Shown: positions 1-64,000 of the stretch, one piece after another
How positions within the stretch are numbered: the first letter of the stretch is position 1
Layout of the letters: every line of letters begins with the position of its first letter
Assembly (NCBI GenBank): GCA_963663895.2
Contig: CAXXRD010000002.1
Span: 480,001-544,000, forward strand
Direction: 5' to 3'
Length of the DNA: 64,000 nucleotides
From: Dehalococcoidia bacterium
GTDB lineage: Bacteria > Chloroflexota > Dehalococcoidia > Bin125
Translations under genes and position numbers: made by a program
Notes under the pieces: model-generated
Database searches by the model: none
The model's input: only the letters and a program-made list of their open reading frames with translations
Told to the model about the DNA's origin: nothing

Positions 1-1
1 G

Positions 2-997
2 AGCGCGGGCTCGGCGGCGGGTGTCGCGGCCGGGATGATGCCGTTCGCGATCGGGAGCGACGGCGGCGGGTCGATCCGGTTGCCTGCCGCGCACTGCGGG
101 CTGTACGGGATGAAAGCAGCGATGGGCCGGGTGCCGCTGTACCCCGGTTGCCGGGACGAGCGCTACCCGGGCGTGTCGAGTTGGGAGGGAATCGAGCACA
201 TCGGTCCGATCAGCCGCACGGTGGCAGACAGCGCTCTCATGCTGTCGGTGATCGCGGGCCCGGACGCGCGCGACCGGCACAGTCTGCCGCAGGCGGATTT
301 CGATTGGATGGCCGCAGCGGGAATGGGTGCGGACGGATTCGGTGGACTGCGGGTGGCCTTCAGCGAAGACCTCGGGTACGCGGCCGTGGATCCGGAGGTC
401 CGCCGGATCGCACGTGAGGCGGCGCAGGTGTTTGCAAGCGATCTGGGGTGCGAAGTGGAGGAGGCGCATCCGGGCTGGGACGATCCGGCGGCGGCGTTCT
501 GGGGGCTTGTGGCGCTGGAGAGCGATCTGCGCGGGATGCGGGCCTTAGCGGAGAAGCATGCGGGGCAAGTCTCGTCGAACCTGCTGGATTTTCTCAACAC
601 GCCCTGGAGCGCTGAGGACCTGAGCGACGCCGTCATGGCGCGCAAGGCGGTCTGCAATAAGATGTGGCGCTTCATGCGTACGTACGACCTGTTCTTGACG
701 CCGACGCTGGCGGTGCCGCCGTTCCCCGTGCACATGCAGGGACCGGAGAAGATCGAGGGGAAATTCGTGGGTCCGTTCGGGTGGTTCCCGTTCACGTTCC
801 CGATAAACATGACGGGGCAGCCAGCGGCGTCCGTGCCGGCGGGGTGGACGGAGGACGGGCGGCCGGTTGGGCTCCAGATCGTGGGGCGGCACTTGGACGA
901 CCCCGGCGTGCTGCGGGCGTCGGCGGCATACGAAGCGGTGCGGCCATGGAAAGACCGCTGGCCGCCGCTGTTAAGTGAGTTGGGCCTGCGAAACTAG
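2..997 (+). CDS. Amidase signature family protein (5'-truncated by window edge)
   Basis: Open frame from base 2 (SAGSAAGVAAG...), GSDGGGSIRLPA catalytic Ser motif, C-terminal FPINMTGQPAASVP...PVGLQIVG. Confidence 0.92.
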   Translation, partial: SAGSAAGVAAGMMPFAIGSDGGGSIRLPAAHCGLYGMKAAMGRVPLYPGCRDERYPGVSSWEGIEHIGPISRTVADSALMLSVIAGPDARDRHSLPQADFDWMAAAGMGADGFGGLRVAFSEDLGYAAVDPEVRRIAREAAQVFASDLGCEVEEAHPGWDDPAAAFWGLVALESDLRGMRALAEKHAGQVSSNLLDFLNTPWSAEDLSDAVMARKAVCNKMWRFMRTYDLFLTPTLAVPPFPVHMQGPEKIEGKFVGPFGWFPFTFPINMTGQPAASVPAGWTEDGRPVGLQIVGRHLDDPGVLRASAAYEAVRPWKDRWPPLLSELGLRN

Positions 998-1099
998 TCA
1001 CTCGGTCCGGCGCTCGCGCAACGCCGCGCAGAATGGGTGCCAGGGTGAGAGCGGCTGAAGCGTGGCTCGGGATCAGGCCGAGCGGCGGAGGGGGTCATA

Positions 1100-2068
1100 T
1101 TGGCGGAGGGATACGCGGCGGCGATCGCGGCGGCGTTCGTGTGGGCGGTTTCCGGAGCGGTGATCGCACGCCAAGCGTGGCGCGTCGATCCCTTCTCGAT
1201 CAGCGTCGTCCGGGTCACGGCTTCGCTCCTGTTCTTGGTTCCGGCGATCTTCGTCCTGGGCGCGCAGGGGGATTTCGCGCGCATGAGCGTGAGCGACATG
1301 GCGCAGCTGATCGGGACGGGATTCCTGGCGACGGCGCTCGCGGAGACGCTGTTCGCGGTCACGATCCCACTGTTCGGACTGACGCGGACGCTCACGGTCG
1401 CGCAGGGCGGGACGGTGCTGTTCGCCTACGTGTTCGGGCTGATCTTCATTGGGGACAAGATCACGGTCCTGATCGGGATCGGGTCGCTGGTAGTGGTGGC
1501 GGGGGTGTACATCGTCGCCAACTACGGGCGGGCGCGGACGGGGGGACCGGGGCCGATCGCTGGAGAAAGCGAGGTGGCCGCGCCCGCGCTGGCGTCAGGA
1601 CGGTTCGGGGCGGTGGCGCGATTCGCGCGGGCGCACGCCTTCGCGGTCGGTCTAACGCTCTCGATCGCGATGGCGATGATGTGGGGCGGGGCGTCCGTGT
1701 GGCTCCGGAGCGCGTCGGAAGGATTCGACGCGGCGGCGGCGGCGGCGATCCGGATGCCGGTCGTGATCCCTTTCTTAGTGCTCATAGCAGGAATCCAGCC
1801 TCAGTCGTCGCTGCGCCGCTGGGCGATCCCGCGCCGGAGCCTGGCCTGGCTGGCGGTGTCCGGAATGACCGGGACGGGGTTGGTGGTGGTGCTGATCGTG
1901 ACATCGCTCCAGCGGGTGAGCGCCGGCGAATTCACCGTGCTGTTCAACACGAGTCCGCTATTCGGGATGATCCTCGGCGCGATCTTCTTGCATGAGCGGA
2001 TCACGGTATGGGTCGTCGTGGGAGCGGCGCTCGTGCTGGGCGGGATCGCGATGATCGCGATCCGTTGA
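1100..2068 (+). CDS. DMT/EamA family transporter
   Basis: Two hydrophobic EamA-like halves, about 10 TM segments, C-terminal SPLFGMILGAIFLHERI motif. Confidence 0.85.
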   Translation: MAEGYAAAIAAAFVWAVSGAVIARQAWRVDPFSISVVRVTASLLFLVPAIFVLGAQGDFARMSVSDMAQLIGTGFLATALAETLFAVTIPLFGLTRTLTVAQGGTVLFAYVFGLIFIGDKITVLIGIGSLVVVAGVYIVANYGRARTGGPGPIAGESEVAAPALASGRFGAVARFARAHAFAVGLTLSIAMAMMWGGASVWLRSASEGFDAAAAAAIRMPVVIPFLVLIAGIQPQSSLRRWAIPRRSLAWLAVSGMTGTGLVVVLIVTSLQRVSAGEFTVLFNTSPLFGMILGAIFLHERITVWVVVGAALVLGGIAMIAIR

Positions 2069-2076
2069 TCGCAACG

Positions 2077-2907
2077 CTACGCCAGCGAGCCGATCTTGAA
2101 GATGGTGGTGTGGCGGAAGCGGGCAAGGTCGGTGCCGTCCTCGCCGGTGATGCAGCCGTCGGTGACGAAGTAGTGGTGGCCCTTGCGCTCGTAGGCTTCG
2201 ACGAAGTGACCGGTCGTCGTGAGCGTTTGATCGGAGAGGGCGGGAGCGAGGTGCTGGATCTGACTGCGGGTATGGATGATGGGTCCGAGGCGCACGCTGT
2301 GGCGGATGAAGGGCCACATCCGATAGGCGATCCAGCCGGGATGGAGACGCGGCCGCGCGCCGGTCCAGAGCGGATCGAGATCCTTCTGGATCTCGCGGGC
2401 GTAGCGGCTGGCATCGTCCGCCGTCACGGGAGTCGCGAGGGGGCGAAGATCTTGGCCGACGGGGGCATTCTCGATCGTAAGCTCGGGGACCCTTTCCAGT
2501 TGCGGCTCGGCGGTACGCCGCGCGGAGTCGTGCAGCTCGCTCAACCAAGGGGCGGGGCCAAGGCCGACCTGGCCGACGACGGCGCCCTGGCCTCCCGGAT
2601 CCAGGATCGTGAGGTCGAAAGCGCCGCCGTCGCGCTCGGCGATGCGGGTGGTGATCTCGTCGCCGGGGTAGACCGGCCGGCGGAATCGGAGGTCGTGCCA
2701 GCCGCTGTCCAGCCAGGCGGTGCCAAACAGCTGCAGCAGCGCGGGGACGGCCCAGCCGTAGACGGTGGTCCCTGCGATGATGGCAGCCCGAAAGCCGAAG
2801 CGGCGCGCGCCCTCATTGCTGTGCACGATATTGGGGATGTTCATATTGTCGGCGTCGTCGAGAAAGGCCGTAGTGGAAACCTCGACAGTGCGGCGATCGA
2901 TGGTCAT
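2077..2907 (-). CDS. MaoC-like double hot-dog dehydratase/acyl-CoA-processing protein
   Basis: NIVHSNEGARRFGFRAAIIAG and LRFRRPVYPGD hot-dog motifs; second degenerate hot-dog half (YERKGHHY). Confidence 0.65.
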   Translation of the reverse strand: MTIDRRTVEVSTTAFLDDADNMNIPNIVHSNEGARRFGFRAAIIAGTTVYGWAVPALLQLFGTAWLDSGWHDLRFRRPVYPGDEITTRIAERDGGAFDLTILDPGGQGAVVGQVGLGPAPWLSELHDSARRTAEPQLERVPELTIENAPVGQDLRPLATPVTADDASRYAREIQKDLDPLWTGARPRLHPGWIAYRMWPFIRHSVRLGPIIHTRSQIQHLAPALSDQTLTTTGHFVEAYERKGHHYFVTDGCITGEDGTDLARFRHTTIFKIGSLA

Positions 2908-3046
2908 GGCGGCTCCGTTCACGGCGAATTCTAGCAAGGCAGACGAAGGCAGCGAGAGCGCATGCTAGACTGCTCCGCCGCCGGGGCCGTCACGACGGTC
3001 GGCCGCCGGGCACACAAGACCCACGATCGGGCGAGAGGAGCAAGAG

Positions 3047-4585
3047 ATGTCGAGTCGCAGGCAGATCGGGGGGGTCATTCCGCCGACGAGGGACGAGCTC
3101 CGAGACATCGCGCTGCAGTATCACTTCGAACTGGGCGACGATGAAACCGAGTTTTTCTACGACTTAATCAACAGCTTGATGCCCTCGTATCGAAGGATCG
3201 CGGAGCTGCCCGAGCCGAAGCCGATCGTCAAGTATCCGCGGACGCCGGGGTATCAACCGTCGTTGGAAGACAACCCGCTGCGCGGGTGGTACTGGCGCTG
3301 CTCGGTGCAGGGAGCGTCCAGCGGCAAGCTGGCGGGGAAAACGGTGGCGCTGAAGGATTCGATCTGCCTGGCCGGCGTCCCGATGACGAACGGGTCGGCG
3401 CTGCTGGACGGGTTCATGCCGGACGTGGACGCGACCGTGGTGCAGCGGATCCTGGACGCAGGCGGCCACATCATCGGCAAGGCGACCTGTGAGGACCTGT
3501 GCGTGTCTGGAGGCTCGATCACGTCGGTGCCGGCGCCGGTGCGGAACCCCCACAACCATGCCTACTCCGCGGGAGGGTCCTCCAGCGGGAGTGCGGCGCT
3601 GGTCGTCAATGGAGACGTGGACCTGACGCTGGGGGCGGACCAGGGCGGATCGATCCGGATCCCGGCGAGCCTGTCCGGCGCGGTGGGGCTGAAGGCGACG
3701 TACAGCCTGATCCCCTACACGGGGGTCGCCCCGCTGGAGCTGACGGTCGATCACGTGGGGCCGATCTGCCGGACGGTGGAAGACGTGGCGCTGCTGCTGG
3801 AGGTAGTGGCCGGAGACGACCCCATGGATCCGCGGCAGCGGCATCCGGTGAAGACGGAGGAGTACACCAAGGCGCTGACCGGCGACGTGACGGACTTGAC
3901 GATCGGGGTGGTGAAAGAGGGCTTCGGCTGGGGCGAGGACTCCGTGGAGACGGACGCGGCGGTGCGAGAGGCGATCGCCGGGTTCGAGAAGCTGGGCGCG
4001 ACGGTGAAAGAAGTATCGGTGCCGCTGCACCGGGACGGGACGCACGTCTTCACGGCGATCTTGGCGGACGGATTGTTCAACCAGGTGGTGTACGGGAACG
4101 GAGTGGGGTTCGGGTGGAAAGGCTACTACGACACCAAGGCGCTGGATTACTTCGCGCGCTCGCGCCGGTCGGTGGCGCACAGCTTCTCGCACCTCTACAA
4201 GCTGATCATCCTGCTGGGACACTACATGCAGGATCGGTACAACGGGCACTTCTACGCGAAGGCGCAGAACCAGACACGGCTGGTGGCCGAGTCGTACGAC
4301 CACGTGCTGGAGGAGTGCGATCTGCTGGCGATGCCGACGGCGGCGCCACAGGGGAAAGCCCTGCCAATCCTGGAAGACCCGACGCCGGAAGAGTACGTGG
4401 CGGAGGCGTTCAGCTACCACCTGAACACGTGTCCGATGGACATGACGGGGCATCCGTCGGTCTCGGTGCCATGCGCGAAGGTAGACGGCCTGCCGGTGGG
4501 CTTGATGCTGACGGGACGGATGTGGGAAGACGCAACGGTGTTGCGGGGCGCGCATGCGTTCGAGTCTTTGGGCATGTACTCCTAG
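3047..4585 (+). CDS. Amidase signature family protein with N-terminal helical extension
   Basis: VALKDSI (Lys), GGSSSGS, GADQGGSIRIP triad motifs; RBS GAGGAG upstream. Confidence 0.93.
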   Translation: MSSRRQIGGVIPPTRDELRDIALQYHFELGDDETEFFYDLINSLMPSYRRIAELPEPKPIVKYPRTPGYQPSLEDNPLRGWYWRCSVQGASSGKLAGKTVALKDSICLAGVPMTNGSALLDGFMPDVDATVVQRILDAGGHIIGKATCEDLCVSGGSITSVPAPVRNPHNHAYSAGGSSSGSAALVVNGDVDLTLGADQGGSIRIPASLSGAVGLKATYSLIPYTGVAPLELTVDHVGPICRTVEDVALLLEVVAGDDPMDPRQRHPVKTEEYTKALTGDVTDLTIGVVKEGFGWGEDSVETDAAVREAIAGFEKLGATVKEVSVPLHRDGTHVFTAILADGLFNQVVYGNGVGFGWKGYYDTKALDYFARSRRSVAHSFSHLYKLIILLGHYMQDRYNGHFYAKAQNQTRLVAESYDHVLEECDLLAMPTAAPQGKALPILEDPTPEEYVAEAFSYHLNTCPMDMTGHPSVSVPCAKVDGLPVGLMLTGRMWEDATVLRGAHAFESLGMYS

Positions 4586-4655
4586 AGAACCCGGCCGTTG
4601 CGGACGGCTGAGATCCGCGCTGTTCACTCTCAGCCGCCCTTTCGCCGATCGCACA

Positions 4656-6059
4656 TTGGCGCTCGTGCTCGCGATCGCGGCCGGGGCAGCCGTGGGCGCA
4701 TGCGGATCGGGCGATGGCGGTGTCGACCCCACTGCCGTACCGCCTGAGAGGCCCGTAGGCAGCAACAGCCTCGACGACAGCCCGCCGGTAACAGACCGCA
4801 GTACCGATGATTCGAGCGACCGCGATGGCGCGGATCCCAGCTCCGCGGCCGCGTCCCCGCAGAGCGGCGCAGACGCGGCCGAGAACGGGCCGGAAATCAT
4901 GGAGGAGACGCCGATTCCCGGCGGATACACATTCGGCTTCATCCTGGGAAGCGACGCCCTGGGATTCGTGCTGGGGATGGAGATGCTGCCGGACGGATCG
5001 GGCAACGTCGTGCTGGTGGCGCGGGAGGGACGGCTGTGGCGGGCCGATGCGGACGGAGCCGTGCACCTGTACGGAGACATCTCGGAGCGTGTGCTGTCCG
5101 GCGGAGAGCAAGGATTGTTGGGGCTGGCATTCTCGCCAACGTTCGCCTCGGACGGGCTGGCGTACTTGCACTACACCGCGCCCGATCCCGCACGCACGGT
5201 CATCTCGCGGTTCCGGACGGCGGACGGCGGGCTCAACGCGGGGTCGGAGGAGATATTGCTGCAGGTCGAGCAGCCGTTCCCGAACCACAATGGAGGGCAG
5301 ATCGCGTTCGGACCCGACGGGCTGCTCTACATCGCTCTGGGCGATGGCGGCGCGGGCGGAGATCCCCTCGGCCACGGGCAAGATCTGGGGACGTTGCTCG
5401 GTGCGGTCCTGCGGATCGACGTGTCGGATCCTGGCGGCTATCGGATCCCGGTCGACAATCCGTTCGTGGGAGTGGAGGGAGCGCGACCGGAGATCTACGC
5501 GTACGGGCTGCGAAATCCCTGGCGGTTCAGCTTCGATTCGGAGACGGGGAAGCTCTGGCTCGCCGATGTGGGGCAGGACGAATGGGAAGAGGTCCATACG
5601 ATCGTGGCGGGCGGAAACTACGGCTGGAACACGCTGGAAGGATTCGCGTGCTTCGCCTCGCCGACGTGCTCCAGCGACGGGCTCCAGCTGCCGCGTGCGG
5701 TCTACGACCATGGACCGCTGGGAGGTTGCTCGATCACGGGCGGCTACGTGTATCGCGGCGCCGCATTGCCCGAGCTGGACGGCTGGTACGTCTACGGCGA
5801 CTTCTGCAGCTCGCGGGTCTGGGCGGTGGACGCGACATCGGACGGTCCGCCAGTGGTGCTGGCGGATGCGCATCCGGCAGGGTCGATCACGTCGTTCGGG
5901 CTGACTCCGGCCGGAGAGGTGGCCGTGCTGACGATGGACGGCGCCACCTTCACGCTGACGCAACTCGAGCGCGCCGCCGGATCCTGGGGATGGCCGGCGC
6001 CCGGCGCGGATCGCGCTAGTAGGTCAGCCCACCGGAGACTTCAAGGGCCTCGCCGGTGA
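4656..6059 (+). CDS. PQQ-dependent glucose/sorbosone dehydrogenase family lipoprotein (start uncertain)
   Basis: EQGLLGLAFSP, NHNGGQIAFGPDG, YGLRNPWRFSFD, GGNYGW motifs; hydrophobic signal ending VGAC followed by an acidic linker. Confidence 0.85.
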   Translation: MALVLAIAAGAAVGACGSGDGGVDPTAVPPERPVGSNSLDDSPPVTDRSTDDSSDRDGADPSSAAASPQSGADAAENGPEIMEETPIPGGYTFGFILGSDALGFVLGMEMLPDGSGNVVLVAREGRLWRADADGAVHLYGDISERVLSGGEQGLLGLAFSPTFASDGLAYLHYTAPDPARTVISRFRTADGGLNAGSEEILLQVEQPFPNHNGGQIAFGPDGLLYIALGDGGAGGDPLGHGQDLGTLLGAVLRIDVSDPGGYRIPVDNPFVGVEGARPEIYAYGLRNPWRFSFDSETGKLWLADVGQDEWEEVHTIVAGGNYGWNTLEGFACFASPTCSSDGLQLPRAVYDHGPLGGCSITGGYVYRGAALPELDGWYVYGDFCSSRVWAVDATSDGPPVVLADAHPAGSITSFGLTPAGEVAVLTMDGATFTLTQLERAAGSWGWPAPGADRASRSAHRRLQGPRR

Positions 6060-6801
6060 CGAACTCCGAGAGATCGGAGGCGAGAAAAACGACCATGTTC
6101 GCCACGTCGGTGGGGAGGGCAAAGCGCTTGAGGGCCGTATCGGCGCGGACCCGTTCGAGGAGCTCCTCGCGCGGAATGCCCCAGCTCTGCGAGTACCAAT
6201 CGAGGACGGCGTCGCCCATGCGAGCGTCGACCCAGCCGGGACAGACGGCGTTGACGCGAACGCCGTGCTCCCCGACCTCACGGGCGAGGGACTCGCTGAG
6301 GTTGTTCACCCCGGCCTTGCTGGCGCAGTAGTGGGCGATCTCGGGGTGGCCGCGCAGCCCCCCAACGGAAGAGATGTTGATAATGCTGCCGCGTTTGCGC
6401 TGGGTCATGTGCGTGACAAAGGCGCGGTTGCAGAGGAAGACGCCGGTGAGATTCACGTCGATGGTCCGGCGCCACTGATCGAGGGACATGGTGGCGACGG
6501 GGGAGAAATCGAGGACGGCCGCGGTGCACACGAGCGCGTCGACGCAGCCGAGATCGGCGATCGCGGCGGCGGCGGCGGTGTGCACCGCTGCCTCCGAGGT
6601 GATATCGACCCGGCGGGTGGTGGGGCGGCGGCCGTCGATCACGGCCGCGTCGCGGATCCGATCGAGAGCGGCGGCGGCGTTGTCCCACACCTCGACATCG
6701 GCGCCTTGGCGCAGCAGCTCGCGCACGATGACGGTGCCGATGCTGCCGGCGCTGGTCTCGACGATCTTCTTGCCCGCGAGGAGCGTGCCGTTTTCCGTCA
6801 T
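6016..6801 (-). CDS. Short-chain dehydrogenase/reductase
   Basis: NISS, YCASK catalytic motif, VRVNAVCPG, VTGEALEVSGG; N-terminal Gly motif atypical. Confidence 0.88.
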   Translation of the reverse strand: MTENGTLLAGKKIVETSAGSIGTVIVRELLRQGADVEVWDNAAAALDRIRDAAVIDGRRPTTRRVDITSEAAVHTAAAAAIADLGCVDALVCTAAVLDFSPVATMSLDQWRRTIDVNLTGVFLCNRAFVTHMTQRKRGSIINISSVGGLRGHPEIAHYCASKAGVNNLSESLAREVGEHGVRVNAVCPGWVDARMGDAVLDWYSQSWGIPREELLERVRADTALKRFALPTDVANMVVFLASDLSEFVTGEALEVSGGLTY

Positions 6802-6803
6802 GA

Positions 6804-8519
6804 CTAGGTCTCACTGGCGCGGCGCGGCGCCACGCGAAAGTCATCGACGGCGGCGGTCCGGTCGATCACGGCGTCGATGACGGTGGGATGGCCGGAGGCG
6901 AAGGCCGAGCGCAGAGCGTCCGGGATGTCGCGGGCGTCGTCGACGCACAGACCGTCGGCGCCGAAGCCGCGGGCGATGCGCGCATGGTCGACATCGCCGA
7001 ACTCGGAGGCGATCAGCCGGTCCTTCTGGTGCTGGCGGACCATGCCGAGGGAGGAGTCGTTCATGACGAGCCAGACGGCAGGCAGCTCGTACTGCACGGC
7101 CGTGGCGATGGCGTGGACGGAGATCATGAAGCCGCCATCGCCGGTGACGCCGAGCACGGGGCGGCGGGGCTGCGCGACCTTGAGCCCGAGCGCGGCGGGG
7201 AGGGCCCAGCCCATGCCGGCAAGCCCGCCGGGACAGAAAAAGGTCTTGGCTTGCTGCGCTTGGTAGAAATGACACATCCACACGCGGTTGTTGCCGGCGT
7301 CCAGGGCGATGAGCGTCTCGGGATCAACGGATTCCTGGACGAGACGGACGAGGCGCGGCGGCAGCGGGGGAGCGGTGTCGCCGTGGAGCATTGGGTGCTC
7401 GTAGTAGGAGCGCGTGCGCTTGATCGCGGCGAGACGCTCGCTCCGGGCCTGGGTGTCGAGGGGGTCTTCGCGCAGGGTCGCCTCGCAGGCCGCGACGAGC
7501 TGAGCGAGGACGGCTTGCGCATCGCCGATGAGCGCCCGCTCGACGGGGAAGGTCCACCCGGCGTTATGGGGATCAATGTCGACCTGGAGGATCCTCTGAC
7601 GGGCGGGGTCGAAAACGGCGGGCCGCTCGCGCACGGTGTCTTGCGGGGTGAGCTTGGCGCCGACGACGAGGACGACGTCGGCGTCGCCGACCACCGCGTT
7701 GGCAACCTCTTGGCCGAACACGCCGACCATGCCGACGGCGAGGGGGTGGGTCTCGGCGATCGCGCTCTTGCCCTTGTAGGTCGTGGCGACGGCGGCGCCG
7801 AGGAGCTCGGCGAGGCGGCGGAGATCCTGGTGAGCGTCTGCCAGGTGGACGCCGTTGCCGGCGACGATGACCGGGTTCGCCGCGTTGATCAGGAGCTCGG
7901 CGGCAGGGACCACGTCATCCTCGGCGGCGACCGCGGGGGAGCCGGGGAGGTAGCCGGCGGTGGGATGGATGTAGGGGGCGTGCGCTTCGTCCACGTCGTC
8001 GAGGACGGCTTGGCTGCGGAAGACGACGGCGGCGGGACCGGGGCGGCCGCTGGTGGCGTGCTTGATGGCGAGCTGGGTGCCGATGACCGCTTCCTTGGCC
8101 GTGGCGGCCAGGGTGGTGTACTTGGTCATGGCGCGGAAGATGGCGACGATGTCCGGGCTGCCGTGGTCGCCCGTGACGGACTGGTTGGCGGGGTGCTGGG
8201 GCATGAGACCGTCCGACGTATCGGTGATGATCACCATCGGGGAGCCGCTGACGAAGGCCTCCATGACGCCGAAAGCGGCGTTCGAACCGATGAAGGCGCC
8301 CTGGCCCATGATGAGGGCGGGGCGGCCGGCAGCGCGGGCGTAGGCATCCGCCATGATGGAAGCCCCGTGCTCGTGGCGGACGAGGATGGAGGTGACGCGT
8401 TCGCGCTGGTCGTAGAGGCCGTCGAAGATCTCGAGGGTGCCGCCGCCCGGAAGGCCGAAGACGTGCTGAATGCCGGACTCGGCCAGGACGCGCGCGATCA
8501 GCTCTTTCGCCTTCGCCAT
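6804..8519 (-). CDS. Thiamine-pyrophosphate-dependent enzyme (acetolactate synthase-like family)
   Basis: VFGLPGG, VRHEHGA (catalytic Glu), SGRPGP, GDGGF...MND TPP-binding motif. Confidence 0.9.
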   Translation of the reverse strand: MAKAKELIARVLAESGIQHVFGLPGGGTLEIFDGLYDQRERVTSILVRHEHGASIMADAYARAAGRPALIMGQGAFIGSNAAFGVMEAFVSGSPMVIITDTSDGLMPQHPANQSVTGDHGSPDIVAIFRAMTKYTTLAATAKEAVIGTQLAIKHATSGRPGPAAVVFRSQAVLDDVDEAHAPYIHPTAGYLPGSPAVAAEDDVVPAAELLINAANPVIVAGNGVHLADAHQDLRRLAELLGAAVATTYKGKSAIAETHPLAVGMVGVFGQEVANAVVGDADVVLVVGAKLTPQDTVRERPAVFDPARQRILQVDIDPHNAGWTFPVERALIGDAQAVLAQLVAACEATLREDPLDTQARSERLAAIKRTRSYYEHPMLHGDTAPPLPPRLVRLVQESVDPETLIALDAGNNRVWMCHFYQAQQAKTFFCPGGLAGMGWALPAALGLKVAQPRRPVLGVTGDGGFMISVHAIATAVQYELPAVWLVMNDSSLGMVRQHQKDRLIASEFGDVDHARIARGFGADGLCVDDARDIPDALRSAFASGHPTVIDAVIDRTAAVDDFRVAPRRASET

Positions 8520-8632
8520 GTGTCTCTCCCTGCGGCGCAGGCCCATGACTACAAGGTGCGCGGCGCTCGTGTCCAGTCACGCAGGCCCTGACGGGGCTTT
8601 CAAGGAGGCGGCGTTTGCCGTATAAGGAGCGC

Positions 8633-9658
8633 ATGCGCGATACCGCCCTAGCCGAGATCGAGAGTTGCTACGCATTGGGGTGGACGGACGGGCTGCCGGT
8701 CGTGCCGCCGACGCCGGAGCGCGTGGAGGCGATGCTGGGGGAGTGGGCGCCGCGGCGGGCAGAGGCGATCGCGACCTTGCTCCCGAGCGGCGGGGTGGCC
8801 ACCGTCGAGAAGATCGCGGCCAATGCGGTGATGGCGGGCTGCCTGCCCGCGTACTTGCCGGTCGTGATCGGCGCGGTGCAAGCCGTGGCGCAGCCCGCCT
8901 TCGGGTTGGAGGCCGTGCTGACAACGGTGCACTCGTGCAGCCCCATGCTGCTGGTCAGCGGACCCGTGGCGGCGGAGCTGGAGATGAACGCGGGCACGGG
9001 GGCGCTCGGCCCGGGCAACCGCGCCAACGCGACGATCGGGCGGGCGCTGCTCTTGGTGATGCGCAACGTGGCGGGCGCGGTGCCGGGCGGGCTCGACCCG
9101 GCGACGCTGGGGCAGCCGGGGAAGTACAGCTTCTGCTACACGGAGCAGACGGCGGACTCGCCCTGGGAGCCGTTCCAGGTCACGAAAGGCTTCGGGGCGG
9201 AAGAGTCGGCGGTGACGGTCTACGGAGCGGACGCCCCGCTCTGCATCGCGGAGATGGGACGGCCGGATCCGGAATCGATCCTGGCGACGATCGTGGAATC
9301 GGCGCTGATCCCGGGGAGCTACAACGCCTTTTTCCGCGAGGATCTGTTCTTGGTGATGTCGCCCAACCACGCGGAGGTGATCGGAGCGGCGGGATGGAGC
9401 CGGGCGGACGTGCAGCAGTACTTCTACGAGCACGCACGCTTGCCGGCCGGGCATCTGCGCCAGCGGGGGTTGTACGGGTTCGCCGAGGTGCCCGACTACG
9501 CCAATGTGGTGATGGAGGCGGATGCCGAGACGCTCGTGCCGGTGATCGCGAGTCCGGAGCGCCTGTGTCTGACGGTGGCGGGCGGCGCCTACGGCGGCTA
9601 TACCGCTATCGTGTTCGGCATGGGAAGCAGCGTCACGCTGCCGCTGCCGGCAGCGTGA
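8633..9658 (+). CDS. Conserved hypothetical protein of the type found next to UGSC-family (seleno)proteins
   Basis: GWTDGLPVVPPTPERVEAML, TVEKIAANAVMAGC, GNRANATIGRAL, TLGQPGKY motifs; RBS AAGGAG upstream of ATG 8633. Confidence 0.75.
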   Translation: MRDTALAEIESCYALGWTDGLPVVPPTPERVEAMLGEWAPRRAEAIATLLPSGGVATVEKIAANAVMAGCLPAYLPVVIGAVQAVAQPAFGLEAVLTTVHSCSPMLLVSGPVAAELEMNAGTGALGPGNRANATIGRALLLVMRNVAGAVPGGLDPATLGQPGKYSFCYTEQTADSPWEPFQVTKGFGAEESAVTVYGADAPLCIAEMGRPDPESILATIVESALIPGSYNAFFREDLFLVMSPNHAEVIGAAGWSRADVQQYFYEHARLPAGHLRQRGLYGFAEVPDYANVVMEADAETLVPVIASPERLCLTVAGGAYGGYTAIVFGMGSSVTLPLPAA

Positions 9659-9674
9659 GGGTTTGGAGGCCGAG

Positions 9675-10226
9675 ATGAACGTCCAGGCGGAGAGTTTCGT
9701 CAGCCCGGTCGCGGATGCCTTCCAGCCGGGGGAGCCGGCCGCCCGACCGGAGTCGCTGGACGATGCACGGGTGGGGCTGGTCGACTGCATGCTCAATCCC
9801 AGCGGCAACTGGGGGCAGGGGATCTTGGACGGGGCCGAGGCGGCGATCCACGATCGCTGGCCGGGCGCGGCCTTCGGGCGAGTGCCGCGTCCGCAGGTCG
9901 TCGCGGAGCCAACGGAAACCTGGGCCCCCGCGATGGCGAAGCAGTATCAGGCCTTGATAATCGCGGCGGGGGACTGAGCGACCTGCTCGTCGCGCAGTGT
10001 GCGCGACGCGGTGGCGGCGGAGAAAAATGGCGTGCCGAGCGTCGTTGTGCTGACCGACGGGTTGTGCTCGATCGCGAGCGAGACAGCGCGCGTGCTGGGA
10101 CGGGAGGGACTACCGATCATCACGGTCGAGACGAGCCTGTTCGGGCTGAACCGCGAGGCGATCGCGCAGGCGGTGGAGCCGCTGGGCTCCCAGATCGCCG
10201 AAGCGCTCACCCGCGGCGAGCCGTAA
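9675..10226 (+). CDS. UGSC-family thioredoxin-like selenoprotein (183 aa; UGA at 9975-9977 read as Sec, motif GD-U-ATC)
   Basis: ORFs 9663..9977 and 9999..10226 are in one frame separated by a single TGA; read-through gives IAAGD-U-ATCSSRSVRDAVAAEKNGVPSV; RBS GGAGG before ATG 9675; hairpin right after the UGA. Confidence 0.85.
9988..10008 (+). promoter_or_regulatory. Candidate bacterial SECIS element
   Basis: Perfect 9-bp stem CGTCGCGCA-GTG-TGCGCGACG starting after a 10-nt spacer from the UGA; the apical loop begins with G after 19 nt of intervening sequence. Confidence 0.75.
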
Positions 10227-10239
10227 ATCGCGAGCCGCC

Positions 10240-10533
10240 ATGATCGTCGAGATCCAGTGCCTGCCGAACCCGCCCGGCGTGCAGGGCGACAGGTACCGCC
10301 ACGTGGAGGCCGCGATCGCCGAGGTGGAGCGGTCGGGGCTCGTGTACGAGGTGGGCGCGCTGGGGACGACGGTGGAGGGCGATCCGGACGCGGTGTGGCC
10401 GCTCGTGCGCAGCGTGCACGAGGCCTGCTTGCGGTCGGGGGCGGAAGGGCTGGTGACGGTGGTGAAAGTCGAGCAGAGCGCCGGCGAGGAATCGCCGACG
10501 ATCCGCAGTCTCACCGGAAAGTTCCGCAGCTGA
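10240..10533 (+). CDS. MTH1187/YkoF-like thiamine-binding protein
   Basis: 97 aa; SGLVYEVGALGTTVEG motif typical of the family. Confidence 0.8.
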   Translation: MIVEIQCLPNPPGVQGDRYRHVEAAIAEVERSGLVYEVGALGTTVEGDPDAVWPLVRSVHEACLRSGAEGLVTVVKVEQSAGEESPTIRSLTGKFRS

Positions 10534-10994
10534 TGCAGATGATCGGAAGCCGGACGATGCCCTATCCGCGCGAGCGGGTGTGGGCGGCGCTGCAGGACCC
10601 GGCGATGCTGCGCAAGACGTTGCCGGGCTGCGAGGAGCTGACGCCCAGCGGGGAGAACAGCTTCGACGCCAAGGTGACCATCGGGGTGGCGGCGATCAAA
10701 GGTCGCTACAAGGGCAAGGTGCGGCTCTTCGACCTGGAGCCGCCGCACAAGCTGCGGATGGCGGTGGAGGGGGGAGGCGGTCCGGGCCGGATGCGGGGGG
10801 AGGGAACGGTAGAGCTGGAGAGCGTGACGGAGGGGACCAAGCTCGTGTACGACGGGGAGGCGGCGACGTTCGGGCCGATCGCGCGGGTGGGGCAGCGGCT
10901 GCTGCGGAGCGCCGCGAACAAGCTGCTGGGGGAGTTCTTGAGTCGGCTAGAGCAAGAGCTGGGCCGGGAGGGCGAGAGCGAGAGGGCATCCTAG
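10533..10994 (+). CDS. coxG: CoxG / SRPBCC-domain protein
   Basis: VWAALQDPAMLRKTLPGCEE, GPIARVGQRLL motifs; ATG overlaps the upstream TGA. Confidence 0.85.
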   Translation: MQMIGSRTMPYPRERVWAALQDPAMLRKTLPGCEELTPSGENSFDAKVTIGVAAIKGRYKGKVRLFDLEPPHKLRMAVEGGGGPGRMRGEGTVELESVTEGTKLVYDGEAATFGPIARVGQRLLRSAANKLLGEFLSRLEQELGREGESERAS

Positions 10995-11143
10995 CCGATC
11001 CCGCCCGGCGGCTCGTCGAGGCCAACTCGCGCCGGACCGCGCAGGGCGCGCTCTATAGATCGACCGGAACCTTGCGAAGCGGAGTAGGACCTGAGAGACC
11101 CAGCGAGGTCGTGGAACGCAACCGGCTGCGGCGATCCGGTCGG

Positions 11144-12544
11144 TTACGGCGTGTTGGGGGGCTCGAAGAGGCTGCGGGCAATGGCGATCACCCCGTCCAC
11201 ATTCGCCCCCAGTAGGCTCTTCGTCAGCGCATGCACGGTGTAGCGACTCTCCGTCGCCGGGTCGAAGATCCACACCTTTATAGGAAAAAGAGGGTCGTGT
11301 CCTGGACCGAGGAGACCGTAGATCACCTGTGCCGGCCGCCCGGCGATAACGCGCGTCTCCGTGACCCCCAGATCATCGCCGTTCGGCCGCCAGGCGGCAT
11401 TTCTGGGCCAACCACGTCCCACCGCATGCTCCCCTACGATCCGGAGACCGACCCCCCCAGCTGGCGAACGGTAGGACGCCTTGTAACCGTAGATCGTGGT
11501 CTCCGGGTCCATCTCGGCGCGCAAAAAGGCCCACCCATCGGGCAACGCGGGATCGCGCCAGTACGGATAGGTCCGGGCCGTCGCCAGATCCGTCGTGTAG
11601 TGGGGGTTGTCGCGGTTGTAGGCGGGCGGCGTGCTGCGCACGCGCGCTTCGGTTTCCCCTGTCCAGGTTTCGGGCACGATCTGGAAGGGGCCGTGGCGGA
11701 TGGGCGCGGTCAGGCTGGTCCCCCCCAGATCGGGCAGGACCACCCCCCCCCCAGGTGACACTGACGGCGGTGGTGGCGGTGGCGATCGCGCTGCTGCAGC
11801 CGGTGAAGGCGTAGGTCATCCAGGCGACCCCGAACGCCCGGGTCACGGCCCCCGCCGCGGGCGCCGGAGCGCTCGTCACCGCGTAGCGCACGAAGCAGTC
11901 GGCGGCCTGCTTCCACTCGACCAGGTCACCGGGTTCCACCGCGTCGTAGCGGGCCACCTGGGAGACGCCGTGAGTATCGTGCGTATGGATCAGCAAAGCG
12001 GTGGCCGTGCCGTCGCGCAGCCCTTCGTAGGTGGTGACGGCGGTACTGGTGTCGGCGGGATCTTTGAGGAAGACGTAGTGGCCCGGCTCCGCCACCGCGC
12101 CACTGAGGTCGTAGGTGTCGTAAAGCAAGGGCAGGGCTTCGGCTTCGTCCCTCGCTGTGGATGGATCTCCTAGAGGCGGTTCGCCTGGCGCCGGCGGCGG
12201 TTCAGAGGCGGCGGGCGCGGTTGACGCGGGCTCGTCGGGTGGCAGGGATGCCTCCGGCGCAACGGGCGCGACCGGTTCCGCGGGCGGCTCCGTGATGGGG
12301 GCATCGGCCGTAGGTGTTGGCGGTTCCGGAGTCTCCGCCTGCGGGGCAGGCGTGACCCGTGCGGTTGGCGTGGATGCGTCCGGCTCTGGCGGCTCGGCCG
12401 TCACTGCGGCTTGCGGAGCGGTCTCAGCAGGTGCGGGCGATGGGTCGCCGCCCACTGACCCGCCGCAGGCCGTCAGGCCGCCCGCAGCGCCAGGGCGAGG
12501 CCGGCGGCGAGCAGGAGGGTCGCCCCATGGCGGGCGCGATTCAT
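11144..12544 (-). pseudogene. Frameshifted putative lipoprotein with Pro/Ala-rich linker (about 466 aa when repaired)
   Basis: MNRARHGATLLLAAGLALAL[-1 shift near 12485]AGGLTAC lipobox; second (+1) shift in a G10 run (C10 at 11743-11752) joins VSVTWGG to VVLPDLGG. Confidence 0.65.
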
Positions 12545-12814
12545 GGCATGGTGCCCCCGCTGTCTTATTCAGGTTAACGCCGCCGGCGAGGGCGAGGTTC
12601 CGCACGGTGTCCACGATCGAACAGCGCCGGGCGCGCCGGTGCTTCGTCATGGCCCGATCAGCGGATCGCGGAGCAGCCCGTCAGCCGGAGGATGTGCGAA
12701 AACCCCCTAGAATCCCAGAGAAACTTGGTGCGGGGCCGGGGGCTTGGGACCCCCGACACGTATCGGCTAGTCTGTTGCTCCAATCGAGCACTCCTAGAGC
12801 GAAGGAGGCGCGCT

Positions 12815-13276
12815 TTGCCCGAGATCAGCGTGACGGTGAACGGCGTGGAGCATCGGGAGGAGGTGGAGCCGCGGCTGCTGCTGGTGCACTTGTTGCGGGA
12901 GCGGCTGCGCCTGACGGGAACGCACGTGGGCTGCGACACGTCCCAGTGCGGGGCCTGCACGGTCGTCCTCGACGGCAAGTCGGTGAAATCGTGCACGGTG
13001 CTGGCGGTGCAAGCGGACGGGAGCGAGCTGCTGACGATCGAGGGGCTGGGCAAGGACGGCCTCCATCCCGTCCAGCAGGGATTCTGGGATCAGCACGGGC
13101 TGCAGTGCGGCTACTGCACGCCGGGGATGATCATGGCCGCGTACCAGCTGTTGCAGGACGATTCCGACCCGAGCGAAGAGGCGATCCGTCACGGGCTGCG
13201 CGGGAACCTGTGCCGCTGCACGGGCTATCAGAACATCGTCCGGGCCGTCCAACAGGCGGCGCGGGCGACAAGCTAG
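12815..13276 (+). CDS. coxS: CoxS-type [2Fe-2S] small subunit
   Basis: [12 protein letters not shown] and QCGYCTPG...NLCRCTGY; TTG start after RBS AAGGAGG. Confidence 0.93.
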
Positions 13277-13286
13277 GAGGCGGACC

Positions 13287-15635
13287 ATGACGACGCAGGA
13301 ACGACCGCCCAAGCTGATCGGCGAGCCGATCAAGCGCCGGGAGGACCCGCGCTTGATCACGGGACAGGGATCGTACGTCGACGATCTGCAGCCGCTGGGG
13401 ACGCTGCACATGGTGATCGTCCGCAGCCCCTACGCCCACGCGCGGGTAACGGGCATCGACGTGAGCGCCGCGCGCAACGCCCCGGGCGTGGTCGCCGTGC
13501 TGACGCCGGAGGACGTGCAGCAGAGCACCGAGCCGGTCCCCGTGGCGGCGCAGCTCGAGGGGATGCATATGCCCCTGCGCCACGCCTTGACGGGCGAAGA
13601 GGTGAAGTTCGTGGGGGAACCGGTGGTGGCGATCGTGGCGGACGACCGCTACCTGGCCGCGGACGCGGCGGAGCTGGTGGAGGTGGAGTACGAAGAGCTG
13701 CCCGCCGTGATCGACCCCGAGCAGGCGCTGGAGGGCGGACCCCTGGTGCACGGCGATCTGGGGACGAACCTCTGCGTCGTCTCCCCGATCGGCGACGCCG
13801 AAGCCGCGGCGCGCGCGATCGAGGGCGCGGAGGTGGTAATCAAGCAGCGGCTGATGAATCAGCGGCTGATCCCGAATCCGATCGAGCCGCGGGCGGTGCT
13901 CGCGCACTACGAGCCGGGGCCGGGAACGCTGACGGTGTGGTCGTCGACGCAGATCCCGCATCTGCTGAAGACGCTGCTGTCGGCCTGCGCGCGCGTTCCC
14001 GAGCAGCTGGTGCGGGTGGTGGCGCCGGACGTGGGGGGCGGGTTCGGGTGCAAGCTGAACGTCTACCCGGAGGAGATCCTGGCGGCGCTGGCATCGCGAC
14101 GGCTGGAGCGGCCGGTGAAATTCGTGGAGACGCGGCAGGAGAACTACGTCGCGACGATCCACGGGCGGGACCTGATCGGACACCTGGAGCTGGGAGCGAA
14201 GCGCGACGGGACGCTCGTCGGTTACCGGATCAAGGTCATCGCCGACATCGGCGCCTACCAGCATCTCCTGACGGCGGCGATCCCGACGCTCACGGCGCTC
14301 ATGCTCCAGGGCGTGTACAAGATTCCGGCGCTCTCGGGCGAGATTGTCGAGGTGTTCACGAACAAGACGCCCACCGACGCCTACCGCGGCGCGGGGCGTC
14401 CCGAAGCGACCTACTACCTGGAGCGCGGCATGGACCTGCTGGCCGTGGAGCTGGGGGCCGACCCGGTCGAGCTGCGGCGCAAGAACTTCATCGGCGCGGG
14501 GGAGTTTCCCTTCGACACCCAGACCGGGCTGGTCTACGACAGCGGCGACTACGAAGCGGCACTGGACAAAGCGCTGGCGATCGTCGGCTACGACGACTTT
14601 CGCAACGAGCAGGCCCGGCTGCGGGAAGAGGGACGGTATCTGGGCGTGGGCTTCTCGACGTACGTCGAGATCTGCGGCGTGGGACCGTCGTCCGCGCTGC
14701 CGGCGGGCGGCTGGGAGGCGGGGACCGTGCGCGTGGAGCGGACGGGAAAGGTGACCGTCCTGACGGGCGTGTCGCCCCACGGGCAGGGGGAGGAGACGTC
14801 GTTCGCGCAGATCGCGGCCGAGCGGCTGGGGGTCGGGATCGAGGACGTGACCGTGATTCACGGGGATACGGCGCAGGTGTCGGCGGGGATCGGGACGTTC
14901 GGGAGCCGCTCCCTGGCGGTGGGCGGCACGGCGCTGGTGATGTCGTTGGACAAGATCGCGGCCAAAGCGAAGCGTTTCGCCGCGCACGCCATGGAGGTGC
15001 AGGCGGACGACCTGGAGTTCGAAGCGGGGCAGGTCTTCGTGAAGGATGCGCCGGAGAAGGCGATCTCGCTGCCGGAGATCGCGACGCTGGCCTACAACGC
15101 GGTCGATCTGCCGCCCGACACGGAGCCGGGGCTGGAGGCCACGAGCTACTACGAACCGGGGAACTTCACGTTCCCGTTCGGGACGCACGTCGCGGTGGTG
15201 GAGGTGGACACGGACAGCGGATCGATCGACCTGCAGCGGTTCATCAGCGTGGACGACTGCGGCAACATCATCAACCCGCTGATCGTCGAAGGGCAGATCC
15301 ATGGGGGGCTCGCGCAGGGGATTGCGCAGGCGCTGTACGAGGAAGCCGTCTACGACGCGAACGGCCAACTGCTGAGCGGATCGCTGATGGACTACGCCGT
15401 ACCGCGTGCGGATCAGCTGCCGAGCTTCGAGCTGGCGACGACGGTGACCCCCACGGGCGTGAATCCACTGGGCGCCAAGGGCGTGGGGGAAGCGGGCACG
15501 ATCGGGTCGACCCCGGCGATCGTGAACGCGGTGGTGGACGCGCTCTCGCCCTTGGGAGTCCAGCACATCGAGATGATGCTGCGGCCGGAGCGCGTCTTAG
15601 ATGCGATTCAGGCGGCGAAGGGGGGTGTGCGATGA
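13287..15635 (+). CDS. coxL: Molybdopterin hydroxylase large subunit, CoxL form II-like
   Basis: VGGGFGCK, active-site loop AYRGAGR (form II), GTFGSRS, GAKGVGE. Confidence 0.92.
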   Translation: MTTQERPPKLIGEPIKRREDPRLITGQGSYVDDLQPLGTLHMVIVRSPYAHARVTGIDVSAARNAPGVVAVLTPEDVQQSTEPVPVAAQLEGMHMPLRHALTGEEVKFVGEPVVAIVADDRYLAADAAELVEVEYEELPAVIDPEQALEGGPLVHGDLGTNLCVVSPIGDAEAAARAIEGAEVVIKQRLMNQRLIPNPIEPRAVLAHYEPGPGTLTVWSSTQIPHLLKTLLSACARVPEQLVRVVAPDVGGGFGCKLNVYPEEILAALASRRLERPVKFVETRQENYVATIHGRDLIGHLELGAKRDGTLVGYRIKVIADIGAYQHLLTAAIPTLTALMLQGVYKIPALSGEIVEVFTNKTPTDAYRGAGRPEATYYLERGMDLLAVELGADPVELRRKNFIGAGEFPFDTQTGLVYDSGDYEAALDKALAIVGYDDFRNEQARLREEGRYLGVGFSTYVEICGVGPSSALPAGGWEAGTVRVERTGKVTVLTGVSPHGQGEETSFAQIAAERLGVGIEDVTVIHGDTAQVSAGIGTFGSRSLAVGGTALVMSLDKIAAKAKRFAAHAMEVQADDLEFEAGQVFVKDAPEKAISLPEIATLAYNAVDLPPDTEPGLEATSYYEPGNFTFPFGTHVAVVEVDTDSGSIDLQRFISVDDCGNIINPLIVEGQIHGGLAQGIAQALYEEAVYDANGQLLSGSLMDYAVPRADQLPSFELATTVTPTGVNPLGAKGVGEAGTIGSTPAIVNAVVDALSPLGVQHIEMMLRPERVLDAIQAAKGGVR

Positions 15636-16492
15636 TCCCGGCGGCGTTCGAATACACGGCTCCAGACTCAATCGACGAGGCGATCGCACTGCTGGAGCGT
15701 AACGATGACGCGAAGTTGCTGGCGGGCGGGCATAGCCTGCTGCCGCTGATGAAGTTGCGGCTGGCAGCGCCATCGTTGCTGGTCGACCTGCGACGGGTAT
15801 CAGGGCTGGACGGGATCCAGGAAGAGAACGGCGCGATCCGCATCGGGGGCATGGTGACGCATGCGGCGATCGAGCGCTCCGACCTGCTGGCACGGCGGGT
15901 TCCGCTGCTGCCGGCGGTTGCGGCGACGATCGGCGACGTGCAGGTGCGCAATCGGGGCACGATCGGCGGGAGCCTGGCGCACGCCGACCCGGCAGCGGAC
16001 TTACCGGCGGCCATCCTGGCGCTCGACGCGCAGCTCGTCGCGCGCGGAGCGGCGGGGGAGCGGGTGGTGCCGGCGGCGGACTTCTTCGTGGACCTGCTGA
16101 CCACGGCGCTCAATCCGGGTGAGGTACTGACCGAGGTGCGCGTGCCGGTGCCCGGCACGGGCAGCGGCAGTGCCTATGCCAAGTTCCCGAACCCCGCCTC
16201 GCATTACGCGATCGTGGGAGTGGCGGCCCGGGTCGACATGCAGGACGGCAGGGTGCAGGAGGCGCGGGTCGCCGTGACGGGCGCGACCGCGACGGCGTAC
16301 CTGTCGGCGGCGGCGGCGGCGCGCTTGCAGGGGTCCAGCGGCGACGCGGCGGCGATCGCGGAGGCGGCCGGGCTGGCGTCCGAGGGCCGGGAGATGCTGG
16401 AGGACCTGTCGGCGTCGGCGGCGTATCGCACGCACCTCGTCGCAGTGCAGGCGCGGCGGGCGCTGACAGAGGCGGTTGCCGCGGCCGGCTAG
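15632..16492 (+). CDS. coxM: CoxM-type FAD-binding medium subunit
   Basis: MIPAAFEY, AGGHSLLPLMKLR, VRNRGTIGGSLAHADP; ATGA overlap with the coxL stop. Confidence 0.93.
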   Translation: MIPAAFEYTAPDSIDEAIALLERNDDAKLLAGGHSLLPLMKLRLAAPSLLVDLRRVSGLDGIQEENGAIRIGGMVTHAAIERSDLLARRVPLLPAVAATIGDVQVRNRGTIGGSLAHADPAADLPAAILALDAQLVARGAAGERVVPAADFFVDLLTTALNPGEVLTEVRVPVPGTGSGSAYAKFPNPASHYAIVGVAARVDMQDGRVQEARVAVTGATATAYLSAAAAARLQGSSGDAAAIAEAAGLASEGREMLEDLSASAAYRTHLVAVQARRALTEAVAAAG

Positions 16493-17664
16493 CCGGTGTA
16501 CGTGCGGCGGACTCTTGCGCTGATGCTGCACAGTAGCTCGTAGCTGATCGTATCCGCGCCGCCGGCGACCTCGTCCGCGGAGAGCGTCGCAGCGCCCTGA
16601 TCGCCGATGAACACCACCTCGTCGGCAGGCGCAGCGCCGTCCACCGCAGAGACGTCGATGGTGCAGAGGTCCATCGACACGCGGCCGACGATGGAGCAAC
16701 GCCGGCCCCGCACGAGCGCCTCGCCACGATTCGAGAGGGCGCGTGGAAGTCCGTCCGCGTAACCGCAGGCAACAGTCGCAATGCGCAGCGGGCGATCGGC
16801 AGTGAAGGTAGCGCCGTAGCCAAGGCTTTCACCGGGGGCAAGATCGAAGCAGCGGAGGATGCCGGCACGCAGGCTGAGGGCCGGGCGCAGGCCGATGGGC
16901 GGCGCCTGCGCGGCGACGGGGTCGATGCCGTAGAGGCCGATACCGGTGCGAACGGCGTCGAGGTGCATGTATGGAAAGCGGCGCGCGGCAGCGGTGTTAC
17001 ACACGTGCCAGGCAAGTTCGTGATCAGGGTCGACAGCAGATGCGAACTCGCAGAAGCGCCGAAACTGTTGCTCGGTGCGGGCGGAATCAAGATCATCGGC
17101 GCAGGCAAAGTGGGTATAGATCCCCGTCAGCCGCAGACTGGGATGCGCGCGTGTCACGGCGATAACGCGGGCGGCGGCGGCGGGCGCGAGGCCAAGACGC
17201 CGCATCCCGGTGTCGACTTTGACATGCAGTGCGACGGGGCGCATGAGACGGTCGGCCACGGCAGCGACGGCGCTCAGGGAGGCGACGCTGGAGGGGGTCA
17301 ACGCGAGACCGGCGGCGACGGCAGGTTCCGATTCGCTGTCCGTGTGATAGCCGAGGACAAGGATGGGTGCGTCGATACCGAGACCGCGCAGGGCTAAGCC
17401 TTCGCCAACGCGCCCAACGGCAAGCGCATCGGCACCCGCGTCCAGGGCGGCGACGGCACAGGCAGCCGCGCCGTGACCATAGGCGTTAGCTTTGACCACG
17501 GCGATCAGCCGCGACCCGGCACGGAGTGAGGCGCGCAGCGCGGCGACGTTACGGCGCAGGGCAGCGAGATCGACGATGGCGCGCGCGGCGAAGCCTGGGT
17601 GATGCGGCAGCGCCGGTTGCGCGGACTCGGCAGGGACGGAGAGCCGGGCGGTCGATTGAGTCAT
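16489..17664 (-). CDS. alr: Alanine racemase
   Basis: AVVKANAYGHG (PLP Lys), HVKVDTGMRRLG, GYADG, GRVSMD, TISYELL. Confidence 0.95.
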   Translation of the reverse strand: MTQSTARLSVPAESAQPALPHHPGFAARAIVDLAALRRNVAALRASLRAGSRLIAVVKANAYGHGAAACAVAALDAGADALAVGRVGEGLALRGLGIDAPILVLGYHTDSESEPAVAAGLALTPSSVASLSAVAAVADRLMRPVALHVKVDTGMRRLGLAPAAAARVIAVTRAHPSLRLTGIYTHFACADDLDSARTEQQFRRFCEFASAVDPDHELAWHVCNTAAARRFPYMHLDAVRTGIGLYGIDPVAAQAPPIGLRPALSLRAGILRCFDLAPGESLGYGATFTADRPLRIATVACGYADGLPRALSNRGEALVRGRRCSIVGRVSMDLCTIDVSAVDGAAPADEVVFIGDQGAATLSADEVAGGADTISYELLCSISARVRRTYTG

Positions 17665-17791
17665 GGGACTCCCGAGGCCGCCACGCCGCGCCCACCATAG
17701 CGCGGGTCGGCGTCTCAGCGAAGGGCCAACGGGCCTCGCCCGCTATCATGACCGCTGGATTCCACCGTCCAACGCGCAGGAGGAGCCACCC

Positions 17792-18973
17792 GTGCAAGTG
17801 TCGCTGTTCTACCTCCCGTCGCTCGGTCCGCGACGTGAGATCGAGAAGGGACTGGCAGGGCTGCGGGAGGACCTGTACCAGCAGATGCTGTCCGATCTGA
17901 AGGACCAGGCCCAAGCGGCGGACGCCCTCGGGTACGACTCGATTTCGTTCACGGAGCACCACTTCCACATCGAGGGGTTCGAGATCTCGAACAACCCGGT
18001 GTTGCTGGATCTTTACGTGGCGGCACACACCGAGCGGATCCGAGTGGGGCAGCTGGGGATCGTGCTCCCGGCGCACAGCCCCCTGCGGGTGGCCGAAGAC
18101 ATCGCCATGCTCGACCACATGTCTGGGGGGCGGGCCAACGCGGGATTCGCGCGGGGGTATCAACGGCGATGGGTCGATGTGCTGGCCCAGCACTTGCACG
18201 GGATTCACGGCGCGGCGCCGGGCCAGCACGACGCGATCGATCAGGCGAACCGCGAAGCGTTCGAAGATCACTACCGGATCATCAAGCGGGCCTGGAGCGA
18301 GTCGCTGATCAGCGATGCGGGACCGTTCTGGCAGATCCCGCCCCCGGAGACGCCGTGGGATTTAGACGCAACCCGCCAGTGGGGCTCCGGGATCGAAGAG
18401 GGCAAGGTCACGGCGATCGGGGTGGTGCCGAAGCCGCTGCAGAAGCCGCACCCGCCGATCTTCCAGCCGTTCGCGTCGAGTGAGCGGACAATCCGCTGGT
18501 GCGCGCGGGAGGGTGTCACGGCGATCCTGCCGCCGATGAACACGACCTTGCAGAATCAGCTGTACGCCGTGTACGCGCAGGAGGCGGCGAGCTGCGGCCG
18601 AACGCTGGCAACGGGCGAGGGGCTGGGAGTCCTCCGGGACGTGGTCGTGGCGGATACCGATCAGGAAGCGCTGCGGCTTTGGCGGAGTAGCGGGGCATTC
18701 GTAGGCAAGGCGTGGTTCACGCCGTTTCACTTCGGCGACGTGCTGGCGGAGCCGGGGGAGACGCAGCTGCCCAGTCCCGAACAGATGATGGAGCAGGGGC
18801 TGCTGTTGGTGGGGAGCGTGGGAACCGTGATCGAACAGCTGCGGCGGCTGCGCGAGATCACGCCGGTGCAGTGGCTGTTCGCCTGGCAATACAACGGGCT
18901 GATCCCGAATGCGAAGCTGCAGCGATCGCTGGAGCTGTTTGCGACGGAAGTCTTGCCGGCGTTCCGCGACTAG
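17792..18973 (+). CDS. Luciferase-like (LLM class) flavin-dependent monooxygenase
   Basis: FTEHHF, AEDIAMLDHMSGGR, PKPLQKPHPP; GTG start after RBS GGAGGAG. Confidence 0.9.
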   Translation: MQVSLFYLPSLGPRREIEKGLAGLREDLYQQMLSDLKDQAQAADALGYDSISFTEHHFHIEGFEISNNPVLLDLYVAAHTERIRVGQLGIVLPAHSPLRVAEDIAMLDHMSGGRANAGFARGYQRRWVDVLAQHLHGIHGAAPGQHDAIDQANREAFEDHYRIIKRAWSESLISDAGPFWQIPPPETPWDLDATRQWGSGIEEGKVTAIGVVPKPLQKPHPPIFQPFASSERTIRWCAREGVTAILPPMNTTLQNQLYAVYAQEAASCGRTLATGEGLGVLRDVVVADTDQEALRLWRSSGAFVGKAWFTPFHFGDVLAEPGETQLPSPEQMMEQGLLLVGSVGTVIEQLRRLREITPVQWLFAWQYNGLIPNAKLQRSLELFATEVLPAFRD

Positions 18974-19044
18974 GCGGGCCGGCGGACGGCACCCCTGGGG
19001 TTGTAGGGCGCTCCGGTGTTGCTATCATTGCGGCACAACTGCAT

Positions 19045-19133
19045 AGATTTGCCGGGGTGGTTCGGTCACTGGGACCGAGCCTGAGAATGACACCCGCAAA
19101 CCTGATCCGGGTAATGCCGGCGTAGGGAGCACG
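19045..19133 (+). ncRNA. TPP riboswitch
   Basis: GGGGTG...CTGAGA...ACCCGCAAACCTGATCCGGGTAATGCCGGCGTAGGGA consensus, upstream of a thiamine-precursor ABC operon. Confidence 0.93.
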
Positions 19134-19145
19134 CGTCACCTCCGC

Positions 19146-19173
19146 AGACCCCGGCGAATCGCCGGGGTCTTTT
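19146..19173 (+). terminator. Terminator-like hairpin (riboswitch expression platform)
   Basis: AGACCCCGGCG-AAT-CGCCGGGGTCT followed by a short T run, between the aptamer and the start codon. Confidence 0.7.
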
Positions 19174-19187
19174 GGCGCCAAGGGAGA

Positions 19188-20273
19188 ATGGCAATGCACG
19201 ATGGCAGCGCGGGGAGCAGGGCAAGGTTGGTTCAGCGGCGGCTGAGCCGCCGACGTTTGCTGACGGCCGCCACGACGGCGGGATTGGGAGCAGCGGGTCT
19301 GGCGTTGGTCGGGTGCGGCGACGACGACTCAGCGCCGAGCACGGGGCCGGCGGTCCCCGTCAGCCTGGCCTTGGACTGGGTGCCGAACACGAACCACACG
19401 GGCTTCTTCGTCGCGGATGAGATGGGCTGGTACGCGGAGGAGGGGGTGCAGCTGGAGCTGCTGCCCTATGCACAGGTGGAGCCGGACACGCTCGTGACAA
19501 CAGGCGAGGCCGACTTTGGGATCTCGTTCGCGCCGAGCTTGACTTTGGCGGTGGCCGCAGGGCGGCCCCTGACATCGGTCATGGCGATCTTGCAGCGGCC
19601 GGCCAGCGCCATCGCGGTGCGCTCGGATCGGAGCGATATCCAGACACCCGCAGACCTCGACGGACTGGTGTACGCCGGCTTCGGGGCGCCCTGGGAGGAG
19701 GTGCTGGTGCGGAGGGTGATCCAAAACGCGGGCGGCAGGGGCGAGTTCGAAACGGTGATACTGAACACGTTCGCCTATGAGGCAGTATACGCGGGCGAAG
19801 CGGATTTCGTGGTCCCCTTCATGACCTGGGGAGGGATCGAAGCAGAGCTACGGGGGACGCCGCTCAAGGCGTTCCAATACCGTGACTATGGGTTCCCCGA
19901 TTTCTACGCCGTGCTCTTGATGAGCAATCCCGCGTGGCTGTCGGCGAACGAGGCAGCGGCGCGGGGATTCGTGCGGGCGACCCAGCGCGGCTTCCAGTTC
20001 GCCGCGGAGAATCCGGACGAGGCGGCCCAGATCTTGATCGATGCCAACCCAGGAGTGTTCCCTGAGGAGGGATTGGTCTTCCGCAGCGCCAGATTGCTCG
20101 GCGCCGACTACTACCTGGATGAGAGTGGAACGTTCGGGACGCAGACGCTCGATCGCTGGACGGAGTTCCCGCGCTTCCTCTTCGAGAACGGGCTGCTCAT
20201 GGATGCCGAGGGCAACCCGCTTACAGAGGAACTGGACTACGAAGCGCTGTTCACGAACGAATACCTGGCTTGA
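19188..20273 (+). CDS. thiY: NMT1/THI5-like (ThiY-type) ABC substrate-binding protein, Tat-lipoprotein signal
   Basis: LDWVPNTNHTG motif; SRRRLL twin-arginine signal and LVGC lipobox; under a TPP riboswitch. Confidence 0.85.
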   Translation: MAMHDGSAGSRARLVQRRLSRRRLLTAATTAGLGAAGLALVGCGDDDSAPSTGPAVPVSLALDWVPNTNHTGFFVADEMGWYAEEGVQLELLPYAQVEPDTLVTTGEADFGISFAPSLTLAVAAGRPLTSVMAILQRPASAIAVRSDRSDIQTPADLDGLVYAGFGAPWEEVLVRRVIQNAGGRGEFETVILNTFAYEAVYAGEADFVVPFMTWGGIEAELRGTPLKAFQYRDYGFPDFYAVLLMSNPAWLSANEAAARGFVRATQRGFQFAAENPDEAAQILIDANPGVFPEEGLVFRSARLLGADYYLDESGTFGTQTLDRWTEFPRFLFENGLLMDAEGNPLTEELDYEALFTNEYLA

Positions 20274-20332
20274 GCGTGCAGGCGACCACGCCGCGAGAGT
20301 AGTGCGGCGGCGATGACCGCGCCCTGCCCCGC

Positions 20333-21130
20333 ATGATCATCCTGGGGGGGCGAGCAGGGCCGCGCGCCGCCGGGCGCTGGGCCGCGCTGCCGATCGCCAT
20401 CGCAGCGCTGTACGGCGCCTGGGAGCTGTACGTGGGGCTCAGCGGCATCGAGCCGCAGGTCCTGCCATCGCCGAGCCGGGTCATCCGAGAAGGATGGGAC
20501 TTCCGCAGCGATCTCGCCAAGGGCGCAGGATTCACGCTGCGCGAGACGGCGATAGGGTTTGCGCTGTCGGTGGGGGCGGCGACGCTGCTGGCGGTCGCGA
20601 TGGACTTTTCGGGCGTGATCCGGCGCGCGCTGTACCCGCTGCTGGTCGGATCGCAGACGCTGCCGCTGATCGTACTGGCGCCGCTGTTGATCGTTTGGTT
20701 CGGTTTTGGACTCACCCCCAAAGTCCTCTTGGTTGTGCTGGTGACGTTCTTCCCGATCGTCGTTGGGTGGATCGATGGCTTCGCGGCGACCGAGAACGAG
20801 GCAAGCAATCTCCTGCGATCGATGGGAGCATCGCGCTGGCAGGTCTTCCGCTACCTGCGCTTCCCCAACGCATTGCCGCGCTTCTTCTCGGGGCTGCGGA
20901 TCGCGATCACGTACAGCGTCGTGGCGGCCGTCGTGGCGGAGTGGGCGGGGGCGCGGCTGGGCGAGGGACTGGGCGTGCTGATGATCCAGTACGAGAATTC
21001 GTTCCGCACCGATCTGGTGCTGGCGGCCGTGTTCGTGACCGCCGCTGTCTCCATCGCCCTGTTCCTCTCGACGTATGGAATGGAGCGGCTCTCGATCCCC
21101 TGGTACTTCCGGACGCGGCGCCATGGCTAA
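20333..21130 (+). CDS. thiX: ABC permease (ThiX/SsuC-like)
   Basis: LPSPSRV, LAPLLIVWFGFG, MGASRWQVF..LRFPNALP EAA-loop region. Confidence 0.85.
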   Translation: MIILGGRAGPRAAGRWAALPIAIAALYGAWELYVGLSGIEPQVLPSPSRVIREGWDFRSDLAKGAGFTLRETAIGFALSVGAATLLAVAMDFSGVIRRALYPLLVGSQTLPLIVLAPLLIVWFGFGLTPKVLLVVLVTFFPIVVGWIDGFAATENEASNLLRSMGASRWQVFRYLRFPNALPRFFSGLRIAITYSVVAAVVAEWAGARLGEGLGVLMIQYENSFRTDLVLAAVFVTAAVSIALFLSTYGMERLSIPWYFRTRRHG

Positions 21131-21923
21131 CGCTCCCGACACGCCGAAGATCGAAGCGCGCGACCTCCACAAAAGCTACCGAACGGCGGACGGTCCTCTC
21201 GCAGTCGTCCGGGCCGTCAGTTTGACGGCAGCCGCCGGGGAGTTCGTGAGCATCATCGGGCCGAGCGGCTGCGGGAAGAGCACGCTTTTCAACATCTTGG
21301 CAGGGTTGGAAACGGCGGATGCGGGCTCGGTGCTCCTGGACGGGGAGCCGATCGGAGCGCGCGCGGGGGCCTTTGGGTACATGCCGCAGAAGGATCTCCT
21401 CCTTCCCTGGCGGCGGATCTTGGAAAACACCACGCTGGGGTTGGAGGTGCGGGGCGTTCCCTGGCGCGAGGCGCGGGCGCGGGCACAGCAGCTGTTCGAG
21501 GCGTTCGGGCTGACGGGATTCGAACGGGCCTATCCGTCCGAGCTGTCAGGAGGGATGCGGCAGCGAGCAGCGCTGTTGCGCACCGTGGTGCAAGAGCGCG
21601 ACGTGGTGCTGCTGGACGAACCGTTGGGCGCGCTCGATTCCCTGACACGGACGCAGATGCAGGTGTGGCTGGAGGGGGTGTGGCGGCGCTTCCGGTGGAC
21701 CGTCTTGTTGATCACGCACGACATCCGCGAGGCAGCGTATCTGTCCGATCGGGTCTACGTGCTGGGGTCGCGGCCAGGAAGCGTCCAGACGACGGTCGAT
21801 GTCGATCTGCCGCGTCCAAGGACGGTGACCGATCCGGCATTCCTGGCCGTGGAGCAGGAGCTGACGGAAGCGCTGCGGGTGGAGACGCGAAAGGCGGAGC
21901 GTGATCCAGCGGTGTGGCCGTAG
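21123..21923 (+). CDS. thiZ: ABC ATPase (ThiZ/SsuB-like)
   Basis: GPSGCGKST, LSGGMRQR, LLDEPLGALD. Confidence 0.88.
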   Translation: MANAPDTPKIEARDLHKSYRTADGPLAVVRAVSLTAAAGEFVSIIGPSGCGKSTLFNILAGLETADAGSVLLDGEPIGARAGAFGYMPQKDLLLPWRRILENTTLGLEVRGVPWREARARAQQLFEAFGLTGFERAYPSELSGGMRQRAALLRTVVQERDVVLLDEPLGALDSLTRTQMQVWLEGVWRRFRWTVLLITHDIREAAYLSDRVYVLGSRPGSVQTTVDVDLPRPRTVTDPAFLAVEQELTEALRVETRKAERDPAVWP

Positions 21924-21926
21924 GCC

Positions 21927-23567
21927 CTAGGGACCAGCCGTCACGACCTCGGGCGGGGCCACGGGGCGGAATTGGTCAAAGTTGTCGTGGAAGCGCTCGG
22001 CGAGCGCTCGGTAGGCGACGTCGTAGGCGTCTTTGTCGCTCCAGAGATCACGGGGGTTGAGTAGCGAGGCATCTGCGCCGGGACAGTGCAGCGGCACTTC
22101 GAAGCCGAAGAGCGGGTCGGTGCGAAACTCCTCCGCGACCATGGCGTCGTTGAGGATCGCGCTCACCATCTTGCGGGTTTCCTGGATGGCGACGCGCTCT
22201 CCCACCCCGGGCGGACCGCCCACCCAGCCGGTGTTCACCAGCCAGACGCCGGCGCCCGTCGCTTCGAGTCGTTCCTTGAGGAGGTCGGCGTAGAGCGTTG
22301 GCTGGAGGGCCATGAACGGGGCACCGAAGCAGGTGCTGAAGGTGACTTGCGGTTCGTCGATGCCCGTTTCCGTACCGGCGAGCTTGGAGGTGTAACCGCT
22401 GAGGAAGTGATAGAGCGCCTGATCGTGCGTGAGGCGGGCGAGCGGGGGGAGGACGCCGAAGGCGTCGGCCGTGAGAAGAATGACGTGTGCGGGATGGGGT
22501 GCGACCTGTCCTTGGTATCGATTGCGGAGGGAGTCCAGGGGATAGCTGGAGCGGGTGTTCTCGGTGATGGCGTCGTCGTCGAGGTCGGCGACGCGGGAAT
22601 CTTCGTCGAAGATCACGTTCTCCATGATCGTGCCGAACATGTGCGCGGTGGCGAAGATGTCGGGTTCGGCTTCCTCGGAGAGACGGATGACCTTGGCATA
22701 GCAGCCGCCCTCGATGTTGAAGATGCCGTCTTCGGTCCAGGCGTGCTCATCGTCGCCGATGAGCACGCGGTCAGGGTCCGTGCTTAAGGTGGTCTTGCCG
22801 GTTCCGGAGAGGCCGAAGAAGAAGGCGGTCTTGCCGGTGGCGGGATCGATGTTGGCAGCAGAATGGAGGGACAGCACACCGCTGAGGGGAAGATAGTAGT
22901 TCATGGCCGTAAAGACGGACTTCTTCATCTCGCCGGCATACGCGGTGCCGGCGATAACGATGAGGCCCTCGGTGAGGTGGAGGACGATGACGGCGTCGCT
23001 GTTGAGCCCGTCCTCCTGCCCCTCGAAGTGGAGGAAGGGGGCGTGGAGGATGGTAATGTCGGGATCGCCATGCAAGGGCTCGTCGCTGGGGATGAACATC
23101 GTGCGGGCGAAAACACTGTGATACGCCTGCTCTGAGATGACCCGGACCGTCTTCCGCTGGCGGGGGTCTTGTGAGACGTAGCAGTCCTGCCGGTAGAGCG
23201 TTTTATCTTTGAAGTAGTCGAGGAAGCGCGCGCGAACGCCCTCGAAGGTTTCGGGGGACATGGGCTGGTTGTGCGCGCCCCACCATACGTGCTCGGCGGT
23301 CTCGGGGACGCGGACGACGAACTTGTCCCTGGGGCTGCGGCCCGTACGGGGTCCGCTGCGGACCGCGAAACTGCCGCCCTCAAGGAGCTTGCCTTCACCG
23401 GTGCGAACGGCGTGCTCGTAGAGCACGGGGACCGAAAGGTTGGAGTAGACGACCGCGGCGTCCGCTACCACACGATCGCTAATATGCTCCGAATTCGCAG
23501 CTACCGACACCCGCTGCGCTCTCCCTGCTTCTGACTTGGTGTAGCCGTCGAAGGCGGCCAGAGGCAT
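21927..23567 (-). CDS. pckA: Phosphoenolpyruvate carboxykinase (ATP)
   Basis: TGRSPRDK, YAGEMKKS, FGLSGTGKTTLS, LIGDDEH, EGGCYAK; start may lie slightly downstream. Confidence 0.95.
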   Translation of the reverse strand: MPLAAFDGYTKSEAGRAQRVSVAANSEHISDRVVADAAVVYSNLSVPVLYEHAVRTGEGKLLEGGSFAVRSGPRTGRSPRDKFVVRVPETAEHVWWGAHNQPMSPETFEGVRARFLDYFKDKTLYRQDCYVSQDPRQRKTVRVISEQAYHSVFARTMFIPSDEPLHGDPDITILHAPFLHFEGQEDGLNSDAVIVLHLTEGLIVIAGTAYAGEMKKSVFTAMNYYLPLSGVLSLHSAANIDPATGKTAFFFGLSGTGKTTLSTDPDRVLIGDDEHAWTEDGIFNIEGGCYAKVIRLSEEAEPDIFATAHMFGTIMENVIFDEDSRVADLDDDAITENTRSSYPLDSLRNRYQGQVAPHPAHVILLTADAFGVLPPLARLTHDQALYHFLSGYTSKLAGTETGIDEPQVTFSTCFGAPFMALQPTLYADLLKERLEATGAGVWLVNTGWVGGPPGVGERVAIQETRKMVSAILNDAMVAEEFRTDPLFGFEVPLHCPGADASLLNPRDLWSDKDAYDVAYRALAERFHDNFDQFRPVAPPEVVTAGP

Positions 23568-23604
23568 GGTATAGGACGGCTGGGAGCGGTGCGAGACCGC
23601 AATG

Positions 23605-24546
23605 CTAAAGCGGAGGCAGGCCCGCTTGGGCGCGCGTATGGTCGATCAGTGCGCGGTATCCCGCTTCAAGGGGACGGTGCTCGAAGCCGAACTCATCGCG
23701 GATGCGTGAGGAATCGATGCGATAGGGGAGATCGGTGCGGCCGGTGGTTTCATCGAAGGTGATCTGGGCATCGGGGAGGAAGCGCTGCACGAGGGCGGCG
23801 AGCTCGCCATAGGATCGGGTATGCCCGCCCACGTTATAGACCTCGTGTGCGGGACTGGGGGCTTGCAGCAGGGTGATCATCGCACGGGCGACGTCTTGCA
23901 CGTCGCCGAGGCACACGTGATCGTCGGCGGCAAAGGGAAGCTGCGCGGCGTCTCCAAGGGCGCAGTTATAGGCGGCGACGTTGACGCCGCGGGCACCGTA
24001 CCGTCCGCCGATGCCATACACGGCCGGAACGCGCAGCGAGAGGATGCGCATGCCGGGGACGCGCATGTTGTAGAAGTGGGCGGTTACCTCACCGAGTTTC
24101 TTGGCGACGCCGTAGATGTCCATCGCCAGGCCGGGATGATCTTCGCCGAGCGGGACTTCGCCGTGAAGCCACTGCGGCCCGTAGTAGTGGATCGAACTGG
24201 GGAAGATCACGCGGCGTACGCCCGCGAGACGCGCCGCCTCGAAGAGATCGACGGTCTGCTTGACCATGATCTCCACCTCTTGGTGGACCTCCTCCGCGCT
24301 GCCGGGAGCGGACATGAAAAAGACCGAGTGGACCAGCTGATCGACGCGCCGGCTCTCAAGCAGCCGACGCAATGCATCGACGCCGGGGATGCCGCCATCA
24401 ATGAGCTCCACTCGCTCGATGATGTCGGCGAGGCGCCCCGGGGTGCCGCGGATGTCGAGACAGAGAGGACGCTCACCCTGTTCGACCAGCTGTCGCGCGA
24501 TGGTCGAGCCGATGAATCCTTTCCCGCCGGTAATGAGCACGGTCAT
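23605..24546 (-). CDS. NAD-dependent epimerase/dehydratase (extended SDR)
   Basis: ITGGKGFIGS, YGVAK. Confidence 0.88.
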   Translation of the reverse strand: MTVLITGGKGFIGSTIARQLVEQGERPLCLDIRGTPGRLADIIERVELIDGGIPGVDALRRLLESRRVDQLVHSVFFMSAPGSAEEVHQEVEIMVKQTVDLFEAARLAGVRRVIFPSSIHYYGPQWLHGEVPLGEDHPGLAMDIYGVAKKLGEVTAHFYNMRVPGMRILSLRVPAVYGIGGRYGARGVNVAAYNCALGDAAQLPFAADDHVCLGDVQDVARAMITLLQAPSPAHEVYNVGGHTRSYGELAALVQRFLPDAQITFDETTGRTDLPYRIDSSRIRDEFGFEHRPLEAGYRALIDHTRAQAGLPPL

Positions 24547-24556
24547 GGCTCGCTCC

Positions 24557-25534
24557 TCAAGGGACCAGCACTAGCTTGACGCCGGGGCCGCTGCGCTGAC
24601 GTTCCCAAGCCGCGGCAACGGCGGCGAGGGAGAGACGCTCCAAGGGGACGTGGATGCGACCGGCGCCGGCATGATCGACGAGGGCGGTATATTGCCGGCG
24701 CCAGACGTCACGGGGGACGGCGAAGTCAGAGAAGCCCAGTAGCTCGAGCTGCTTGCCGCGCACGGCGGCAGAGGGGATCGTGGCGGTGGCGCCGGCGGAC
24801 TGGCCCAGATTGACAACGCGGGCTCCGGGCGGAGCGACCTCCAGGGCCGCTTGCAACGGTCCACCCCAGACCGGGTCGATGACGAGCGACGGTCCGGCCG
24901 GCCCGCAGGCAGCACGCAGGGCCGCAGGTAAGTCGGCCTCGTCAAGCGAGACCGTGGCGTCCGCGCCCAGGTCGCGGGTGGCGCGGAGACGATCGGCGGC
25001 GCGTCCAGCAGCAACGACGCGCCCGGCTCCAAGTATCCGCGCGGCTTGGAGCGCAACCTGCCCGACGGTGCCGGTTGCGCCCAGCACGAGCACCGTTTCG
25101 CCGCGCCGGACGGGAGCGCGCCAGGCGACCGGCAGCCAGCCGGCCATGCCGGCGACGCCCAAAGCGGCGGCCAGCGCCGGGTCGGCGTCGCGGGGGATCG
25201 GGATGAGGGCGTCGTCGTCCGCCACGAGGCGTTCGGCGAGTGCGCCATCGCTGGTAACGCCCATGCCGGTGAGCCCGACCCAGGCAAGGGTTCCCCCTGG
25301 CTGCGCACGCGAATCGACGACACGGGCAACTGCCTCGACGCCGGGGATGTAGGGCAGCGATGGCTGTCCCGCGTAGTGACGGCCGGAGGCAACGGCGATA
25401 TCGATCGGGTTGAGCGGCGCCGCGACGACCTCCAACAGGGACTGGCCAGCGCTGGGCGCGGGCGCGGGCCGCTCGCCAAGGCGAGGCGTACCATCAAGCT
25501 CCGAGAGCAGCGCGGCTCGCATCCGAGAGATCAC
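24557..25534 (-). CDS. MDR-family quinone oxidoreductase-like protein
   Basis: APLNPID, PYIPGVE, VLGATGTVG. Confidence 0.85.
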   Translation of the reverse strand: MISRMRAALLSELDGTPRLGERPAPAPSAGQSLLEVVAAPLNPIDIAVASGRHYAGQPSLPYIPGVEAVARVVDSRAQPGGTLAWVGLTGMGVTSDGALAERLVADDDALIPIPRDADPALAAALGVAGMAGWLPVAWRAPVRRGETVLVLGATGTVGQVALQAARILGAGRVVAAGRAADRLRATRDLGADATVSLDEADLPAALRAACGPAGPSLVIDPVWGGPLQAALEVAPPGARVVNLGQSAGATATIPSAAVRGKQLELLGFSDFAVPRDVWRRQYTALVDHAGAGRIHVPLERLSLAAVAAAWERQRSGPGVKLVLVP

Positions 25535-25673
25535 TCCGTCGTCGATCGGGGCAACATCCGCCGAGCGTGTGCGCGCCGGTCTATCACGCCACGCTCCGAC
25601 CCGTCAAACCGAGAAGACGCCAGAGCACCGGCCGAGGCGGATAGACCGGAGACGCCGGACCCGAGCGGACTGG

Positions 25674-26738
25674 TTAAGCGCGCCCCGCCAGGATGTCGTC
25701 CAGACGGCGGCAGGCAGCACCGTGGTTGCCAATCCCGCCAGAACGCTCGACGGGAAGAAGCTCCGCCTCCCAACGCTCGCACTCCGGCTCACGGACCGGA
25801 CAGCGCGAGTAGAGGTTGCAGCCAGGCGGGAGGTTGATGGGGCTGGGGATCTCGCCACTGAGCGCGTACTCGGGCAGGCCCGCATCGGGGTCCGGGTAGA
25901 GGACGGCAGAGAGCAGCGAGCGCGTGTAGGGATGGACGGGGTTCTCGAAGACCGTGTCGGTGGGAGCGAACTCAACGACGAGGCCGAGGTACATCACGGC
26001 GACGCGATGGCTGATGCTGCGCACGGCGGTGAGGTCGTGGGAGATGAAGAGATAGGAGACGCCGAAGCGCTCTTGCACCTCCTGCAGTAGCTCGATGATC
26101 TCGAGGCGACCGCCCACATCCAGGTTGGAGACGGCTTCGTCGAGGACGATGAGGTCGGGCTGCATGATGAGGGAGCGCGCGACGGCACAGCGTTGCTGCT
26201 GGCTGCCGGTGAGGGCTTCGGGGTGCGAATCAGCGAGGACATCTGAGACTTGTACGGCGTCCAAGACTTCGGCGATACGCCTTTCCCGCTCGTCACGGGG
26301 GAGCTTGAGAATGCGCACGGCGTCGCGCAGGGCGGTGCGGATCGTCATGCGCGGGTTGAGCGAGTTGGACGGATCTTGGAAAACCATCTGGAGCTTGGGA
26401 CGGATCTTGCGGAACTCGCCCGTGCTCATATGACTGATGCGCTGGTCGTCGTACCAGATTTCGCCCGCGGTGGGCTCCGTGAGACGGAGCATGACACGGC
26501 CGAGGGTCGTCTTGCCCGAGCCTGACTCGCCGACGAGCCCGACGGTCTCACCGCGGCCAATCGTGAGATCGACGCCGCCGACGGCGACGAGATTCTCATG
26601 CCGCGAGATCTTGAAGTGCTTCGCAAGGTTGCGGACATCAATGAGGATGTCGTCTCCCGGCGAGACGGATTCGGCGTCCGTCGAAGGGGTAGCGGGTGCG
26701 TCTGGGGATTGAGTGTCGGTTGTCACGTTGTCAGTCAC
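25674..26738 (-). CDS. Dpp/Opp-type ABC ATPase (DppF-like)
   Basis: GESGSGKTT, HPYTRSLL, C-terminal PPGCNLYSRCP...AAC. Confidence 0.9.
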   Translation of the reverse strand: MTDNVTTDTQSPDAPATPSTDAESVSPGDDILIDVRNLAKHFKISRHENLVAVGGVDLTIGRGETVGLVGESGSGKTTLGRVMLRLTEPTAGEIWYDDQRISHMSTGEFRKIRPKLQMVFQDPSNSLNPRMTIRTALRDAVRILKLPRDERERRIAEVLDAVQVSDVLADSHPEALTGSQQQRCAVARSLIMQPDLIVLDEAVSNLDVGGRLEIIELLQEVQERFGVSYLFISHDLTAVRSISHRVAVMYLGLVVEFAPTDTVFENPVHPYTRSLLSAVLYPDPDAGLPEYALSGEIPSPINLPPGCNLYSRCPVREPECERWEAELLPVERSGGIGNHGAACRRLDDILAGRA

Positions 26739-26770
26739 TCCGTCACATCATCCGCTTCGTCGTGGTTGCG

Positions 26771-27598
26771 CTAGCGTGAAGCCGCGGCGGCAGACCATTC
26801 GGCCGCCTTCTGGCGCTCCAATACGGTGGCTCGCATCAACTCCTGGCTGACCGGATGCTGCTGCTCCTTGAAGAACGTGCGGACTTCGGCATTCTCAACG
26901 ATCCGTCCCTCGCTGACGACGGCGACGCGGTCACAGAAGTGGGCAACGATGCCGAGATCGCGCGTGACGATCAAGAGACCCACATTGTCCTCGCGGATGA
27001 GACCGGCGAAGTCCTCCAGAATCTGGCGCTGGATGGTGACGTCAATCCCCGTGGTGGGCTCATCGGCAACGATGAAACGGGGAGAGTTCGCCAAGGCCAT
27101 GGCGACGACCGTGCGCTGGGCCATGCCGCCGCTGAGCTCGTGCGGGTAAGCCAAGGCGCGCTTGTCCGGATCGGGAATGCCGACACGATCGAGGAGCTGA
27201 ATCGCACGCTCTAGCGCTTCTGCCTTGGCCATCTCGGGATGGTGGTCCCGCAGGACACGCACAATCTGGCGGCCCACTTTCTCGAGTGGGTTCAGCCGGA
27301 TGCGGCCCCCGGGCAGCACCAGAGAGAGTTCTTCTCCCAGGATTAACCGGCGGTCATCGGGAGGCATGGACAGCAGATCCTGGCCTTCAAACAAGATCTC
27401 ACCGCCGATGGGGACGACGGGGGGGCGCAGGAGACCGCCGATGGCGTGGACAAGCAGCGACTTTCCGGAGCCCGCCTCGCCGACGAGTCCCAGCGACTGG
27501 CCTGCCTCCACGCTGAGAGAGACATCTTCGAGCATGGTGTCGAACCCGGACTCGGCTCGACTGGGCAGGCCCACGGTGAGGTTCTTGATCTCGAGCAT
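26771..27598 (-). CDS. Dpp/Opp-type ABC ATPase (DppD-like)
   Basis: GEAGSGKS, YPHELSGGMAQR, ADEPTT. Confidence 0.9.
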   Translation of the reverse strand: MLEIKNLTVGLPSRAESGFDTMLEDVSLSVEAGQSLGLVGEAGSGKSLLVHAIGGLLRPPVVPIGGEILFEGQDLLSMPPDDRRLILGEELSLVLPGGRIRLNPLEKVGRQIVRVLRDHHPEMAKAEALERAIQLLDRVGIPDPDKRALAYPHELSGGMAQRTVVAMALANSPRFIVADEPTTGIDVTIQRQILEDFAGLIREDNVGLLIVTRDLGIVAHFCDRVAVVSEGRIVENAEVRTFFKEQQHPVSQELMRATVLERQKAAEWSAAAASR

Positions 27599-28584
27599 TA
27601 ACCGGCTTCCACTGAAGTTTCGGCTGACATGAGACCCTCCGCGCGCTTGACAGCCCGCATCCGAGCGGCGATGTCCTGCGCAGCGAAGGCGAAGATCAAA
27701 ACCATGAGGCCGAGCGCGACGCCTGGGAAGACCGAGGGCCACCACTCACCGGTGACCATATTGTTGGCGCCGACGCGGATCATGCCGCCCAACTCCGCTG
27801 TAGGCGGCTTTACGCCGGCACCAACGAAGCTGAGGCTGGCCGTAAAGAGGATGACGAAGCCGATGACCATGGGCACCGTTGCCACACTGGAGGCAACGGA
27901 GTTGGGGGCGAGGTGCCGGAAGATCAGGCGGAAGTTGCCGTGGCCGAGGATGCGGGCTGCGTCCGCATAGGGTTGCTCGCGAACGGTGAGCATCTCCGCA
28001 CGTGCGAGACGCGCGAAGACCGGCAAGTTCACGATGGTTAAGGCGATGATCACGATCTCCGTGGATTGCCCCCGGACGGCGACGAGCACGACGGCGAACA
28101 CGAAGAGCGGGAAGGACTGCAAGACATCCATGAAGCGCATGATGAGCTCGCTGGTCGCGGTCGCCGCGAGGGCGCGGCCTCCAATGTAGCCAGCCAGCAG
28201 ACCCAGCGGTACGCCGATGACGACGGAGAGCGCGGTGGCGGCAAGAGCGATCACGAGGTTGATGCGGGGGGCTGCCAGGACGCGGCTGAAGACATCCTGT
28301 CCAGAACGGTCGGTGCCGAAGAAGTGCGTGCCGCTGGGTCCTTCCAACGCATGTCCCGAGTCAATCTGCTCCGATCCCCAGCCGCAAGCACAGCCCGCGT
28401 CGGCGAGCCACGGTCCAATACTCGGCCCGATGACCGTGAGCAGAAGGATGATGCCGACTCCGCCGTAAACCGCGGCCGTCGTCAACCCCGGCTTCCGGAA
28501 GAGCATGCGCCTGAGGCCGTGAATCCGGCCGTCACCGGACGCGGCGAAGGAGTCCACAGTTTCCGAGGTGTCGGTTGTGGTCAC
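27598..28584 (-). CDS. Dpp/Opp-type ABC permease (DppC-like)
   Basis: HFFGTDRSGQDVFSR, YADAARILG..RHLAPN. Confidence 0.9.
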   Translation of the reverse strand: MTTTDTSETVDSFAASGDGRIHGLRRMLFRKPGLTTAAVYGGVGIILLLTVIGPSIGPWLADAGCACGWGSEQIDSGHALEGPSGTHFFGTDRSGQDVFSRVLAAPRINLVIALAATALSVVIGVPLGLLAGYIGGRALAATATSELIMRFMDVLQSFPLFVFAVVLVAVRGQSTEIVIIALTIVNLPVFARLARAEMLTVREQPYADAARILGHGNFRLIFRHLAPNSVASSVATVPMVIGFVILFTASLSFVGAGVKPPTAELGGMIRVGANNMVTGEWWPSVFPGVALGLMVLIFAFAAQDIAARMRAVKRAEGLMSAETSVEAG

Positions 28585-29663
28585 AGACGGATCCTCGGGT
28601 CCAAGGCGGCATGGGCGATATCGACGATCAGGTAGACCAGCATGACCCAGATCGCCGCCACCAGCATGAAGCTCTGAGCGGCGAGGAAGTCGTTCTGCAA
28701 GACGGACTCCACACCGTAGTTGCCAAAACCGTTCAAGCTGAAGATACGCTCAACCAACACGGCACCACCGAGGAGGAAACCGTAGATCACGCCGATGATG
28801 GTGATGATCGGGGGCAAGGCATTGCGGAACTGCATCCAGCGAATCGTGCCGGTCTTGAGGCCCATCCCCCGGGCGTTCTCCACGTAAGCGCTGCTCTGGA
28901 TCTCGGCCATCGACGTGATCGTCATCTTGAGAATCGGGCCGCCGTAGACGAAGACCAAGGTTGCGACGGGCAGGACCATATGCCCGACGTAGGACTTCAG
29001 CGCGCCGCCATCCCCATGGATGATCGAGTCGATCACGTTGAAGCCCGTGGTCTTTTCCGGCTCCGCACCCAGAGCGAAGTAACCGCCAGGCTCGGGGACG
29101 ATGTCCGCCGTCGCGTAGAAGAGGAAGATGAGGATCAGAGCCAGCCAAAAGTCGGCGAGCGATCCGGCCAAGAGCCCGTAAAACGTCACCACTTTGGAAA
29201 GCGCTCTGTCAAGCTTGGCGGTCCAGCCCGTCTGCTTGGGAGAGCCGGCCCGAATCCCCAAGGGAATCATGATGAGGAGCGCGACGACGAGCGCGGTGGT
29301 GATGAATTCCAGGGTTGCCGGGAGCCGGTCCCTGAAATCATGGGCGACGGACTGTCCGGTGAAGAAGGACTTGCCTAAGTCGCCATGCACCAGCCCGTTG
29401 ATATAGGTGAAGTATTGGGAGATGACCGGATCGTTGAGGCCGAGATCCTCCCGCAGGGAATTCCGCTGGACCTCAGTGGAGAGACCGCCGAGAAGGACGT
29501 CAACGATATCGCCGGGGACCAGCTTCAAGAGAATGAAGGTGATGATGGTGACAATGAAGAGTTGGGGGAGGAAAAAGAGAAGGCGGCGGCGAATGAAAGG
29601 TGAACTGAGCATCGCCTTGAACGGCGAGAGGAGCGCGTTAAGGCCTTTGGCAATCAGAGTCAC
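28581..29663 (-). CDS. Dpp/Opp-type ABC permease (DppB-like)
   Basis: LGLNDP..QY, GDLGKS, RLPATLE, YVENARGMG, LDPRI. Confidence 0.9.
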   Translation of the reverse strand: MTLIAKGLNALLSPFKAMLSSPFIRRRLLFFLPQLFIVTIITFILLKLVPGDIVDVLLGGLSTEVQRNSLREDLGLNDPVISQYFTYINGLVHGDLGKSFFTGQSVAHDFRDRLPATLEFITTALVVALLIMIPLGIRAGSPKQTGWTAKLDRALSKVVTFYGLLAGSLADFWLALILIFLFYATADIVPEPGGYFALGAEPEKTTGFNVIDSIIHGDGGALKSYVGHMVLPVATLVFVYGGPILKMTITSMAEIQSSAYVENARGMGLKTGTIRWMQFRNALPPIITIIGVIYGFLLGGAVLVERIFSLNGFGNYGVESVLQNDFLAAQSFMLVAAIWVMLVYLIVDIAHAALDPRIRL

Positions 29664-29930
29664 GGCACCACCGCTCCAACTACTGCGCTCGCCCTAGCCG
29701 CCGCGAGAATCATCACGGGGCATTCCAACTTCGATTGCCGACGCGGCTCCTGTAGCCGCAGCGCTCGCTCCTCAAGCCACGGGATAGCTGCTAGGAGTCC
29801 CTTGCTCCAGCCACCCGGCTCAAGTTGCAGCATAACTTAGTTGTCAGCGCGTCCTGCTGCAACCCTATGGGCAATGCCGCGGAGCAGACCCTTGGGACGC
29901 GCGAGAGGGTCACCGCCGGGCAGATCAGTC

Positions 29931-31322
29931 TCAGGCGGGACGCCGCCGGTGCCAGTCCGTGGTGAGCTGGAATTGGTGCCCCACGCGGAGCACTTGGGCC
30001 TCGTCCCAAGGACGGCCGGCGATCTGCAGGCCGACCGGGAGTCCCTGATCGTCGAAGCCGCAAGGGACGGTTAGCGCAGGCTGGCCGGTCAAGTTAAAGG
30101 GCCAGGTGCCGCGCAGCGAGGCAGCCATCACCGGCTCACGGAAGCCGTCCGGCGCGACGAACTCCTCCTGCTCGAAGGCGGCGGCAGTGGTAGGAACGGT
30201 GGGCGTGACAAGGACGTCAAGGCGATGCTCGTTGAAGAGGTCGCGCATGTCGGCGCCGATACGTGTGCGATTGCGGCGGGCGTTGATGTAGTCGGTGGCG
30301 AGGACGAGCTCGCCCTGCTTCAGCCAGCCGCGGACATCCGGTTGGTAGTCGTCGGCTTGGCGCCGCAGGCGGGCACCGTGCCAGGCGGAGGCCTCGGCGT
30401 TGAGGCCGGCTCCCGTCTCCTGCGTAAGGTCCAGGCTCAGCGGCATGCGGACTTCAGAGGTGGCGGCGCCGAGCCGCTGGAGGGCGGCGACCGCTTCGTC
30501 GAACGCGGCGGCGATGTCCGGATAGTGCGTCGTGAAATATCCGACGGCGACGCCGACGCGAAGCCCCGCGATCGGGCGGTCGAGCGCGGCGGGGTAGTCG
30601 GGCACGGGCTTGCGCGCGGTCGTCGCGTCCAACTCCGTGTGGCCGGCGAGCGCGTGGAGGACGCAAGCGGCATCTCGAGCAGTCCAGCACATCGGGCCGA
30701 CATGATCCATCGACCAGGTGAGGACGGCGACGCCGTCCTTCGGAACGCGGCCCATCGTCGCTTTCAGGCCGGTGATGCCGCAGAGCGCAGCGGGGATGCG
30801 AATAGAGCCGCCGGTGTCGGTGCCGAGGCCGAATGGGACATGTTCGGCGGCGATGGCGGCAGCGGTGCCACCACTGGAGCCGCCCGGCGTGCGGGCGGTG
30901 GCCGCGTCCCAGGGATTGCGCGTAGGCGGTGAGAGGATGCCGAAGGCGAACTCATGCGTGTTGGTCTTTCCGAGCATGACGGCGCCGGCGGCGCGCAGGC
31001 GCTGCACCACGGTGGCCTCTCGGGAAGGAACGTTGTGCCGCAGAACCTTTGAGGAGGATGTGGTCTCCACGCCGACGGTGTCGATCAGATCCTTGCAAGC
31101 GTAAGGGACGCCGTCCAAGGGGCCGATACGGCGCCCCTCGGCGCGGCGCGCGTCGGCGGCGTCAGCCTCGGCCAGCGCGCGATCGGGAGCAAGCGTCACC
31201 CAAGCCTGCAGCGTCGCATCGGTTTCGCCGATGCGCTCGATCGCTTGCGTCACGATCTCGCGACTGGAGAATTCGCCTGCTTGGAGGCCAGCGGCGAGGC
31301 GCTCCACGGTGAACGAGTCCAT
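29931..31322 (-). CDS. Amidase (GatA-like), array copy 5
   Basis: [24 protein letters not shown]; ATG 31322 after RBS AGGAG. Confidence 0.92.
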   Translation of the reverse strand: MDSFTVERLAAGLQAGEFSSREIVTQAIERIGETDATLQAWVTLAPDRALAEADAADARRAEGRRIGPLDGVPYACKDLIDTVGVETTSSSKVLRHNVPSREATVVQRLRAAGAVMLGKTNTHEFAFGILSPPTRNPWDAATARTPGGSSGGTAAAIAAEHVPFGLGTDTGGSIRIPAALCGITGLKATMGRVPKDGVAVLTWSMDHVGPMCWTARDAACVLHALAGHTELDATTARKPVPDYPAALDRPIAGLRVGVAVGYFTTHYPDIAAAFDEAVAALQRLGAATSEVRMPLSLDLTQETGAGLNAEASAWHGARLRRQADDYQPDVRGWLKQGELVLATDYINARRNRTRIGADMRDLFNEHRLDVLVTPTVPTTAAAFEQEEFVAPDGFREPVMAASLRGTWPFNLTGQPALTVPCGFDDQGLPVGLQIAGRPWDEAQVLRVGHQFQLTTDWHRRRPA

Positions 31323-31363
31323 AGCTGCTCCTAGGTGCTGGGGCGGCGACGACGCGGGGCAGT

Positions 31364-32785
31364 CTAGTCGAGCACTGCCCCAGCGGGGGGACGGCGGTCG
31401 TGCCAGTCCGTGGCCTGTTGGAAGGCGTGGCCGACGCGGAGGATGGCGGTCTCCGCCCAAGGGCGGCCGGCGATCTGCAAGCCGACGGGGAGCGCGTTGG
31501 CGGTGAAGCCGCAAGGCACGGTCAAAACCGGCTGGCCGGTGAGGCTGAACGGGAAAGTGCAGCGGATGGTGCCGAAGACGAGCTCCTCTTCGAAGCCGTC
31601 CGGAGAGTGATAGTGCGTTTCGCCTTGGCGGACCGCGGGAGCGGGCACGGTGGGAGTGATCGTGACATCGAAGTCGTTGTAGAGGCGACGCATGATGGCG
31701 CCATAGCGACGCCGGTAGCGGCGGCCATTGATGTAGTCGGTGGCGAGGATGAAGTCGCCGGGACGGATCAAGCGGACGGTGATGGGCGGGTAGTCGGCCT
31801 CTTGCCTGCGGATGCGGCCCGCATGCCAGGCAGCGGCTTCCGGCATGCGGACGGCGAATCCGGGGACGTGCGGTGCGATGCCGTCGACGGTAGGGGCGGG
31901 GATGTCGCGCACGCTCGCGCCCAGTTGCTCCAGCACGGCGGCGGCGGCGTGGACGGCGTCGGTCACATCGGGGAAGCGGCTGGTGAAGTAGCCGCCCATG
32001 AGGCCGACACGCAAGCCTTGCAGCGGCCGCGGATCGCCCGCCTCCGATAGATCAGCGGTGAAGTCCGTGGGAGGGACACGGGCAGCGCTGGGGTCATCGG
32101 GGGTGTAGCCGGCGATGACGTTGAGGACGAAGCCGGCATCTTCGGCGGTGAGACAGAGGGGGCCAACGGTGTCGAGACTGTAGCCGACGACCGCCGTGCG
32201 GTCTTTGGGGACCCGGCCGAAAGTAGGCCGGAGGCCGGTGACCCCGTTCAGCGCCGCGGGGATGCGGATGGAGCCGCCGGTATCGGTGCCGAGCGCGAAG
32301 GGCACCTGCCGCGCGGCGACGGCAGCGCCAGAGCCGCCGCTGGAGCCGCCGGGGACATGATCCAAGCTCCAAGGGTTGCGCGTCGGCGGGGTGATTACGC
32401 CGTAGGCGAACGGTTGCGTATTGACCTTGCCAAGCATGACGGCCCCGGCGGCGCGCAGACGCGCGACGGTTGTGGCGTCCGTTTGGGGAACGTTGCCAGC
32501 AAGGAGATCCGCCGAGCAGGTGGTCTCGACGCCCTCCGTATCGATGATGTCCTTGACCCCGAACGGCACCCCGTCCAAGGGACCGCGGGCCGCGCCGCGG
32601 GCGCGGCGGGCGTCGGAGGCGGCGGCTTCATGCCGCGCGCGATCGGCGCAGAGACGGCTCCAGGCTTTGATGGCCGCATCGGTTTCGTCGATCCGGCGCA
32701 GGCAACCGTCGGCGATCTCCAGAGCGGAGCATTCACCGGCAGCCAGGGCGCGCGCGATCGCGGCGACGGTGAGCGGAGGAGACAT
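31364..32785 (-). CDS. Amidase (GatA-like), array copy 4
   Basis: [24 protein letters not shown]. Confidence 0.92.
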
Positions 32786-32793
32786 CACCGACC

Positions 32794-34218
32794 TCAGGCG
32801 GACCGGGCTGCGGCAGAGTCCACCATCGGCGGCCGGCGCCTGTGCCAGTCGGTCGCATGCTGGAATGCGTGACCAACGCGAAGGACAGTCGCCTCGGCCC
32901 AAGGGCGGCCGGCGATCTGCAAGCCGATGGGCAAACCGGCATCATCGAAACCACAAGGGACTGTGAGCGCGGGCTGACCGGTCATGTTGAAGGGAAAGGC
33001 GCAGCGAACGGAGGCCCAAACGAGATCTTCGACGAGGCCGTCGGCAGAGCGATAGTCCCCCTGGCCCACGGCACCAGCGGTCACGGGAACCGTGGGTGTG
33101 ATCAGGACGTCGATCTGATGGCGCTCGTAGAGGCGCTGCATCTCGAGATTGAAGCGGCTGCGGTAACGCCGGGCGTTGATGTAATCGGTGGCAAGCATGG
33201 CGGCACCGTGTTGAAGGAACGTCGCGACATCCCCGGGATAGTCGTCGCGCTGGCGGGAGAAGCGATTCGCGTGCCAGGCCAGCGGCTCGGAGAAGTGGAT
33301 GGCGAGGCCGGGGACGTGCGGCGTCAGGCCGCCGACGGTGGGGGCAGCGGCGATGGGACACAGCGTCGCGCCCAGCTGCCCAAGCGTGTCCGCAGCCGTC
33401 TCAATGGCGGCGCTGACGGCCGGAAAGTGGCTGGTGAAGTACCCCCCAGGCATGCCGATGCGCAGGCCGCCGATGGGCTGCCCGAGCTCGCGAGTGAAAT
33501 CTTCGCCGGGGCGGCGGGAAGAGGTGGGATCGCGAAGACCGTGGCCGGCGAGCGCGTTGAGGGCGATAGCAGCGTCCTCGGCCGTCCAGCACATGGGACC
33601 AACGTGATCGAGGGACCAACAGAGGACGGCGACACCGTCCTTGGGAACGCGGCCAAAGGTGGGCTTGAGGCCGGTGATGCCGCACAGCGCGGCGGGAGCG
33701 CGGATCGAGCAGCCGGTGTCCGTGCCGAGCGTGAGGGGGACGTGGGTGGCAGCGACGGCGGCGCCAGAGCCCCCGCTGGAGCCGCTAGGGATGTGATCTG
33801 CGTTCCAAGGGTTACGCGTCGGCGGAGAGACGACGCCGTAAGCGAAAGCGTGCGTGTTGACTTTGCCGACGGCGATGGCGCCCGCGGCGCGCAGGCGGGC
33901 GACGGCAGTCGCGTCTTCCGTTGGGACGTTGCCCGCGAGGACATCCGAGGCGCAGGTGGTCTCGACACCTGCGCTATCGATGATGTCCTTGATGCCGAAG
34001 GGGATGCCGTCGAGCGCGCCGAGGCGTCGTCCAGCGGCACGGCGCGCGTCGGAGGCGTCCGCCTCTTCGAGAGCCCGTTCCGGACAAAGCCGCAGCCAGG
34101 CTTGAATCCGATCGTCGGAGCGCGCAATGCGGCGGAAGGTCTCCTCGACGACTTCGCGCGCGGAGAAATCGCCGCGGTCGAGCCCGGTCGCGATCGCGGC
34201 GATGGTCGTCGGGATCAC
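32794..34218 (-). CDS. Amidase (GatA-like), array copy 3
   Basis: GIKDII, PSGSSGG, GTDTGCSIRAP (variant oxyanion loop). Confidence 0.92.
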   Translation of the reverse strand: MIPTTIAAIATGLDRGDFSAREVVEETFRRIARSDDRIQAWLRLCPERALEEADASDARRAAGRRLGALDGIPFGIKDIIDSAGVETTCASDVLAGNVPTEDATAVARLRAAGAIAVGKVNTHAFAYGVVSPPTRNPWNADHIPSGSSGGSGAAVAATHVPLTLGTDTGCSIRAPAALCGITGLKPTFGRVPKDGVAVLCWSLDHVGPMCWTAEDAAIALNALAGHGLRDPTSSRRPGEDFTRELGQPIGGLRIGMPGGYFTSHFPAVSAAIETAADTLGQLGATLCPIAAAPTVGGLTPHVPGLAIHFSEPLAWHANRFSRQRDDYPGDVATFLQHGAAMLATDYINARRYRSRFNLEMQRLYERHQIDVLITPTVPVTAGAVGQGDYRSADGLVEDLVWASVRCAFPFNMTGQPALTVPCGFDDAGLPIGLQIAGRPWAEATVLRVGHAFQHATDWHRRRPPMVDSAAARSA

Positions 34219-34273
34219 GGCGCTTTCGCTCCGCGCTCGCCACTTCGCGGTCCGCGCCGCCGCACCGCCCGCG

Positions 34274-35677
34274 CTAGCCAGCGACCGGCGCCGGATGCCG
34301 CAGATGCCAGTCGGTCACCTGCTGGTAGGCGTAGGCGACCTGGAGGCAAAAGTCGTCTGCCCAGGGCCGGCCGACGATCTGGAGGCCGTAGGGCAGATCG
34401 TTGGCGTCGAAGCCGCTTGGAACGGTGACGGCGGGTTGGCCGGTCATGTTGAACGGCGAGGTGAAGTGGATCGCGGTCGAGAGGACCGCATCGGACCAGC
34501 CATCCGGGGCCGTGTACTCGGCCCAGTCCTGCCCAAAGGCCGTGCCGGGATTGGTGGGAGTGAGGAGCGCCTGGATACCGGTCTGGTCGTACATTTGGCG
34601 CATCTCGTGGTTGAAGCGGCTGCGGAAGCGGCGCGCGTTGATGTAGTCGGTGCCAAGGATGAACTCACCCGGCAGGATCAGCGCGGCGACGTCTGCGGTG
34701 TACTGATCCTTCTGACGGCGGTAGCGGGCCTGGTGGTAGGCAGAGCCCTCCGCCAGCCAGATCGCGAAGGCGGCGGGCTTGACCATTTCAATGGACTCGG
34801 GCACGTCGACGCTGACGATGTCGGCACCCGCGGTGGCGAGCTGGCCGACGGCGGTATCGAAAGCGGCCTGGACGTCGGGGAAGTGCGTCTTGAAGTAGTT
34901 GTTGGCGATGCCGAGCTTGGCGCCTTTGACGCCGGAGCGAAGCTGGGCCATGTAGTCCGGGACGGGGAAGCGGCCGGAATTGGGGTCGCGCTCGGCGTGG
35001 CCGGCGAGGATATTCATGCTGATGGCAACATCCTCAATGTCGTGGCACATCGGGCCGGTGTGGTCGGTCGACCACGAGAGCGCCGCGACGCCGTCCTTGG
35101 GGACGCGGCCGAAGGTGGGCTTGATGCCGGAGAGGCCGCAGAAAGCGGTCGGGATGCGGATCGACCCCCCCGTATCGGTCCCAAGGCCAAACGGGACTTG
35201 GCCGGAGGCGACGGCGGCGCCGGTCCCCCCGCTTGATCCGCCCGGGACGTGCTTGAGATTCCAGGGGTTCGAGGTAGGCGGGGTGGCGGCGCCGTAGGCG
35301 AACTCGTGCGTGTTGGTCTTGCCGACGAGGACCGCCCCGGCGTCGCGGAGGCGGGCGACGGCCGAGCAGTCGCGGTCGGGAATCCGGCCGGTAAGGACTT
35401 CCGAGGAGGAGCGTGTCTCGACGCCCTCCGTGTCGTAGAGATCCTTGGCGCCGTAGGGGATGCCGTCCAACGGTCCGAGCGTCTTCCCTGCCTTGCGCCG
35501 CTCATCGGAAGCGTCGGCCTCGGTGAGGGCGCGATCCGTGGCTACGGCGACCCAGGCTTTGAGAACGCCGTCGGTGGCGGCGATCTCATCGAGCGAGGCT
35601 TGGGTGAGATCGCGGCTGGAGTACTCGCCTTCGGCCAATCCCGCTGCCAATTCGTGGATGGTGCGAAAGTCCGGCAT
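34274..35677 (-). CDS. Amidase (GatA-like), array copy 2
   Basis: [24 protein letters not shown]. Confidence 0.92.
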   Translation of the reverse strand: MPDFRTIHELAAGLAEGEYSSRDLTQASLDEIAATDGVLKAWVAVATDRALTEADASDERRKAGKTLGPLDGIPYGAKDLYDTEGVETRSSSEVLTGRIPDRDCSAVARLRDAGAVLVGKTNTHEFAYGAATPPTSNPWNLKHVPGGSSGGTGAAVASGQVPFGLGTDTGGSIRIPTAFCGLSGIKPTFGRVPKDGVAALSWSTDHTGPMCHDIEDVAISMNILAGHAERDPNSGRFPVPDYMAQLRSGVKGAKLGIANNYFKTHFPDVQAAFDTAVGQLATAGADIVSVDVPESIEMVKPAAFAIWLAEGSAYHQARYRRQKDQYTADVAALILPGEFILGTDYINARRFRSRFNHEMRQMYDQTGIQALLTPTNPGTAFGQDWAEYTAPDGWSDAVLSTAIHFTSPFNMTGQPAVTVPSGFDANDLPYGLQIVGRPWADDFCLQVAYAYQQVTDWHLRHPAPVAG

Positions 35678-35712
35678 GGCCGTGTCTCCGATTTCCTGCT
35701 GTGCTTCCTTTA

Positions 35713-35743
35713 CGGCGCCGGAGCCCTGCTGGCTCCGGCGCCG
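35713..35743. repeat. 13-bp GC-rich inverted repeat between amidase copies 1 and 2
   Basis: CGGCGCCGGAGCC-CTGCT-GGCTCCGGCGCCG. Confidence 0.75.
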
Positions 35744-35767
35744 CGATCGTCATTCCCGCTGCGCGGG

Positions 35768-37192
35768 TCAGGCGCTGACCGTAAGGTCGGGGCGCTTGGC
35801 ATGGAAGTCGGTTTCCTGTTGGAAGGCGTGTCCAACTCGCAGGCAAAGCGCATCCGCCCAGGGCCGGCCGATGATCTGGAGACCGGTGGGCAGGCCTTTC
35901 TCGTCGAAGCCGTTGGGCACGGTGAGCGCCGGCTGGCCCGTGAAATTGAAGGGGAAGGTGCAGCGGATCGAGGCGGACATGAGCGTCTCCTCGAAGCCAT
36001 CAGCAGCCTGGTAATCCATCTGACCGTGCTGGGCGGCGGTGACGGCCAAGGTGGGCGTCACCATCACGTCCAAGCGATTGTCGTTCCAGAGCGATCGCAT
36101 CTCGGCATTGAAGCGCGAGCGATAGCGCTGGGCGTTGATGTAATCGGTGGCGAGCATGATCTCGCCAACCTGAAGGTAGCTGGCGACATCGGGCTGGTAG
36201 TCGCCCTGCTGGCGCCGAAGACGAGGCGCGTGCCAGGCGGCCGACTCCGCGAGGACGATGGCGAACCCGGCGGGTTGCAGCAGCGCTTCGGCGTCTTCCG
36301 GGATCGTGACCGGGACGATCTCCGCACCGGCCCCCCTCAGCGTCGCGACCGAATCGTCGAAGGCCTGCGATACGCCGGAGAAATGGCTGACGAAGTAGTT
36401 CGTGGGCACGCCGATACGGAGGCCCCGGACCCCGCCGTTGAGGTCGGCGGTGTAGTCCTCGGTGGGGGCCTTGCCGCAGGTGGGGTCCCGCTCGTCGTAG
36501 CCGGCGAGGATGTTCAGCGTGATGGCGGCATCTTCGGCGGTCCAGCACATGGGGCCGATGTGGTCGAGCGACCAGGAAAGCATGTAGACGCCGTCCTTGG
36601 GGACGCGGCCGTAGGTGGCCTTGAGGCCGGTGATGCCGTTGAGGCAGGCGGGGATGCGGATGGAGCCGCCGGTGTCGGTGCCGAGACCGAAGGGGGCCTG
36701 GGCCGAGGCGACCGCGGCGCCGGTGCCGCCGCTGGAGCCGCCGGGGACGCGGGCCGTTTCCATGTCCCAGGGGTTGCGGGTAGGTGGACTCTGCACGCCG
36801 TAGGCGAACTGATGGGTGTTGACCTTGCCCAAGAGCACGCCGCCGGCCGCGTCGAGGCGCTCGACCGTCGAGGCCGTGCGGTTGGGAATGTTGCCTTTGA
36901 GCACATTCGACGAGCCCGTGGTCTCGACGCCTTCGACTTCGACGATGTCCTTGGCGACGTAGGGGACGCCGTCGAAGTCGCCGAGAGCGCGGCCGTTGCG
37001 GCGGCGGTCGTCGGAGGCGTCCGCGGCCCTGATCGCGTTCTCGGCAGCGACCACGTTGTAGGCCTTGATGGTGGAATCGACTTGTTCCGTTTGCGCGAGG
37101 CAGAGTTGGGTGATCTCGCGGCTGGAGAACTCGTGCTTGGCGAGGCCTTCCGCGATGGACTTGACGGTGCGGGTCTCAGCGTTGCTAGGCAT
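35768..37192 (-). CDS. Amidase (GatA-like), array copy 1
   Basis: [24 protein letters not shown]; ATG overlaps the end of the upstream small ORF. Confidence 0.92.
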   Translation of the reverse strand: MPSNAETRTVKSIAEGLAKHEFSSREITQLCLAQTEQVDSTIKAYNVVAAENAIRAADASDDRRRNGRALGDFDGVPYVAKDIVEVEGVETTGSSNVLKGNIPNRTASTVERLDAAGGVLLGKVNTHQFAYGVQSPPTRNPWDMETARVPGGSSGGTGAAVASAQAPFGLGTDTGGSIRIPACLNGITGLKATYGRVPKDGVYMLSWSLDHIGPMCWTAEDAAITLNILAGYDERDPTCGKAPTEDYTADLNGGVRGLRIGVPTNYFVSHFSGVSQAFDDSVATLRGAGAEIVPVTIPEDAEALLQPAGFAIVLAESAAWHAPRLRRQQGDYQPDVASYLQVGEIMLATDYINAQRYRSRFNAEMRSLWNDNRLDVMVTPTLAVTAAQHGQMDYQAADGFEETLMSASIRCTFPFNFTGQPALTVPNGFDEKGLPTGLQIIGRPWADALCLRVGHAFQQETDFHAKRPDLTVSA

Positions 37193-37385
37193 TGGGCGCG
37201 TCACCCCAGTCCGGCACGAAGACGTCCGCAGGGGCCCAGTCGTCGAAGTCGTCCGGGCGCATGGTGCGCCAGGCGTCGAGCATGCCTTGCAGGCTTTCGC
37301 GCAGGGTTTCGGCCTCAGCGTCGGTGATCGAGAGATCGGCCACCTCGGCCAAGGCTTTCACGTGGTTTGTGGTGAGCTGTGTCAT
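37185..37385 (-). CDS. Small GatC-like amidase accessory subunit (66 aa)
   Basis: VKALAEVADLSITDAEAETLRESLQGML resembles the GatC N-terminal helices (V..lA.LArL.l.eeE.e.l..qL..il); strong RBS AAGGAGG; overlaps the start of amidase 1. Confidence 0.7.
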   Translation of the reverse strand: MTQLTTNHVKALAEVADLSITDAEAETLRESLQGMLDAWRTMRPDDFDDWAPADVFVPDWGDAPNA

Positions 37386-37515
37386 GTGCCCCTCCTTCTG
37401 CAGCTGCCGCGCTCGGATCCCTCAAGCCGGTTCGATGAGCGGCCCAAGACTAGCGATCCCGCCCCGGATTCGCCAGAGGGGGGAAAGATAGCGAGTCGTG
37501 GAACGGGCGCGATGG

Positions 37516-38541
37516 CTAGTAGTCGTGCTTCCACTCACCCGCGGGCTGGATGGCCTTGGCGGCGGGAAGAACTTGGGTGCCGAACCGTTCGAGCTGCTCG
37601 GCCATCTCCGCGCCGGTGCCGGAGGGGCAGTCGAAGTAGCAGGCGATGAGGCCGAAACCGGCGGCGGCGAAACGTTCGAGATCTTCGAGGATCTGGCCGG
37701 CGGAACCCGCGCAGGTAAAGCGTTTGAGCGGCCTGCTCCAGGGCCGATCGCCGATGTGGACAGTTTGGCAGCAGATCATCCAAAAGTCGGCGAGGTCACG
37801 ACCGAGGCGCTCGGCCTCACGGCGAATCTCGTCCTGATGGGGGGCAAAGCGGTGGAGATCAGGATAGGCGCTCATGAACTCGGGGAAGAAGCCGTCGCAG
37901 AACCGCGCGGCGCGGCGTGCGCCGAGCTTGGCCGTGCTTCCAAAGATGATCGGGGGGTACGGCTTCTGGACCGGTTTGGGGTCCATGGAGATGTTCTCGA
38001 AGTCGTAGAAGCGGCCGTGGAAGGAGACGACGTCGTCCTGCCAGGCGCGCTTGTAGATCTCGATGCACTCTTCGGTCATGGCCCCGCGGTCCTCGTGTGA
38101 AAGGCCGAGGGCGGCGAATTCCTCCGCGAGCCAGCCGGCGCCGACGCCCATGATGAGACGGCCGTTGGAGAGGCGATCAAGGGTGGCGTACTGGCGCGCA
38201 TCGTTGAGGGGACCCCGGTAAGGAGCGATGTTGACGGCAGGGGCGAGCCGGATGCGCTCGGTGACGGCGGCGATCGCGCCCATGGCGACGGCGCCGTCGA
38301 GGATGGTGGGGTGCGCAGGGTAGACGCTGACGTCGAGCTCGGCGGTGCCATCGTAGGGGTACGCGTCGAGGACCGGGGGCGCGATCTTGTCGCCGAACCA
38401 GAGCGAGTGGAAACCCAGCCGCTCGGCCTGCCGCGCGAGATCCAGGATAGGCAGCTCGGAAACCGGCGTGGATTGGACGCGCCAGCCGTGCTCGTCCCGC
38501 TGGCCGAGGCCGTGGGTCGGAGCGAAGAGCGCAAGTTCCAT
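37516..38541 (-). CDS. LLM-class (probably F420-dependent) oxidoreductase, copy 3
   Basis: GFHSLWFGDK, ATLDRLSNGRLIMGVGAGW..EEF, PKPVQKP. Confidence 0.88.
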   Translation of the reverse strand: MELALFAPTHGLGQRDEHGWRVQSTPVSELPILDLARQAERLGFHSLWFGDKIAPPVLDAYPYDGTAELDVSVYPAHPTILDGAVAMGAIAAVTERIRLAPAVNIAPYRGPLNDARQYATLDRLSNGRLIMGVGAGWLAEEFAALGLSHEDRGAMTEECIEIYKRAWQDDVVSFHGRFYDFENISMDPKPVQKPYPPIIFGSTAKLGARRAARFCDGFFPEFMSAYPDLHRFAPHQDEIRREAERLGRDLADFWMICCQTVHIGDRPWSRPLKRFTCAGSAGQILEDLERFAAAGFGLIACYFDCPSGTGAEMAEQLERFGTQVLPAAKAIQPAGEWKHDY

Positions 38542-38578
38542 TGGGCGTTACCGAGTGACGATCCCACTCCCCGTTCGG

Positions 38579-39631
38579 TCAGAGCCGGGGCGTGATCGTC
38601 TCGTAGTCCTTCTTCCACTCGCCGGCGGCCTGGATCCCCTTGGCGGCGGGGAGGATCTCCTCGCCGGCGCGCTCGATCTGCTCTTCGAGCTCGTCGACGG
38701 AGCCGGAGGGGCAATCGAAATGGAGGATCATCAGACCGTAGCCGGCGGCGGCGAAGGCTTGGAGATCTTCGAGAATCTGCTCGGCGGTACCGGAGTTCGT
38801 CCAGCGCGGGCTGCGCCGCGCGTCCTCGTGATCCGGGTCCGTAATGTGGGTGCTCTGGCAGCCGATCATCCAGAAGTCGGAGAGGTCCTTGCCCAGCGCT
38901 TCGGCTTCACGGCGGATGATCTCCTGCTCGCGGGTGTACCGCTGGGGATCGGAATGGGGGTCGAGGAAGATGGGGAAGAACCCGTCGCAGAAGCGCGCGG
39001 CGCGGCGGGCCCCGGCTGGGGAGATGCTGCCGAAGATGATGGGCGGACGGGGCTTCTGCACGGGCTTGGGGTCCATCGAGAGGTTCTCGAAGCGGTAGTG
39101 CTTGCCCTGGAAGCCGACGACGTCGTTCATCCAGGAGCGCTTGTAGATCTCGATGCACTCCTCGGTGGCCTCGCCGCGCGCGTCATGGTCCAAGCCGAGG
39201 GCGTCGAACTCTTCCTTGGCCCAGCCGGCGCCGACGCCCAGGATGAGGCGGCCGTTGGAGAGCACGTCGACCGTGGCGAACTGGCGGGCGTCGTTGAGGG
39301 GGCCGCGGTAGGGCGCAATGAGCACCGAGGGCGACATCTTGATGCGCTCCGTGGCGGCGGCGATGGCGCCCATGACGACGGCGCCGTCCATCATGGTGGG
39401 ACGGGGCGGATAGGCGCGGGTCCGGCTCTCGGGATTGGCCACGTGGCCACTCTCGGAGGTGAGGGGGAGCGTGACGTGGTCGGAGAACCAGAGCGAGTGA
39501 AACCCGTGGCGCTCGGCGCGCTGGGCGATCTGGACCGGGTGGAGCTCGGTGGCGGGGGTGGGCTGCAGGAACCAGTCGTGGTCGTCGCGGCGGCCAAGAC
39601 CATGGGTGTTCATGAACAGGGCGATTTCCAT
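38579..39631 (-). CDS. LLM-class (probably F420-dependent, Rv2161c-like) oxidoreductase, copy 2
   Basis: GFHSLWFSDH, ATVDVLSNGRLILGVGAGW..EEF, PKPVQKPRPPI. Confidence 0.88.
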   Translation of the reverse strand: MEIALFMNTHGLGRRDDHDWFLQPTPATELHPVQIAQRAERHGFHSLWFSDHVTLPLTSESGHVANPESRTRAYPPRPTMMDGAVVMGAIAAATERIKMSPSVLIAPYRGPLNDARQFATVDVLSNGRLILGVGAGWAKEEFDALGLDHDARGEATEECIEIYKRSWMNDVVGFQGKHYRFENLSMDPKPVQKPRPPIIFGSISPAGARRAARFCDGFFPIFLDPHSDPQRYTREQEIIRREAEALGKDLSDFWMIGCQSTHITDPDHEDARRSPRWTNSGTAEQILEDLQAFAAAGYGLMILHFDCPSGSVDELEEQIERAGEEILPAAKGIQAAGEWKKDYETITPRL

Positions 39632-39682
39632 CGGGATCGTGGTCCTCTCCGTGGGCCGGCGGGTACTGCCCGCGCGGCTCGC

Positions 39683-40711
39683 TTAGACGGTCTTCCTCCA
39701 CTCGCCGGCAACCTTGATCTCACGCGCGGCCGGCATGACCTCGGCGCCGATGCGCTCGACCTGCTCCCGCAGTTCGGCCATCTCGCCGGAGGGACAGTCG
39801 AAGATGAAGACGACGAGACTGTAACCGGCGTCGGCGAAGCGCTGCAGATCCCCAAGGATCTGCTCGCCGGTGCCGGTGCAGATCTTACGCGGGCTCCGTT
39901 GCGATTCGGCGTGATCGGCGTCCGTGATCTGCGCCGACGAGATGCACAGCATGGAGAACTCGCCCGGGTCTTTCGCGGCCGCGTCGAGCTCTCCGCGGAT
40001 GATGTCTTGCAGCGGAGCGAAGCGATGGGGATCGGCTCCGGGATCGAGGAAGATGGGATAGAAACCGTCACAGAGCCGGGCGGCGCGGCGCGCGCCGGCG
40101 GGGACCACGCTGCCGAAAACGATGGGCGGGCGCGGCTGCTGCACGGGCTTGGGGTCCATAGAGAGATTGTCGAAGTCGTAGTGGTCGCCGTGGAAAGCGA
40201 CCACGTCGTCCGTCCAGGAGCGCTTGTAGATCTCGATGCATTCCTCCGTTTGCGCGCCACGGGCTTCATAGGCGAGCCCGAGCGCGTCGAACTCCTCCTC
40301 AAGCCAGCCGGCGCCGACGCCCAGGATGAGGCGACCGGCGGAGAGGACATCGACGCTGGCGAACTGGCGCGCGTCGTTGAGGGGGCCGCGGTAGGGCGCG
40401 ATGAGGACGGAGGTGCCGAGGCGGATGCGGCTGGTGCCGGCGGCGACGGCGCCCATGGCGACGGCCGCGTCGACGAGGTTATGGGAAGGCTCGTAGGCGC
40501 GGGTGCGCGACTCGTTGGCGACGTGGCCGCTCGTGGAGCTAATGGGCATGCACACGTGGTCCGGGAACCACATGGAATGCATGCCGATGCGCTCGGCCAT
40601 CTGCGCGATGCGGACGGGCTGCATCTCGATGGCCGGGATGCTCTGCGCGAAGAAGTTCTCGTCGTCGCGCAGGCCGATGCCGTGCGTGGGCGCGTACATC
40701 CCGATCTCCAT
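39683..40711 (-). CDS. LLM-class (probably F420-dependent, Rv2161c-like) oxidoreductase, copy 1
   Basis: GMHSMWFPDH, ASVDVLSAGRLILGVGAGW..EEF, PKPVQQPRPPI. Confidence 0.88.
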   Translation of the reverse strand: MEIGMYAPTHGIGLRDDENFFAQSIPAIEMQPVRIAQMAERIGMHSMWFPDHVCMPISSTSGHVANESRTRAYEPSHNLVDAAVAMGAVAAGTSRIRLGTSVLIAPYRGPLNDARQFASVDVLSAGRLILGVGAGWLEEEFDALGLAYEARGAQTEECIEIYKRSWTDDVVAFHGDHYDFDNLSMDPKPVQQPRPPIVFGSVVPAGARRAARLCDGFYPIFLDPGADPHRFAPLQDIIRGELDAAAKDPGEFSMLCISSAQITDADHAESQRSPRKICTGTGEQILGDLQRFADAGYSLVVFIFDCPSGEMAELREQVERIGAEVMPAAREIKVAGEWRKTV

Positions 40712-40819
40712 GGCGATCCTCTCCCGTGTCGGCTCTCCCGATGGGGGAGAGCGTCAGCACACGCCTGGGCGCGTTCGCACTCCCGTTTCCCGCTTTTCCG
40801 CGCGGCGCCGCCGCGGAGC

Positions 40820-41290
40820 CTACTCCAGGTCGGTGTACTGCTCCGCGACCCAGCCCTTCTCGTAGGGCGAGACGAAGTCCAGGTTGGCGTTGACGTTCTG
40901 GAAGTACCACTTGCCGTCGACTTTGACGTACTCGTCGCGATAGGTGCCGGCGCACCACATGGCCTGCGGGCCTTTGAAGGTAGCGGGCATGATGATGTAC
41001 CAGCTGCCCTTGGCGGTCGTGCCGGAGGGATCGACCTCGATCTTGTCGCCGACCGTGAGGTGCAGAGCGAACTCGATCGTGTCCGAGGCGCCGGCGAAGA
41101 ACTCGCGGATGGCGGCGCGGCCCTCGTAGCGGCCAAACATGCCGCCGTCCCAGATGGCGTCCTCCACGAACAGCGAGGCGATGCCGTCGGGATTGTACTG
41201 ATCGTCGCAGTACATCGCGTACTGGGTTTTCAGGTCCCGAATCTCCTGGATGTCCAATAATCGCTGGACTTTCTCCTCTAACGATGCCAT
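40820..41290 (-). CDS. SnoaL/NTF2-like (BaiE/LinA-like) protein, copy 7
   Basis: KTQYAMYCD, FVEDAIWD, FALH, YRDEYVKVDGKW, PYEKGW. Confidence 0.88.
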   Translation of the reverse strand: MASLEEKVQRLLDIQEIRDLKTQYAMYCDDQYNPDGIASLFVEDAIWDGGMFGRYEGRAAIREFFAGASDTIEFALHLTVGDKIEVDPSGTTAKGSWYIIMPATFKGPQAMWCAGTYRDEYVKVDGKWYFQNVNANLDFVSPYEKGWVAEQYTDLE

Positions 41291-41397
41291 GCGCCCGTCC
41301 TTTCCGAGATGCCTGGTGATTGTCGAGCGAACAGCAGGCTACCAGCGGCCGTGTGGGCCTCTCAAGGCGGGCCTGCTCTTGAATGCCGGGACGGCGC

Positions 41398-41901
41398 CTA
41401 TTCGCCCATCTGCGGCAAGGGCGCTTCGGCAGCCCAGCCCTGGTGGTAGGGCGAGCGGAACTGAATATGGGATCGAACGTGCTTGATGAGCCAGCGGCCA
41501 TCGCGCTTGACGAAGTCGTCGTCATAGGTGGCAGCGAGCCAAATCGGCCGGCCGTCGGCGGTGATGGTCTCCCAAGTGTACCAGTGGCCGGTGGCCTCGA
41601 CGCCGGAAGGGGCGATGTCGATGCTGGGCGCAATGGTGTGGTGCTTGGCGAAGGTGAGCCGCGCCGCCCAGCCGGCGAAGAGCGCGCGCAGCGCCTCCCT
41701 GCCCTCGTGGCGGCCGTGCACGTTGGACTCCCAGATCGCGTCGTCCGCGAAGAGCGCCAGGAAGCGGTCGTCCGGCCAAGCTGCGTTCTCGTGGCAGAGG
41801 CCCGCATCCATTAGCTTGGCGTAGGTGTGCTTGAGCTGGCGGACGGCGGCGATGTCCTCAAGGCGCTGGAGACGCTGCTCGACGGTGCGCTCAGACGGCA
41901 C
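41398..41901 (-). CDS. SnoaL/NTF2-like protein, copy 6
   Basis: KHTYAKLMD, FADDAIW, FAKHH, YDDDFVKRDGRW, PYHQGW. Confidence 0.88.
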   Translation of the reverse strand: MPSERTVEQRLQRLEDIAAVRQLKHTYAKLMDAGLCHENAAWPDDRFLALFADDAIWESNVHGRHEGREALRALFAGWAARLTFAKHHTIAPSIDIAPSGVEATGHWYTWETITADGRPIWLAATYDDDFVKRDGRWLIKHVRSHIQFRSPYHQGWAAEAPLPQMGE

Positions 41902-41923
41902 GGCTCGACCCGCTCGCGGCCGT

Positions 41924-42385
41924 TCAGGCCGTCTGGTCCGCCACCCGCTGCCGGACCCAGCCCTTGTCGTAGGGCGTCATGAAGTGCAGCTCCTGGCCGA
42001 GACGGGTGACCATCCAGCAGCCGTCGATCTTCTTGAGCGTCGCGTCGTGGGTGAGGCCTCCGATGTGGGCGGTGCCGTTGAGGTTGGGAGTCTCGAAGCC
42101 GTACCAGGTAGCCGTGGCCTCGTCGCCGTCGATATCGATCGCGTAGCCGTCCCAGTAGTGCATGGTGAAGGGAACCCGTGCGCGCATGCCGTCGATGAAC
42201 TCCTGGATGGCGGCGCGGCCCGTGTACACGCCCATCTCCATCAGGTCCATGACGCCATCCTCGCTGAAGTGGCCGGCGAAGGCGGCGCCGTCGTAAGGAG
42301 CGTCGCAAGTGGCGCCGACGGCGGCGAGGACGCGCCGCACGGCTTCGATCTCCTCCAGCGTTCGAATGCGATCTTCGATCGACAC
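41924..42385 (-). CDS. SnoaL/NTF2-like protein, copy 5 (divergent)
   Basis: VGATCD (Tyr lost), FSEDG, FTMHY, PYDKGW. Confidence 0.85.
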   Translation of the reverse strand: MSIEDRIRTLEEIEAVRRVLAAVGATCDAPYDGAAFAGHFSEDGVMDLMEMGVYTGRAAIQEFIDGMRARVPFTMHYWDGYAIDIDGDEATATWYGFETPNLNGTAHIGGLTHDATLKKIDGCWMVTRLGQELHFMTPYDKGWVRQRVADQTA

Positions 42386-42430
42386 GGCGCCCCCTTCCCT
42401 TCTCGTGACGGACCTTGCCCGGCGGAGCGG

Positions 42431-42898
42431 TCAGTCCATGGGCATCATGGGGGTTTTGACCCAGCCGTCCTCGTAGGGGGTGAAGAAGTGCAGGTTGGCG
42501 TTGACCTGCTTGAAGCGCCAATTGTCGCCGACCTTTTGGTAAACGTCGTCGTACGTGGCACCGAGGAAAACGGCGCGACCGTTCACGGTGGCGGGCTCCC
42601 AGATATACCAGTGACCGGTGCCGGAGGTGAAGGGCGGATCGACGTCAATGGTGTGGCCGATCATGTAATGCAGCGCGAAGGTGAAGGCCTTGGAGGCACC
42701 TTCCCAGAAACCGCGGATCTGGTCGTGTCCCTCGTAGCGGCCGAGGTCGCCGCCGTCCCAGACGGCGTCTTCCGTGAAGAGAGCGGTGAGACCCGGCGGA
42801 TCGTAGTTGGCGTCACAGAGCTGTGCATAGCGGATCTTGAGACGGCGGATGCCTTCGATCGCTTCCAGGCGTTGGACTCGTTCTTCCAGGTCGGCCAT
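42431..42898 (-). CDS. SnoaL/NTF2-like protein, copy 4
   Basis: KIRYAQLCD, FTEDAVWD, FALHY, YDDVY, PYEDGW. Confidence 0.88.
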   Translation of the reverse strand: MADLEERVQRLEAIEGIRRLKIRYAQLCDANYDPPGLTALFTEDAVWDGGDLGRYEGHDQIRGFWEGASKAFTFALHYMIGHTIDVDPPFTSGTGHWYIWEPATVNGRAVFLGATYDDVYQKVGDNWRFKQVNANLHFFTPYEDGWVKTPMMPMD

Positions 42899-42945
42899 GG
42901 TTCGTCCTTTCCCGTTTCGTCTCGGTTCGTCTCGTTTCGTCGGCG

Positions 42946-43410
42946 CTAGCCGGGCAGCATCGGCGTCTTCACCCAGCCGTCTTCGTAGGGCGTGATGAAG
43001 TGGATGTTGACGCGCATGCGCGACGCCAGCCAGGTGCCCTCGACGTTGCGGTACTCGTCGTCGTAGGTGATGGCGCCGAGCGTGGCGGCGTTGTTGATGG
43101 TCATCGGCGCCCAGAGGTACCAGTGGCCCGTCGCGGAGCCGGCAGCGAGATCGACGTCGATCGTCTGCCCCACCATGTAGTGGAGGGCGAAGCTGATCTG
43201 CTCGGGGATGCCGTCGAACAGCGCCTTGATGGCGGCGCGGCCGCGGTGCACGCCGAACGACTCGCCGCCGTCCCAGACGGCGTCCTCGGTGAAAAAGGCC
43301 GAGATGCGGTCGCCGTCGTAGCCGTCGTCGGCGACGCGCGCGTAGGCGATCTTGAGGCGGCGGATCGCCTCGATCGCTTCGAGCCGCTGCACGCGCTCTT
43401 CGAGATCCAT
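42946..43410 (-). CDS. SnoaL/NTF2-like protein, copy 3
   Basis: KIAYARVAD, FTEDAVWD, FALHY, YDDEY, PYEDGW. Confidence 0.88.
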   Translation of the reverse strand: MDLEERVQRLEAIEAIRRLKIAYARVADDGYDGDRISAFFTEDAVWDGGESFGVHRGRAAIKALFDGIPEQISFALHYMVGQTIDVDLAAGSATGHWYLWAPMTINNAATLGAITYDDEYRNVEGTWLASRMRVNIHFITPYEDGWVKTPMLPG

Positions 43411-43453
43411 CTGGTCCTCTCCCGCTCGGATCGCCGGAGCGTGTAGCGGTCCG

Positions 43454-43924
43454 CTACCCGTCCGTGACCATGCGCGTCTTCACCCACCCGTCCTCGTAGG
43501 GGGTGAGGAAGTGGAAGGTGAGGGCCATGCGAGAGAAGAGCCACTCGCCGTCCACTTTCCTGTGCTCGTCGTCGTAGGTGATGGCGTTGAGGATGGCGCG
43601 GCCCTGATAGGTCATGGGCTCCCACAGATACCAGTGCGCCTTGGCCGAGGTACCGGACGGGTCGACGTCGATGGTGTGCCCGATCATGTAGTGCAGGGCG
43701 AAGGTGAGGTCGTTCGACATGTCGTCGAACATCGCCCCGATCGCCCCCCGGCCGTTCTGGACGCCGAACTCCTTGCCGCCGTCCCAGACGGCGTCCTCCG
43801 TGAAGAGGGCGGCGAGCTTGCCGCCGTCATAGCCGGTGTCGCAGAGCCGGGCGTACCTGATCTTGAGACGGCGGATCGCCTCAATGTCCTCCAGGAGCTG
43901 GACACGATCCTCCAACGATGCCAT
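43454..43924 (-). CDS. SnoaL/NTF2-like protein, copy 2
   Basis: KIRYARLCD, FTEDAVWD, FALHY, YDDEH, PYEDGW. Confidence 0.88.
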   Translation of the reverse strand: MASLEDRVQLLEDIEAIRRLKIRYARLCDTGYDGGKLAALFTEDAVWDGGKEFGVQNGRGAIGAMFDDMSNDLTFALHYMIGHTIDVDPSGTSAKAHWYLWEPMTYQGRAILNAITYDDEHRKVDGEWLFSRMALTFHFLTPYEDGWVKTRMVTDG

Positions 43925-44071
43925 GGCCGTTCCTCCCTCGCCCGGCCGGCGACCGCGCCGGGGCCTGAACGCTGCTTGCGCGGGGCAGGCTAGCGCCCGG
44001 CGCGGCCGAGCCACAAGAAGGCGGAGCCTTCCAGGTGGAGGCCGGGCGGAGAGGCGCTGGGGCCGAAGCGT

Positions 44072-44533
44072 CTAGGTTTCGATGAACTGCTGCTGGACCC
44101 AGCCTTTGTCGTACGGGGTGGCGAAATGGAAGTTCAGCTTGGAGAAGGCGATCTTCCACTCGCCGTCCACGCGCTTGTAGCGGTCGTTGTAGGTGATGGC
44201 GATCCAGATCGGCTCGCCGCTCTCGGCCGTGGCGGGCTCCCAGAGGTACCAGTGGCCGGTGGCGTCGTCGCCGTCGACATCAATGGTCTGGCCCATCATG
44301 TAGTGGAGGAAGAAGGGGAGCTTCTTCTTGGCCTCCTCGAAGAATTCGGTGATCTGCGCGCGGCCCTTGGCCTCGCCGACGAGGCCGCCGTCGAGCTCGG
44401 CGTCCTCGGTGAAGAGGGCGGCGTACTGGGCGCCGGGGACGCGCTCGTCGACGGCGCGGGCGTAGGCGATCTTGAGGCGGCGGATGGCCTCCAGGTCCTC
44501 CAATAGCTTGACGCGTTCCTCGAGTGTCGGCAT
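44072..44533 (-). CDS. SnoaL/NTF2-like protein, copy 1
   Basis: KIAYARAVD, FTEDAELD, FFLHY, YNDRYKRVDGEW, PYDKGW. Confidence 0.88.
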   Translation of the reverse strand: MPTLEERVKLLEDLEAIRRLKIAYARAVDERVPGAQYAALFTEDAELDGGLVGEAKGRAQITEFFEEAKKKLPFFLHYMMGQTIDVDGDDATGHWYLWEPATAESGEPIWIAITYNDRYKRVDGEWKIAFSKLNFHFATPYDKGWVQQQFIET

Positions 44534-44714
44534 GGTGACTCTCCTTTCCTGATCCGGTTGCGATGCGGATGCCTCGACAGCTAGCGGCACGGAGGGTAGC
44601 GGACGCGCCGTCCGCGCGGCGACGATTGCAGCCGGTTCTATACTCCGAGGCAGCGCGCCCTTTGCGCGGCCGATGCGGAACGGGGACGCGCAGGCTCAAG
44701 TAAAGGACCACCCG

Positions 44715-45971
44715 ATGAGCAGCAACAACGGCGATCAGCACCAGAACGGTCAAGGCCCGCTGGCGGGGATCAAGGTCATCGAGTGCAGCACCTGGGCCTT
44801 CGGGCCGATCGCCGGGCACATGCTGGGCGACTTGGGCGCGGACGTGATCAAGGTCGAGAACCCGAACCTGCCGGACGCGGCGCGGGGGCTGACGCTGGTG
44901 GCGGGCGTGGACGTGGGCCTGCCGGACGGCGCCAGCTCGGTGTTCGAGCTGTTCAACCGCAACAAGCGCTCGATCCAGATCGATCTGAAGCAGGAGCGCG
45001 GCCGCGACCTGCTGAAGGAGCTCGTGCGGGACGCCGACGTGTTCCTCGAGAACTTCCGGCCCGGCGTGTTCGACCGGCTCGGCATCGGCTACGACGACCT
45101 GGCCAAGGTAAACTCGCGGATCATCTACGCCTCGACCTCGGGCTACGGGTTCAAGGGCGCGGAGGGGCAGCGGCCGGCGCTCGACCCCGTCGGGCAGGCG
45201 CGCTCGGGGCTGATGTGGTCGACGGGAGGGCCGGGCGACCCGCCCAACTGGAACACGCTGGGGTTCGCGGACCTGATGGGCGGCAACATGCTGGCCTACG
45301 GAATCGTGAGCGCCCTGGCGGCGCGGGAGCTGCACGGGGTGGGGCAGAAGGTGGAGTGCTCGCACCTGATGGCATCGATGTGGCTCGGGCACACGGCGAT
45401 CGCGAGCGCCTGGTATCAGGGAGACGGGGAGTGGGAGCGGTTCGAGCGCAGCGAGGCGAGCAACCCCCTGGCCAACCACTACGCCTGCGGCGACGGCGAG
45501 TGGCTGCTGCTGGCGCTGTCCGACTCGAACGCGGACTGGTCGAGCTTGTGCGAGGCGCTGGATCTGGAGGCGCTGATCGAGGAGCCGCGCTTCGCCACGG
45601 CGGAGCGCCGGCGAGAGAACGCGGTGGCCCTGGTGGCGCTGCTGGACGCGCGCTTCGGCGAGCGGCCCGCGGCGGAGTGGCAGCAGCGGTTCGCGGAGAG
45701 CGAGGCGGTGACGGTGCATCCGCTGCGCCGGATCGCGGATCTCCCGAACGATCCGGCGGTGCAGGCGAACGGATACTTCACGGACGGCGTGCACCCGCGC
45801 TACGGGCCGATGCCCGAGCTGCTGCACCCGGTCGCGTTCGGGAAGACGCCCGCGACGGTCCGGCGCTACGCGCCCCAGCTGGGCGAGCACACCTGGGAGG
45901 TGCTGCACGAAGAGCTGGGCTACGACTCCGAGCGGATCGCCGGGCTGACCGCGGAGGGCGTCGTCGGCTAG
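44715..45971 (+). CDS. Class III CoA-transferase (CaiB/BaiF family)
   Basis: LGDLGADVIKVE, NRNKRSI, ENFRPG, catalytic Asp in GFADLMGG, APQLGEHT. Confidence 0.92.
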   Translation: MSSNNGDQHQNGQGPLAGIKVIECSTWAFGPIAGHMLGDLGADVIKVENPNLPDAARGLTLVAGVDVGLPDGASSVFELFNRNKRSIQIDLKQERGRDLLKELVRDADVFLENFRPGVFDRLGIGYDDLAKVNSRIIYASTSGYGFKGAEGQRPALDPVGQARSGLMWSTGGPGDPPNWNTLGFADLMGGNMLAYGIVSALAARELHGVGQKVECSHLMASMWLGHTAIASAWYQGDGEWERFERSEASNPLANHYACGDGEWLLLALSDSNADWSSLCEALDLEALIEEPRFATAERRRENAVALVALLDARFGERPAAEWQQRFAESEAVTVHPLRRIADLPNDPAVQANGYFTDGVHPRYGPMPELLHPVAFGKTPATVRRYAPQLGEHTWEVLHEELGYDSERIAGLTAEGVVG

Positions 45972-46008
45972 GGCCGGCCATTTCCCGCCGGAACGCGAGG
46001 GGGTAATC

Positions 46009-47232
46009 GTGGCCGAGGGTGCGCTGCGGGGGATCACGATCATTGAGGCGGCGACGCACGTCCTGGGGCCGATGGCCGCCGCCATGCTGGGCGACCAGGG
46101 CGCGGACGTGATCAAGGTCGAGGGCTTGGCGGGCGACCCGGCGCGCACGCTGCGCGAGTACGCGGGCTACGACGTCTCGCTCGGAGAGGAGAGCAACGCG
46201 ATCTTCGAGGTGATGAACCGCAACAAGCGGGGGATCGCGATCGACCTGGAGAGCGCGGCCGGCCGCGGCCTGCTGCGGGAGCTGCTGAGCACGGCGGACG
46301 GATTCATCGAAGGGTTCGGGCCGGGAGCGCTGGCGGCGCGCGGGCTGAGCTACGAGTCGTTGGCGAACGAGAACCCGGGGCTGATCTACTGCGGCCTCAG
46401 CGCGATGGGGCCGGCAGGGGAGGAGGCCGCGGCGCCGGGGCCGGACGCGGCGGCGGCGGCGCGGTCGGGCCTACTGTGGATGGCGGGCGCGCCGGGCAGC
46501 CCGCCCAACTGGAACAACCTCGGCCTGGGTGACACGATGGGCGCCAGCATGGTGGCCTACGGCATGGTGGCGGCGATCACGGCGCGGGCGCGGGGCGGAA
46601 CGGGGCAGCGGCTGGACGTGTCGCAGCTCATGGCGCTGGCCTGGCTGGAGCGCTGGGCCGTGGAGACGCTGCTGGTGCGCGGGCTGGACGAGTGGCCGCG
46701 CTTCGATCGCGAGAACACCCGCAACCCGCTGTTCAGCCACTACCGCTGCGGCGACGGGGAGTGGATCATCCTGGGGATCGTCGACCACGAGCGCGACTGG
46801 GATCCGTTCTGCGAGGCGATGGGGCTGGAGTGGATGCACGGGGACGAGCGCTTCAACACGGGCGCAGCGCGCATCGCCAACGCCCGGGCGCTGGTGCAGG
46901 CGCTCGATCGGCGCTTCGCGGAGGAGCCGCGAGCCTACTGGGAGGAGCGGCTGGGGTCGCAGCGGGCGCTGGTGTTCGACCGGGTGCAGAAGATCCGGGA
47001 CCTGCCGCAGGACCCGGCGGTCCAGGCCAACGCCTACCTCCAGGACGTAGAGCACCCGCGCCACGGACCGGTGAAGATGCTCACGCACCCCGCGCTGCTG
47101 ACGAAGACGCCGGCGGCTTACTACTGCCCGGCGCCGGAGCTGGGCCAGCACACGGACGCCGTGCTGCGCGAGCGGCTGGGCTACGACGACGCCCGGATCG
47201 CGGCGCTGCGCGCCGAGGGCGTGATCCGCTAG
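46009..47232 (+). CDS. Class III CoA-transferase (CaiB/BaiF family)
   Basis: LGDQGADVIKVE, NRNKRGI, GLGDTMGA, APELGQHT. Confidence 0.92.
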   Translation: MAEGALRGITIIEAATHVLGPMAAAMLGDQGADVIKVEGLAGDPARTLREYAGYDVSLGEESNAIFEVMNRNKRGIAIDLESAAGRGLLRELLSTADGFIEGFGPGALAARGLSYESLANENPGLIYCGLSAMGPAGEEAAAPGPDAAAAARSGLLWMAGAPGSPPNWNNLGLGDTMGASMVAYGMVAAITARARGGTGQRLDVSQLMALAWLERWAVETLLVRGLDEWPRFDRENTRNPLFSHYRCGDGEWIILGIVDHERDWDPFCEAMGLEWMHGDERFNTGAARIANARALVQALDRRFAEEPRAYWEERLGSQRALVFDRVQKIRDLPQDPAVQANAYLQDVEHPRHGPVKMLTHPALLTKTPAAYYCPAPELGQHTDAVLRERLGYDDARIAALRAEGVIR

Positions 47233-47383
47233 GGCGTGTTACAAGCTGCGGCACATGGTCGAGAACTGGTTTGCGGACCTCAAGCAGTTCCGCGGGCTGA
47301 CCACGCGCTACTGCAAGCTGGTCGAGCGGTTCCGGGCGTTCGTGTGCCTGGCGGGCTGGTACCTGGCGACGCGAGGAGGGTAG
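47232..47383 (+). mobile_element. IS5-family transposase remnant (C-terminal 47 codons) directly after an IS-end-like sequence
   Basis: 47240-47383 translates YKLRHMVENWFADLKQFRGLTTRYCKLVERFRAFVCLAGW..., the IS5 C-terminal signature (Y..R..VE..F..LKQFR...TRY.K); preceded by CTAGGGCGTGTT. Confidence 0.8.
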
Positions 47384-47471
47384 TATATGGCTCCAGCAGC
47401 AGACCCCAGCTCTGGGGTGCGGCCTAACGGAGATTGACCGTGTCACCAGTCGTTGTTCTTCAACGGGTCTA

Positions 47472-47735
47472 GTGGCCGCAGAATCCCTTTTTGTCGTTGT
47501 CCTTCCTGAGCCCAACACAGAGGTACAGGAACGCCTTAAGCAGTTTCCTGATTCGCACCCACTGACAGATACCGCGTTTCTCATCCGCACATCCATGTTG
47601 GTCAAGGATGTGAGTGTCGCGCTGGGACTAGGAGAAGAGCCTGCTATTGGCTCTGGTATCGTCTTTCGCTTGAATGGGCTCTATTGGGGTCGCTCAGATC
47701 GGAATACGTGGGACTGGCTCTCGCGTGGAACGTGA
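47472..47735 (+). CDS. Small hypothetical protein (87 aa)
   Basis: GTG ORF in a lower-GC segment, protein-like composition, ends YWGRSDRNTWDWL. Confidence 0.6.
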   Translation: MAAESLFVVVLPEPNTEVQERLKQFPDSHPLTDTAFLIRTSMLVKDVSVALGLGEEPAIGSGIVFRLNGLYWGRSDRNTWDWLSRGT

Positions 47736-47976
47736 CGGAGACCGTCAACCATCCCCAGAGGAAATTAGGGGTGTTGCGGACGAAGTACGTCGCTACTACC
47801 CAACCAGGGGCGACGTACAGGATCTGATTAAGCCTGTTTCCGACAGCCTTATCGAACTACGGAGCCAACTGCGGGTAGCAAAGTTGATTGTGTTCGCGCT
47901 GATCCCAATCGTGTGCGCAGCAATGACAGTTTCAGGGATCGTCGCAGCTGCCTTGATATCCCGCTGTCAGTCCTAA
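47725..47976 (+). CDS. Small hypothetical membrane protein (C-terminal TM helix)
   Basis: GTG start overlapping the previous stop region; LIVFALIPIVCAAMTVSGIVAAALI hydrophobic tail. Confidence 0.5.
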   Translation: MERDGDRQPSPEEIRGVADEVRRYYPTRGDVQDLIKPVSDSLIELRSQLRVAKLIVFALIPIVCAAMTVSGIVAAALISRCQS

Positions 47977-48041
47977 CAATGCGGGCGCACCGGCGGGCGG
48001 CACCGAAGAAGGAAGAGTTGTTAGATCGTAAGAGGAGACTG

Positions 48042-48359
48042 ATGCCGAACGACAACCCCGACCCGCTCGACCTCGCGGATCAGATCGGTGAAATTGCACG
48101 CGCGGAACGGGAAGATGAAAAGAAAGCCGCCGCCGCTCGGGAAATTTTATCGAAAGCTGGATGGTTGATCGATATCAACACAGCGCGGAAGGAGTTGGCA
48201 CATGGGGGTGGGGGTGTTGAGGGTTCTTTTGATGAAGGGTTCGTGACCCTAGAGTTCTCACGAATCAGTGAGGTCGCTGTGTTCGAGTCTGCGGATGAGG
48301 CCCTCGCCTATGTCGCAGACATGGAGACGCGCCTTGGGGCGCATGTAAACAGTCCTTAG
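48042..48359 (+). CDS. Hypothetical protein (105 aa)
   Basis: ATG with RBS AGAGGAG; acidic protein-like ORF. Confidence 0.55.
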   Translation: MPNDNPDPLDLADQIGEIARAEREDEKKAAAAREILSKAGWLIDINTARKELAHGGGGVEGSFDEGFVTLEFSRISEVAVFESADEALAYVADMETRLGAHVNSP

Positions 48360-48362
48360 CGG

Positions 48363-51300
48363 CTACTTGGGCCGGGTGGACTTGCCGCCGTGCACCGTCG
48401 GCTCCGCGCACCACTGCCGGGCGCAGCACGTCCAGCGGCTCCAGGATCGACTCCGGCAGGCCGAGCAGGTCGCAGAGCACTGCTTGGTCGAGCGCCTGGC
48501 GCGTCTCGTCGCGGTAGGCCTCGTTGGCGGGCAGGAAGGTCCAATCGCGGAAGTCGGCGAAGAGCTTTTCCGCCAGCCGGAGCTGCCGCGCATTGAGCGT
48601 TCGCACGTCCAGCACCGGCAGGGACGGCAGACCCGAGATCGTCAGGATCGCGCGTCCCTGCTGCTGGCGGCCGGCGATCCACCAGAAGCAGATCAGCCCC
48701 AGGGTGGTATTCGCCCACAGCGCCAGCGCCTCTTCCCAGTGCTCGGTCGCGCCCTCAACGGTGAAGTTCGGCCAGGCCCTGCCGCCGATCGAGCGCTCAG
48801 GGGTGAGGCAGGCGGCAAGGCTCTGTGAGTTGAGCCGGAAATCAAGACTGAAGTGGAGCCGGGTCGCCGTTTCCCATACAGCGACGGCCCGGGCGTCGCT
48901 GTCCAGTCGCACCCGACCTTCGCTGTCGGGATCCACCACAAGCCGCCGTTCGCGGTGCGCATCGTGCTTCCAGAGCATAGGATACGCCGCAGGTAGTTCG
49001 TGTCCGAACACCACATTGAACGGCCCACGTTGCATACCTGCTTTGTTCCGCTCTTTACCGGAAATATCACGGTGCACCAAGCCACGGTTGCCCACTGCGG
49101 CAAGCACGGTAATAGGAACAGGAAACGACTCCGGTAACCTCGGCAGGCGCAGCGTGCCGTGGGACAACTCGACACCAGCGTTGGTAACATTCAGCTCCCT
49201 TAGCGATGCACAGCCGCCATCGGCAAGCGATGCGTGGATGTAGCAGCCGATCTCGTCGTCGCCGATACAGAGAAATCCAGTCTCTGAGGCAGGAATCTGC
49301 TCGATCACGCGAGCGAACGCAGTCGCATCGATAGTGCTGCGTGGACGCCGCCGAAGGTTGACATAGACAGCCGGAGCATCCGCTTCGTCCGTCTCAATCG
49401 ACTCACTGTTCTTCACGGCGACGACCAGCGCCTCGCCCATGCCGGTATCCGCCGAAAACGCCGTAGCGAACTTTCCTGTCGCGGCCAGCGTGATCACCAC
49501 GACATCGCGGTAGTGGCGCGCGAGCAGACGGCGCGTTTCCATCCACGCTTCGCCCGAGATCATTGCCAGCGGCAGAACTAGGGCAAGCACACCACCCGGC
49601 TTTACTTTCTGATCTGCGAGATCGATGAAGTTGGATGCCAGTCCGGCGTTGCCGTCTCCAGCTGGCTGCACCAACTGGCCGCGAATCTTCCCCAGGACCA
49701 CTGACATACGCGTCTGCTCTTCTGCGCTTGTTGCGAACCCCACGAACGAAGGCACAGGTACTCCGTAAAAGCCCGCATGATTCGTAGGCCGCGTGAAGGG
49801 CGGATTCATAATCACGAGGTCGGCGCTCTGCGGCGGCAACACCAGCTCGCGGAAGTCTTCAGCCTCGGCCTTAGCCTCGGTATCTGCTCCTTTGCCGCGC
49901 ACGATCCGAGGGCCGGTACTGAACAGGCCCAACATCCTGTCGCTCTCGATCAGGTCGAGCGAGCCAATGGCGATGGTCCCGCCGGTCTCCTCGTCCTGCC
50001 TGCCGTAGGGCATCGTGTGGACCTGCGTGTTGCCGAAGGTCACGGCCGGGTGGGCGCTCGACAGCATGGAGGCGGTCAGGTGCGTCGCCGCCGGCATGAT
50101 GTCCGCGCCGATCAGCGCACGCTCCATCATGACGCGGTGTATGCCTCCATCATCACGACCAGCGCGGCGATGGCGCGCCGCGACCGCGCGGTAGGCGGCG
50201 GAGAGCAGAATGCCCGTGCCGCAGGCGAGGTCGGCGATGCGCAATTCGGTCAGCGCCTCCGGGTCGGCCCAGTCCACGTCCAGCTTCGAGACCGCCATCT
50301 CGGCCAGCAGCGCGGCGGAGGCGGGCAGGGTGTAGAAGGTCGCCAGGAACTTCCGGTCCACGATCAGCCGCCCGAACATCTGGCCGGCCATGTCCTGCGT
50401 GCTGGTCACTCCGATGCCGTCGAGATCGCCCGCGACCAGATGCAGGCGATCGAGCAACGCCTGGGCCTTGCCGTTGGGGATGGGGAGCAGCACGTCCGAG
50501 GCGATCTTGAAGATGGGCCAGTAGTTGATCTCGTCGAGGATGTAGCGCCACGTCTTCAGCACCTTGCTCTTCAGCAAGCGCCCGCGGGCGCCGCGTAGCT
50601 CGTCGAGCGTGGGGATCTGGTAGGCCCCTGCGATGCCGGTGTGGACGGTGAGCGCGTTGGCGATGATCGCCGCCGCCATGCGCGAGGTCTGCTCGCCGTC
50701 CTCCTGGTGAAGCGCCTCGGCGATCTTCTTAAGGACATCGGGGCGGTCGTCCTTGAGATCGGCGCGGAGGCGGTCGGCGGCCTCCCGCACGCCGTCCTCA
50801 AGGATGCGCATCCCCTCGGCCAGGCGCCGCTCGGAGAGGGCGGTCCCCTCGATCAGGCCCGCGAGGTCGTCGATGCCGCCCCGCAGCCAGCCCGACTCCG
50901 GCCAGCGGATGGGATCGTCCGGCTCCTCTTCGCGGTGGGTGAGCACGCAGTAGCGGAACGCCGCCCCGGCGATGCCCTCGGCGAGGTGGCCCTGATCACG
51001 GCGCAACGCGGCCGGCAGGCAGACGGCGATCGCCTGCTCGACCTGGTCGCCGGTCTCCGCCATGACCAGGCCGAGGCGGTCGCGCGCCTCGGCCTCGACG
51101 GTATGGGCGGGATCGAACTCGGTCTCAACGATCACCGGCGCGCCGCCGGGATGGCGGATCACGATATCCGGCTGGAGTCCTGGATGATCCCGGATGACGC
51201 CGCTCTGCTCCGCCCCGATGCGATCGCGCCAGCGCGGGTGCTTGCCGCGCAGCGCGTTCGCGAGCTCGATATTGAAAGCCGGTTCGGTGGTTTGCGGCAT
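48363..51300 (-). CDS. Type IIG-like fused restriction endonuclease/N6-adenine methyltransferase (+1 frameshift near 48420)
   Basis: N-terminal PDIVI...VIVETEF nuclease-like motif; ATFYT, motif I DLACGTG, motif IV NPPF; the C-terminus continues in another frame as RQWCAEPTVHGGKSTRPK. Confidence 0.8.
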
Positions 51301-51442
51301 CGGCGTCACCGTAGCGCTTGCGCCGTGCAGACGAAAACGCGCCAGCGGACTCTCCATCCACAAGCAAACCGCTTGAATCCGCGCGTAGAATGCCGGCAGG
51401 CGCGCGACGAGCGGCGCGTTCCCTGAACGACGGGAGCAGGCG

Positions 51443-52674
51443 ATGGATATCGGACCGCTGAGCGGCGTGAAGGTGGTGGAGTGCAGCATCTGGGGCTTCG
51501 GCCCGATCGGGGGGTTGATGCTGGGCGATCTGGGAGCGGACGTGATCAAGATCGAGAGTCCGCGCCGCCCCGACCCGGCACGGCACGTGACCAACGTGGT
51601 GGGGATCGAGGTGATGATGGAGGACGGGCGCAGCGCCTGCTGGCAGAGCTTCAACCGCAACAAGCGCTCGCTGGCGCTGGACCTCAAGACCGAGCGGGGG
51701 CGGGAGGTGCTGAAGGCGCTGGTGCGGGAGGCGGACATCTTCCTGGAGAACTACCGCCCCGGCGTCTTCGACAAGCTGGGGCTGGGCTACGAGGAGCTGT
51801 CGAAGATCAACCCGCGGCTGATCTACGCCTCGACGGCTGGGTACGGGTTCGAGGGGCCGGAGGCGAACAAGCCGGCGCTGGACGTGGTGGGGCAGGCGCG
51901 CTCGGGCTTCATGTGGACGAGCGGGGCGCCGGGCGATCCGCCGATGTGGAACTCGCAAGGGGTGGCGGACGTGATGGGCGCGACCTGCGTCGCCTACGGG
52001 ATCCTGGCGGCGCTGCGCGGCGCGGGAGCTGCACGGGGTCGGGCAGAAGGTGGAGATCTCGCACATCATGGCCAACATGTGGCTCTCGTTCTGGGGGATC
52101 AGCGTGGGGATGATGCGGGGGCTACGAGGACTGGCCGCGCTTCGACCGCGCCAAGGCCGGCAATCCGCTCTGGAACCTGTACGAGTGCGGGGACGGGGAG
52201 TGGCTGATCCTGGGGATCGCGGAGGCGGACCCGCACTGGCCCGGCTTCTGCAAGGAGATGGGGCTGACGGAGCTGATCGACGATCCGCGCTTCAACTCCA
52301 TGGACAACCGCCGCGACAACGCCGAGGAGCTGAATCCGGATCCTGGACCGGCGCTTCCGCGAGGCGACGCGGGCCGAGTGGGAAGAGCGGCTGGCCCCGC
52401 AACCCGGACCTGATCTACTCGCGGGTGCAGCGGCTGGGCGACCTGCTGCACGACCCCGCCGTGCAGGCCAACAACTACCTGGCCGATCACCCGCACCGGC
52501 ACTACGGCGCGACGAAGATGCTGACGCACCCGGTCACGCTGCGGAAGACGCCGGCGGCGATCCGCCGCGACGCCCCCGATCTCGGGGAGCACACGGGCGA
52601 GGTGCTGTCGGAGTGGCTGGGCTACGACGGCGGGCAGATCGAGGATCTGGCGAGCGCGGGGCGTCACCGAGTAG
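51443..52674 (+). pseudogene. Class III CoA-transferase with five +1 frameshifts (probably assembly errors)
   Basis: LGDLGADVIKIE, NRNKRS, GVADVMGA; shifts near 52016, 52120, 52333, 52397, 52660; removing 5 nt restores a full-length frame. Confidence 0.85.
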
Positions 52675-52709
52675 GAGGCGCGCGCCGCGGCGCCGCTAGC
52701 TGGTCGCCG

Positions 52710-53935
52710 CTAGCCGAAAGCGCCGGCGCTCATCAGCTCGGCGATCTCCTCGCTGCTGCAGCCGAGCTCCTCGGTGAGGACCTCGAAATTGTGCTCGCCG
52801 AGATCCGGAGCGGCGCGGCGCGGCCGCAGCTCGGACTCGCTGAACTTGACGGGGTAGTTCTGCGCGCGAACGGTGCCCCAGACGGGGTGCTCCATGTCGA
52901 CGAGGTACTCGTTGGCGAGCACCTGGGGATCGCTCTGGAGGTCGGGAAGCCGCTGCACGCGCTCCCACTCCAGGCTCTCGTCCTGTCCGAGGATCGCCTC
53001 CCACTCGGCCCGGGGCTTGGTCGCGAACTGCTCCTCAAGGATGGCGACGAGCTCCACCGCGTTCTCCTTGCGATTCTCGACCGTGTCGAAGCGCGGATCG
53101 TCGACCAGCTCGGGGCGGGCGATCAAGCCGCAGAAGCCGGGCCACTTCTCGTCGCGGACCGTGGCCATGGCGATCCACTCGCCGTCGGCGCAGAGGTAGT
53201 GGTTGAACATGGGCTGCTTGGCGCGGCGGCGGTCCTGCCGGGGCCAGGGGATGTCGAGCAGGAGCTGATTGCTGACGGCCCAGTACTGGATCCACATGGC
53301 GGCGCCGAGGTTGGAGAGGCTCGACCTTCTGGCCCTCGCCCGAGCGCTCGCGGGCGTAGAGGGCGGAGATGACTGAATGCGCCAGCAGGGTGGCGCCGGT
53401 CATGTCCGGAAAGCCGCCGAGGTGGTAGAGCGGGGGATGGTCGTCGCTGCCGGCGCCGAACATGATGCCGGAGCGGGCCTGGCCGGTGAAGTCGTTGCCG
53501 GAGCGGTCGCCCTGCGGGCCCGCTTCGCCGTAGGCGCTGGCGGTGGCGTAGATGAGGCGCGGGTTGCGCTCCCGCAGCGTTTCGTAGTCGAGGCCGAGCT
53601 TGCGCACGACGGGCGGGCGGATGTTGAGCGTGAAGACGTCCGCCTTGTCGATGAGGCGGAGAGCCAGCTCGCGGCCCTGTGGGGTGCTTGAGGTTGAAGG
53701 TGACGGAGCGCTTGCCCCAGTTCATCACCTCGAAGAAGGCGTTGCGATCGCCGGGCATCTGACAGTCGGTGATGCCGGCAACGTAGCGCATGTTGCGGGT
53801 GGGGTCGCCACCGCGGCCCGGGTCCTCGATGCGGATCACGTCCGCGCCCAGATCGCGGAGCATGACGCCGCACATGGGGCCGGTGGCGTACATCGACCAT
53901 TCGACGACGCGGATCCCGTCCAGTGGAGCCTCCAT
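52710..53935 (-). pseudogene. Class III CoA-transferase with two +1 frameshifts
   Basis: MEAPLDGIRVVE, LRDLGADVIRIE, GFPDMTGA, APDLGEH; shifts near 53683 and 53320. Confidence 0.85.
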
Positions 53936-53955
53936 CGCTTGTCTCCTCTGCGGTC

Positions 53956-55182
53956 CTAGCCGGCGACGCCGGCGGTCATGTACTCGGAGATCTGATCGGG
54001 CGAGAGGCCCAGCTCCTCGCTGAGGACCTCGAAGGTGTGCTCGCCGAAGTCGGGAGCGGGCCGGCGCTCGGGGATGGGGTTCTTCTCGAACCGCATGGGG
54101 TAGTTCTGCACCCGCGTCCTGCCATAGACGGGATGGTCGATCTCGGTGATGTAGTCGTTGGCGCGCACCTGATCGTCGCCGGCGAGATTCTCGATGCGCT
54201 GCACGCGCTCGAAGGCGAGGGAGGGGTCGCGCGCCAGGATCGCTTCCCACTCGGCGCGGGGACGCGTCTGGAAGTGGGCGTCCAGGATCGCGACGAGCTC
54301 CTCGGCGTTGCGGCGGCGGGCGTCCACGTCGTGGAAGCGCTCGTCGTCGATGAGATGATCGAGGCCCATGACGCGGCAGAACGCGGGCCAATTCTCGGGC
54401 AGCAGGTTGGCGAGGGCGAGCCACTCTCCGTCGCCGCAGGGGTAGTGGTTCCAGAGGGCGTTGCCGGGCTGGCGCCGGTCCATGCGCGGCCAGCGCTGGC
54501 CGACGAGCGAGTTGATGCCGAACGCCCAGTACTGGAACCACATGCCGGCGCCCAGGTTGGAGACGTCGATCATCTGCCCCTTGCCGGTGCGCTCCCGCGC
54601 GTAGAGGGCGGTGAGGATGCCGTGCGAGAGGAGCGTCGATCCGCCGATGTCGCAGGGGGCGCCGGTGTGGTAGAGGGGCGGATCTTCATCGGTGCCGGGG
54701 GCCCACATCATGCCGGAGCGCGCCTGGCCGGTGTAGTCGTTGCCGGTGCGGCCGGCGAGGGGGCCGCTGGAGCCGAAAGCGCTGGAGGCCGCGTAGATGA
54801 TCCGTGGATTGCGCGCGCGGACGGACTCGTAGTCGAGGCCAAGGCGCGCGACGACGGGGGGGCGGAAGTTGGTGAGGAAGACATCGGCCTTTTCGATGAG
54901 CTGCATGGCCAGCTCTTTGCCCTCGGGCGCTTTGAGGTTCAGGCCGATAGAGCGCTTGCCCCAGTTCGAGATCTCGAAGGAAGCATTGCGTCCGCCCGGC
55001 ATCTGCGCATCGACGGTGCCGTTGGTGTAGCGCAGGCCGCGCAGGGTCTCGCCGCCGGTGCGGGGATCTTCGATCTTGATGACGTCGGCGCCGAGGTCGC
55101 GCAGCATGACGCCGGCAAGCGGGCCCATGACGTAGATGGACCATTCCACGACCTTGACGCCGTCGAGGATCGGTTTCGCCAC
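53956..55182 (-). CDS. Class III CoA-transferase (CaiB/BaiF family)
   Basis: LRDLGADVIKIE, NWGKRS, TNFRP, APCDIGGS, APDFGEHT; GTG start after RBS GGAGG. Confidence 0.92.
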   Translation of the reverse strand: MAKPILDGVKVVEWSIYVMGPLAGVMLRDLGADVIKIEDPRTGGETLRGLRYTNGTVDAQMPGGRNASFEISNWGKRSIGLNLKAPEGKELAMQLIEKADVFLTNFRPPVVARLGLDYESVRARNPRIIYAASSAFGSSGPLAGRTGNDYTGQARSGMMWAPGTDEDPPLYHTGAPCDIGGSTLLSHGILTALYARERTGKGQMIDVSNLGAGMWFQYWAFGINSLVGQRWPRMDRRQPGNALWNHYPCGDGEWLALANLLPENWPAFCRVMGLDHLIDDERFHDVDARRRNAEELVAILDAHFQTRPRAEWEAILARDPSLAFERVQRIENLAGDDQVRANDYITEIDHPVYGRTRVQNYPMRFEKNPIPERRPAPDFGEHTFEVLSEELGLSPDQISEYMTAGVAG

Positions 55183-55333
55183 GACATCCTCCAAGTCCGG
55201 TGCGGGAAGGAGCACGACCGGCCGCTTCCCAAGCCGGTGCTACCACCATTCGCAGACGCAGTCTAATGAGGGAAACGATAGCAGCTATGATGCGCGCTGG
55301 GCGGGCGAGGCAAGGCATGAACCGAGCGAGGCG

Positions 55334-56090
55334 ATGAGAAGATTGGAACGGCGGCGGGCGCTCGTCACCGGCGGGTCCCGCGGGCTGGGAGCGGCGGTCG
55401 CCCGGCGGCTCGCGCAAGAGGGATGCGGAGTGGCGATCAGCGGGCGCAGGGAGTCAGAGCACGCGCGGGCGGTGATCGAGACGATCGCGGCGCAGGGCGG
55501 CCAGGCGGTACTGGTCACGGGGGACGTGGGCGAGGCGGCGGCGGCGGCGGGGATCGTAGAGCGGGCGGCGGGCAAGCTGGGCGGGCTCGATATCGTGGTC
55601 AACAGCGCGGGGATTTGGCGGGGCGGGCGGCTGAAAGACGCCAATCTGGACGATTGGCACGAGATCTGGCGAATCAACATCATGGGGACGATGCACGTGA
55701 CGCGCGCGGCGCTGCCCTACCTCGAAGCGGCGGCGAAGAGCGGGACGCTGGCGAGCGTCGTCGTGATGAGCTCCAGCGTCGGGTTCAAGGGCTTCCCGGG
55801 AGACACAGCCTATGCGACGACGAAGGCGGGGCTGGTGGGGTTCACGCGGGCGCTGGCGAAGGAGCTCGCCCGCAAGGGGAATCACGGTCAATGCCCTCAC
55901 GCCCGGCTACATCAACGTGGGAGTGACCGACGAGGTGCCCCAGAAGGGCCGCGACATGATGCTGGAGCGGATCCCGTTGGGGCGGCCGGGGACGGCGGAC
56001 GAGGTCGCGGCGGCCGTGGCGTTCCTGGTATCGGAGGGAACGTATATCACGGGGCATACGCTCGATATCGACGGCGGCATTGAGCTATAG
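55334..56090 (+). CDS. FabG-like SDR (one +1 frameshift near 55878)
   Basis: VTGGSRGLG, NSAG, YATTK; continues GITVNALTPGYI...IDGG in the next frame. Confidence 0.85.
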
Positions 56091-56156
56091 CGTTACACTG
56101 CGCGCGAGAGATACGGAACCGGGCAACGTTCAGACAGCAGACCGCGGGAGGGTCAT

Positions 56157-57336
56157 ATGCGAGACGTAGCGATCGTGGGAGCGGGGATGACCCGCTTCGG
56201 GAAATTCATCGAGAAGAGCTCCAAGGATCTGGGGCAGGAAGCGGTGCAGAACGCGCTGGACGACGCCGGTCTGCAGAAGAGCGATATCGAAGCCGCGATC
56301 GTCGGGAACGCGGTGGGCGGCCTGATGACGGGCCAGGAGATGGTGCGGGGGCAGACGATCCTGCGGCCCTGGGGCTTCGGCGACATCCCCATCATCAATA
56401 CGGAGAACGCCTGCGCCAGCTCGTCGACGGCGTTCCACCTGGCGTGGCTGTACGTGGCGAGCGGGATGCACGACTGCGTCTTGGCGCTGGGCGTGGAGAA
56501 GCTCTACGACGAAGACAAGGCGAAGTCGTTCCAGGCGATCGGCACGGCGGTCGACATGGAGCTCGACGCCGGAAGCGGAGACCGGCGCGGGTCAGACGCG
56601 CACGCGCTTCATGGACCTGTACGCGGACGCCGCCAAGGCGCACATGGAGAAGTACGGCACCACGGTGCAGCAGATCGCCAAGGTGGCGTCGAAGAACCAC
56701 ACGAACGGATCGCTGAACCCGTACGCGCAATTCCGAAAGCCGTTCAGCGTGGAAGACGTCCTGCAGGCGCGGATGGTCGCCGATCCACTCACGCTGTACA
56801 TGTGCTCCGGCATCGGCGACGGCGGGGCAGCGACGATCCTCTGCTCGGCGGAGAAGGCGAAGCAGCTGCGCACGGACCCGATCTGGGTGCGCGCCTCCGC
56901 GATCTCATCCGGGCATGACCGGGACGACGGCGAAGCCGCGGTCGCGGATCGGACGTCGAAGCGCGCGTACGAGGCGGCCGGGATCGGTCCCTCGGACGTG
57001 GACGTGGTGGAGCTGCACGACGCGGCCGCGCCGGCCGAGATCAGCTTGGTGGAGGAGCTCGGCTTCTGCGCCTACGGCGAGGGCGGACCGTTCGCGGAGT
57101 CCGGTGCCTCGCAGATCGACGGCGACACGCCGGTGAATCCGAGCGGCGGTCTGATGGCGCGCGGCCACCCGATCGGCGCGACCGGTCTGGGCCAGCTGGT
57201 CGAGATTACCTGGCAGCTGCGCGGCCAGGCGGGCGACCGTCAGGTCAAGGACGCCAAGGTCGGACTGACGCACAACGCAGGCGGCGAGATCCGCGGCGAA
57301 GCCGCGGTCAACACCGTGCACGTCCTGACTCGCTAG
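56157..57336 (+). CDS. SCP2/lipid-transfer-type thiolase (one +1 frameshift near 56565)
   Basis: NTENACASS (Cys), ELHDA, VNPSGGLMARGHPIGATG, HNAGG. Confidence 0.88.
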
Positions 57337-57368
57337 CCGCGCGGATCGAGACAAGCAACGAGCCGTTG

Positions 57369-57400
57369 GCCGGTGGCTTCCGCGCGCGGAAGCCACCGGC
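57369..57400. repeat. 32-bp perfect palindrome (hairpin) between the thiolase and the next gene
   Basis: GCCGGTGGCTTCCGCG|CGCGGAAGCCACCGGC. Confidence 0.8.
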
Positions 57401-57483
57401 TGGCTTAGGAACCAGTCAGCCCGGACGCGTCCCCCAAGCGCGACAAAGTCTCGCGGACAGCGGGCGTGGTCGAGGAGGAAACC

Positions 57484-58929
57484 ATGGCGCTGCGAACGCC
57501 GGAGGAGTACGTCGAGAGCTTGCGGGATGGCCGCCGGGTGTACGTCGCGGGGGAGCGCGTCGATGACGTGACGACCCACCCGATCCTCCAAATCACCACG
57601 GAGCACTCGGCCGGCACCTACCGGCATCAGCACGATCCAGAGCTGCGAGCGCTGTTCACGTACGAGCCCGACGGGGAGGGGCAGCGGGCGAGCCGCTACT
57701 TCAAGCTCGCGACGACGCCGGACGAACTGCTGACCCGGGGCGACCTGATCGAAGAGGACACGCGGCGCCACAACTCGACGTTCAACATCACGAAGGCGGT
57801 CGGGTCGGATGCGATGCACGCCCTGAAGGTTTGGTCGCATCAGACGGACGGGGATCTGGGAACCGACTACGCGCCGCGCGTCGACGCCTGGATCAACCAC
57901 GTGCGCACGCAGGATCTGTCGCTGGCGCTGTCACAGACGGACGTGAAGGGCGATCGGTCGCTGCGGCCGCACCAACAGCCCAACCCGGATGCATATCTGC
58001 ACATCGTGGAGCGCCGGGACGACGGGATTGTCGTGCGCGGGGCGAAGGCGCATCTGACCGCCGGGCCGGTCGTGAACGAGCTGATCTTCATCCCCACGCG
58101 GATGATGGGGGAGGAAGACGCGGCCTACGCGGTCGCGTTCGCGATCCCGGTCAACACGCCGGGGCTCACGCTGATCTGCCGGCAAACGGGGGATACCTCG
58201 CAGTCGACCTTTGACTATCCGATCAGCCGCCGGAACATCGAGACGGAGGCGGTGACGGTCCTGGACGACGTGTTCGTCCCCTGGGATCGGGTGTTCCTGG
58301 CGGGGGAGTGGCAAGCGGCGGGAGCGCTGGCGGTGACTTTCGCGAACTACCACCGCTACACGGCGATCTCGTACAAACCCCCGACGGTGGACTTGTTCGT
58401 GGGAGCGGCGCAGTTGGTGGCCGAGCAGAACGGGGCAGCGCGGGCGGGACACATTCGGGACAAGATCGCGCAGCTGATCATCTACGGGGAGATCATCCGT
58501 GCCTGCCGCAAGGCGGCCGCGCGGGAGGCGACGCCGATCGAGCCGGGGATGGTCTACCCCAATCAAGTGTACGCCAACGCGGGAAAGTACCACTTCGCAT
58601 CGGGGTTCCACCACGCCGCGGCGCTCCTGCAAGACATCGCAGGGGGGCTGGCGATCACAGCTCCGATGGAGTCCGATTTCAAGAACCCTGAGACCGGTCC
58701 GTACCTGGAGCATTATCTGACGGGGGCGGGAGAGACGTCGGCGGCGGAGCGAGTGAACCTGTTCCACCTGATCCGTGACATGACCGCTTCGGAATTCGGC
58801 GGCTACAACTACGTCGTGACGCTGCACGGGGAAGGTTCAATGGCAGCGCAGCTGCTGACGACCTATCGCGACTACGACCTCGAGCGGTGCAAGGCCTTGG
58901 TCCGCGCCACGCTCGACACCGCGAGCTAG
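57484..58929 (+). CDS. 4-hydroxybutyryl-CoA dehydratase / HpaB-family flavoprotein
   Basis: EYVESLRD..VY..GE.V, QTDVKGDRSLRP, DGIVVRGAKAH, DDVFVPWDRVF, HGEGS. Confidence 0.85.
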   Translation: MALRTPEEYVESLRDGRRVYVAGERVDDVTTHPILQITTEHSAGTYRHQHDPELRALFTYEPDGEGQRASRYFKLATTPDELLTRGDLIEEDTRRHNSTFNITKAVGSDAMHALKVWSHQTDGDLGTDYAPRVDAWINHVRTQDLSLALSQTDVKGDRSLRPHQQPNPDAYLHIVERRDDGIVVRGAKAHLTAGPVVNELIFIPTRMMGEEDAAYAVAFAIPVNTPGLTLICRQTGDTSQSTFDYPISRRNIETEAVTVLDDVFVPWDRVFLAGEWQAAGALAVTFANYHRYTAISYKPPTVDLFVGAAQLVAEQNGAARAGHIRDKIAQLIIYGEIIRACRKAAAREATPIEPGMVYPNQVYANAGKYHFASGFHHAAALLQDIAGGLAITAPMESDFKNPETGPYLEHYLTGAGETSAAERVNLFHLIRDMTASEFGGYNYVVTLHGEGSMAAQLLTTYRDYDLERCKALVRATLDTAS

Positions 58930-58956
58930 GATTCGCTGCGGACAAGGGGGCGCTGG

Positions 58957-59751
58957 ATGGACCTGGGACTGGCCGGCAAGGGCGTCGTCGTCACGGGTGG
59001 CGGCTCGAATATCGGACGGGCGATTACGCTCACGTTCGCCCGGGAGGGTGCGCACGTCCTCATCGCGGATCTCGACGTCCCGCAGGCCGAGCGGGTCGTG
59101 GCGGAAGCGGAGGCGCTGCGGGCGGGGGGACGGACGCAGGCGGTAGAGACGGATGTGACGCAGTGCACGTCGATTGAGGCAGCAGTAGAGCGGGCGGTCG
59201 CGGAGTTCGGGCGCATCGACGTGCTGGTGAGCAACGTGGGGTGGACGCACGACCAGCTGTTTTTGGACAAGCCGCTGGAGGAGTTCGAGCGGGAGATTCA
59301 GCTCAATCTGTGGGGCGCGATCCACTCCACACGAGCGGTGCTGCCGCGCATGGCGGAGCAGGGGAACGGCCGGGTCGTGTACATCAGCTCCGATGCCGGC
59401 CGCATGGGCGAGTACCGTGAGTCCGTCTACTCGGCCTGCAAGGCCGGGCTGATCGCGCTCGCGAAGGCGCTCTCGCGCGAGTACGGCAAGTTCGGGGTGA
59501 CGTTCAACGCGGTCTGCCCGGGCCTGACGGTGCCGGACACGGAGGCGGCGATGGGCGAGGGGAGCATGTGGCGGGAGCTGAGCACGGTGTTCACGCCCGA
59601 GGCGCGGGAGCGCGCCAAGAGAGCCTATCCGCTGCGACGGTTGGGTACGGCTCAGGATCCGGCCAATGCGGTGGCGTTTCTCGCGTCGGAGGCGGCCGGG
59701 TTCATCACGGGTCAGACGCTGAGCGTCAGCGGAGGCTACACGATGCAGTGA
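58957..59751 (+). CDS. SDR (BadH-like hydroxyacyl-CoA dehydrogenase family)
   Basis: VTGGGSNIG, NVGW, SSDAGRMG, YSACK, ITGQTLSVSGG. Confidence 0.88.
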   Translation: MDLGLAGKGVVVTGGGSNIGRAITLTFAREGAHVLIADLDVPQAERVVAEAEALRAGGRTQAVETDVTQCTSIEAAVERAVAEFGRIDVLVSNVGWTHDQLFLDKPLEEFEREIQLNLWGAIHSTRAVLPRMAEQGNGRVVYISSDAGRMGEYRESVYSACKAGLIALAKALSREYGKFGVTFNAVCPGLTVPDTEAAMGEGSMWRELSTVFTPEARERAKRAYPLRRLGTAQDPANAVAFLASEAAGFITGQTLSVSGGYTMQ

Positions 59752-59779
59752 TGGGTGTGGGCGGCGATCGCCGGAGGAT

Positions 59780-60307
59780 CTACGTCCCTTCGGTGATGAA
59801 GGATCCGCCCTCCACGCCGACGAGCTGATCAGCGCCCGAAACGGGGATGACGAGTCCCGACTCCCGCTGGGTCAGCGCGGTTTCTTTATCGGCTTGGTAC
59901 TTCTCGAGCAGCGCGAGATAAGACTCGATGATCTCGGGGAGGCGGCCGGTGCGCTCGATCTCAGAAGCGGCTTGATCGGTGAGGTCGAAGAGCCGCTGGG
60001 CATGCCGGTAGTTGATCTCGACGGCGGAGCCCTGAACGGCGTCGGTCACCAGCAATGTGACGAACTGCCGAGGCTTGCCGAGCAGGCGCTCCCAGCCTCT
60101 GCCGAGGAGTTCGTCCAGCCGCTTGCCGACATAGAAGCGAGGAGGACGCGCGTAGCGTTCCAACTCCAGCATGCCGTCGATGCCGGGAAAATACTCGGCG
60201 TGCAGATCGCGGAGGCGTGGGGGAGCACTCTCGTGGGTGTCGGAGTGACGGATCCCCTCATCAGCAGGCAACTGGCCGAGGAGGAAGTGTTGTTGCAGCG
60301 TGCCCAC
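59780..60307 (-). CDS. Hypothetical protein (175 aa)
   Basis: GTG start with upstream GGAGAGGG; fills the gap downstream of the hydantoinase A gene; no recognisable motif. Confidence 0.6.
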   Translation of the reverse strand: MGTLQQHFLLGQLPADEGIRHSDTHESAPPRLRDLHAEYFPGIDGMLELERYARPPRFYVGKRLDELLGRGWERLLGKPRQFVTLLVTDAVQGSAVEINYRHAQRLFDLTDQAASEIERTGRLPEIIESYLALLEKYQADKETALTQRESGLVIPVSGADQLVGVEGGSFITEGT

Positions 60308-60376
60308 AGCACCCTCTCCCCGGCCAGGACTCGACGATGAACGGGCGGCGCTTGCGCCGCAGCGCCGTCTTCGTTA

Positions 60377-62521
60377 CTAGGCTCCAGTTTCGATCAGCAT
60401 ATTACCGTACTCATCGACTTCGATAGACGCGCCCGGCGGCAGGATCGTGGTGGAGGTAGGCTCCTCGACCACGGCCGGACCAGTGATCGTGTTGCCGGGC
60501 TGCAGCTTCTCGCGGGTGTAGACGTTGGTGTCCCGGTCGCTGCCGTCGAAGTAGACCTGGCGCGTGGTGCGCAGAGCGCCTGCAGCGTCCGAGTCGCCCT
60601 TCACGCCCTTGGGGATCTCCGGCTTCTGCACGGAAGCGCTGCCGAAGACGCGGGCGTGTACGACCTGGACCTCTTGCTCGGGGTCGGCGTGGCCGTACTC
60701 GCGCTCGTGCTCGCTGTGGAAATGCTCGGTCGCTTCATCCAGCACATCGTCCGTGACGTTGACCTTGCCCTGCTCGTCGAGGTCCAGCTTGATGGAGATC
60801 GTGCCCGCCTCGGCGACGCGAATGTCATCCTTGGAGGGAATATCGCCGGTCTTCTGCGCGAGGTCGCCGAGTGAGACGGAGAGGGAGTAGACCTGCCCGT
60901 AGTACTGCAGGTCGAGGTAGTACTCCATCTTTACGTCATGCGGGGAGATCCCCTGGCGCAGGAAGGACTGGTAGATGGATTCGCGCAGCTCGTTGAAGGT
61001 CTCCTCAAGGTCGATGTTGGAGAGCGCGCGCCGGCGCCGCAGGACCGTCTTGCTGCGGTCCTGCACCATGTCGACAGTGAGCAACCCCCAAGCCGAGAGG
61101 ACGCCCGGCCCCGTTGGGATGATGGCGCGCTTCATTCCGAGCTCGCGGGCGAGGGTGGTGCAGTACATCGCGCCGCCGCCGCCGAGGCCGACGAGCGCAA
61201 AGTCGCGGGGGTCGTAACCCTTCTCGACCGTCACGTAGCGGATGGCCTGCATCATGTTGTTTTCCATGATCTTGAGCATGCCGTCCGCCGCTTCCTCAAG
61301 GCCAAGGTTGAGCGGACCGCCGACCTTTTCGGCAACCACCTTCTCAGAGAGATCTTTGCGGATCGTCATCTCGCCGCCGAGGAACTGCCCCGGATCGATG
61401 CGGCCAAGAACGACCTGCGCGTCCGTCGAGGTGGGCTCGGTGCCGTTGGTGTCGTAGCAGGCGGGGCCGGGGTCGGCACCGGCGCTTTGGGGGCCGACAT
61501 GCAGGATGCCCCCCTCGTCGATCCAGGCGATGGAGCCGCCGCCGGCGCCGATGGAGACGACGTCGACGGAGGGGAAGAGCACGGGCATGCCCCACTCGAT
61601 CAGGAGCGGGCTCGTCCAGCGCGGACGCCCCTCAACGATGACGGAGACGTCGGCGCTGGTGCCGCCGATGTCGATGCCCACGAGCTCCGGAACACCGGTC
61701 AACTCGGAGAGACGCTGGAGCGCCATGGCCCCACCGGCCGGGCCGGAGCGGGCCATCTTGGCCGGAACGCTCTTCGCTTCGTCGATCGTAGCGACGCCGC
61801 CGTTGGACTGCATGACGGACACATCCGTCTTGAGTCCGGCATCGCGGAGGCCGCGGCTGAGGTTATCGAGGTAGGACTCCACGCGAGGGCCGACGAAGGC
61901 GTTGGCGGCAACGGTGCTGCCGCGTTCAAATTCACGCATCTCCTGCGTGACCTCGGAAGAGGCGGTGACGAAAGCATTGGGCATCGCCCTCTGCACCATC
62001 TCCTTGACGCGCATCTCGTGCTTGGGGTGCTGGTAGGAGTGGATGAAGCAGATGGCGACCGCTTCGATGTCGCGAGCCTGGAGTGTCTCAATGACGTCTT
62101 CGACTTGCGCTTCGTCGAGCGGAGTCGCGACCTCGCCGTTCCAGTAGAGGCGCTCCCTGATCTCGAGGCGGTGCCGCCGGGGAACGAGCGCCGGGGGCGG
62201 CGTCCACTGGGCGTCGTAGAGCTCCTGGCGGTTGGCGCGCCGGATTTCGAGCGTGTCGCGGAATCCTTCGGTGGTCAGAAAGGCGGTCTTGGCGCCATCA
62301 CGCTCGATCAAGGTGTTGGTGGCGGTGGTGGTACCGTGCGCGGCGCTCTCGACATCGGCGAGATCAATGCCAAGCTTTTCGATGCCGGTGAGGATGCCCT
62401 GGGAGGGATCGGCTGGAGTGGTCGCCACCTTGGTGAGGCGCATCTCACCGCCCTCTTGGTCATAGAGGACGAAGTCTGTGAAGGTTCCACCCACGTCAAT
62501 CCCGATTCGGTACCTCGCCAT
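60377..62521 (-). CDS. Hydantoinase A / oxoprolinase family ATP-dependent amidohydrolase subunit
   Basis: IDVGGTFTD, HGTTTATN, SGPAGG, DIGGTSAD, IGAGGGS, GPQSAGADPGPACY. Confidence 0.93.
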   Translation of the reverse strand: MARYRIGIDVGGTFTDFVLYDQEGGEMRLTKVATTPADPSQGILTGIEKLGIDLADVESAAHGTTTATNTLIERDGAKTAFLTTEGFRDTLEIRRANRQELYDAQWTPPPALVPRRHRLEIRERLYWNGEVATPLDEAQVEDVIETLQARDIEAVAICFIHSYQHPKHEMRVKEMVQRAMPNAFVTASSEVTQEMREFERGSTVAANAFVGPRVESYLDNLSRGLRDAGLKTDVSVMQSNGGVATIDEAKSVPAKMARSGPAGGAMALQRLSELTGVPELVGIDIGGTSADVSVIVEGRPRWTSPLLIEWGMPVLFPSVDVVSIGAGGGSIAWIDEGGILHVGPQSAGADPGPACYDTNGTEPTSTDAQVVLGRIDPGQFLGGEMTIRKDLSEKVVAEKVGGPLNLGLEEAADGMLKIMENNMMQAIRYVTVEKGYDPRDFALVGLGGGGAMYCTTLARELGMKRAIIPTGPGVLSAWGLLTVDMVQDRSKTVLRRRRALSNIDLEETFNELRESIYQSFLRQGISPHDVKMEYYLDLQYYGQVYSLSVSLGDLAQKTGDIPSKDDIRVAEAGTISIKLDLDEQGKVNVTDDVLDEATEHFHSEHEREYGHADPEQEVQVVHARVFGSASVQKPEIPKGVKGDSDAAGALRTTRQVYFDGSDRDTNVYTREKLQPGNTITGPAVVEEPTSTTILPPGASIEVDEYGNMLIETGA

Positions 62522-62818
62522 GTCACTACCTTTCTCTAGGACGCATGAACGTCCCCGCACCCCAGTGGGGACTCTCGTAGACGGGACCACCGGAGCCGTG
62601 AACCGTCAGGTCGCGCCACCCACCGGTATGGGCAGGCTCGGCTCGTATGCGGGTCCGCTCCATTCTCCACGCTGCCGCGCCGGACAACGATCGCGGCGGC
62701 GTGTCTTGCACCGGACGCAGGGTCGCCCCGATCCGGGGAACCCTACGATAACGCCCCTCTTGATAACGGATGTGCGCGGCACGGTCCAGTCCCGGAAGCA
62801 CTCTAGTCCGCTCCCAGG

Positions 62819-64000
62819 CTAGCAGCCGCCCGCTGCGGCGCGCATCTGCTTTCGCAGCTCTGCCGTAGCGGCTTCATCGACTTCATACTCGATCCGCCGC
62901 CGGTCGATCTCCCGCACGACGACGCCGTATTGGGAGCGGGCGGCGGCTTCCGTGATGTACCCGTCCTTGACGTCCTCGACGACGCGCTCCAGGGGACGTT
63001 CAAAGGCAGTCCCGTAACCACCGCCCCCATTCGACCAAAAGGAAAGGACTTCGCCAGGGCCGACGGGAACGTTGACGACGAAGGTACCGAGGTCGCGCTC
63101 TTGCTCGGTTTCCGGGTTTCCGACGACACGGGCGGTCCAACCCTCGCCGCCGCCGAAGATGCCGGAGGGACCGAAGCGTTCGCGGTTGGTGATATTGGAG
63201 AGGGTGCCCTCTTGGTAAGGCTCAATGGTTTGGTCGAGGCCAAGGCCGCCACGGGAGCAGCCGGGACCGCCAGAGTCCACCAGGAGTTGGTAACGGTGGT
63301 AGAGGACGGGATAGCGGCGCTCTTGGAGCTCGCAGGGGATGTTGGTGGCGCTGGCGGAGTAGGGGGAAGCAATGTTGTTGCCGCCGTCATGATCGCGGGC
63401 GCCGCCCATGCCGCCGAAGGCCCAGAGATAGTTGATGAAAGGCGCGTCAAAGCCGGGGCGCGGGTCGTTCCCGGCGAAGGTCGAGTTGACGATGGCAGAG
63501 GGAAGGCCGATGGCGCGCTCGGGGTTGGCCTGACCAAGGGCGAGCATGGTGACACCCATCGTCACGTCCATGCTGGTGATGGCGAGGCCGGAGATGCCAA
63601 CGGGCGGCTGCGCCCAGACCAGCGATCCGCGCTTGGCTTTGATCTCGATCGCGCGCATGACGCCCGAGTTGATCGGCATGGGAGGCAGGATGGCGGCGAG
63701 GCCGATGAAGACCGCAGAAGTGGTGGCGGCGATCGTGCAGTTAATGCCGGATTGGGCGGGTCCGTCGGTGTCGGTGAGGTCGAAGAGCGCGTGGTCCCCG
63801 TCGATCGTGAGCTTCAAGCGAATGGTCTTGGGCTCGCCGGTGAAGACATCCTGGTCGATGCGGTCTTCGGCGTCGTAGTCGCCGTCGGGCAGGCTGGCGA
63901 AGGCCGCACGCGCCATGCGCTCAGAGTAATTCTGCGTTTCCTCCATGGCGTCGAGGACGTCCTGGCGGCCGTAGCGCTTGACCAGCAACTCGATACGGCT
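62819..64000 (-). CDS. Hydantoinase B / oxoprolinase family subunit (5' part outside the window)
   Basis: LPDGDY, GGMGGA..DG, DSGGPG..RGGLG, GGGGYG..ERP...V.EDV.DGYIT. Confidence 0.92.
   Translation of the reverse strand, partial: SRIELLVKRYGRQDVLDAMEETQNYSERMARAAFASLPDGDYDAEDRIDQDVFTGEPKTIRLKLTIDGDHALFDLTDTDGPAQSGINCTIAATTSAVFIGLAAILPPMPINSGVMRAIEIKAKRGSLVWAQPPVGISGLAITSMDVTMGVTMLALGQANPERAIGLPSAIVNSTFAGNDPRPGFDAPFINYLWAFGGMGGARDHDGGNNIASPYSASATNIPCELQERRYPVLYHRYQLLVDSGGPGCSRGGLGLDQTIEPYQEGTLSNITNRERFGPSGIFGGGEGWTARVVGNPETEQERDLGTFVVNVPVGPGEVLSFWSNGGGGYGTAFERPLERVVEDVKDGYITEAAARSQYGVVVREIDRRRIEYEVDEAATAELRKQMRAAAGGC

Follow-up and report, generated by a model that had tools for sequence, protein, structure and literature searches.

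The question raised by this locus is whether a UGA codon that separates two small open reading frames (ORFs) is a stop codon or is decoded as selenocysteine (Sec). In the window, that is, the whole 64,000-nucleotide stretch of DNA that was analyzed, mechanical ORF calling gives 9663..9977 (104 aa) and 9999..10226 (75 aa), which share a frame and have the TGA at 9975-9977 as their sole separator. Read-through from the ATG at 9675 to the TAA at 10224-10226 yields a protein of 183 aa with the motif region ...AAGD-U101-A-T-C104-SSRSVRD, and this translation confirmed the proposal of the first-pass annotation that the ORF track had split one gene in two. The reading we favor, at a probability of roughly 0.85 for the whole, is that of one 183-aa selenoprotein gene of the UGSC family, with the product of the upstream 347-aa gene (X347) as its partner subunit; that the gene is a genuine Sec-decoded selenoprotein is, judged by sequence comparison, very nearly certain. 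The features to which we refer are as follows:

6804..8546, minus strand: divergent gene for a thiamine-diphosphate enzyme, acetolactate-synthase-like (Pfam TPP_enzyme N, M and C domains)
8615..9658, plus strand: partner gene X347, 347 aa, with a true TGA stop 16 nt 5' of the selenoprotein ATG
9665..9669, plus strand: putative Shine-Dalgarno-like GGAGG with a 5-nt spacer to the ATG at 9675, inferred from reading the sequence
9675..10226, plus strand: predicted selenoprotein CDS, 183 aa plus stop, UGSC family, (U/C)-x-T-C subclade (read-through translation, Pfam PF24696, orthologues)
9975..9977, plus strand: UGA read as selenocysteine U101 (Sec/Cys column in the family, contig agreement)
9984..9986, plus strand: TGC for Cys104, likely the resolving cysteine of the UxxC motif (column invariant in sequence set A2)
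9988..10008, plus strand: candidate bacterial SECIS (bSECIS) hairpin within the CDS, codons S105-A112 (bSECIS criteria, covariation)
10240..10533, plus strand: gene for an MTH1187/YkoF-type thiamine-binding protein, 13 nt downstream of the selenoprotein CDS (PF01910, 56 bits)

The MTH1187/YkoF-type gene may belong to one operon with the selenoprotein gene, although it lies beside the selenoprotein/X347 pair only in the close orthologues L024-L026 and its link to the pair is weak. The thiamine-diphosphate enzyme gene is retained in L024 and L026 and recurs in L074, and we regard it as context only. Other in-frame TGAs were noted in the window at 22718, 48849, 26431, 33605 and 51185 and on the minus strand at 14858 and 1801; by eye these appear to be off-frame or to lie in short ORFs.

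A bare in-frame TGA could by itself also reflect an assembly or sequencing error, or an alternative code in which TGA specifies Trp or Gly. Contigs of four runs from four studies, however, all have TGA, and not TGC or TGT, at 9975-9977, and they carry no other letter within 9988-10008 either; the TGA at 9656-9658 terminates the upstream gene; homologues that lack Sec have Cys in the column, not Trp or Gly; and the genome encodes a tRNA-Sec (71 bits) with the anticodon TCA. The error or alternative-code reading is essentially refuted. The remainder of the Sec machinery was also identified in the genome, with selA at 498 bits, selB at 327 bits (349 with its C-terminal stretch) and selD at 359 bits, the last itself containing one TGA.

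To judge from the homologues, the UGA at 9975-9977 is almost certainly decoded as selenocysteine. The aligned column holds Sec or Cys, as a selenoprotein gene predicts: among family ORFs Sec occupies it in 50 of 51, and in an independent sample, seeded with X347 and drawn from many phyla, in 73 of 75. Cys is found there in L068 and L137, and in the Cys forms of the subclade to which the window protein belongs (P0127, P0128, P0130, P0131, P0133, P0069 and P0071), which read GDC[AIV]TC. Orthologues at 96, 88, 64 and 47% identity each have one in-frame TGA, and among 61 related genomes there were 42 with matches, all of those listed bar one having exactly one in-frame TGA. The TGA was retained in nearly all of the more than 120 family members examined, and its column is constant in orthologues from the genus to the class level as well as in other phyla.

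It is on this conservation that the reading of the locus as a pseudogene or as two small genes founders. By that reading translation ends at the TGA to give the 104-aa ORF as its product, while the 75-aa ORF (GTG at 9999) is separate or untranslated. Gene callers do split the locus in this way, and the public protein databases hold only halves, namely four N-terminal pieces of 100-106 aa and many representatives that stop at residue 100 or begin at residue 109, the window's own 75-aa C-terminal ORF being deposited as P0126. In addition, the run search for the stretch lists no RNA run that contains it. Against this are the persistence of the TGA column across orthologues and phyla, the single Pfam domain that spans both halves, the location of the invariant residues C104, P121 and G142 (set A2) entirely 3' of the TGA, and the conserved SECIS in a genome with Sec machinery. 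Strain variation points the same way: of the 13 differences listed inside the CDS 12 are synonymous (7/7 before the TGA and 5/6 after it), from which it appears that both sides of the TGA are still under selection. We consider the two-gene or pseudogene reading very improbable.

The first-pass annotation had also drawn attention to a perfect 9-bp hairpin with a G-first loop at a spacing typical of bacterial SECIS elements, and this was confirmed. The segment CGUCGCGCA-GUG-UGCGCGACG at 9988-10008 forms a perfect 9-bp stem with a 3-nt loop, G first, and the distance from the UGA to the loop is 19 nt (positions 9978-9996). The consensus model used was that of bSECISearch, in the form given in the Fig. 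2 legend of PMC13188914, where an upper stem of 4-16 bp carries a loop of 3-9 nt with G at loop position 1 or 2 (usually then G or U), the UGA-to-apical-loop distance is 16-37 nt and the MFE is ≤ -7.5 kcal/mol. All four properties were found here (3-nt loop on a 9-bp stem, GUG, 19 nt, -14.8 kcal/mol), and in isolation none of 200 shuffles was as stable as the hairpin (z = -3.32). In its 61-nt G+C-rich context the folding energy is unexceptional (z = 0.06, 100 of 200 shuffles being equally good), and the plus strand of the window has about 12 places (23 register hits) where a perfect 9-bp stem closes a loop of 3-9 nt, compared with 4.15 register hits on average in Markov simulations (n = 20), so that the hairpin by itself proves little. 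Such a hairpin lies 16-37 nt downstream of three of the 853 plus-strand TGAs, of which only that at 9975 is flanked on either side by a long ORF in its frame (134 and 82 codons).

The decisive support for the hairpin, and with it for Sec decoding, is comparative. Covariation was counted in 45 homologous segments (A1) and in 117 distinct segments (A5). Among the latter, the 6-bp core was paired in 90.7% of cells compared with 80.2% after shuffling, double-change cells numbered 55 versus 14.7, and the covariation score was 0.268 versus 0.128 (slid controls ≤ 0.114); none of 500 shuffles was as high in any of the three measures, although such counts overstate the signal because the sequences are related. 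At pair 30-36, 81 sequences have C-G and 31 have G-C, the swap being one in which a 5'-arm change of UGC to UGG (Cys to Trp) is matched by a synonymous 3'-arm change of GUG to GUC, and at pair 28-38 U-A is found in 85 sequences and C-G in eight, the C-G form being that of the window's clade in the A5 alignment. Two further measures were not significant, that of further pair types on A1 (reached by 206 of 500 shuffles) and that of pairs with change on both sides on A5 (161 of 500), and the RNAalifold consensus retained only the four inner pairs at a weak -2.02 kcal/mol. A search of Rfam with 9900-10100 at E ≤ 10 gave no family match, bacterial SECIS elements of this kind not being modelled there. 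In the one pair of Sec and Cys paralogues, the Sec form (L054, USTC) has a weak hairpin of -10.2 kcal/mol and the Cys form (L068, CSTC) a different fold of -6.1 kcal/mol, a difference that is suggestive, though it comes from a single pair. The stem-loop at 9988-10008 is a candidate in-frame bacterial SECIS that would serve SelB and tRNA-Sec. The original suggestion, that of a selenoprotein hidden by the UGA of its UxxC motif and followed by a SECIS, withstood all the refuting conditions named with it: the Sec machinery is in the genome, homologues have Sec or Cys in the column, and the assemblies of four studies have TGA there.

Membership of the UGSC family, also suggested at the outset, was clear from Pfam, in which the read-through protein scored 102.2 bits against PF24696 (gathering cut-off 25), with residues 19-179 aligned to profile positions 15-171/172 across the TGA; all 33 A2 members match the same profile. 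The equivalog model NF041046 of NCBIfam gave 78.4 bits, below its curated cut-off of 125, with clade mates at 51-72 bits and canonical members at 153-174, and by NCBI's rule the window protein is thus a family relative and not an equivalog. The literal (U/C)-G-S-C motif is absent, since U101 and C104 are kept and G-S is replaced by A-T; other variants in the family are UGGC, USTC, UGHC and UGSS. Relative to canonical members the window protein also has a 4-residue insertion, SGNW (A2), and it and its clade lack the C-terminal '[PKQE]-H-P' motif (a criterion that we derived from A2 and that is not a published one), having E-T-S or similar followed by SLFGL in its place. The U-A-T-C variant had been flagged as unusual, but it does not stand alone, being the mark of a (U/C)-x-T-C subclade in which both Sec and Cys members are present, across several phyla. 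In a quick maximum-likelihood tree, with SH-aLRT as its only support measure, 14 xTC rows and one other row formed a clade at 98. On these sequence comparisons we designate a distinct and well-supported subclade, new here, that is without 'PHP' and below the NCBIfam cut-off. Given that score, the A-T for G-S and the missing PHP, the window protein may differ from canonical members in its exact function.

An AlphaFold2 model of the selenoprotein (pLDDT 87.5, pTM 0.85) is a (beta-alpha)5 structure in which U101 begins helix 102-117. Among the top rows listed by Foldseek and VIA the neighbors were flavodoxin/Rossmann-like, with azoreductase/WrbA at E ~1e-4 and PurE, B12-binding and sugar-isomerase domains at Z 9-11, each match being generic, and no thioredoxin was among those rows; PDB searches by sequence gave chance-level rows only, for the selenoprotein and for its profile. 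The description 'thioredoxin-like' in the first-pass annotation did not find support, the model being Rossmann/flavodoxin-like and the sole detectable outside homology being to the Sec region of GrdB/PrdB. In an hhalign comparison, UGSC aligned to read-through GRDB-type selenoproteins with 95.5% probability (E 1.6e-8, 99 columns, 15% identity), the Sec columns and the PHP/HP-x-G motifs coinciding, and the canonical member L028 has a weak direct match to TIGR01917 (E 5.6e-4). The relationship is a distant one: PF07355 (GRDB) matched neither the window protein nor the 33 A2 members at E ≤ 1, the UGSC profile HMM found no GRDB-type ORF on 20 GRDB loci at E ≤ 1e-3, the GRDB-type profile had no match among PDB chains, the window's genome (91% complete) yielded no GRDB-type gene and none of the 20 GRDB loci examined had X347 nearby. 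From the profile alignment we infer that the UGSC Sec region is remotely homologous to the Sec-bearing C-terminus of the Stickland reductase selenoproteins GrdB/PrdB without being a member of that family.

The gene context had likewise been thought unusual, which is not so for the UGSC family, in that the upstream 347-aa gene proved to be its standard partner. Of 51 UGSC loci, 48 carry X347 on the same strand at a distance of no more than 1.5 kb; conversely, a UGSC ORF is found in 71 of 80 X347-seeded loci, and the two are fused, in both orders, in P0041, P0069, P0071 and P0152. Based on these counts X347 is a near-obligate partner of UGSC-family proteins, a relationship that is new here. Databases contain at least 7,890 proteins of the X347 type, which occurs in more than 12 phyla; its structure is predicted with high confidence and has no solved relative. 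Against Pfam at E ≤ 10 the only hit was DUF7079 (0.19), there was no NCBIfam match and no PDB chain by sequence, and in the ESM Atlas it occurs only in unnamed clusters or in clusters with UGSC fusions. Searches with the predicted fold returned no Foldseek match at E ≤ 1e-3 and, in a wide VIA search, none at Z ≥ 5 among 48,161 chains; the best VIA matches were to class-I fumarate hydratase (Z 4.5 and 4.4), and a likeness of the model to hydratase, PrpD and cyanuric-acid hydrolase is a lead only. Across all the X347 paralogues neither a recognizable catalytic motif nor an invariant Cys or Ser was found.

The two proteins probably form a physical complex, as judged from modeling of the two domains of the natural fusion P0069, a stand-in from another organism that is 42% identical to the window selenoprotein and 55% to X347. 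The predicted complex reached ipSAE values of 0.81, 0.81 and 0.78 (the best of three controls being 0.00), with contacts that agreed by at least 88% between runs and a partner pLDDT of at least 84, from a partner alignment of two rows only; the ipSAE mark is one that 116 of 157 solved complexes and two of 215 mismatched pairs reached. The predicted interface includes residues 448-450, the Cys equivalent to U101 and the next two residues. In the window's proteins, the 'xxPxA/T' N-terminal peptide and the Sec loop of the selenoprotein would pack on the conserved GWTDGLPVVPPT, NAVMAG and RANATIGRA surfaces of X347.

With regard to function, we tentatively suggest, at somewhat less than even odds, a selenol-dependent mechanism of a two-subunit reductase. 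The selenoprotein would be a Rossmann/flavodoxin-like domain with Sec101 and Cys104 at a helix N-terminus, and this pair would cycle between selenol/thiol and selenenylsulfide; X347 would bind the substrate, and the Sec subunit would supply the nucleophile or the reducing equivalents, with a thiol system returning it to the reduced state. In 13 wider loci, surveyed by crude ORF picking (which missed X347 in L074), the recurrent families were family-III CoA-transferases, acyl-CoA dehydrogenases, enoyl-CoA hydratases, SDRs, family-5 solute-binding proteins and luciferase-like monooxygenases, and apart from X347 there was no constant gene, the neighbors varying from locus to locus.

Two other roles for a genuine selenoprotein were weighed. 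It could be a generic thioredoxin-like thiol:disulfide oxidoreductase that acts as a redox regulator or chaperone for X347 or for many clients, and this has in its favor the UxxC at a helix N-terminus, the wording 'likely Trx-like fold' applied to the family in the portion of PMC2398784 consulted, a TrxR-like gene beside the L082 module and a Trx-TPR gene near L078. One X347 cluster is auto-named 'Thioredoxin family protein' in the Atlas, which may be counted on the same side. We nevertheless think a generic oxidoreductase unlikely given the (beta-alpha)5 topology with its flavodoxin/Rossmann-like top rows in Foldseek and VIA, the GrdB/PrdB Sec region as the sole outside homology, and a near-obligate adjacency and repeated fusion with one partner family that point to a dedicated pair. 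Less likely still is a part in selenium or sulfur trafficking or cofactor maturation, in which the Sec/Cys protein would carry persulfide, perselenide or a metal. Variants without the second Cys (UGSS in L088 and CGTS in L137) fit a single-nucleophile carrier, and molybdenum-hydroxylase (CoxSML-type) and CoxG genes are near in both the window and L085; on the other hand, those neighbors are not conserved across loci and C104 is invariant in all 33 A2 sequences. The second Cys is present in 71 of 75 family hits, and of the exceptions (L088, L137, the L054-type USTC, which still has it, and one fragment) only the first two truly lack it.

For annotation, the gene call matters modestly, as standard procedures split or truncate the selenoprotein gene, and the window protein, being below the NCBIfam naming cut-off, would be missed. 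The wider interest lies in the family. Surveys of the Sargasso Sea and GOS reportedly placed UGSC among the most abundant prokaryotic selenoprotein families. In the part of a 2026 review consulted, it is listed with selenoproteins whose functions 'remain largely uncharacterized'. The UGSC family itself was known already; new are the subclade, the Rossmann/flavodoxin-like model, the GrdB/PrdB link and the X347 partnership, and three handles on family function are thereby provided: a partner protein, a predicted Sec-partner interface and the remote homology to the GrdB/PrdB Sec module. We speculate, with slightly more doubt than attaches to the reductase mechanism itself, that X347 and UGSC constitute a widespread two-subunit Se-dependent reductase of aerobic heterotrophs whose Sec subunit shares its stock with GrdB/PrdB. 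If so, an 'orphan' selenoprotein family that ranks with the most abundant in aquatic metagenomes would be the nucleophile or redox subunit of a new enzyme class with X347, of a fold lacking a solved relative, as its catalytic partner; the substrate would be a small carboxylate, CoA-ester or amine, and the (U/C)-x-T-C clade a second specificity type.

Three known systems bear comparison with the locus. With the UGSC family (PF24696, NF041046) the window protein shares a length of ~180 aa, Sec in a UxxC motif after a beta-strand, a SECIS in the same register, a second conserved domain adjacent or fused, and a great excess of Sec over Cys forms (50:1 and 73:1 in our counts); it differs in having U-A-T-C and not U-G-S-C, the SGNW insertion, 'ETS...SLFGL' in place of PHP, an NCBIfam score of 78 versus 125 bits and a separate clade with its own Cys forms. 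In the sections of Zhang and Gladyshev (PLoS Genet 2008, PMC2398784) consulted, 255 Sec and 21 Cys forms of UGSC are recorded in GOS and a 'UGSC/Unknown_1 fusion' is described, of which 'Unknown_1' is probably X347. The Trx-fold UxxC/CxxU selenoproteins (Trx-like, Prx-like and SelW-like) resemble the window protein in the redox-type UxxC at a helix N-terminus and in a function inferred from the motif, whereas its model consists of five parallel beta-alpha units. The thioredoxin fold, by comparison, is a mixed four-stranded sheet of beta-alpha-beta/beta-beta-alpha topology. The B subunits of glycine, sarcosine and betaine reductase (GrdB) and of D-proline reductase (PrdB) have in common with UGSC, in the profile-profile alignment, a strand-U-G-[ST]-x-[TC] segment, then a G[IL]P strand and then 'PHP-x-G', and they work with a larger second subunit, as is predicted for UGSC. 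In PrdB, Sec acts as the nucleophile in a reductive cleavage of a C-N bond, after which it is left as a selenenylsulfide. The N-terminal half and overall size are different from those of GrdB/PrdB, and the partner is X347 rather than a pyruvoyl proprotein (PrdA/GrdE).

An in-frame TGA at 9975-9977 interrupts a region that a mechanical ORF list had cut into two ORFs sharing a frame, 9663..9977 (104 aa) and 9999..10226 (75 aa). When this TGA is read as U from the ATG at 9675, ahead of which lies GGAGG at 9665-9669, the product has 183 residues and includes ...AAGD-U-A-T-C-SSRSVRD.... The first-pass annotation had described a split gene with an in-frame TGA, a U-x-x-C motif and a 9-bp hairpin, exactly as the sequence reads, and its call of a hidden selenoprotein of the UGSC family was correct: both decoding and family assignment were shown by comparison, by which window 9675-10226 is a selenoprotein gene in a known family. 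Among the 853 TGAs on the plus strand of the window, three have a perfect 9-bp hairpin at SECIS spacing, and only the one at 9975-9977 has long ORFs on both flanks. The features are as follows.

8615-9658, plus strand: X347, the 347-aa partner gene, whose genuine TGA stop leaves 16 nt to the selenoprotein ATG
9675-10226, plus strand: selenoprotein CDS, with TGA 9975-9977 read through
9988-10008, plus strand: bSECIS hairpin, a perfectly paired 9-bp stem capped by a GUG loop

All four parts of the Sec machinery presupposed by this call are encoded elsewhere in the genome (91% complete; 2.37 Mb in 5 contigs), namely selA (498 bits), selB (327 bits, or 349 including a C-terminal piece), selD (359 bits) and a tRNA-Sec (71 bits, anticodon TCA, ARAGORN). 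The selD gene (L010, G000:C2:564495-565427), about 20 kb past the end of the window, has one in-frame TGA of its own, and by its sequence selenophosphate synthetase is also a predicted selenoprotein in this genome. The read-through protein is matched by Pfam PF24696 'UGSC family' at 102 bits, spanning the TGA. The databases contain fragments only, with N-terminal halves of 100-106 aa and many representatives that stop at residue 100 or start at 109, the window's own 75-aa ORF among them. Matches were found in 42 of 61 related genomes, and every listed match except one had exactly one in-frame TGA.

The expectation that homologues would hold Sec or Cys in the UGA column was borne out in two independent samples. 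In a profile scan of 51 loci, 50 of the 51 family ORFs had U at the motif and the single Cys case (L068, CSTC) was a paralogue of a USTC form (L054) in the same genome. In the second sample, seeded with the neighboring gene X347 and covering 80 loci from many phyla, 75 family ORFs were found in 71 loci; the motif has U in 73 of them and Cys in one, and the last is a fragment. The window's subclade also has full-length Cys forms (P0127, P0128, P0130, P0131 and P0133, all GDC[AIV]TC), to which the fusions P0069 and P0071 add further ones. The second motif Cys is missing from L088:2195-2254 (U-G-S-S, Eremiobacterota MAG) and L137 (C-G-T-S, Xanthobacteraceae MAG), two family members that may be single-nucleophile variants. 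An Acidobacteriota UGSC gene (L125:3836-3895) has a second in-frame TGA 12 codons past the Sec codon (…SVHDTM-U-LE…), in a column that is variable in other members; it may represent a further Sec codon, an error or gene decay.

The stretch was present in 20 runs from 11 studies, including runs labelled sponge and coral metagenome; there were no RNA runs among these 20. Positions 9600-10300 were covered by contigs of four runs from four studies, one of them near-identical to the window and possibly its source, and the letters of the TGA and hairpin were unvaried. TGC or TGT at the codon, which the first-pass annotation had named as evidence against Sec, was absent from these contigs, all of which carry TGA. 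There were 13 listed differences in the CDS, 12 of them synonymous (7/7 before the TGA and 5/6 after), with E182D as the sole non-silent change and TAA-to-TAG scored as silent. The 5/6 synonymous differences 3' of the TGA indicate that the frame there is translated.

The window agrees in every point with the consensus bacterial SECIS model quoted in a 2026 review (PMC13188914; 3-9 nt apical loop with G at one of its first two positions, 4-16 bp upper stem, 16-37 nt spacing, MFE <= -7.5 kcal/mol), having a 3-nt GUG loop, a 9-bp stem, a UGA-to-loop distance of 19 nt and an MFE of -14.8 kcal/mol. The energy of the hairpin alone was exceptional (z = -3.3, 0/200 shuffles as good). Folded within 61 nt of G+C-rich flanking sequence, it had an ordinary energy (z = 0.06), and roughly a dozen sites in the window carry perfect 9-bp hairpins (23 register hits versus 4.15 expected), so the structure taken alone is weak evidence. 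The homologous 60-nt segments align gap-free, and the following shuffle counts (each 0/500) overstate the signal since the segments come from related sequences. For the window's 9-bp stem in 45 distinct segments, paired cells were 79.5% versus 73.7% in shuffles and the covariation score was 0.141 versus 0.077. For the 6-bp core in 117 distinct segments, the corresponding values were 90.7% versus 80.2% and 0.268 versus 0.128 (slid controls <= 0.114), with 55 double-change cells versus 14.7. At pair 30-36, 81 sequences have C-G and 31 have G-C, the change from UGC to UGG (Cys-to-Trp) on the 5' arm being offset on the 3' arm by a synonymous Val change, GUG to GUC. At pair 28-38, 85 sequences have U-A and eight have C-G, the latter being the form of the window's clade, with Arg/Arg codons in place of Cys-or-Trp/His. 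Two count-type covariation measures were non-significant (206/500 shuffles for the 45 segments, 161/500 for the 117), RNAalifold retained four pairs only, and Rfam gave no match to the hairpin region. Another perfect hairpin of at least 9 bp at 9633-9658 (register hits 9633-9635, loops 4-8 nt) spans the last X347 codons and ends at the X347 TGA stop, just before the selenoprotein ribosome-binding site; such a structure might influence translational coupling or the stability of the mRNA.

Invariant residues in a 33-sequence family alignment (A2) were P11, U/C101, C104, P121 and G142. Relative to the rest of A2, the window's protein and its orthologues (L024-L027) have A-T in place of G-S in the motif, a 4-residue insertion, and 'ETS...SLFGL' where the family has '[PKQE]-H-P'. 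The NCBIfam equivalog NF041046 scored 78 bits for the window, below its cut-off of 125, 51-72 for clade mates and 153-174 for canonical members. A quick ML tree built from 117 family sequences grouped the 14 x-T-C rows and one other row in a clade with SH-aLRT support of 98. The Sec forms in this clade come from the window's family, from another, related family of the same class, from a Gaiellaceae MAG and from a Dehalococcoidia MAG; they are joined by Cys forms, fusions among them. By these sequence measures, the window's protein is assigned to a divergent subclade overlooked by present naming rules. A canonical UGSC paralogue (L021/L083, G000:C1:205693-206196, IEALAD-U-GSC, NCBIfam 153 bits) lies on contig 1 and is preceded at 32 nt by an X347-type gene of its own, so that both pair subtypes occur in one genome.

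X347 had no Pfam, NCBIfam or PDB match by sequence, and every named one of its at least 7,890 database relatives is a 'hypothetical protein'. At 48 of the 51 loci (exceptions L028, L052 and L071), the UGSC-family ORF had an X347 homologue no more than 1.5 kb away and on its own strand, often on both sides. In the reverse direction, 71 of the 80 X347-seeded loci, drawn from over a dozen phyla, had a UGSC ORF, and 73 of these 75 ORFs shared the strand of X347. The domains are fused as X347-xTC in P0069 and P0071 and in the opposite order in P0041 and P0152; a 'UGSC/Unknown_1' fusion, in which Unknown_1 is probably X347, was reported in 2008 (PMC2398784). The two genes show co-divergence: X347 copies beside x-T-C forms were 50-98% identical to the window's copy, and those beside UGSC/UGGC forms 33-44%. 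One locus, L080 (G056:C1:2864001-2884000), has five X347 paralogues in 9 kb, of which three form a direct tandem at 9336-12473 and the other two are at 15700-18222. They are accompanied by two genes of the UGSC family, one of the arginase family, an SDR and a luciferase-like gene, by sequence an apparent local expansion of the X347/UGSC module.

As a stand-in for the window's pair, the complex was modelled on P0069, a natural fusion whose two domains have 42% identity with the selenoprotein and 55% with X347. The ipSAE values were 0.81, 0.81 and 0.78 (highest of three controls, 0.00), and the runs shared at least 88% of contacts with partner pLDDT of at least 84. The same mark was reached by 116/157 solved complexes and 2/215 mismatched pairs, counts that are only a rough guide because the alignments were custom-made and that of the partner had two rows only. 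The predicted interface comprises residues of the GWTDGLPVVxPT, NAVMAG and RANATIGRA regions of X347 and, on the selenoprotein domain, the N-terminal peptide around the invariant Pro and P0069 residues 448-450, of which Cys 448 aligns with U101. The model supports a putative binding of the selenoprotein to X347. The confident model of X347 itself (pLDDT 91.2, pTM 0.91) had no Foldseek match to solved structures at E <= 1e-3 and none of 48,161 chains at Z >= 5, the best being class-I fumarate hydratases (Z 4.5 and 4.4).

The AlphaFold model of the selenoprotein, likewise confident (pLDDT 87.5, pTM 0.85), has five beta-alpha units, with U101 opening helix 102-117. The top Foldseek PDB rows were flavodoxin-like, e.g. 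azoreductase and WrbA (E about 1e-4, TM 0.4-0.5), and an independent structure search returned generic Rossmann/flavodoxin-like domains (Z 9-11), which we regard as a predicted fold class, not a family match. These features of the predicted model do not support the 'Trx-like fold' suggested for the family in PMC2398784.

A weak match of TIGR01917 (GrdB) to the canonical member L028 led to comparison with GRDB-type genes, of the Pfam family to which the Stickland reductase selenoproteins GrdB/PrdB belong, and these occur in 43 of 61 related genomes; none was found in the window's genome (91% complete) or its two congeners. These read through as ...LTST-U-GTxTR[CS]G...G[IL]P...IPHPLG..., and hhalign of the UGSC profile against nine read-through GRDB-type proteins gave 95.5% probability (E 1.6e-8, 99 columns), with Sec columns and HP motifs lining up. 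Because none of the 33 A2 members matches PF07355 at E <= 1, they are not GRDB members, and we read the link as probable remote homology of the Sec module. In related genomes G003-G060 (L166-L185), PF07355 matches end just ahead of an in-frame TGA, in long forms of about 430 aa (...LTST-U-GTxTR...) and in shorter forms, some with long C-terminal extensions (...LTP[ACV]-U-xxC[NHT]RSVG...FPxGxPLG); these look like a large selenoprotein set, mostly truncated in annotation.

Neighbors beyond the pair differ between loci. The window's gene and its close orthologues are surrounded by genes for a divergently transcribed thiamine-diphosphate enzyme, an SDR, a thiamine-binding protein of the MTH1187 type and CoxG; other loci have family-III CoA-transferases, acyl-CoA dehydrogenases, enoyl-CoA hydratases, solute-binding proteins and luciferase-like monooxygenases, with a TrxR-like gene in one case. 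In the region 10565-15635, the CoxG-family gene (in frame 10257-10994) is directly 3' of the thiamine-binding gene; beyond a gap come two subunits of a xanthine-dehydrogenase/CO-dehydrogenase-type enzyme, the [2Fe-2S] one at 12692-13276 and the large, molybdopterin-binding one at 13287-15635. A Mo-enzyme pair of this sort is also near a UGSC module in L085. Two adjacent candidate ORFs of about 310-320 aa (1033-1995 and 2008-2934, plus strand), between two amidase genes, had no Pfam match at E <= 1e-3.

The likeliest joint mechanism, to which we give a tentative probability of about 0.35, is that X347 would bind a small substrate, that the Sec/Cys pair of the small subunit would attack or reduce it and end as a selenenylsulfide, and that a thiol system would re-reduce the pair. 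The partner X347 and the GrdB/PrdB link make the function of the UGSC family testable. The proposed logic resembles that of the Stickland reductases, but the large subunit differs from theirs.

Follow-up and report, generated by a model that had tools for sequence, protein, structure and literature searches.

What kind of pathway is encoded by a locus whose genes are lined up in blocks of a single family each? The question is raised by a 64,000-nucleotide stretch of DNA (the window) from an uncultured Chloroflexota bacterium of the class Dehalococcoidia. In it, an approximately 19-kb minus-strand run (25674-44590) encodes 2 ABC ATPases, 2 permeases, 5 amidases, a 66-aa open reading frame (ORF), 3 luciferase-like oxidoreductases (LLMs) and 7 SnoaL_4 proteins. 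A Pfam scan of 21 proteins of the cluster placed ABC_tran with oligo_HPY at 25674-26738, ABC_tran at 26771-27745, BPD_transp_1 at 27598-28584 and 28581-29663, 5 Amidase domains at 29931-37204, 3 Bac_luciferase at 37516-40711 and 7 SnoaL_4 at 40820-44590 on the minus strand, and 2 CoA_transf_3 at 44673-47232 on the plus strand. The initial annotation had class III CoA-transferases facing the blocks; two are confirmed, to which three more within 8 kb (51443-55215), two of them frameshifted, have to be added. The features are as follows; G001 and G002 are congeneric assemblies, G011 is from another genus, and G011 orthologs are those identified in trees.

25674..26738, minus: ABC ATPase, DppF/OppF-like; Pfam ABC_tran 7.6e-30, oligo_HPY 4.6e-17
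26771..27598, minus: ABC ATPase, DppD/OppD-like; ABC_tran 1.2e-24; ORF open to 27745, likely start ATG 27598
27598..28584, minus: ABC permease, DppC/NikC-like; BPD_transp_1 2.3e-24
28581..29663, minus: ABC permease, DppB/NikB-like; BPD_transp_1 and BPD_transp_1_N
29931..31322, minus: amidase 1; Pfam Amidase 8.1e-109; SD-supported start 31322, ORF open to 31514
31364..32788, minus: amidase 2; Amidase 2.9e-103; start 32788/32785, ORF open to 32902
32794..34218, minus: amidase 3; Amidase 4.2e-104; GGAG SD motif; dN/dS 0.11
34274..35677, minus: amidase 4; Amidase 3e-107; G011 ortholog
35768..37204, minus: amidase 5; Amidase 5.1e-103; start GTG 37204 or ATG 37192; G011 ortholog
37185..37385, minus: 66-aa GatC/AtzG-like small subunit; GGAGG SD motif
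37516..38541, minus: LLM 1, TIGR03619 type; Bac_luciferase 2.3e-49; TIGR03619 211.7 bits
38579..39631, minus: LLM 2; TIGR03619 212.1 bits; G011 ortholog
39683..40711, minus: LLM 3; TIGR03619 202.7 bits; G011 ortholog
40820..41290, minus: SnoaL_4 protein 1; Pfam SnoaL_4 2.5e-28; Tyr/Asp/His kept
41398..41901, minus: SnoaL_4 protein 2; SnoaL_4 2e-22; G011 ortholog (support 98)
41924..42385, minus: SnoaL_4 protein 3; SnoaL_4 2.2e-20; G011 ortholog (support 100)
42431..42898, minus: SnoaL_4 protein 4; SnoaL_4 7e-23
42946..43410, minus: SnoaL_4 protein 5; SnoaL_4 7e-21
43454..43924, minus: SnoaL_4 protein 6; SnoaL_4 3.1e-24; GGAGG-supported start 43924, ORF open to 44014; G011 ortholog (support 86)
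44072..44533, minus: SnoaL_4 protein 7; SnoaL_4 4e-26; start 44533, ORF open to 44590
44534..44714, no strand: divergent intergenic region; 181 bp, sequence read
44715..45971, plus: CoA-transferase 1, class III; CoA_transf_3 6.7e-105; ORF open from 44673; G011 ortholog
46009..47232, plus: CoA-transferase 2, class III; CoA_transf_3 3.5e-97; G011 ortholog
51443..52670, plus: CoA-transferase 3, class III; frameshifted in the assembly (tblastn pieces in frames 2, 3; 1-nt insertions versus G001 at 52016, 52117, 52333, 52395, 52658)
52713..53941, minus: CoA-transferase 4, class III; frameshifted in the assembly (tblastn pieces in frames -3, -2, -1; insertions versus G001 at 53318, 53680)
53956..55215, minus: CoA-transferase 5, class III; CoA_transf_3 1.1e-106; G011 ortholog

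The tandem single-family blocks are real, given their Pfam content and the same block order in three other genomes, a recurrence that excludes chance. G001 and G002 carry identical blocks in identical order; G011 has the same order with 2 amidases, 1 small ORF, 3 LLMs, 4 SnoaLs and 2+2 CoA-transferases, so that the co-conservation which the initial annotation had proposed to check extends across two genera. The copies are old paralogs, 31-65% identical across families (amidases 48-60%, LLMs 54-65%, SnoaLs 31-65%, CoA-transferases 1 and 2 48%). With dN/dS values of 0.03-0.20 across all 22 genes (this genome versus G002), all copies are under purifying selection, and the catalytic residues checked are all kept, with the Tyr of one SnoaL copy as sole exception. 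Once starts are refined by SD motifs, spacers inside the blocks are 5-147 bp and the divergent region spans 181 bp, as had been claimed. This region has a single weak 9-nt inverted repeat (44663-44692), and a search of it found no sigma-70-like site; a promoter and terminator scan gave 0 promoter-like sites (1.9 expected) and 5 terminator-like sites (8.7 expected), and no regulator gene is among the Pfam matches of the window. Other genes of the window encode more amidases, hydantoinase A/B, and CoxG together with a molybdenum hydroxylase.

The genes up to the small ORF (module A) would start with a Dpp/Opp-type importer. The DppF/OppF-like ATPase (dN/dS 0.05 versus G002) has a dipeptide ABC ATP-binding protein as best NCBIfam match, under its cut-off, and the long version of the DppD/OppD-like ATPase is aligned in NCBIfam from about residue 48-51 onwards. 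The DppC/NikC-like permease is Opp2C/Opp4C-like, again under cut-off, and its gene shares a 4-nt overlap with that of the second permease. An SBP_bac_5 gene is found neither in the cluster nor in the whole window, with 9 elsewhere in the genome; the binding protein would be encoded elsewhere or absent. With no binding-protein gene in cis, the small peptides and amides named earlier are only a possible cargo of this Dpp-type transporter.

For all five amidases, AtzE-type proteins are the best NCBIfam and solved-structure matches, followed by GatA (amidase 5: 6c62_A, 8.4e-75, GatA next), although all score under the curated AtzE cut-off (amidase 1 versus AtzE-family NF006631: 336 bits, cut-off 461). 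Lys85, Ser157/158 and Ser181 are present in 5/5, including amidase 1 (dN/dS 0.13); the five are AtzE/GatA-like amidases of the Ser-cisSer-Lys type. All amidases of the cluster fall into a single clade of the tree (14 rows, support 100), within which the G001 ortholog of amidase 2 (dN/dS of amidase 2: 0.09) is sister to amidase 3. The 66-aa ORF, the stop of which overlaps the start of amidase 5, is translationally coupled to this first amidase of the run. It has copies 73-100% identical at the same position in G001, G002 and G011, and a dN/dS of 0.03. A profile from 8 such ORFs matches GatC (2df4_C, E 1.4e-4), and among 109 small ORFs scanned (108 relatives from the library and that of the window) 33 match gatC TIGR00135 and 7 Pfam AtzG-like, while one library relative matches HpxX. 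These matches bear out the GatC-like assignment of the initial annotation and identify the ORF as a GatC/AtzG-type small subunit. The predicted complex with amidase 5 reaches an ipSAE of 0.67 (best control 0.00). Of 80 solved complexes, 58 attain this mark, as do 2 of 110 mismatched pairs; at least 87% of the contacts are common to the runs, with partner pLDDT at least 76. Since GatCA and AtzEG complexes are already solved, this pass may reflect likeness only.

The remaining genes (module B) include the largest panel, the SnoaLs. LinA is a hexachlorocyclohexane dehydrochlorinase and LdpA a diarylpropane lyase; both have the NTF2 fold and eliminate without a cofactor. In sequence and in fold they are the closest relatives of solved structure that the SnoaL copies have among the matches listed, but identity is approximately 20%, genomic contexts are unrelated, and LdpA chains have 233-244 residues versus approximately 155 here. 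For SnoaL 5 (model pLDDT 96.8), the best 50 of at least 500 fold neighbours have BaiE (4leh, E 7e-11) on top, with LinA at TM 0.80-0.83 and LdpA at TMq 0.83-0.85. The 14 sequence-profile matches include LdpA (5e-15), BaiE (1e-14) and LinA (2.7e-8); scytalone-dehydratase-like proteins, like LinA and LdpA, match about as well as BaiE. AtzH is absent among these 14 sequence matches and the best 50 of at least 500 fold matches. Asp and His are present in 7/7 window SnoaLs and Tyr in 6/7 (protein 3 has no Tyr but retains Asp and His), and a set of 23 relatives has Asp and His without exception and Tyr in at least 90%. These residues align with Tyr30/Asp35/His83 of BaiE, given as catalytic in the accessible part of a review (PMC11110704). 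By alignment and fold model, the SnoaLs have the fold and Tyr-Asp-His centre in common with the eliminases BaiE, LinA and LdpA.

All three LLMs exceed the TIGR03619 cut-off of 166.9 bits and, by this profile, fit the F420-type oxidoreductase family. CofD and CofE score above cut-offs in the genome, but neither FO synthase gene, cofG or cofH, was detected in this 91% complete assembly, so that F420 supply is uncertain. The best solved relative of CoA-transferase 1 is succinate-hydroxymethylglutarate CoA-transferase (9br6, 1.4e-54). Because the CoA-transferases fall under every equivalog cut-off and the amidases under that of AtzE, homology does not point to any particular substrate.

Do the two modules belong together? 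The same SnoaL, LLM and CoA-transferase subfamilies occur at two other loci of the 2.37-Mb genome, one of which (C1:306-326 kb, Pfam annotation) is without amidase; this recurrence without any amidase ties the CoA-transferases to the SnoaLs. Against a binomial background of 5.9% of the genome, with the window locus counted and subfamilies defined after the trees were seen, loci no more than 12 kb from a SnoaL gene comprise 4/8 of the LLM subfamily (P 7e-4), 3/5 of the CoA-transferase clade (P 2e-3) and 4/12 of the amidases (P 4e-3). SnoaL homologues outside the family have varied contexts: an LLM adjoins at only 2 of 19 other loci, and the SnoaL, LLM and CoA-transferase trio at none of the 19. 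The copies group with the lineage's own loci in the trees, which settles a branching check suggested earlier. Local duplication, by contrast, holds for the amidases only, which form a clean clade, whereas paralogs from other loci branch in between the SnoaL, LLM and CoA-transferase copies.

Most likely, the locus encodes a broad-range pathway breaking down amide-bearing organic acids, with an unusual layout and ordinary parts. The locus is real, conserved and probably catabolic, and the earlier proposal that every step is covered by several diverged paralogs is supported. We give an even chance to a more specific version, a putative lineage-specific and presumably co-transcribed catabolic super-operon made by old tandem duplications that joins both modules in the order import, deamidation, CoA activation and redox/elimination. 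Module A would import amide- or ureido-bearing organic acids and hydrolyse them to ammonia and free carboxylates. The divergent CoA-transferases of module B would shift CoA from a donor thioester to these carboxylates, after which the three putative F420-using LLMs and the seven BaiE/LinA/LdpA-type SnoaLs would act on the acyl-CoAs by redox steps and cofactor-free elimination of water or another leaving group. Each step being a panel of diverged paralogs, the substrate range would therefore be wider. However, the modules may simply be neighbours.

We consider it possible, but distinctly less probable, that AtzEG-like amidases form the core of an atzGEH/hpx-like system scavenging nitrogen from ureides or ring-opened N-heterocycles. 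The SnoaLs would then act in the manner of AtzH, a hydrolase/decarboxylase, and keep unstable intermediates from reaching dead ends, the LLMs would be ring-opening or N-oxidising monooxygenases, and the CoA-transferases unrelated neighbours. The AtzE-type amidase matches, the small subunit with its HpxX and AtzG-like relatives, and the hydantoinase, molybdenum hydroxylase and extra amidases of the window all fit. For atzG-atzE-atzH-like clusters of Proteobacteria, catabolism of nitrogenous amide compounds was proposed (Esquirol et al. 2018, PMC6219798). As far as the accessible sections of that paper go, these clusters likewise have a GatC-derived subunit gene that immediately precedes one for an AtzE/GatA-type signature amidase; an NTF2-fold protein, ABC transporter genes, more amidases and, sometimes, a monooxygenase accompany them. 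They differ in that here five amidases, under the AtzE cut-off, share one small subunit, and F420-type LLMs and linked class III CoA-transferases occur in a Chloroflexota host. Moreover, AtzH is given there as DUF3225 (NTF2 fold, catalytic Tyr22/Arg46), whereas the seven proteins here are SnoaL_4 of the BaiE/LinA type with Tyr-Asp-His. The amidase-free locus also argues against this reading, as do LLMs fitting the F420-oxidoreductase rather than the FMN-monooxygenase family and the absence of a flavin reductase gene from the cluster.

In the bai operon of Clostridium scindens and relatives, BaiE is the bile-acid 7-alpha-dehydratase and BaiF a CoA-transferase. It is rather improbable that our locus performs bai-like CoA-dependent oxidation and dehydration/dehydroxylation of steroid-like or carboxyl-rich alicyclic acids, with amidases deconjugating amides like bile-salt hydrolase. 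BaiE is the top fold match among those listed and among the top sequence matches, the catalytic triad aligns, a class III CoA-transferase adjoins dehydratase-like genes, and the logic proposed here of CoA thioester formation, redox and elimination is the same. But the cluster has no homologues of BaiB, BaiCD, BaiH or BaiA and no hydroxysteroid dehydrogenases, LLMs replace old-yellow-enzyme-type flavoproteins, amidases and an importer are attached, and the SnoaLs, seven copies versus one, are approximately 25% identical to BaiE and match other eliminases about equally. Although the class III family includes BaiF (accessible part of PMC5395668), the solved structures closest to the CoA-transferases here are the dicarboxylate enzymes SUGCT and Frc. 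The BaiE/BaiF analogy of the initial annotation holds for family, fold and catalytic residues.

The catalytic dyad of LinA is Asp-His, matching the invariant Asp and His of the SnoaLs, and LinA is a structural neighbour. A panel of LinA-like dehydrohalogenases for halogenated natural products is nevertheless very improbable: LinA is a weaker sequence match than LdpA or BaiE, other dehalogenase families are absent from the window, and nothing else suggests the halogenated substrates considered earlier. Finally, two frameshifted CoA-transferases notwithstanding, an assembly artefact or decaying redundant copies without separate functions are already contradicted, since the block order recurs in two congeners and, with fewer copies, another genus, the copies are far too diverged for collapsed or expanded repeats, dN/dS is at most 0.20 in all 22 genes, and catalytic residues are kept.

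The statement that no described system has this architecture was too strong. We found no paper describing the block architecture itself, but related architectures are known, both the clusters of PMC6219798 and, in SAR202 Chloroflexota, expanded sets of paralogous FMN/F420-dependent LLMs and CaiB/BaiF CoA-transferases, interpreted as letting a wider range of organic acids enter CoA pools (Landry et al. 2017, PMC5395668). The terms SnoaL, amidohydrolase, tandem and operon do not occur in the accessible main text of the latter. Our genome resembles those described there in being small with many paralogs (32 LLM and 22 class III CoA-transferase matches genome-wide). It differs in being closest, among named lineages, to Tepidiformales and not to SAR202, and in that the paralogs of this locus stand in ordered tandem blocks conserved across genera.

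On the minus strand from 25674 to 44590, every long ORF belongs to one of five families by Pfam, and the blocks are uninterrupted. The components of the cluster, with the paralogs of each family numbered by coordinate and LLM standing for luciferase-like oxidoreductase, are as follows.

Minus strand: ABC transporter block of two ATPases and two permeases (Pfam).
Minus strand: enzyme blocks of five amidases, three LLMs and seven SnoaL_4 proteins (Pfam).
37185-37385, minus strand: 66-aa ORF between the LLM and amidase blocks, overlapping the start of amidase 5.
From 44715, divergent to the minus-strand blocks: two class III CoA-transferases.
51443-55215: three more CoA-transferases, two of them frameshifted in the present assembly.

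After refinement of the starts with Shine-Dalgarno motifs, the spacers within blocks measure 5-147 bp, with 267 bp before the permeases, and the divergent region across which, according to the initial annotation, tandem paralog blocks face the CoA-transferases (44534-44714) came out at exactly the 181 bp claimed. Promoter and terminator scans and an inverted-repeat search of this region gave nothing above chance, and an Rfam scan of the window found no match inside the cluster. Identities among paralogs are 48-60% for the amidases, 54-65% for the LLMs and 31-65% for the SnoaLs; the copies are true but old paralogs. Two CoA-transferase genes (51443-53941) carry seven single-base insertions relative to a congeneric genome, several of them in runs of G or C, which reflect either real decay or a local assembly error. 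All 20 main-cluster genes are intact.

The genome measures 2.37 Mb in 5 contigs, with approximately 67% G+C, and is 91% complete. The PEPCK encoded in the window shares 66-72% identity with proteins from MAGs of Tepidiformaceae, Tepidiformales and Dehalococcoidia, and 66% with its Tepidiforma flava counterpart, which places the host in the class Dehalococcoidia of the Chloroflexota, near Tepidiformales. Membership in SAR202, which the paralog counts might suggest, is not supported by these PEPCK relatives. The two other genomes of the genus carry the whole array in the same order and retain five intact amidases. In G011, a genome from another genus of the same family, the order is kept, but with 2 amidases and 4 SnoaLs only: an epimerase and a Zn-ADH are followed by two ATPases, two permeases, the amidases, the small ORF, three LLMs and the SnoaLs, and then by the divergent CoA-transferases 1 and 2, two more CoA-transferases, an SDR, HpaB, a second SDR and a hydantoinase. 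At E<=1e-20, the SnoaL subfamily was found in 8 of 65 genomes of the order: the three genomes of the genus have 13 copies each, G011 has 20, and four genomes of two further genera have 1-2; at the same threshold, the two largest genera of the order have none (0/37 and 0/9 genomes). Between the host and a congeneric genome, dN/dS is 0.03-0.20 for all 22 genes compared, including the 66-aa ORF, which speaks against redundant decaying copies.

To trace the origin of the copies, we used quick IQ-TREE runs with SH-aLRT support. The amidase tree lacks amidase 2, which was dropped by an overlap filter and is represented by its ortholog from a congeneric genome. In it, the amidases of the cluster from all four genomes group in a single clade (14 rows, support 100), to which none of the host's 13 other amidases belongs; amidases 4 and 5 have one G011 ortholog each, and amidases 1-3 are confined to the genus. 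All 13 host SnoaL paralogs fall in a single clade made up of sequences of this bacterial family only (41 rows, support 99), in which G011 holds orthologs of SnoaL 2, 3 and 6, and the window copies are intermixed with paralogs of other loci. LLM 2 and 3 and CoA-transferases 1, 2 and 5 likewise have G011 orthologs, with paralogs from elsewhere nested among them. Given these G011 orthologs, the greater part of the array is older than the divergence of the two genera. Local duplication enlarged the amidase block, and the SnoaL, LLM and CoA-transferase families have in addition seeded other loci or been seeded from them.

All five amidases match Pfam Amidase over its full length (E about 3e-107 to 5e-103; profile positions 1-445 or 4-445) and keep Lys85, Ser157/Ser158 and Ser181 (amidase 5 numbering), matching the Ser-cisSer-Lys catalytic triad of signature amidases. 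The best NCBIfam family for each of the five is AtzE (NF006631, 323.5-337.7 bits), and none reaches its cut-off of 461 bits. Their best solved relative is 6c62_A, which carries the depositor's label 'Biuret hydrolase' and is presumably the AtzE entry, with GatA next. A small-partner ORF of GatC derivation lies directly upstream of amidase 5 only, amidases 1-4 having no such ORF of their own. Identity among the five amidases at the predicted subunit interface (0.39-0.58, vs 0.52-0.56 for the rest) carries no signal on common subunit use.

The 66-aa ORF has a GGAGG motif, its stop codon overlaps the start of amidase 5, and it is kept at the same site in all four genomes with 73-100% identity. 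Searched alone, it matches no Pfam or NCBIfam model, Pfam GatC (PF02686), Pfam AtzG-like (PF13318) and NCBIfam gatC included, even at E 10; single-sequence phmmer against the PDB gave GatC at E 0.88 and nothing significant, and a word-index homologue search returned 2 close relatives only. A profile of 8 small ORFs, four of whose rows were picked for their position upstream of amidases and their similar look, matches GatC 2df4_C at E 1.4e-4, with residues 1-53 aligned. Among 1.84 billion representatives, this profile finds 113 proteins at E<=1e-3, mostly of 57-125 aa. We scanned 109 sequences, namely the window ORF and 108 profile matches (4 long matches were dropped, and P0002, a library protein already contained in the query profile, was not scanned anew). 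These gave gatC TIGR00135 in 33 cases, Pfam GatC in 24, Pfam AtzG-like in 7, the GatC-type families NF000684, NF009461 and NF000681 in 19, 16 and 1, and HpxX and Pfam GatF in 1 each; no family outside the GatC-type models, AtzG-like, HpxX and GatF appeared among the 109. At the profile and transitive level, the 66-aa ORF is related to GatC.

A complex model of the 66-aa ORF with amidase 5 reached an ipSAE of 0.67, compared to 0.00 for the best of three controls, and passes a mark that 58 of 80 solved complexes and 2 of 110 mismatched pairs reach; at least 87% of contacts recur across runs, with a partner pLDDT of at least 76. Because GatCA and AtzEG complexes have already been solved, this pass indicates likeness rather than proof of binding. 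AtzG is described as non-catalytic, and AtzE as insoluble without it (PMC6219798). Similar small ORFs of 63-71 aa lie directly 5' of four other amidases, three in the host genome (contigs C1 to C3; positions in the extracted loci in brackets) and one in G011.

C2:635681-635887 (L045:1881-2087, minus strand): GatC-like small ORF, host genome.
C3:293001-293216 (L046:302-517, plus strand): GatC-like small ORF, host genome.
C1:178765-178977 (L041:3766-3978, plus strand): GatC-like small ORF, host genome.
L036:2458-2649 (plus strand): GatC-like small ORF, G011.

From these neighbours, heteromeric AtzEG-type amidases seem to be common in the lineage.

All seven SnoaL_4 proteins exceed the Pfam cut-off. 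Asp and His are present in 7/7 and Tyr in 6/7, and across 23 relatives Asp and His are invariant and Tyr occurs in at least 90%. The conserved residues align with Tyr30, Asp35 and His83 of BaiE, which are described as part of its active centre (PMC11110704). The closest solved sequences are LdpA (5e-15), BaiE (1e-14) and LinA (3e-8). A structure model (pLDDT 96.8) has BaiE 4leh as its top Foldseek match, and its nearest folds are BaiE, LinA, a putative scytalone dehydratase and LdpA. BaiE, LinA and scytalone dehydratase are cofactor-free elimination enzymes; LdpA, going by the title of its paper, catalyses a cofactorless deformylation. An ESM Atlas look-up of SnoaL 5 returned generic SnoaL_4 clusters only.

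LLM 1-3 score 211.7, 212.1 and 202.7 bits against TIGR03619, a family of F420-dependent LLMs, all above its cut-off of 166.9 bits. The host genome encodes CofD (310.9 bits) and CofE (263.3 bits), both above their cut-offs; CofG and CofH (FO synthase) were not found in this 91% complete assembly. The cell may rely on FO from outside, or cofG and cofH may be unassembled. CoA-transferases 1, 2 and 5 match CoA_transf_3 over its full length (profile positions 1-366). The CoA-transferases remain below all NCBIfam equivalog cut-offs and are nearest to enzymes acting on dicarboxylates, succinate-hydroxymethylglutarate CoA-transferase and formyl-CoA transferase. As for uptake, the two permeases and two ATPases are of the Dpp/Opp type by Pfam. 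No SBP_bac_5 (cluster-5 binding protein) match lies anywhere in the window, all 9 matches in the genome being elsewhere, and tblastn with the window proteins as sole queries found nothing between permease and amidase in the G011 cluster. The operon lacks the binding protein that would complete a Dpp/Opp-type importer.

The best-supported explanation, to which we give roughly even chances, is a two-module catabolic operon. Module A would take up amide- or ureido-bearing acids and deamidate them via AtzEG-like amidases; module B would first attach CoA and then perform redox steps linked to F420 and eliminations of the BaiE type, with a panel of paralogs at each step. The substrates, the order of steps and the co-transcription of the cluster are all inferred. 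A second possibility, though not a likely one, is a nitrogen-scavenging route like atzGEH/hpx, with the SnoaLs in an AtzH-like role. Its AtzE-type side agrees with the amidases and their small partner, but no AtzH entry occurs among the 14 sequence matches to the SnoaLs or among the listed fold matches (up to rank 50 of at least 500), and by Pfam the NTF2-fold members of the cluster are SnoaL_4 and SnoaL_2 rather than DUF3225/AtzH homologues. The BaiE-like residues of the SnoaLs would also fit a literal bai-like route for steroids or alicyclic acids, which we consider improbable: the bai-operon partners BaiB, BaiCD, BaiA and BaiH are missing from the Pfam matches of the window. That the array is a dehalogenation panel, with LinA among the SnoaL relatives, is very unlikely, and an assembly artefact or decaying copies, contradicted by the intact array in three genomes and by the dN/dS values, can be practically ruled out.

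The gene families of the array have many members in the host genome: at 50% or more query cover, tblastn gives 13 SnoaL, 32 LLM, 18 amidase and 22 class III CoA-transferase matches. Two further loci combine the same SnoaL, LLM and CoA-transferase subfamilies.

C1:175-195 kb: small ORF, amidase, hydrolase, CoA-transferase, two LLMs, SnoaL and a second CoA-transferase.
C1:306-326 kb: two SnoaLs, enoyl-CoA hydratases, two CoA-transferases, a DAO-type oxidase and an LLM.

Counting by locus, and against an expectation of 5.9% of the genome within 12 kb of a SnoaL gene, 4 of 8 loci of the LLM subfamily (binomial P 7e-4), 3 of 5 of the CoA-transferase clade (P 2e-3) and 4 of 12 of all amidases (P 4e-3) lie that close, in counts that include the window locus and use subfamilies defined after the trees were seen. 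Outside this bacterial family, the SnoaL-LLM association is not general: among SnoaL homologues in other phyla, an LLM lies alongside in 2 of 19 loci by tblastn, both in Binatia (locus L009, 99% identical to SnoaL 1, was left out), and four such loci annotated with Pfam have unrelated neighbours.

It is conceivable, albeit doubtful, that class III CoA-transferase, F420-type LLM and BaiE-like SnoaL_4 make up a previously undescribed CoA-dependent redox-plus-elimination module, multiplied in cis and genome-wide into substrate-specific panels. Here it would be coupled to five heteromeric amidases with one common GatC-derived subunit, forming a combinatorial pathway that removes nitrogen as well as functional groups from a family of amide conjugates of alicyclic or dicarboxylic acids. 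The parts of the cluster are ordinary; it is real and well conserved, and varies known types of catabolic cluster rather than establishing a new class of system. In Proteobacteria, homologues of atzG, atzE and atzH are described as clustered with genes for ABC transporters, additional amidases and monooxygenases (PMC6219798), and in SAR202 expansions of LLM and CaiB/BaiF are described (PMC5395668); ordered tandem blocks with SnoaL_4 arrays, as present here, are not described in the passages available from either paper. Among the literature matches listed, no paper joins these families in Chloroflexota; the cluster maps in S3 Fig of PMC6219798 may show closer architectures. A literature search for SnoaL together with SAR202 found nothing, and the family names do not occur in the Tepidiforma paper.

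The locus, from an uncultured Chloroflexota lineage, brings together 15 diverged but conserved enzymes in little space. They belong to three families whose characterised members are known for unusual chemistry, namely AtzE-type amidases, which have a vestigial GatC subunit, NTF2-fold eliminases that need no cofactor, and F420-type LLMs. The cluster is attractive for enzyme discovery. It is a natural experiment in tandem duplication as a builder of substrate breadth, and a test case for the sharing of a single GatC-like subunit among amidase paralogs. It also supplies linked candidates for assigning functions in the TIGR03619 LLM family and among the numerous CaiB/BaiF-type transferases of Chloroflexota.

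The cluster is part of a wider island rich in enzymes for N-compounds. Upstream in the window (10257-15635) are genes for a CoxG-like protein and the large subunit of a molybdenum hydroxylase, and downstream (60377-63988) those for hydantoinase/oxoprolinase subunits A and B. Two adjacent plus-strand ORFs of 320 and 308 aa (1033-1995 and 2008-2934), located between two amidase genes, have no Pfam match at E 0.05. Between CoA-transferases 2 and 3 sits a minus-strand ORF of approximately 1000 aa (48265-51400, open to 51738), supported by codon-position G+C, with the motifs NPPF and DLACGTG and a lower local G+C of 0.62. It has no Pfam match at 1e-4; PADLOC gave mad2 (2.5e-13), type II methyltransferase (6e-9) and PglX (2e-4), and the corresponding gap in G011 measures no more than about 0.9 kb. 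The ORF probably represents an insertion that codes for a methyltransferase or a defence function. Finally, a TPP riboswitch at 19043-19145 on the plus strand (Rfam, 58.1 bits vs a gathering score of 54.3) lies directly 5' of genes for an NMT1/THI5-like binding protein, a permease and an ATPase (19188-21923), which probably encode a thiamine-precursor transporter.
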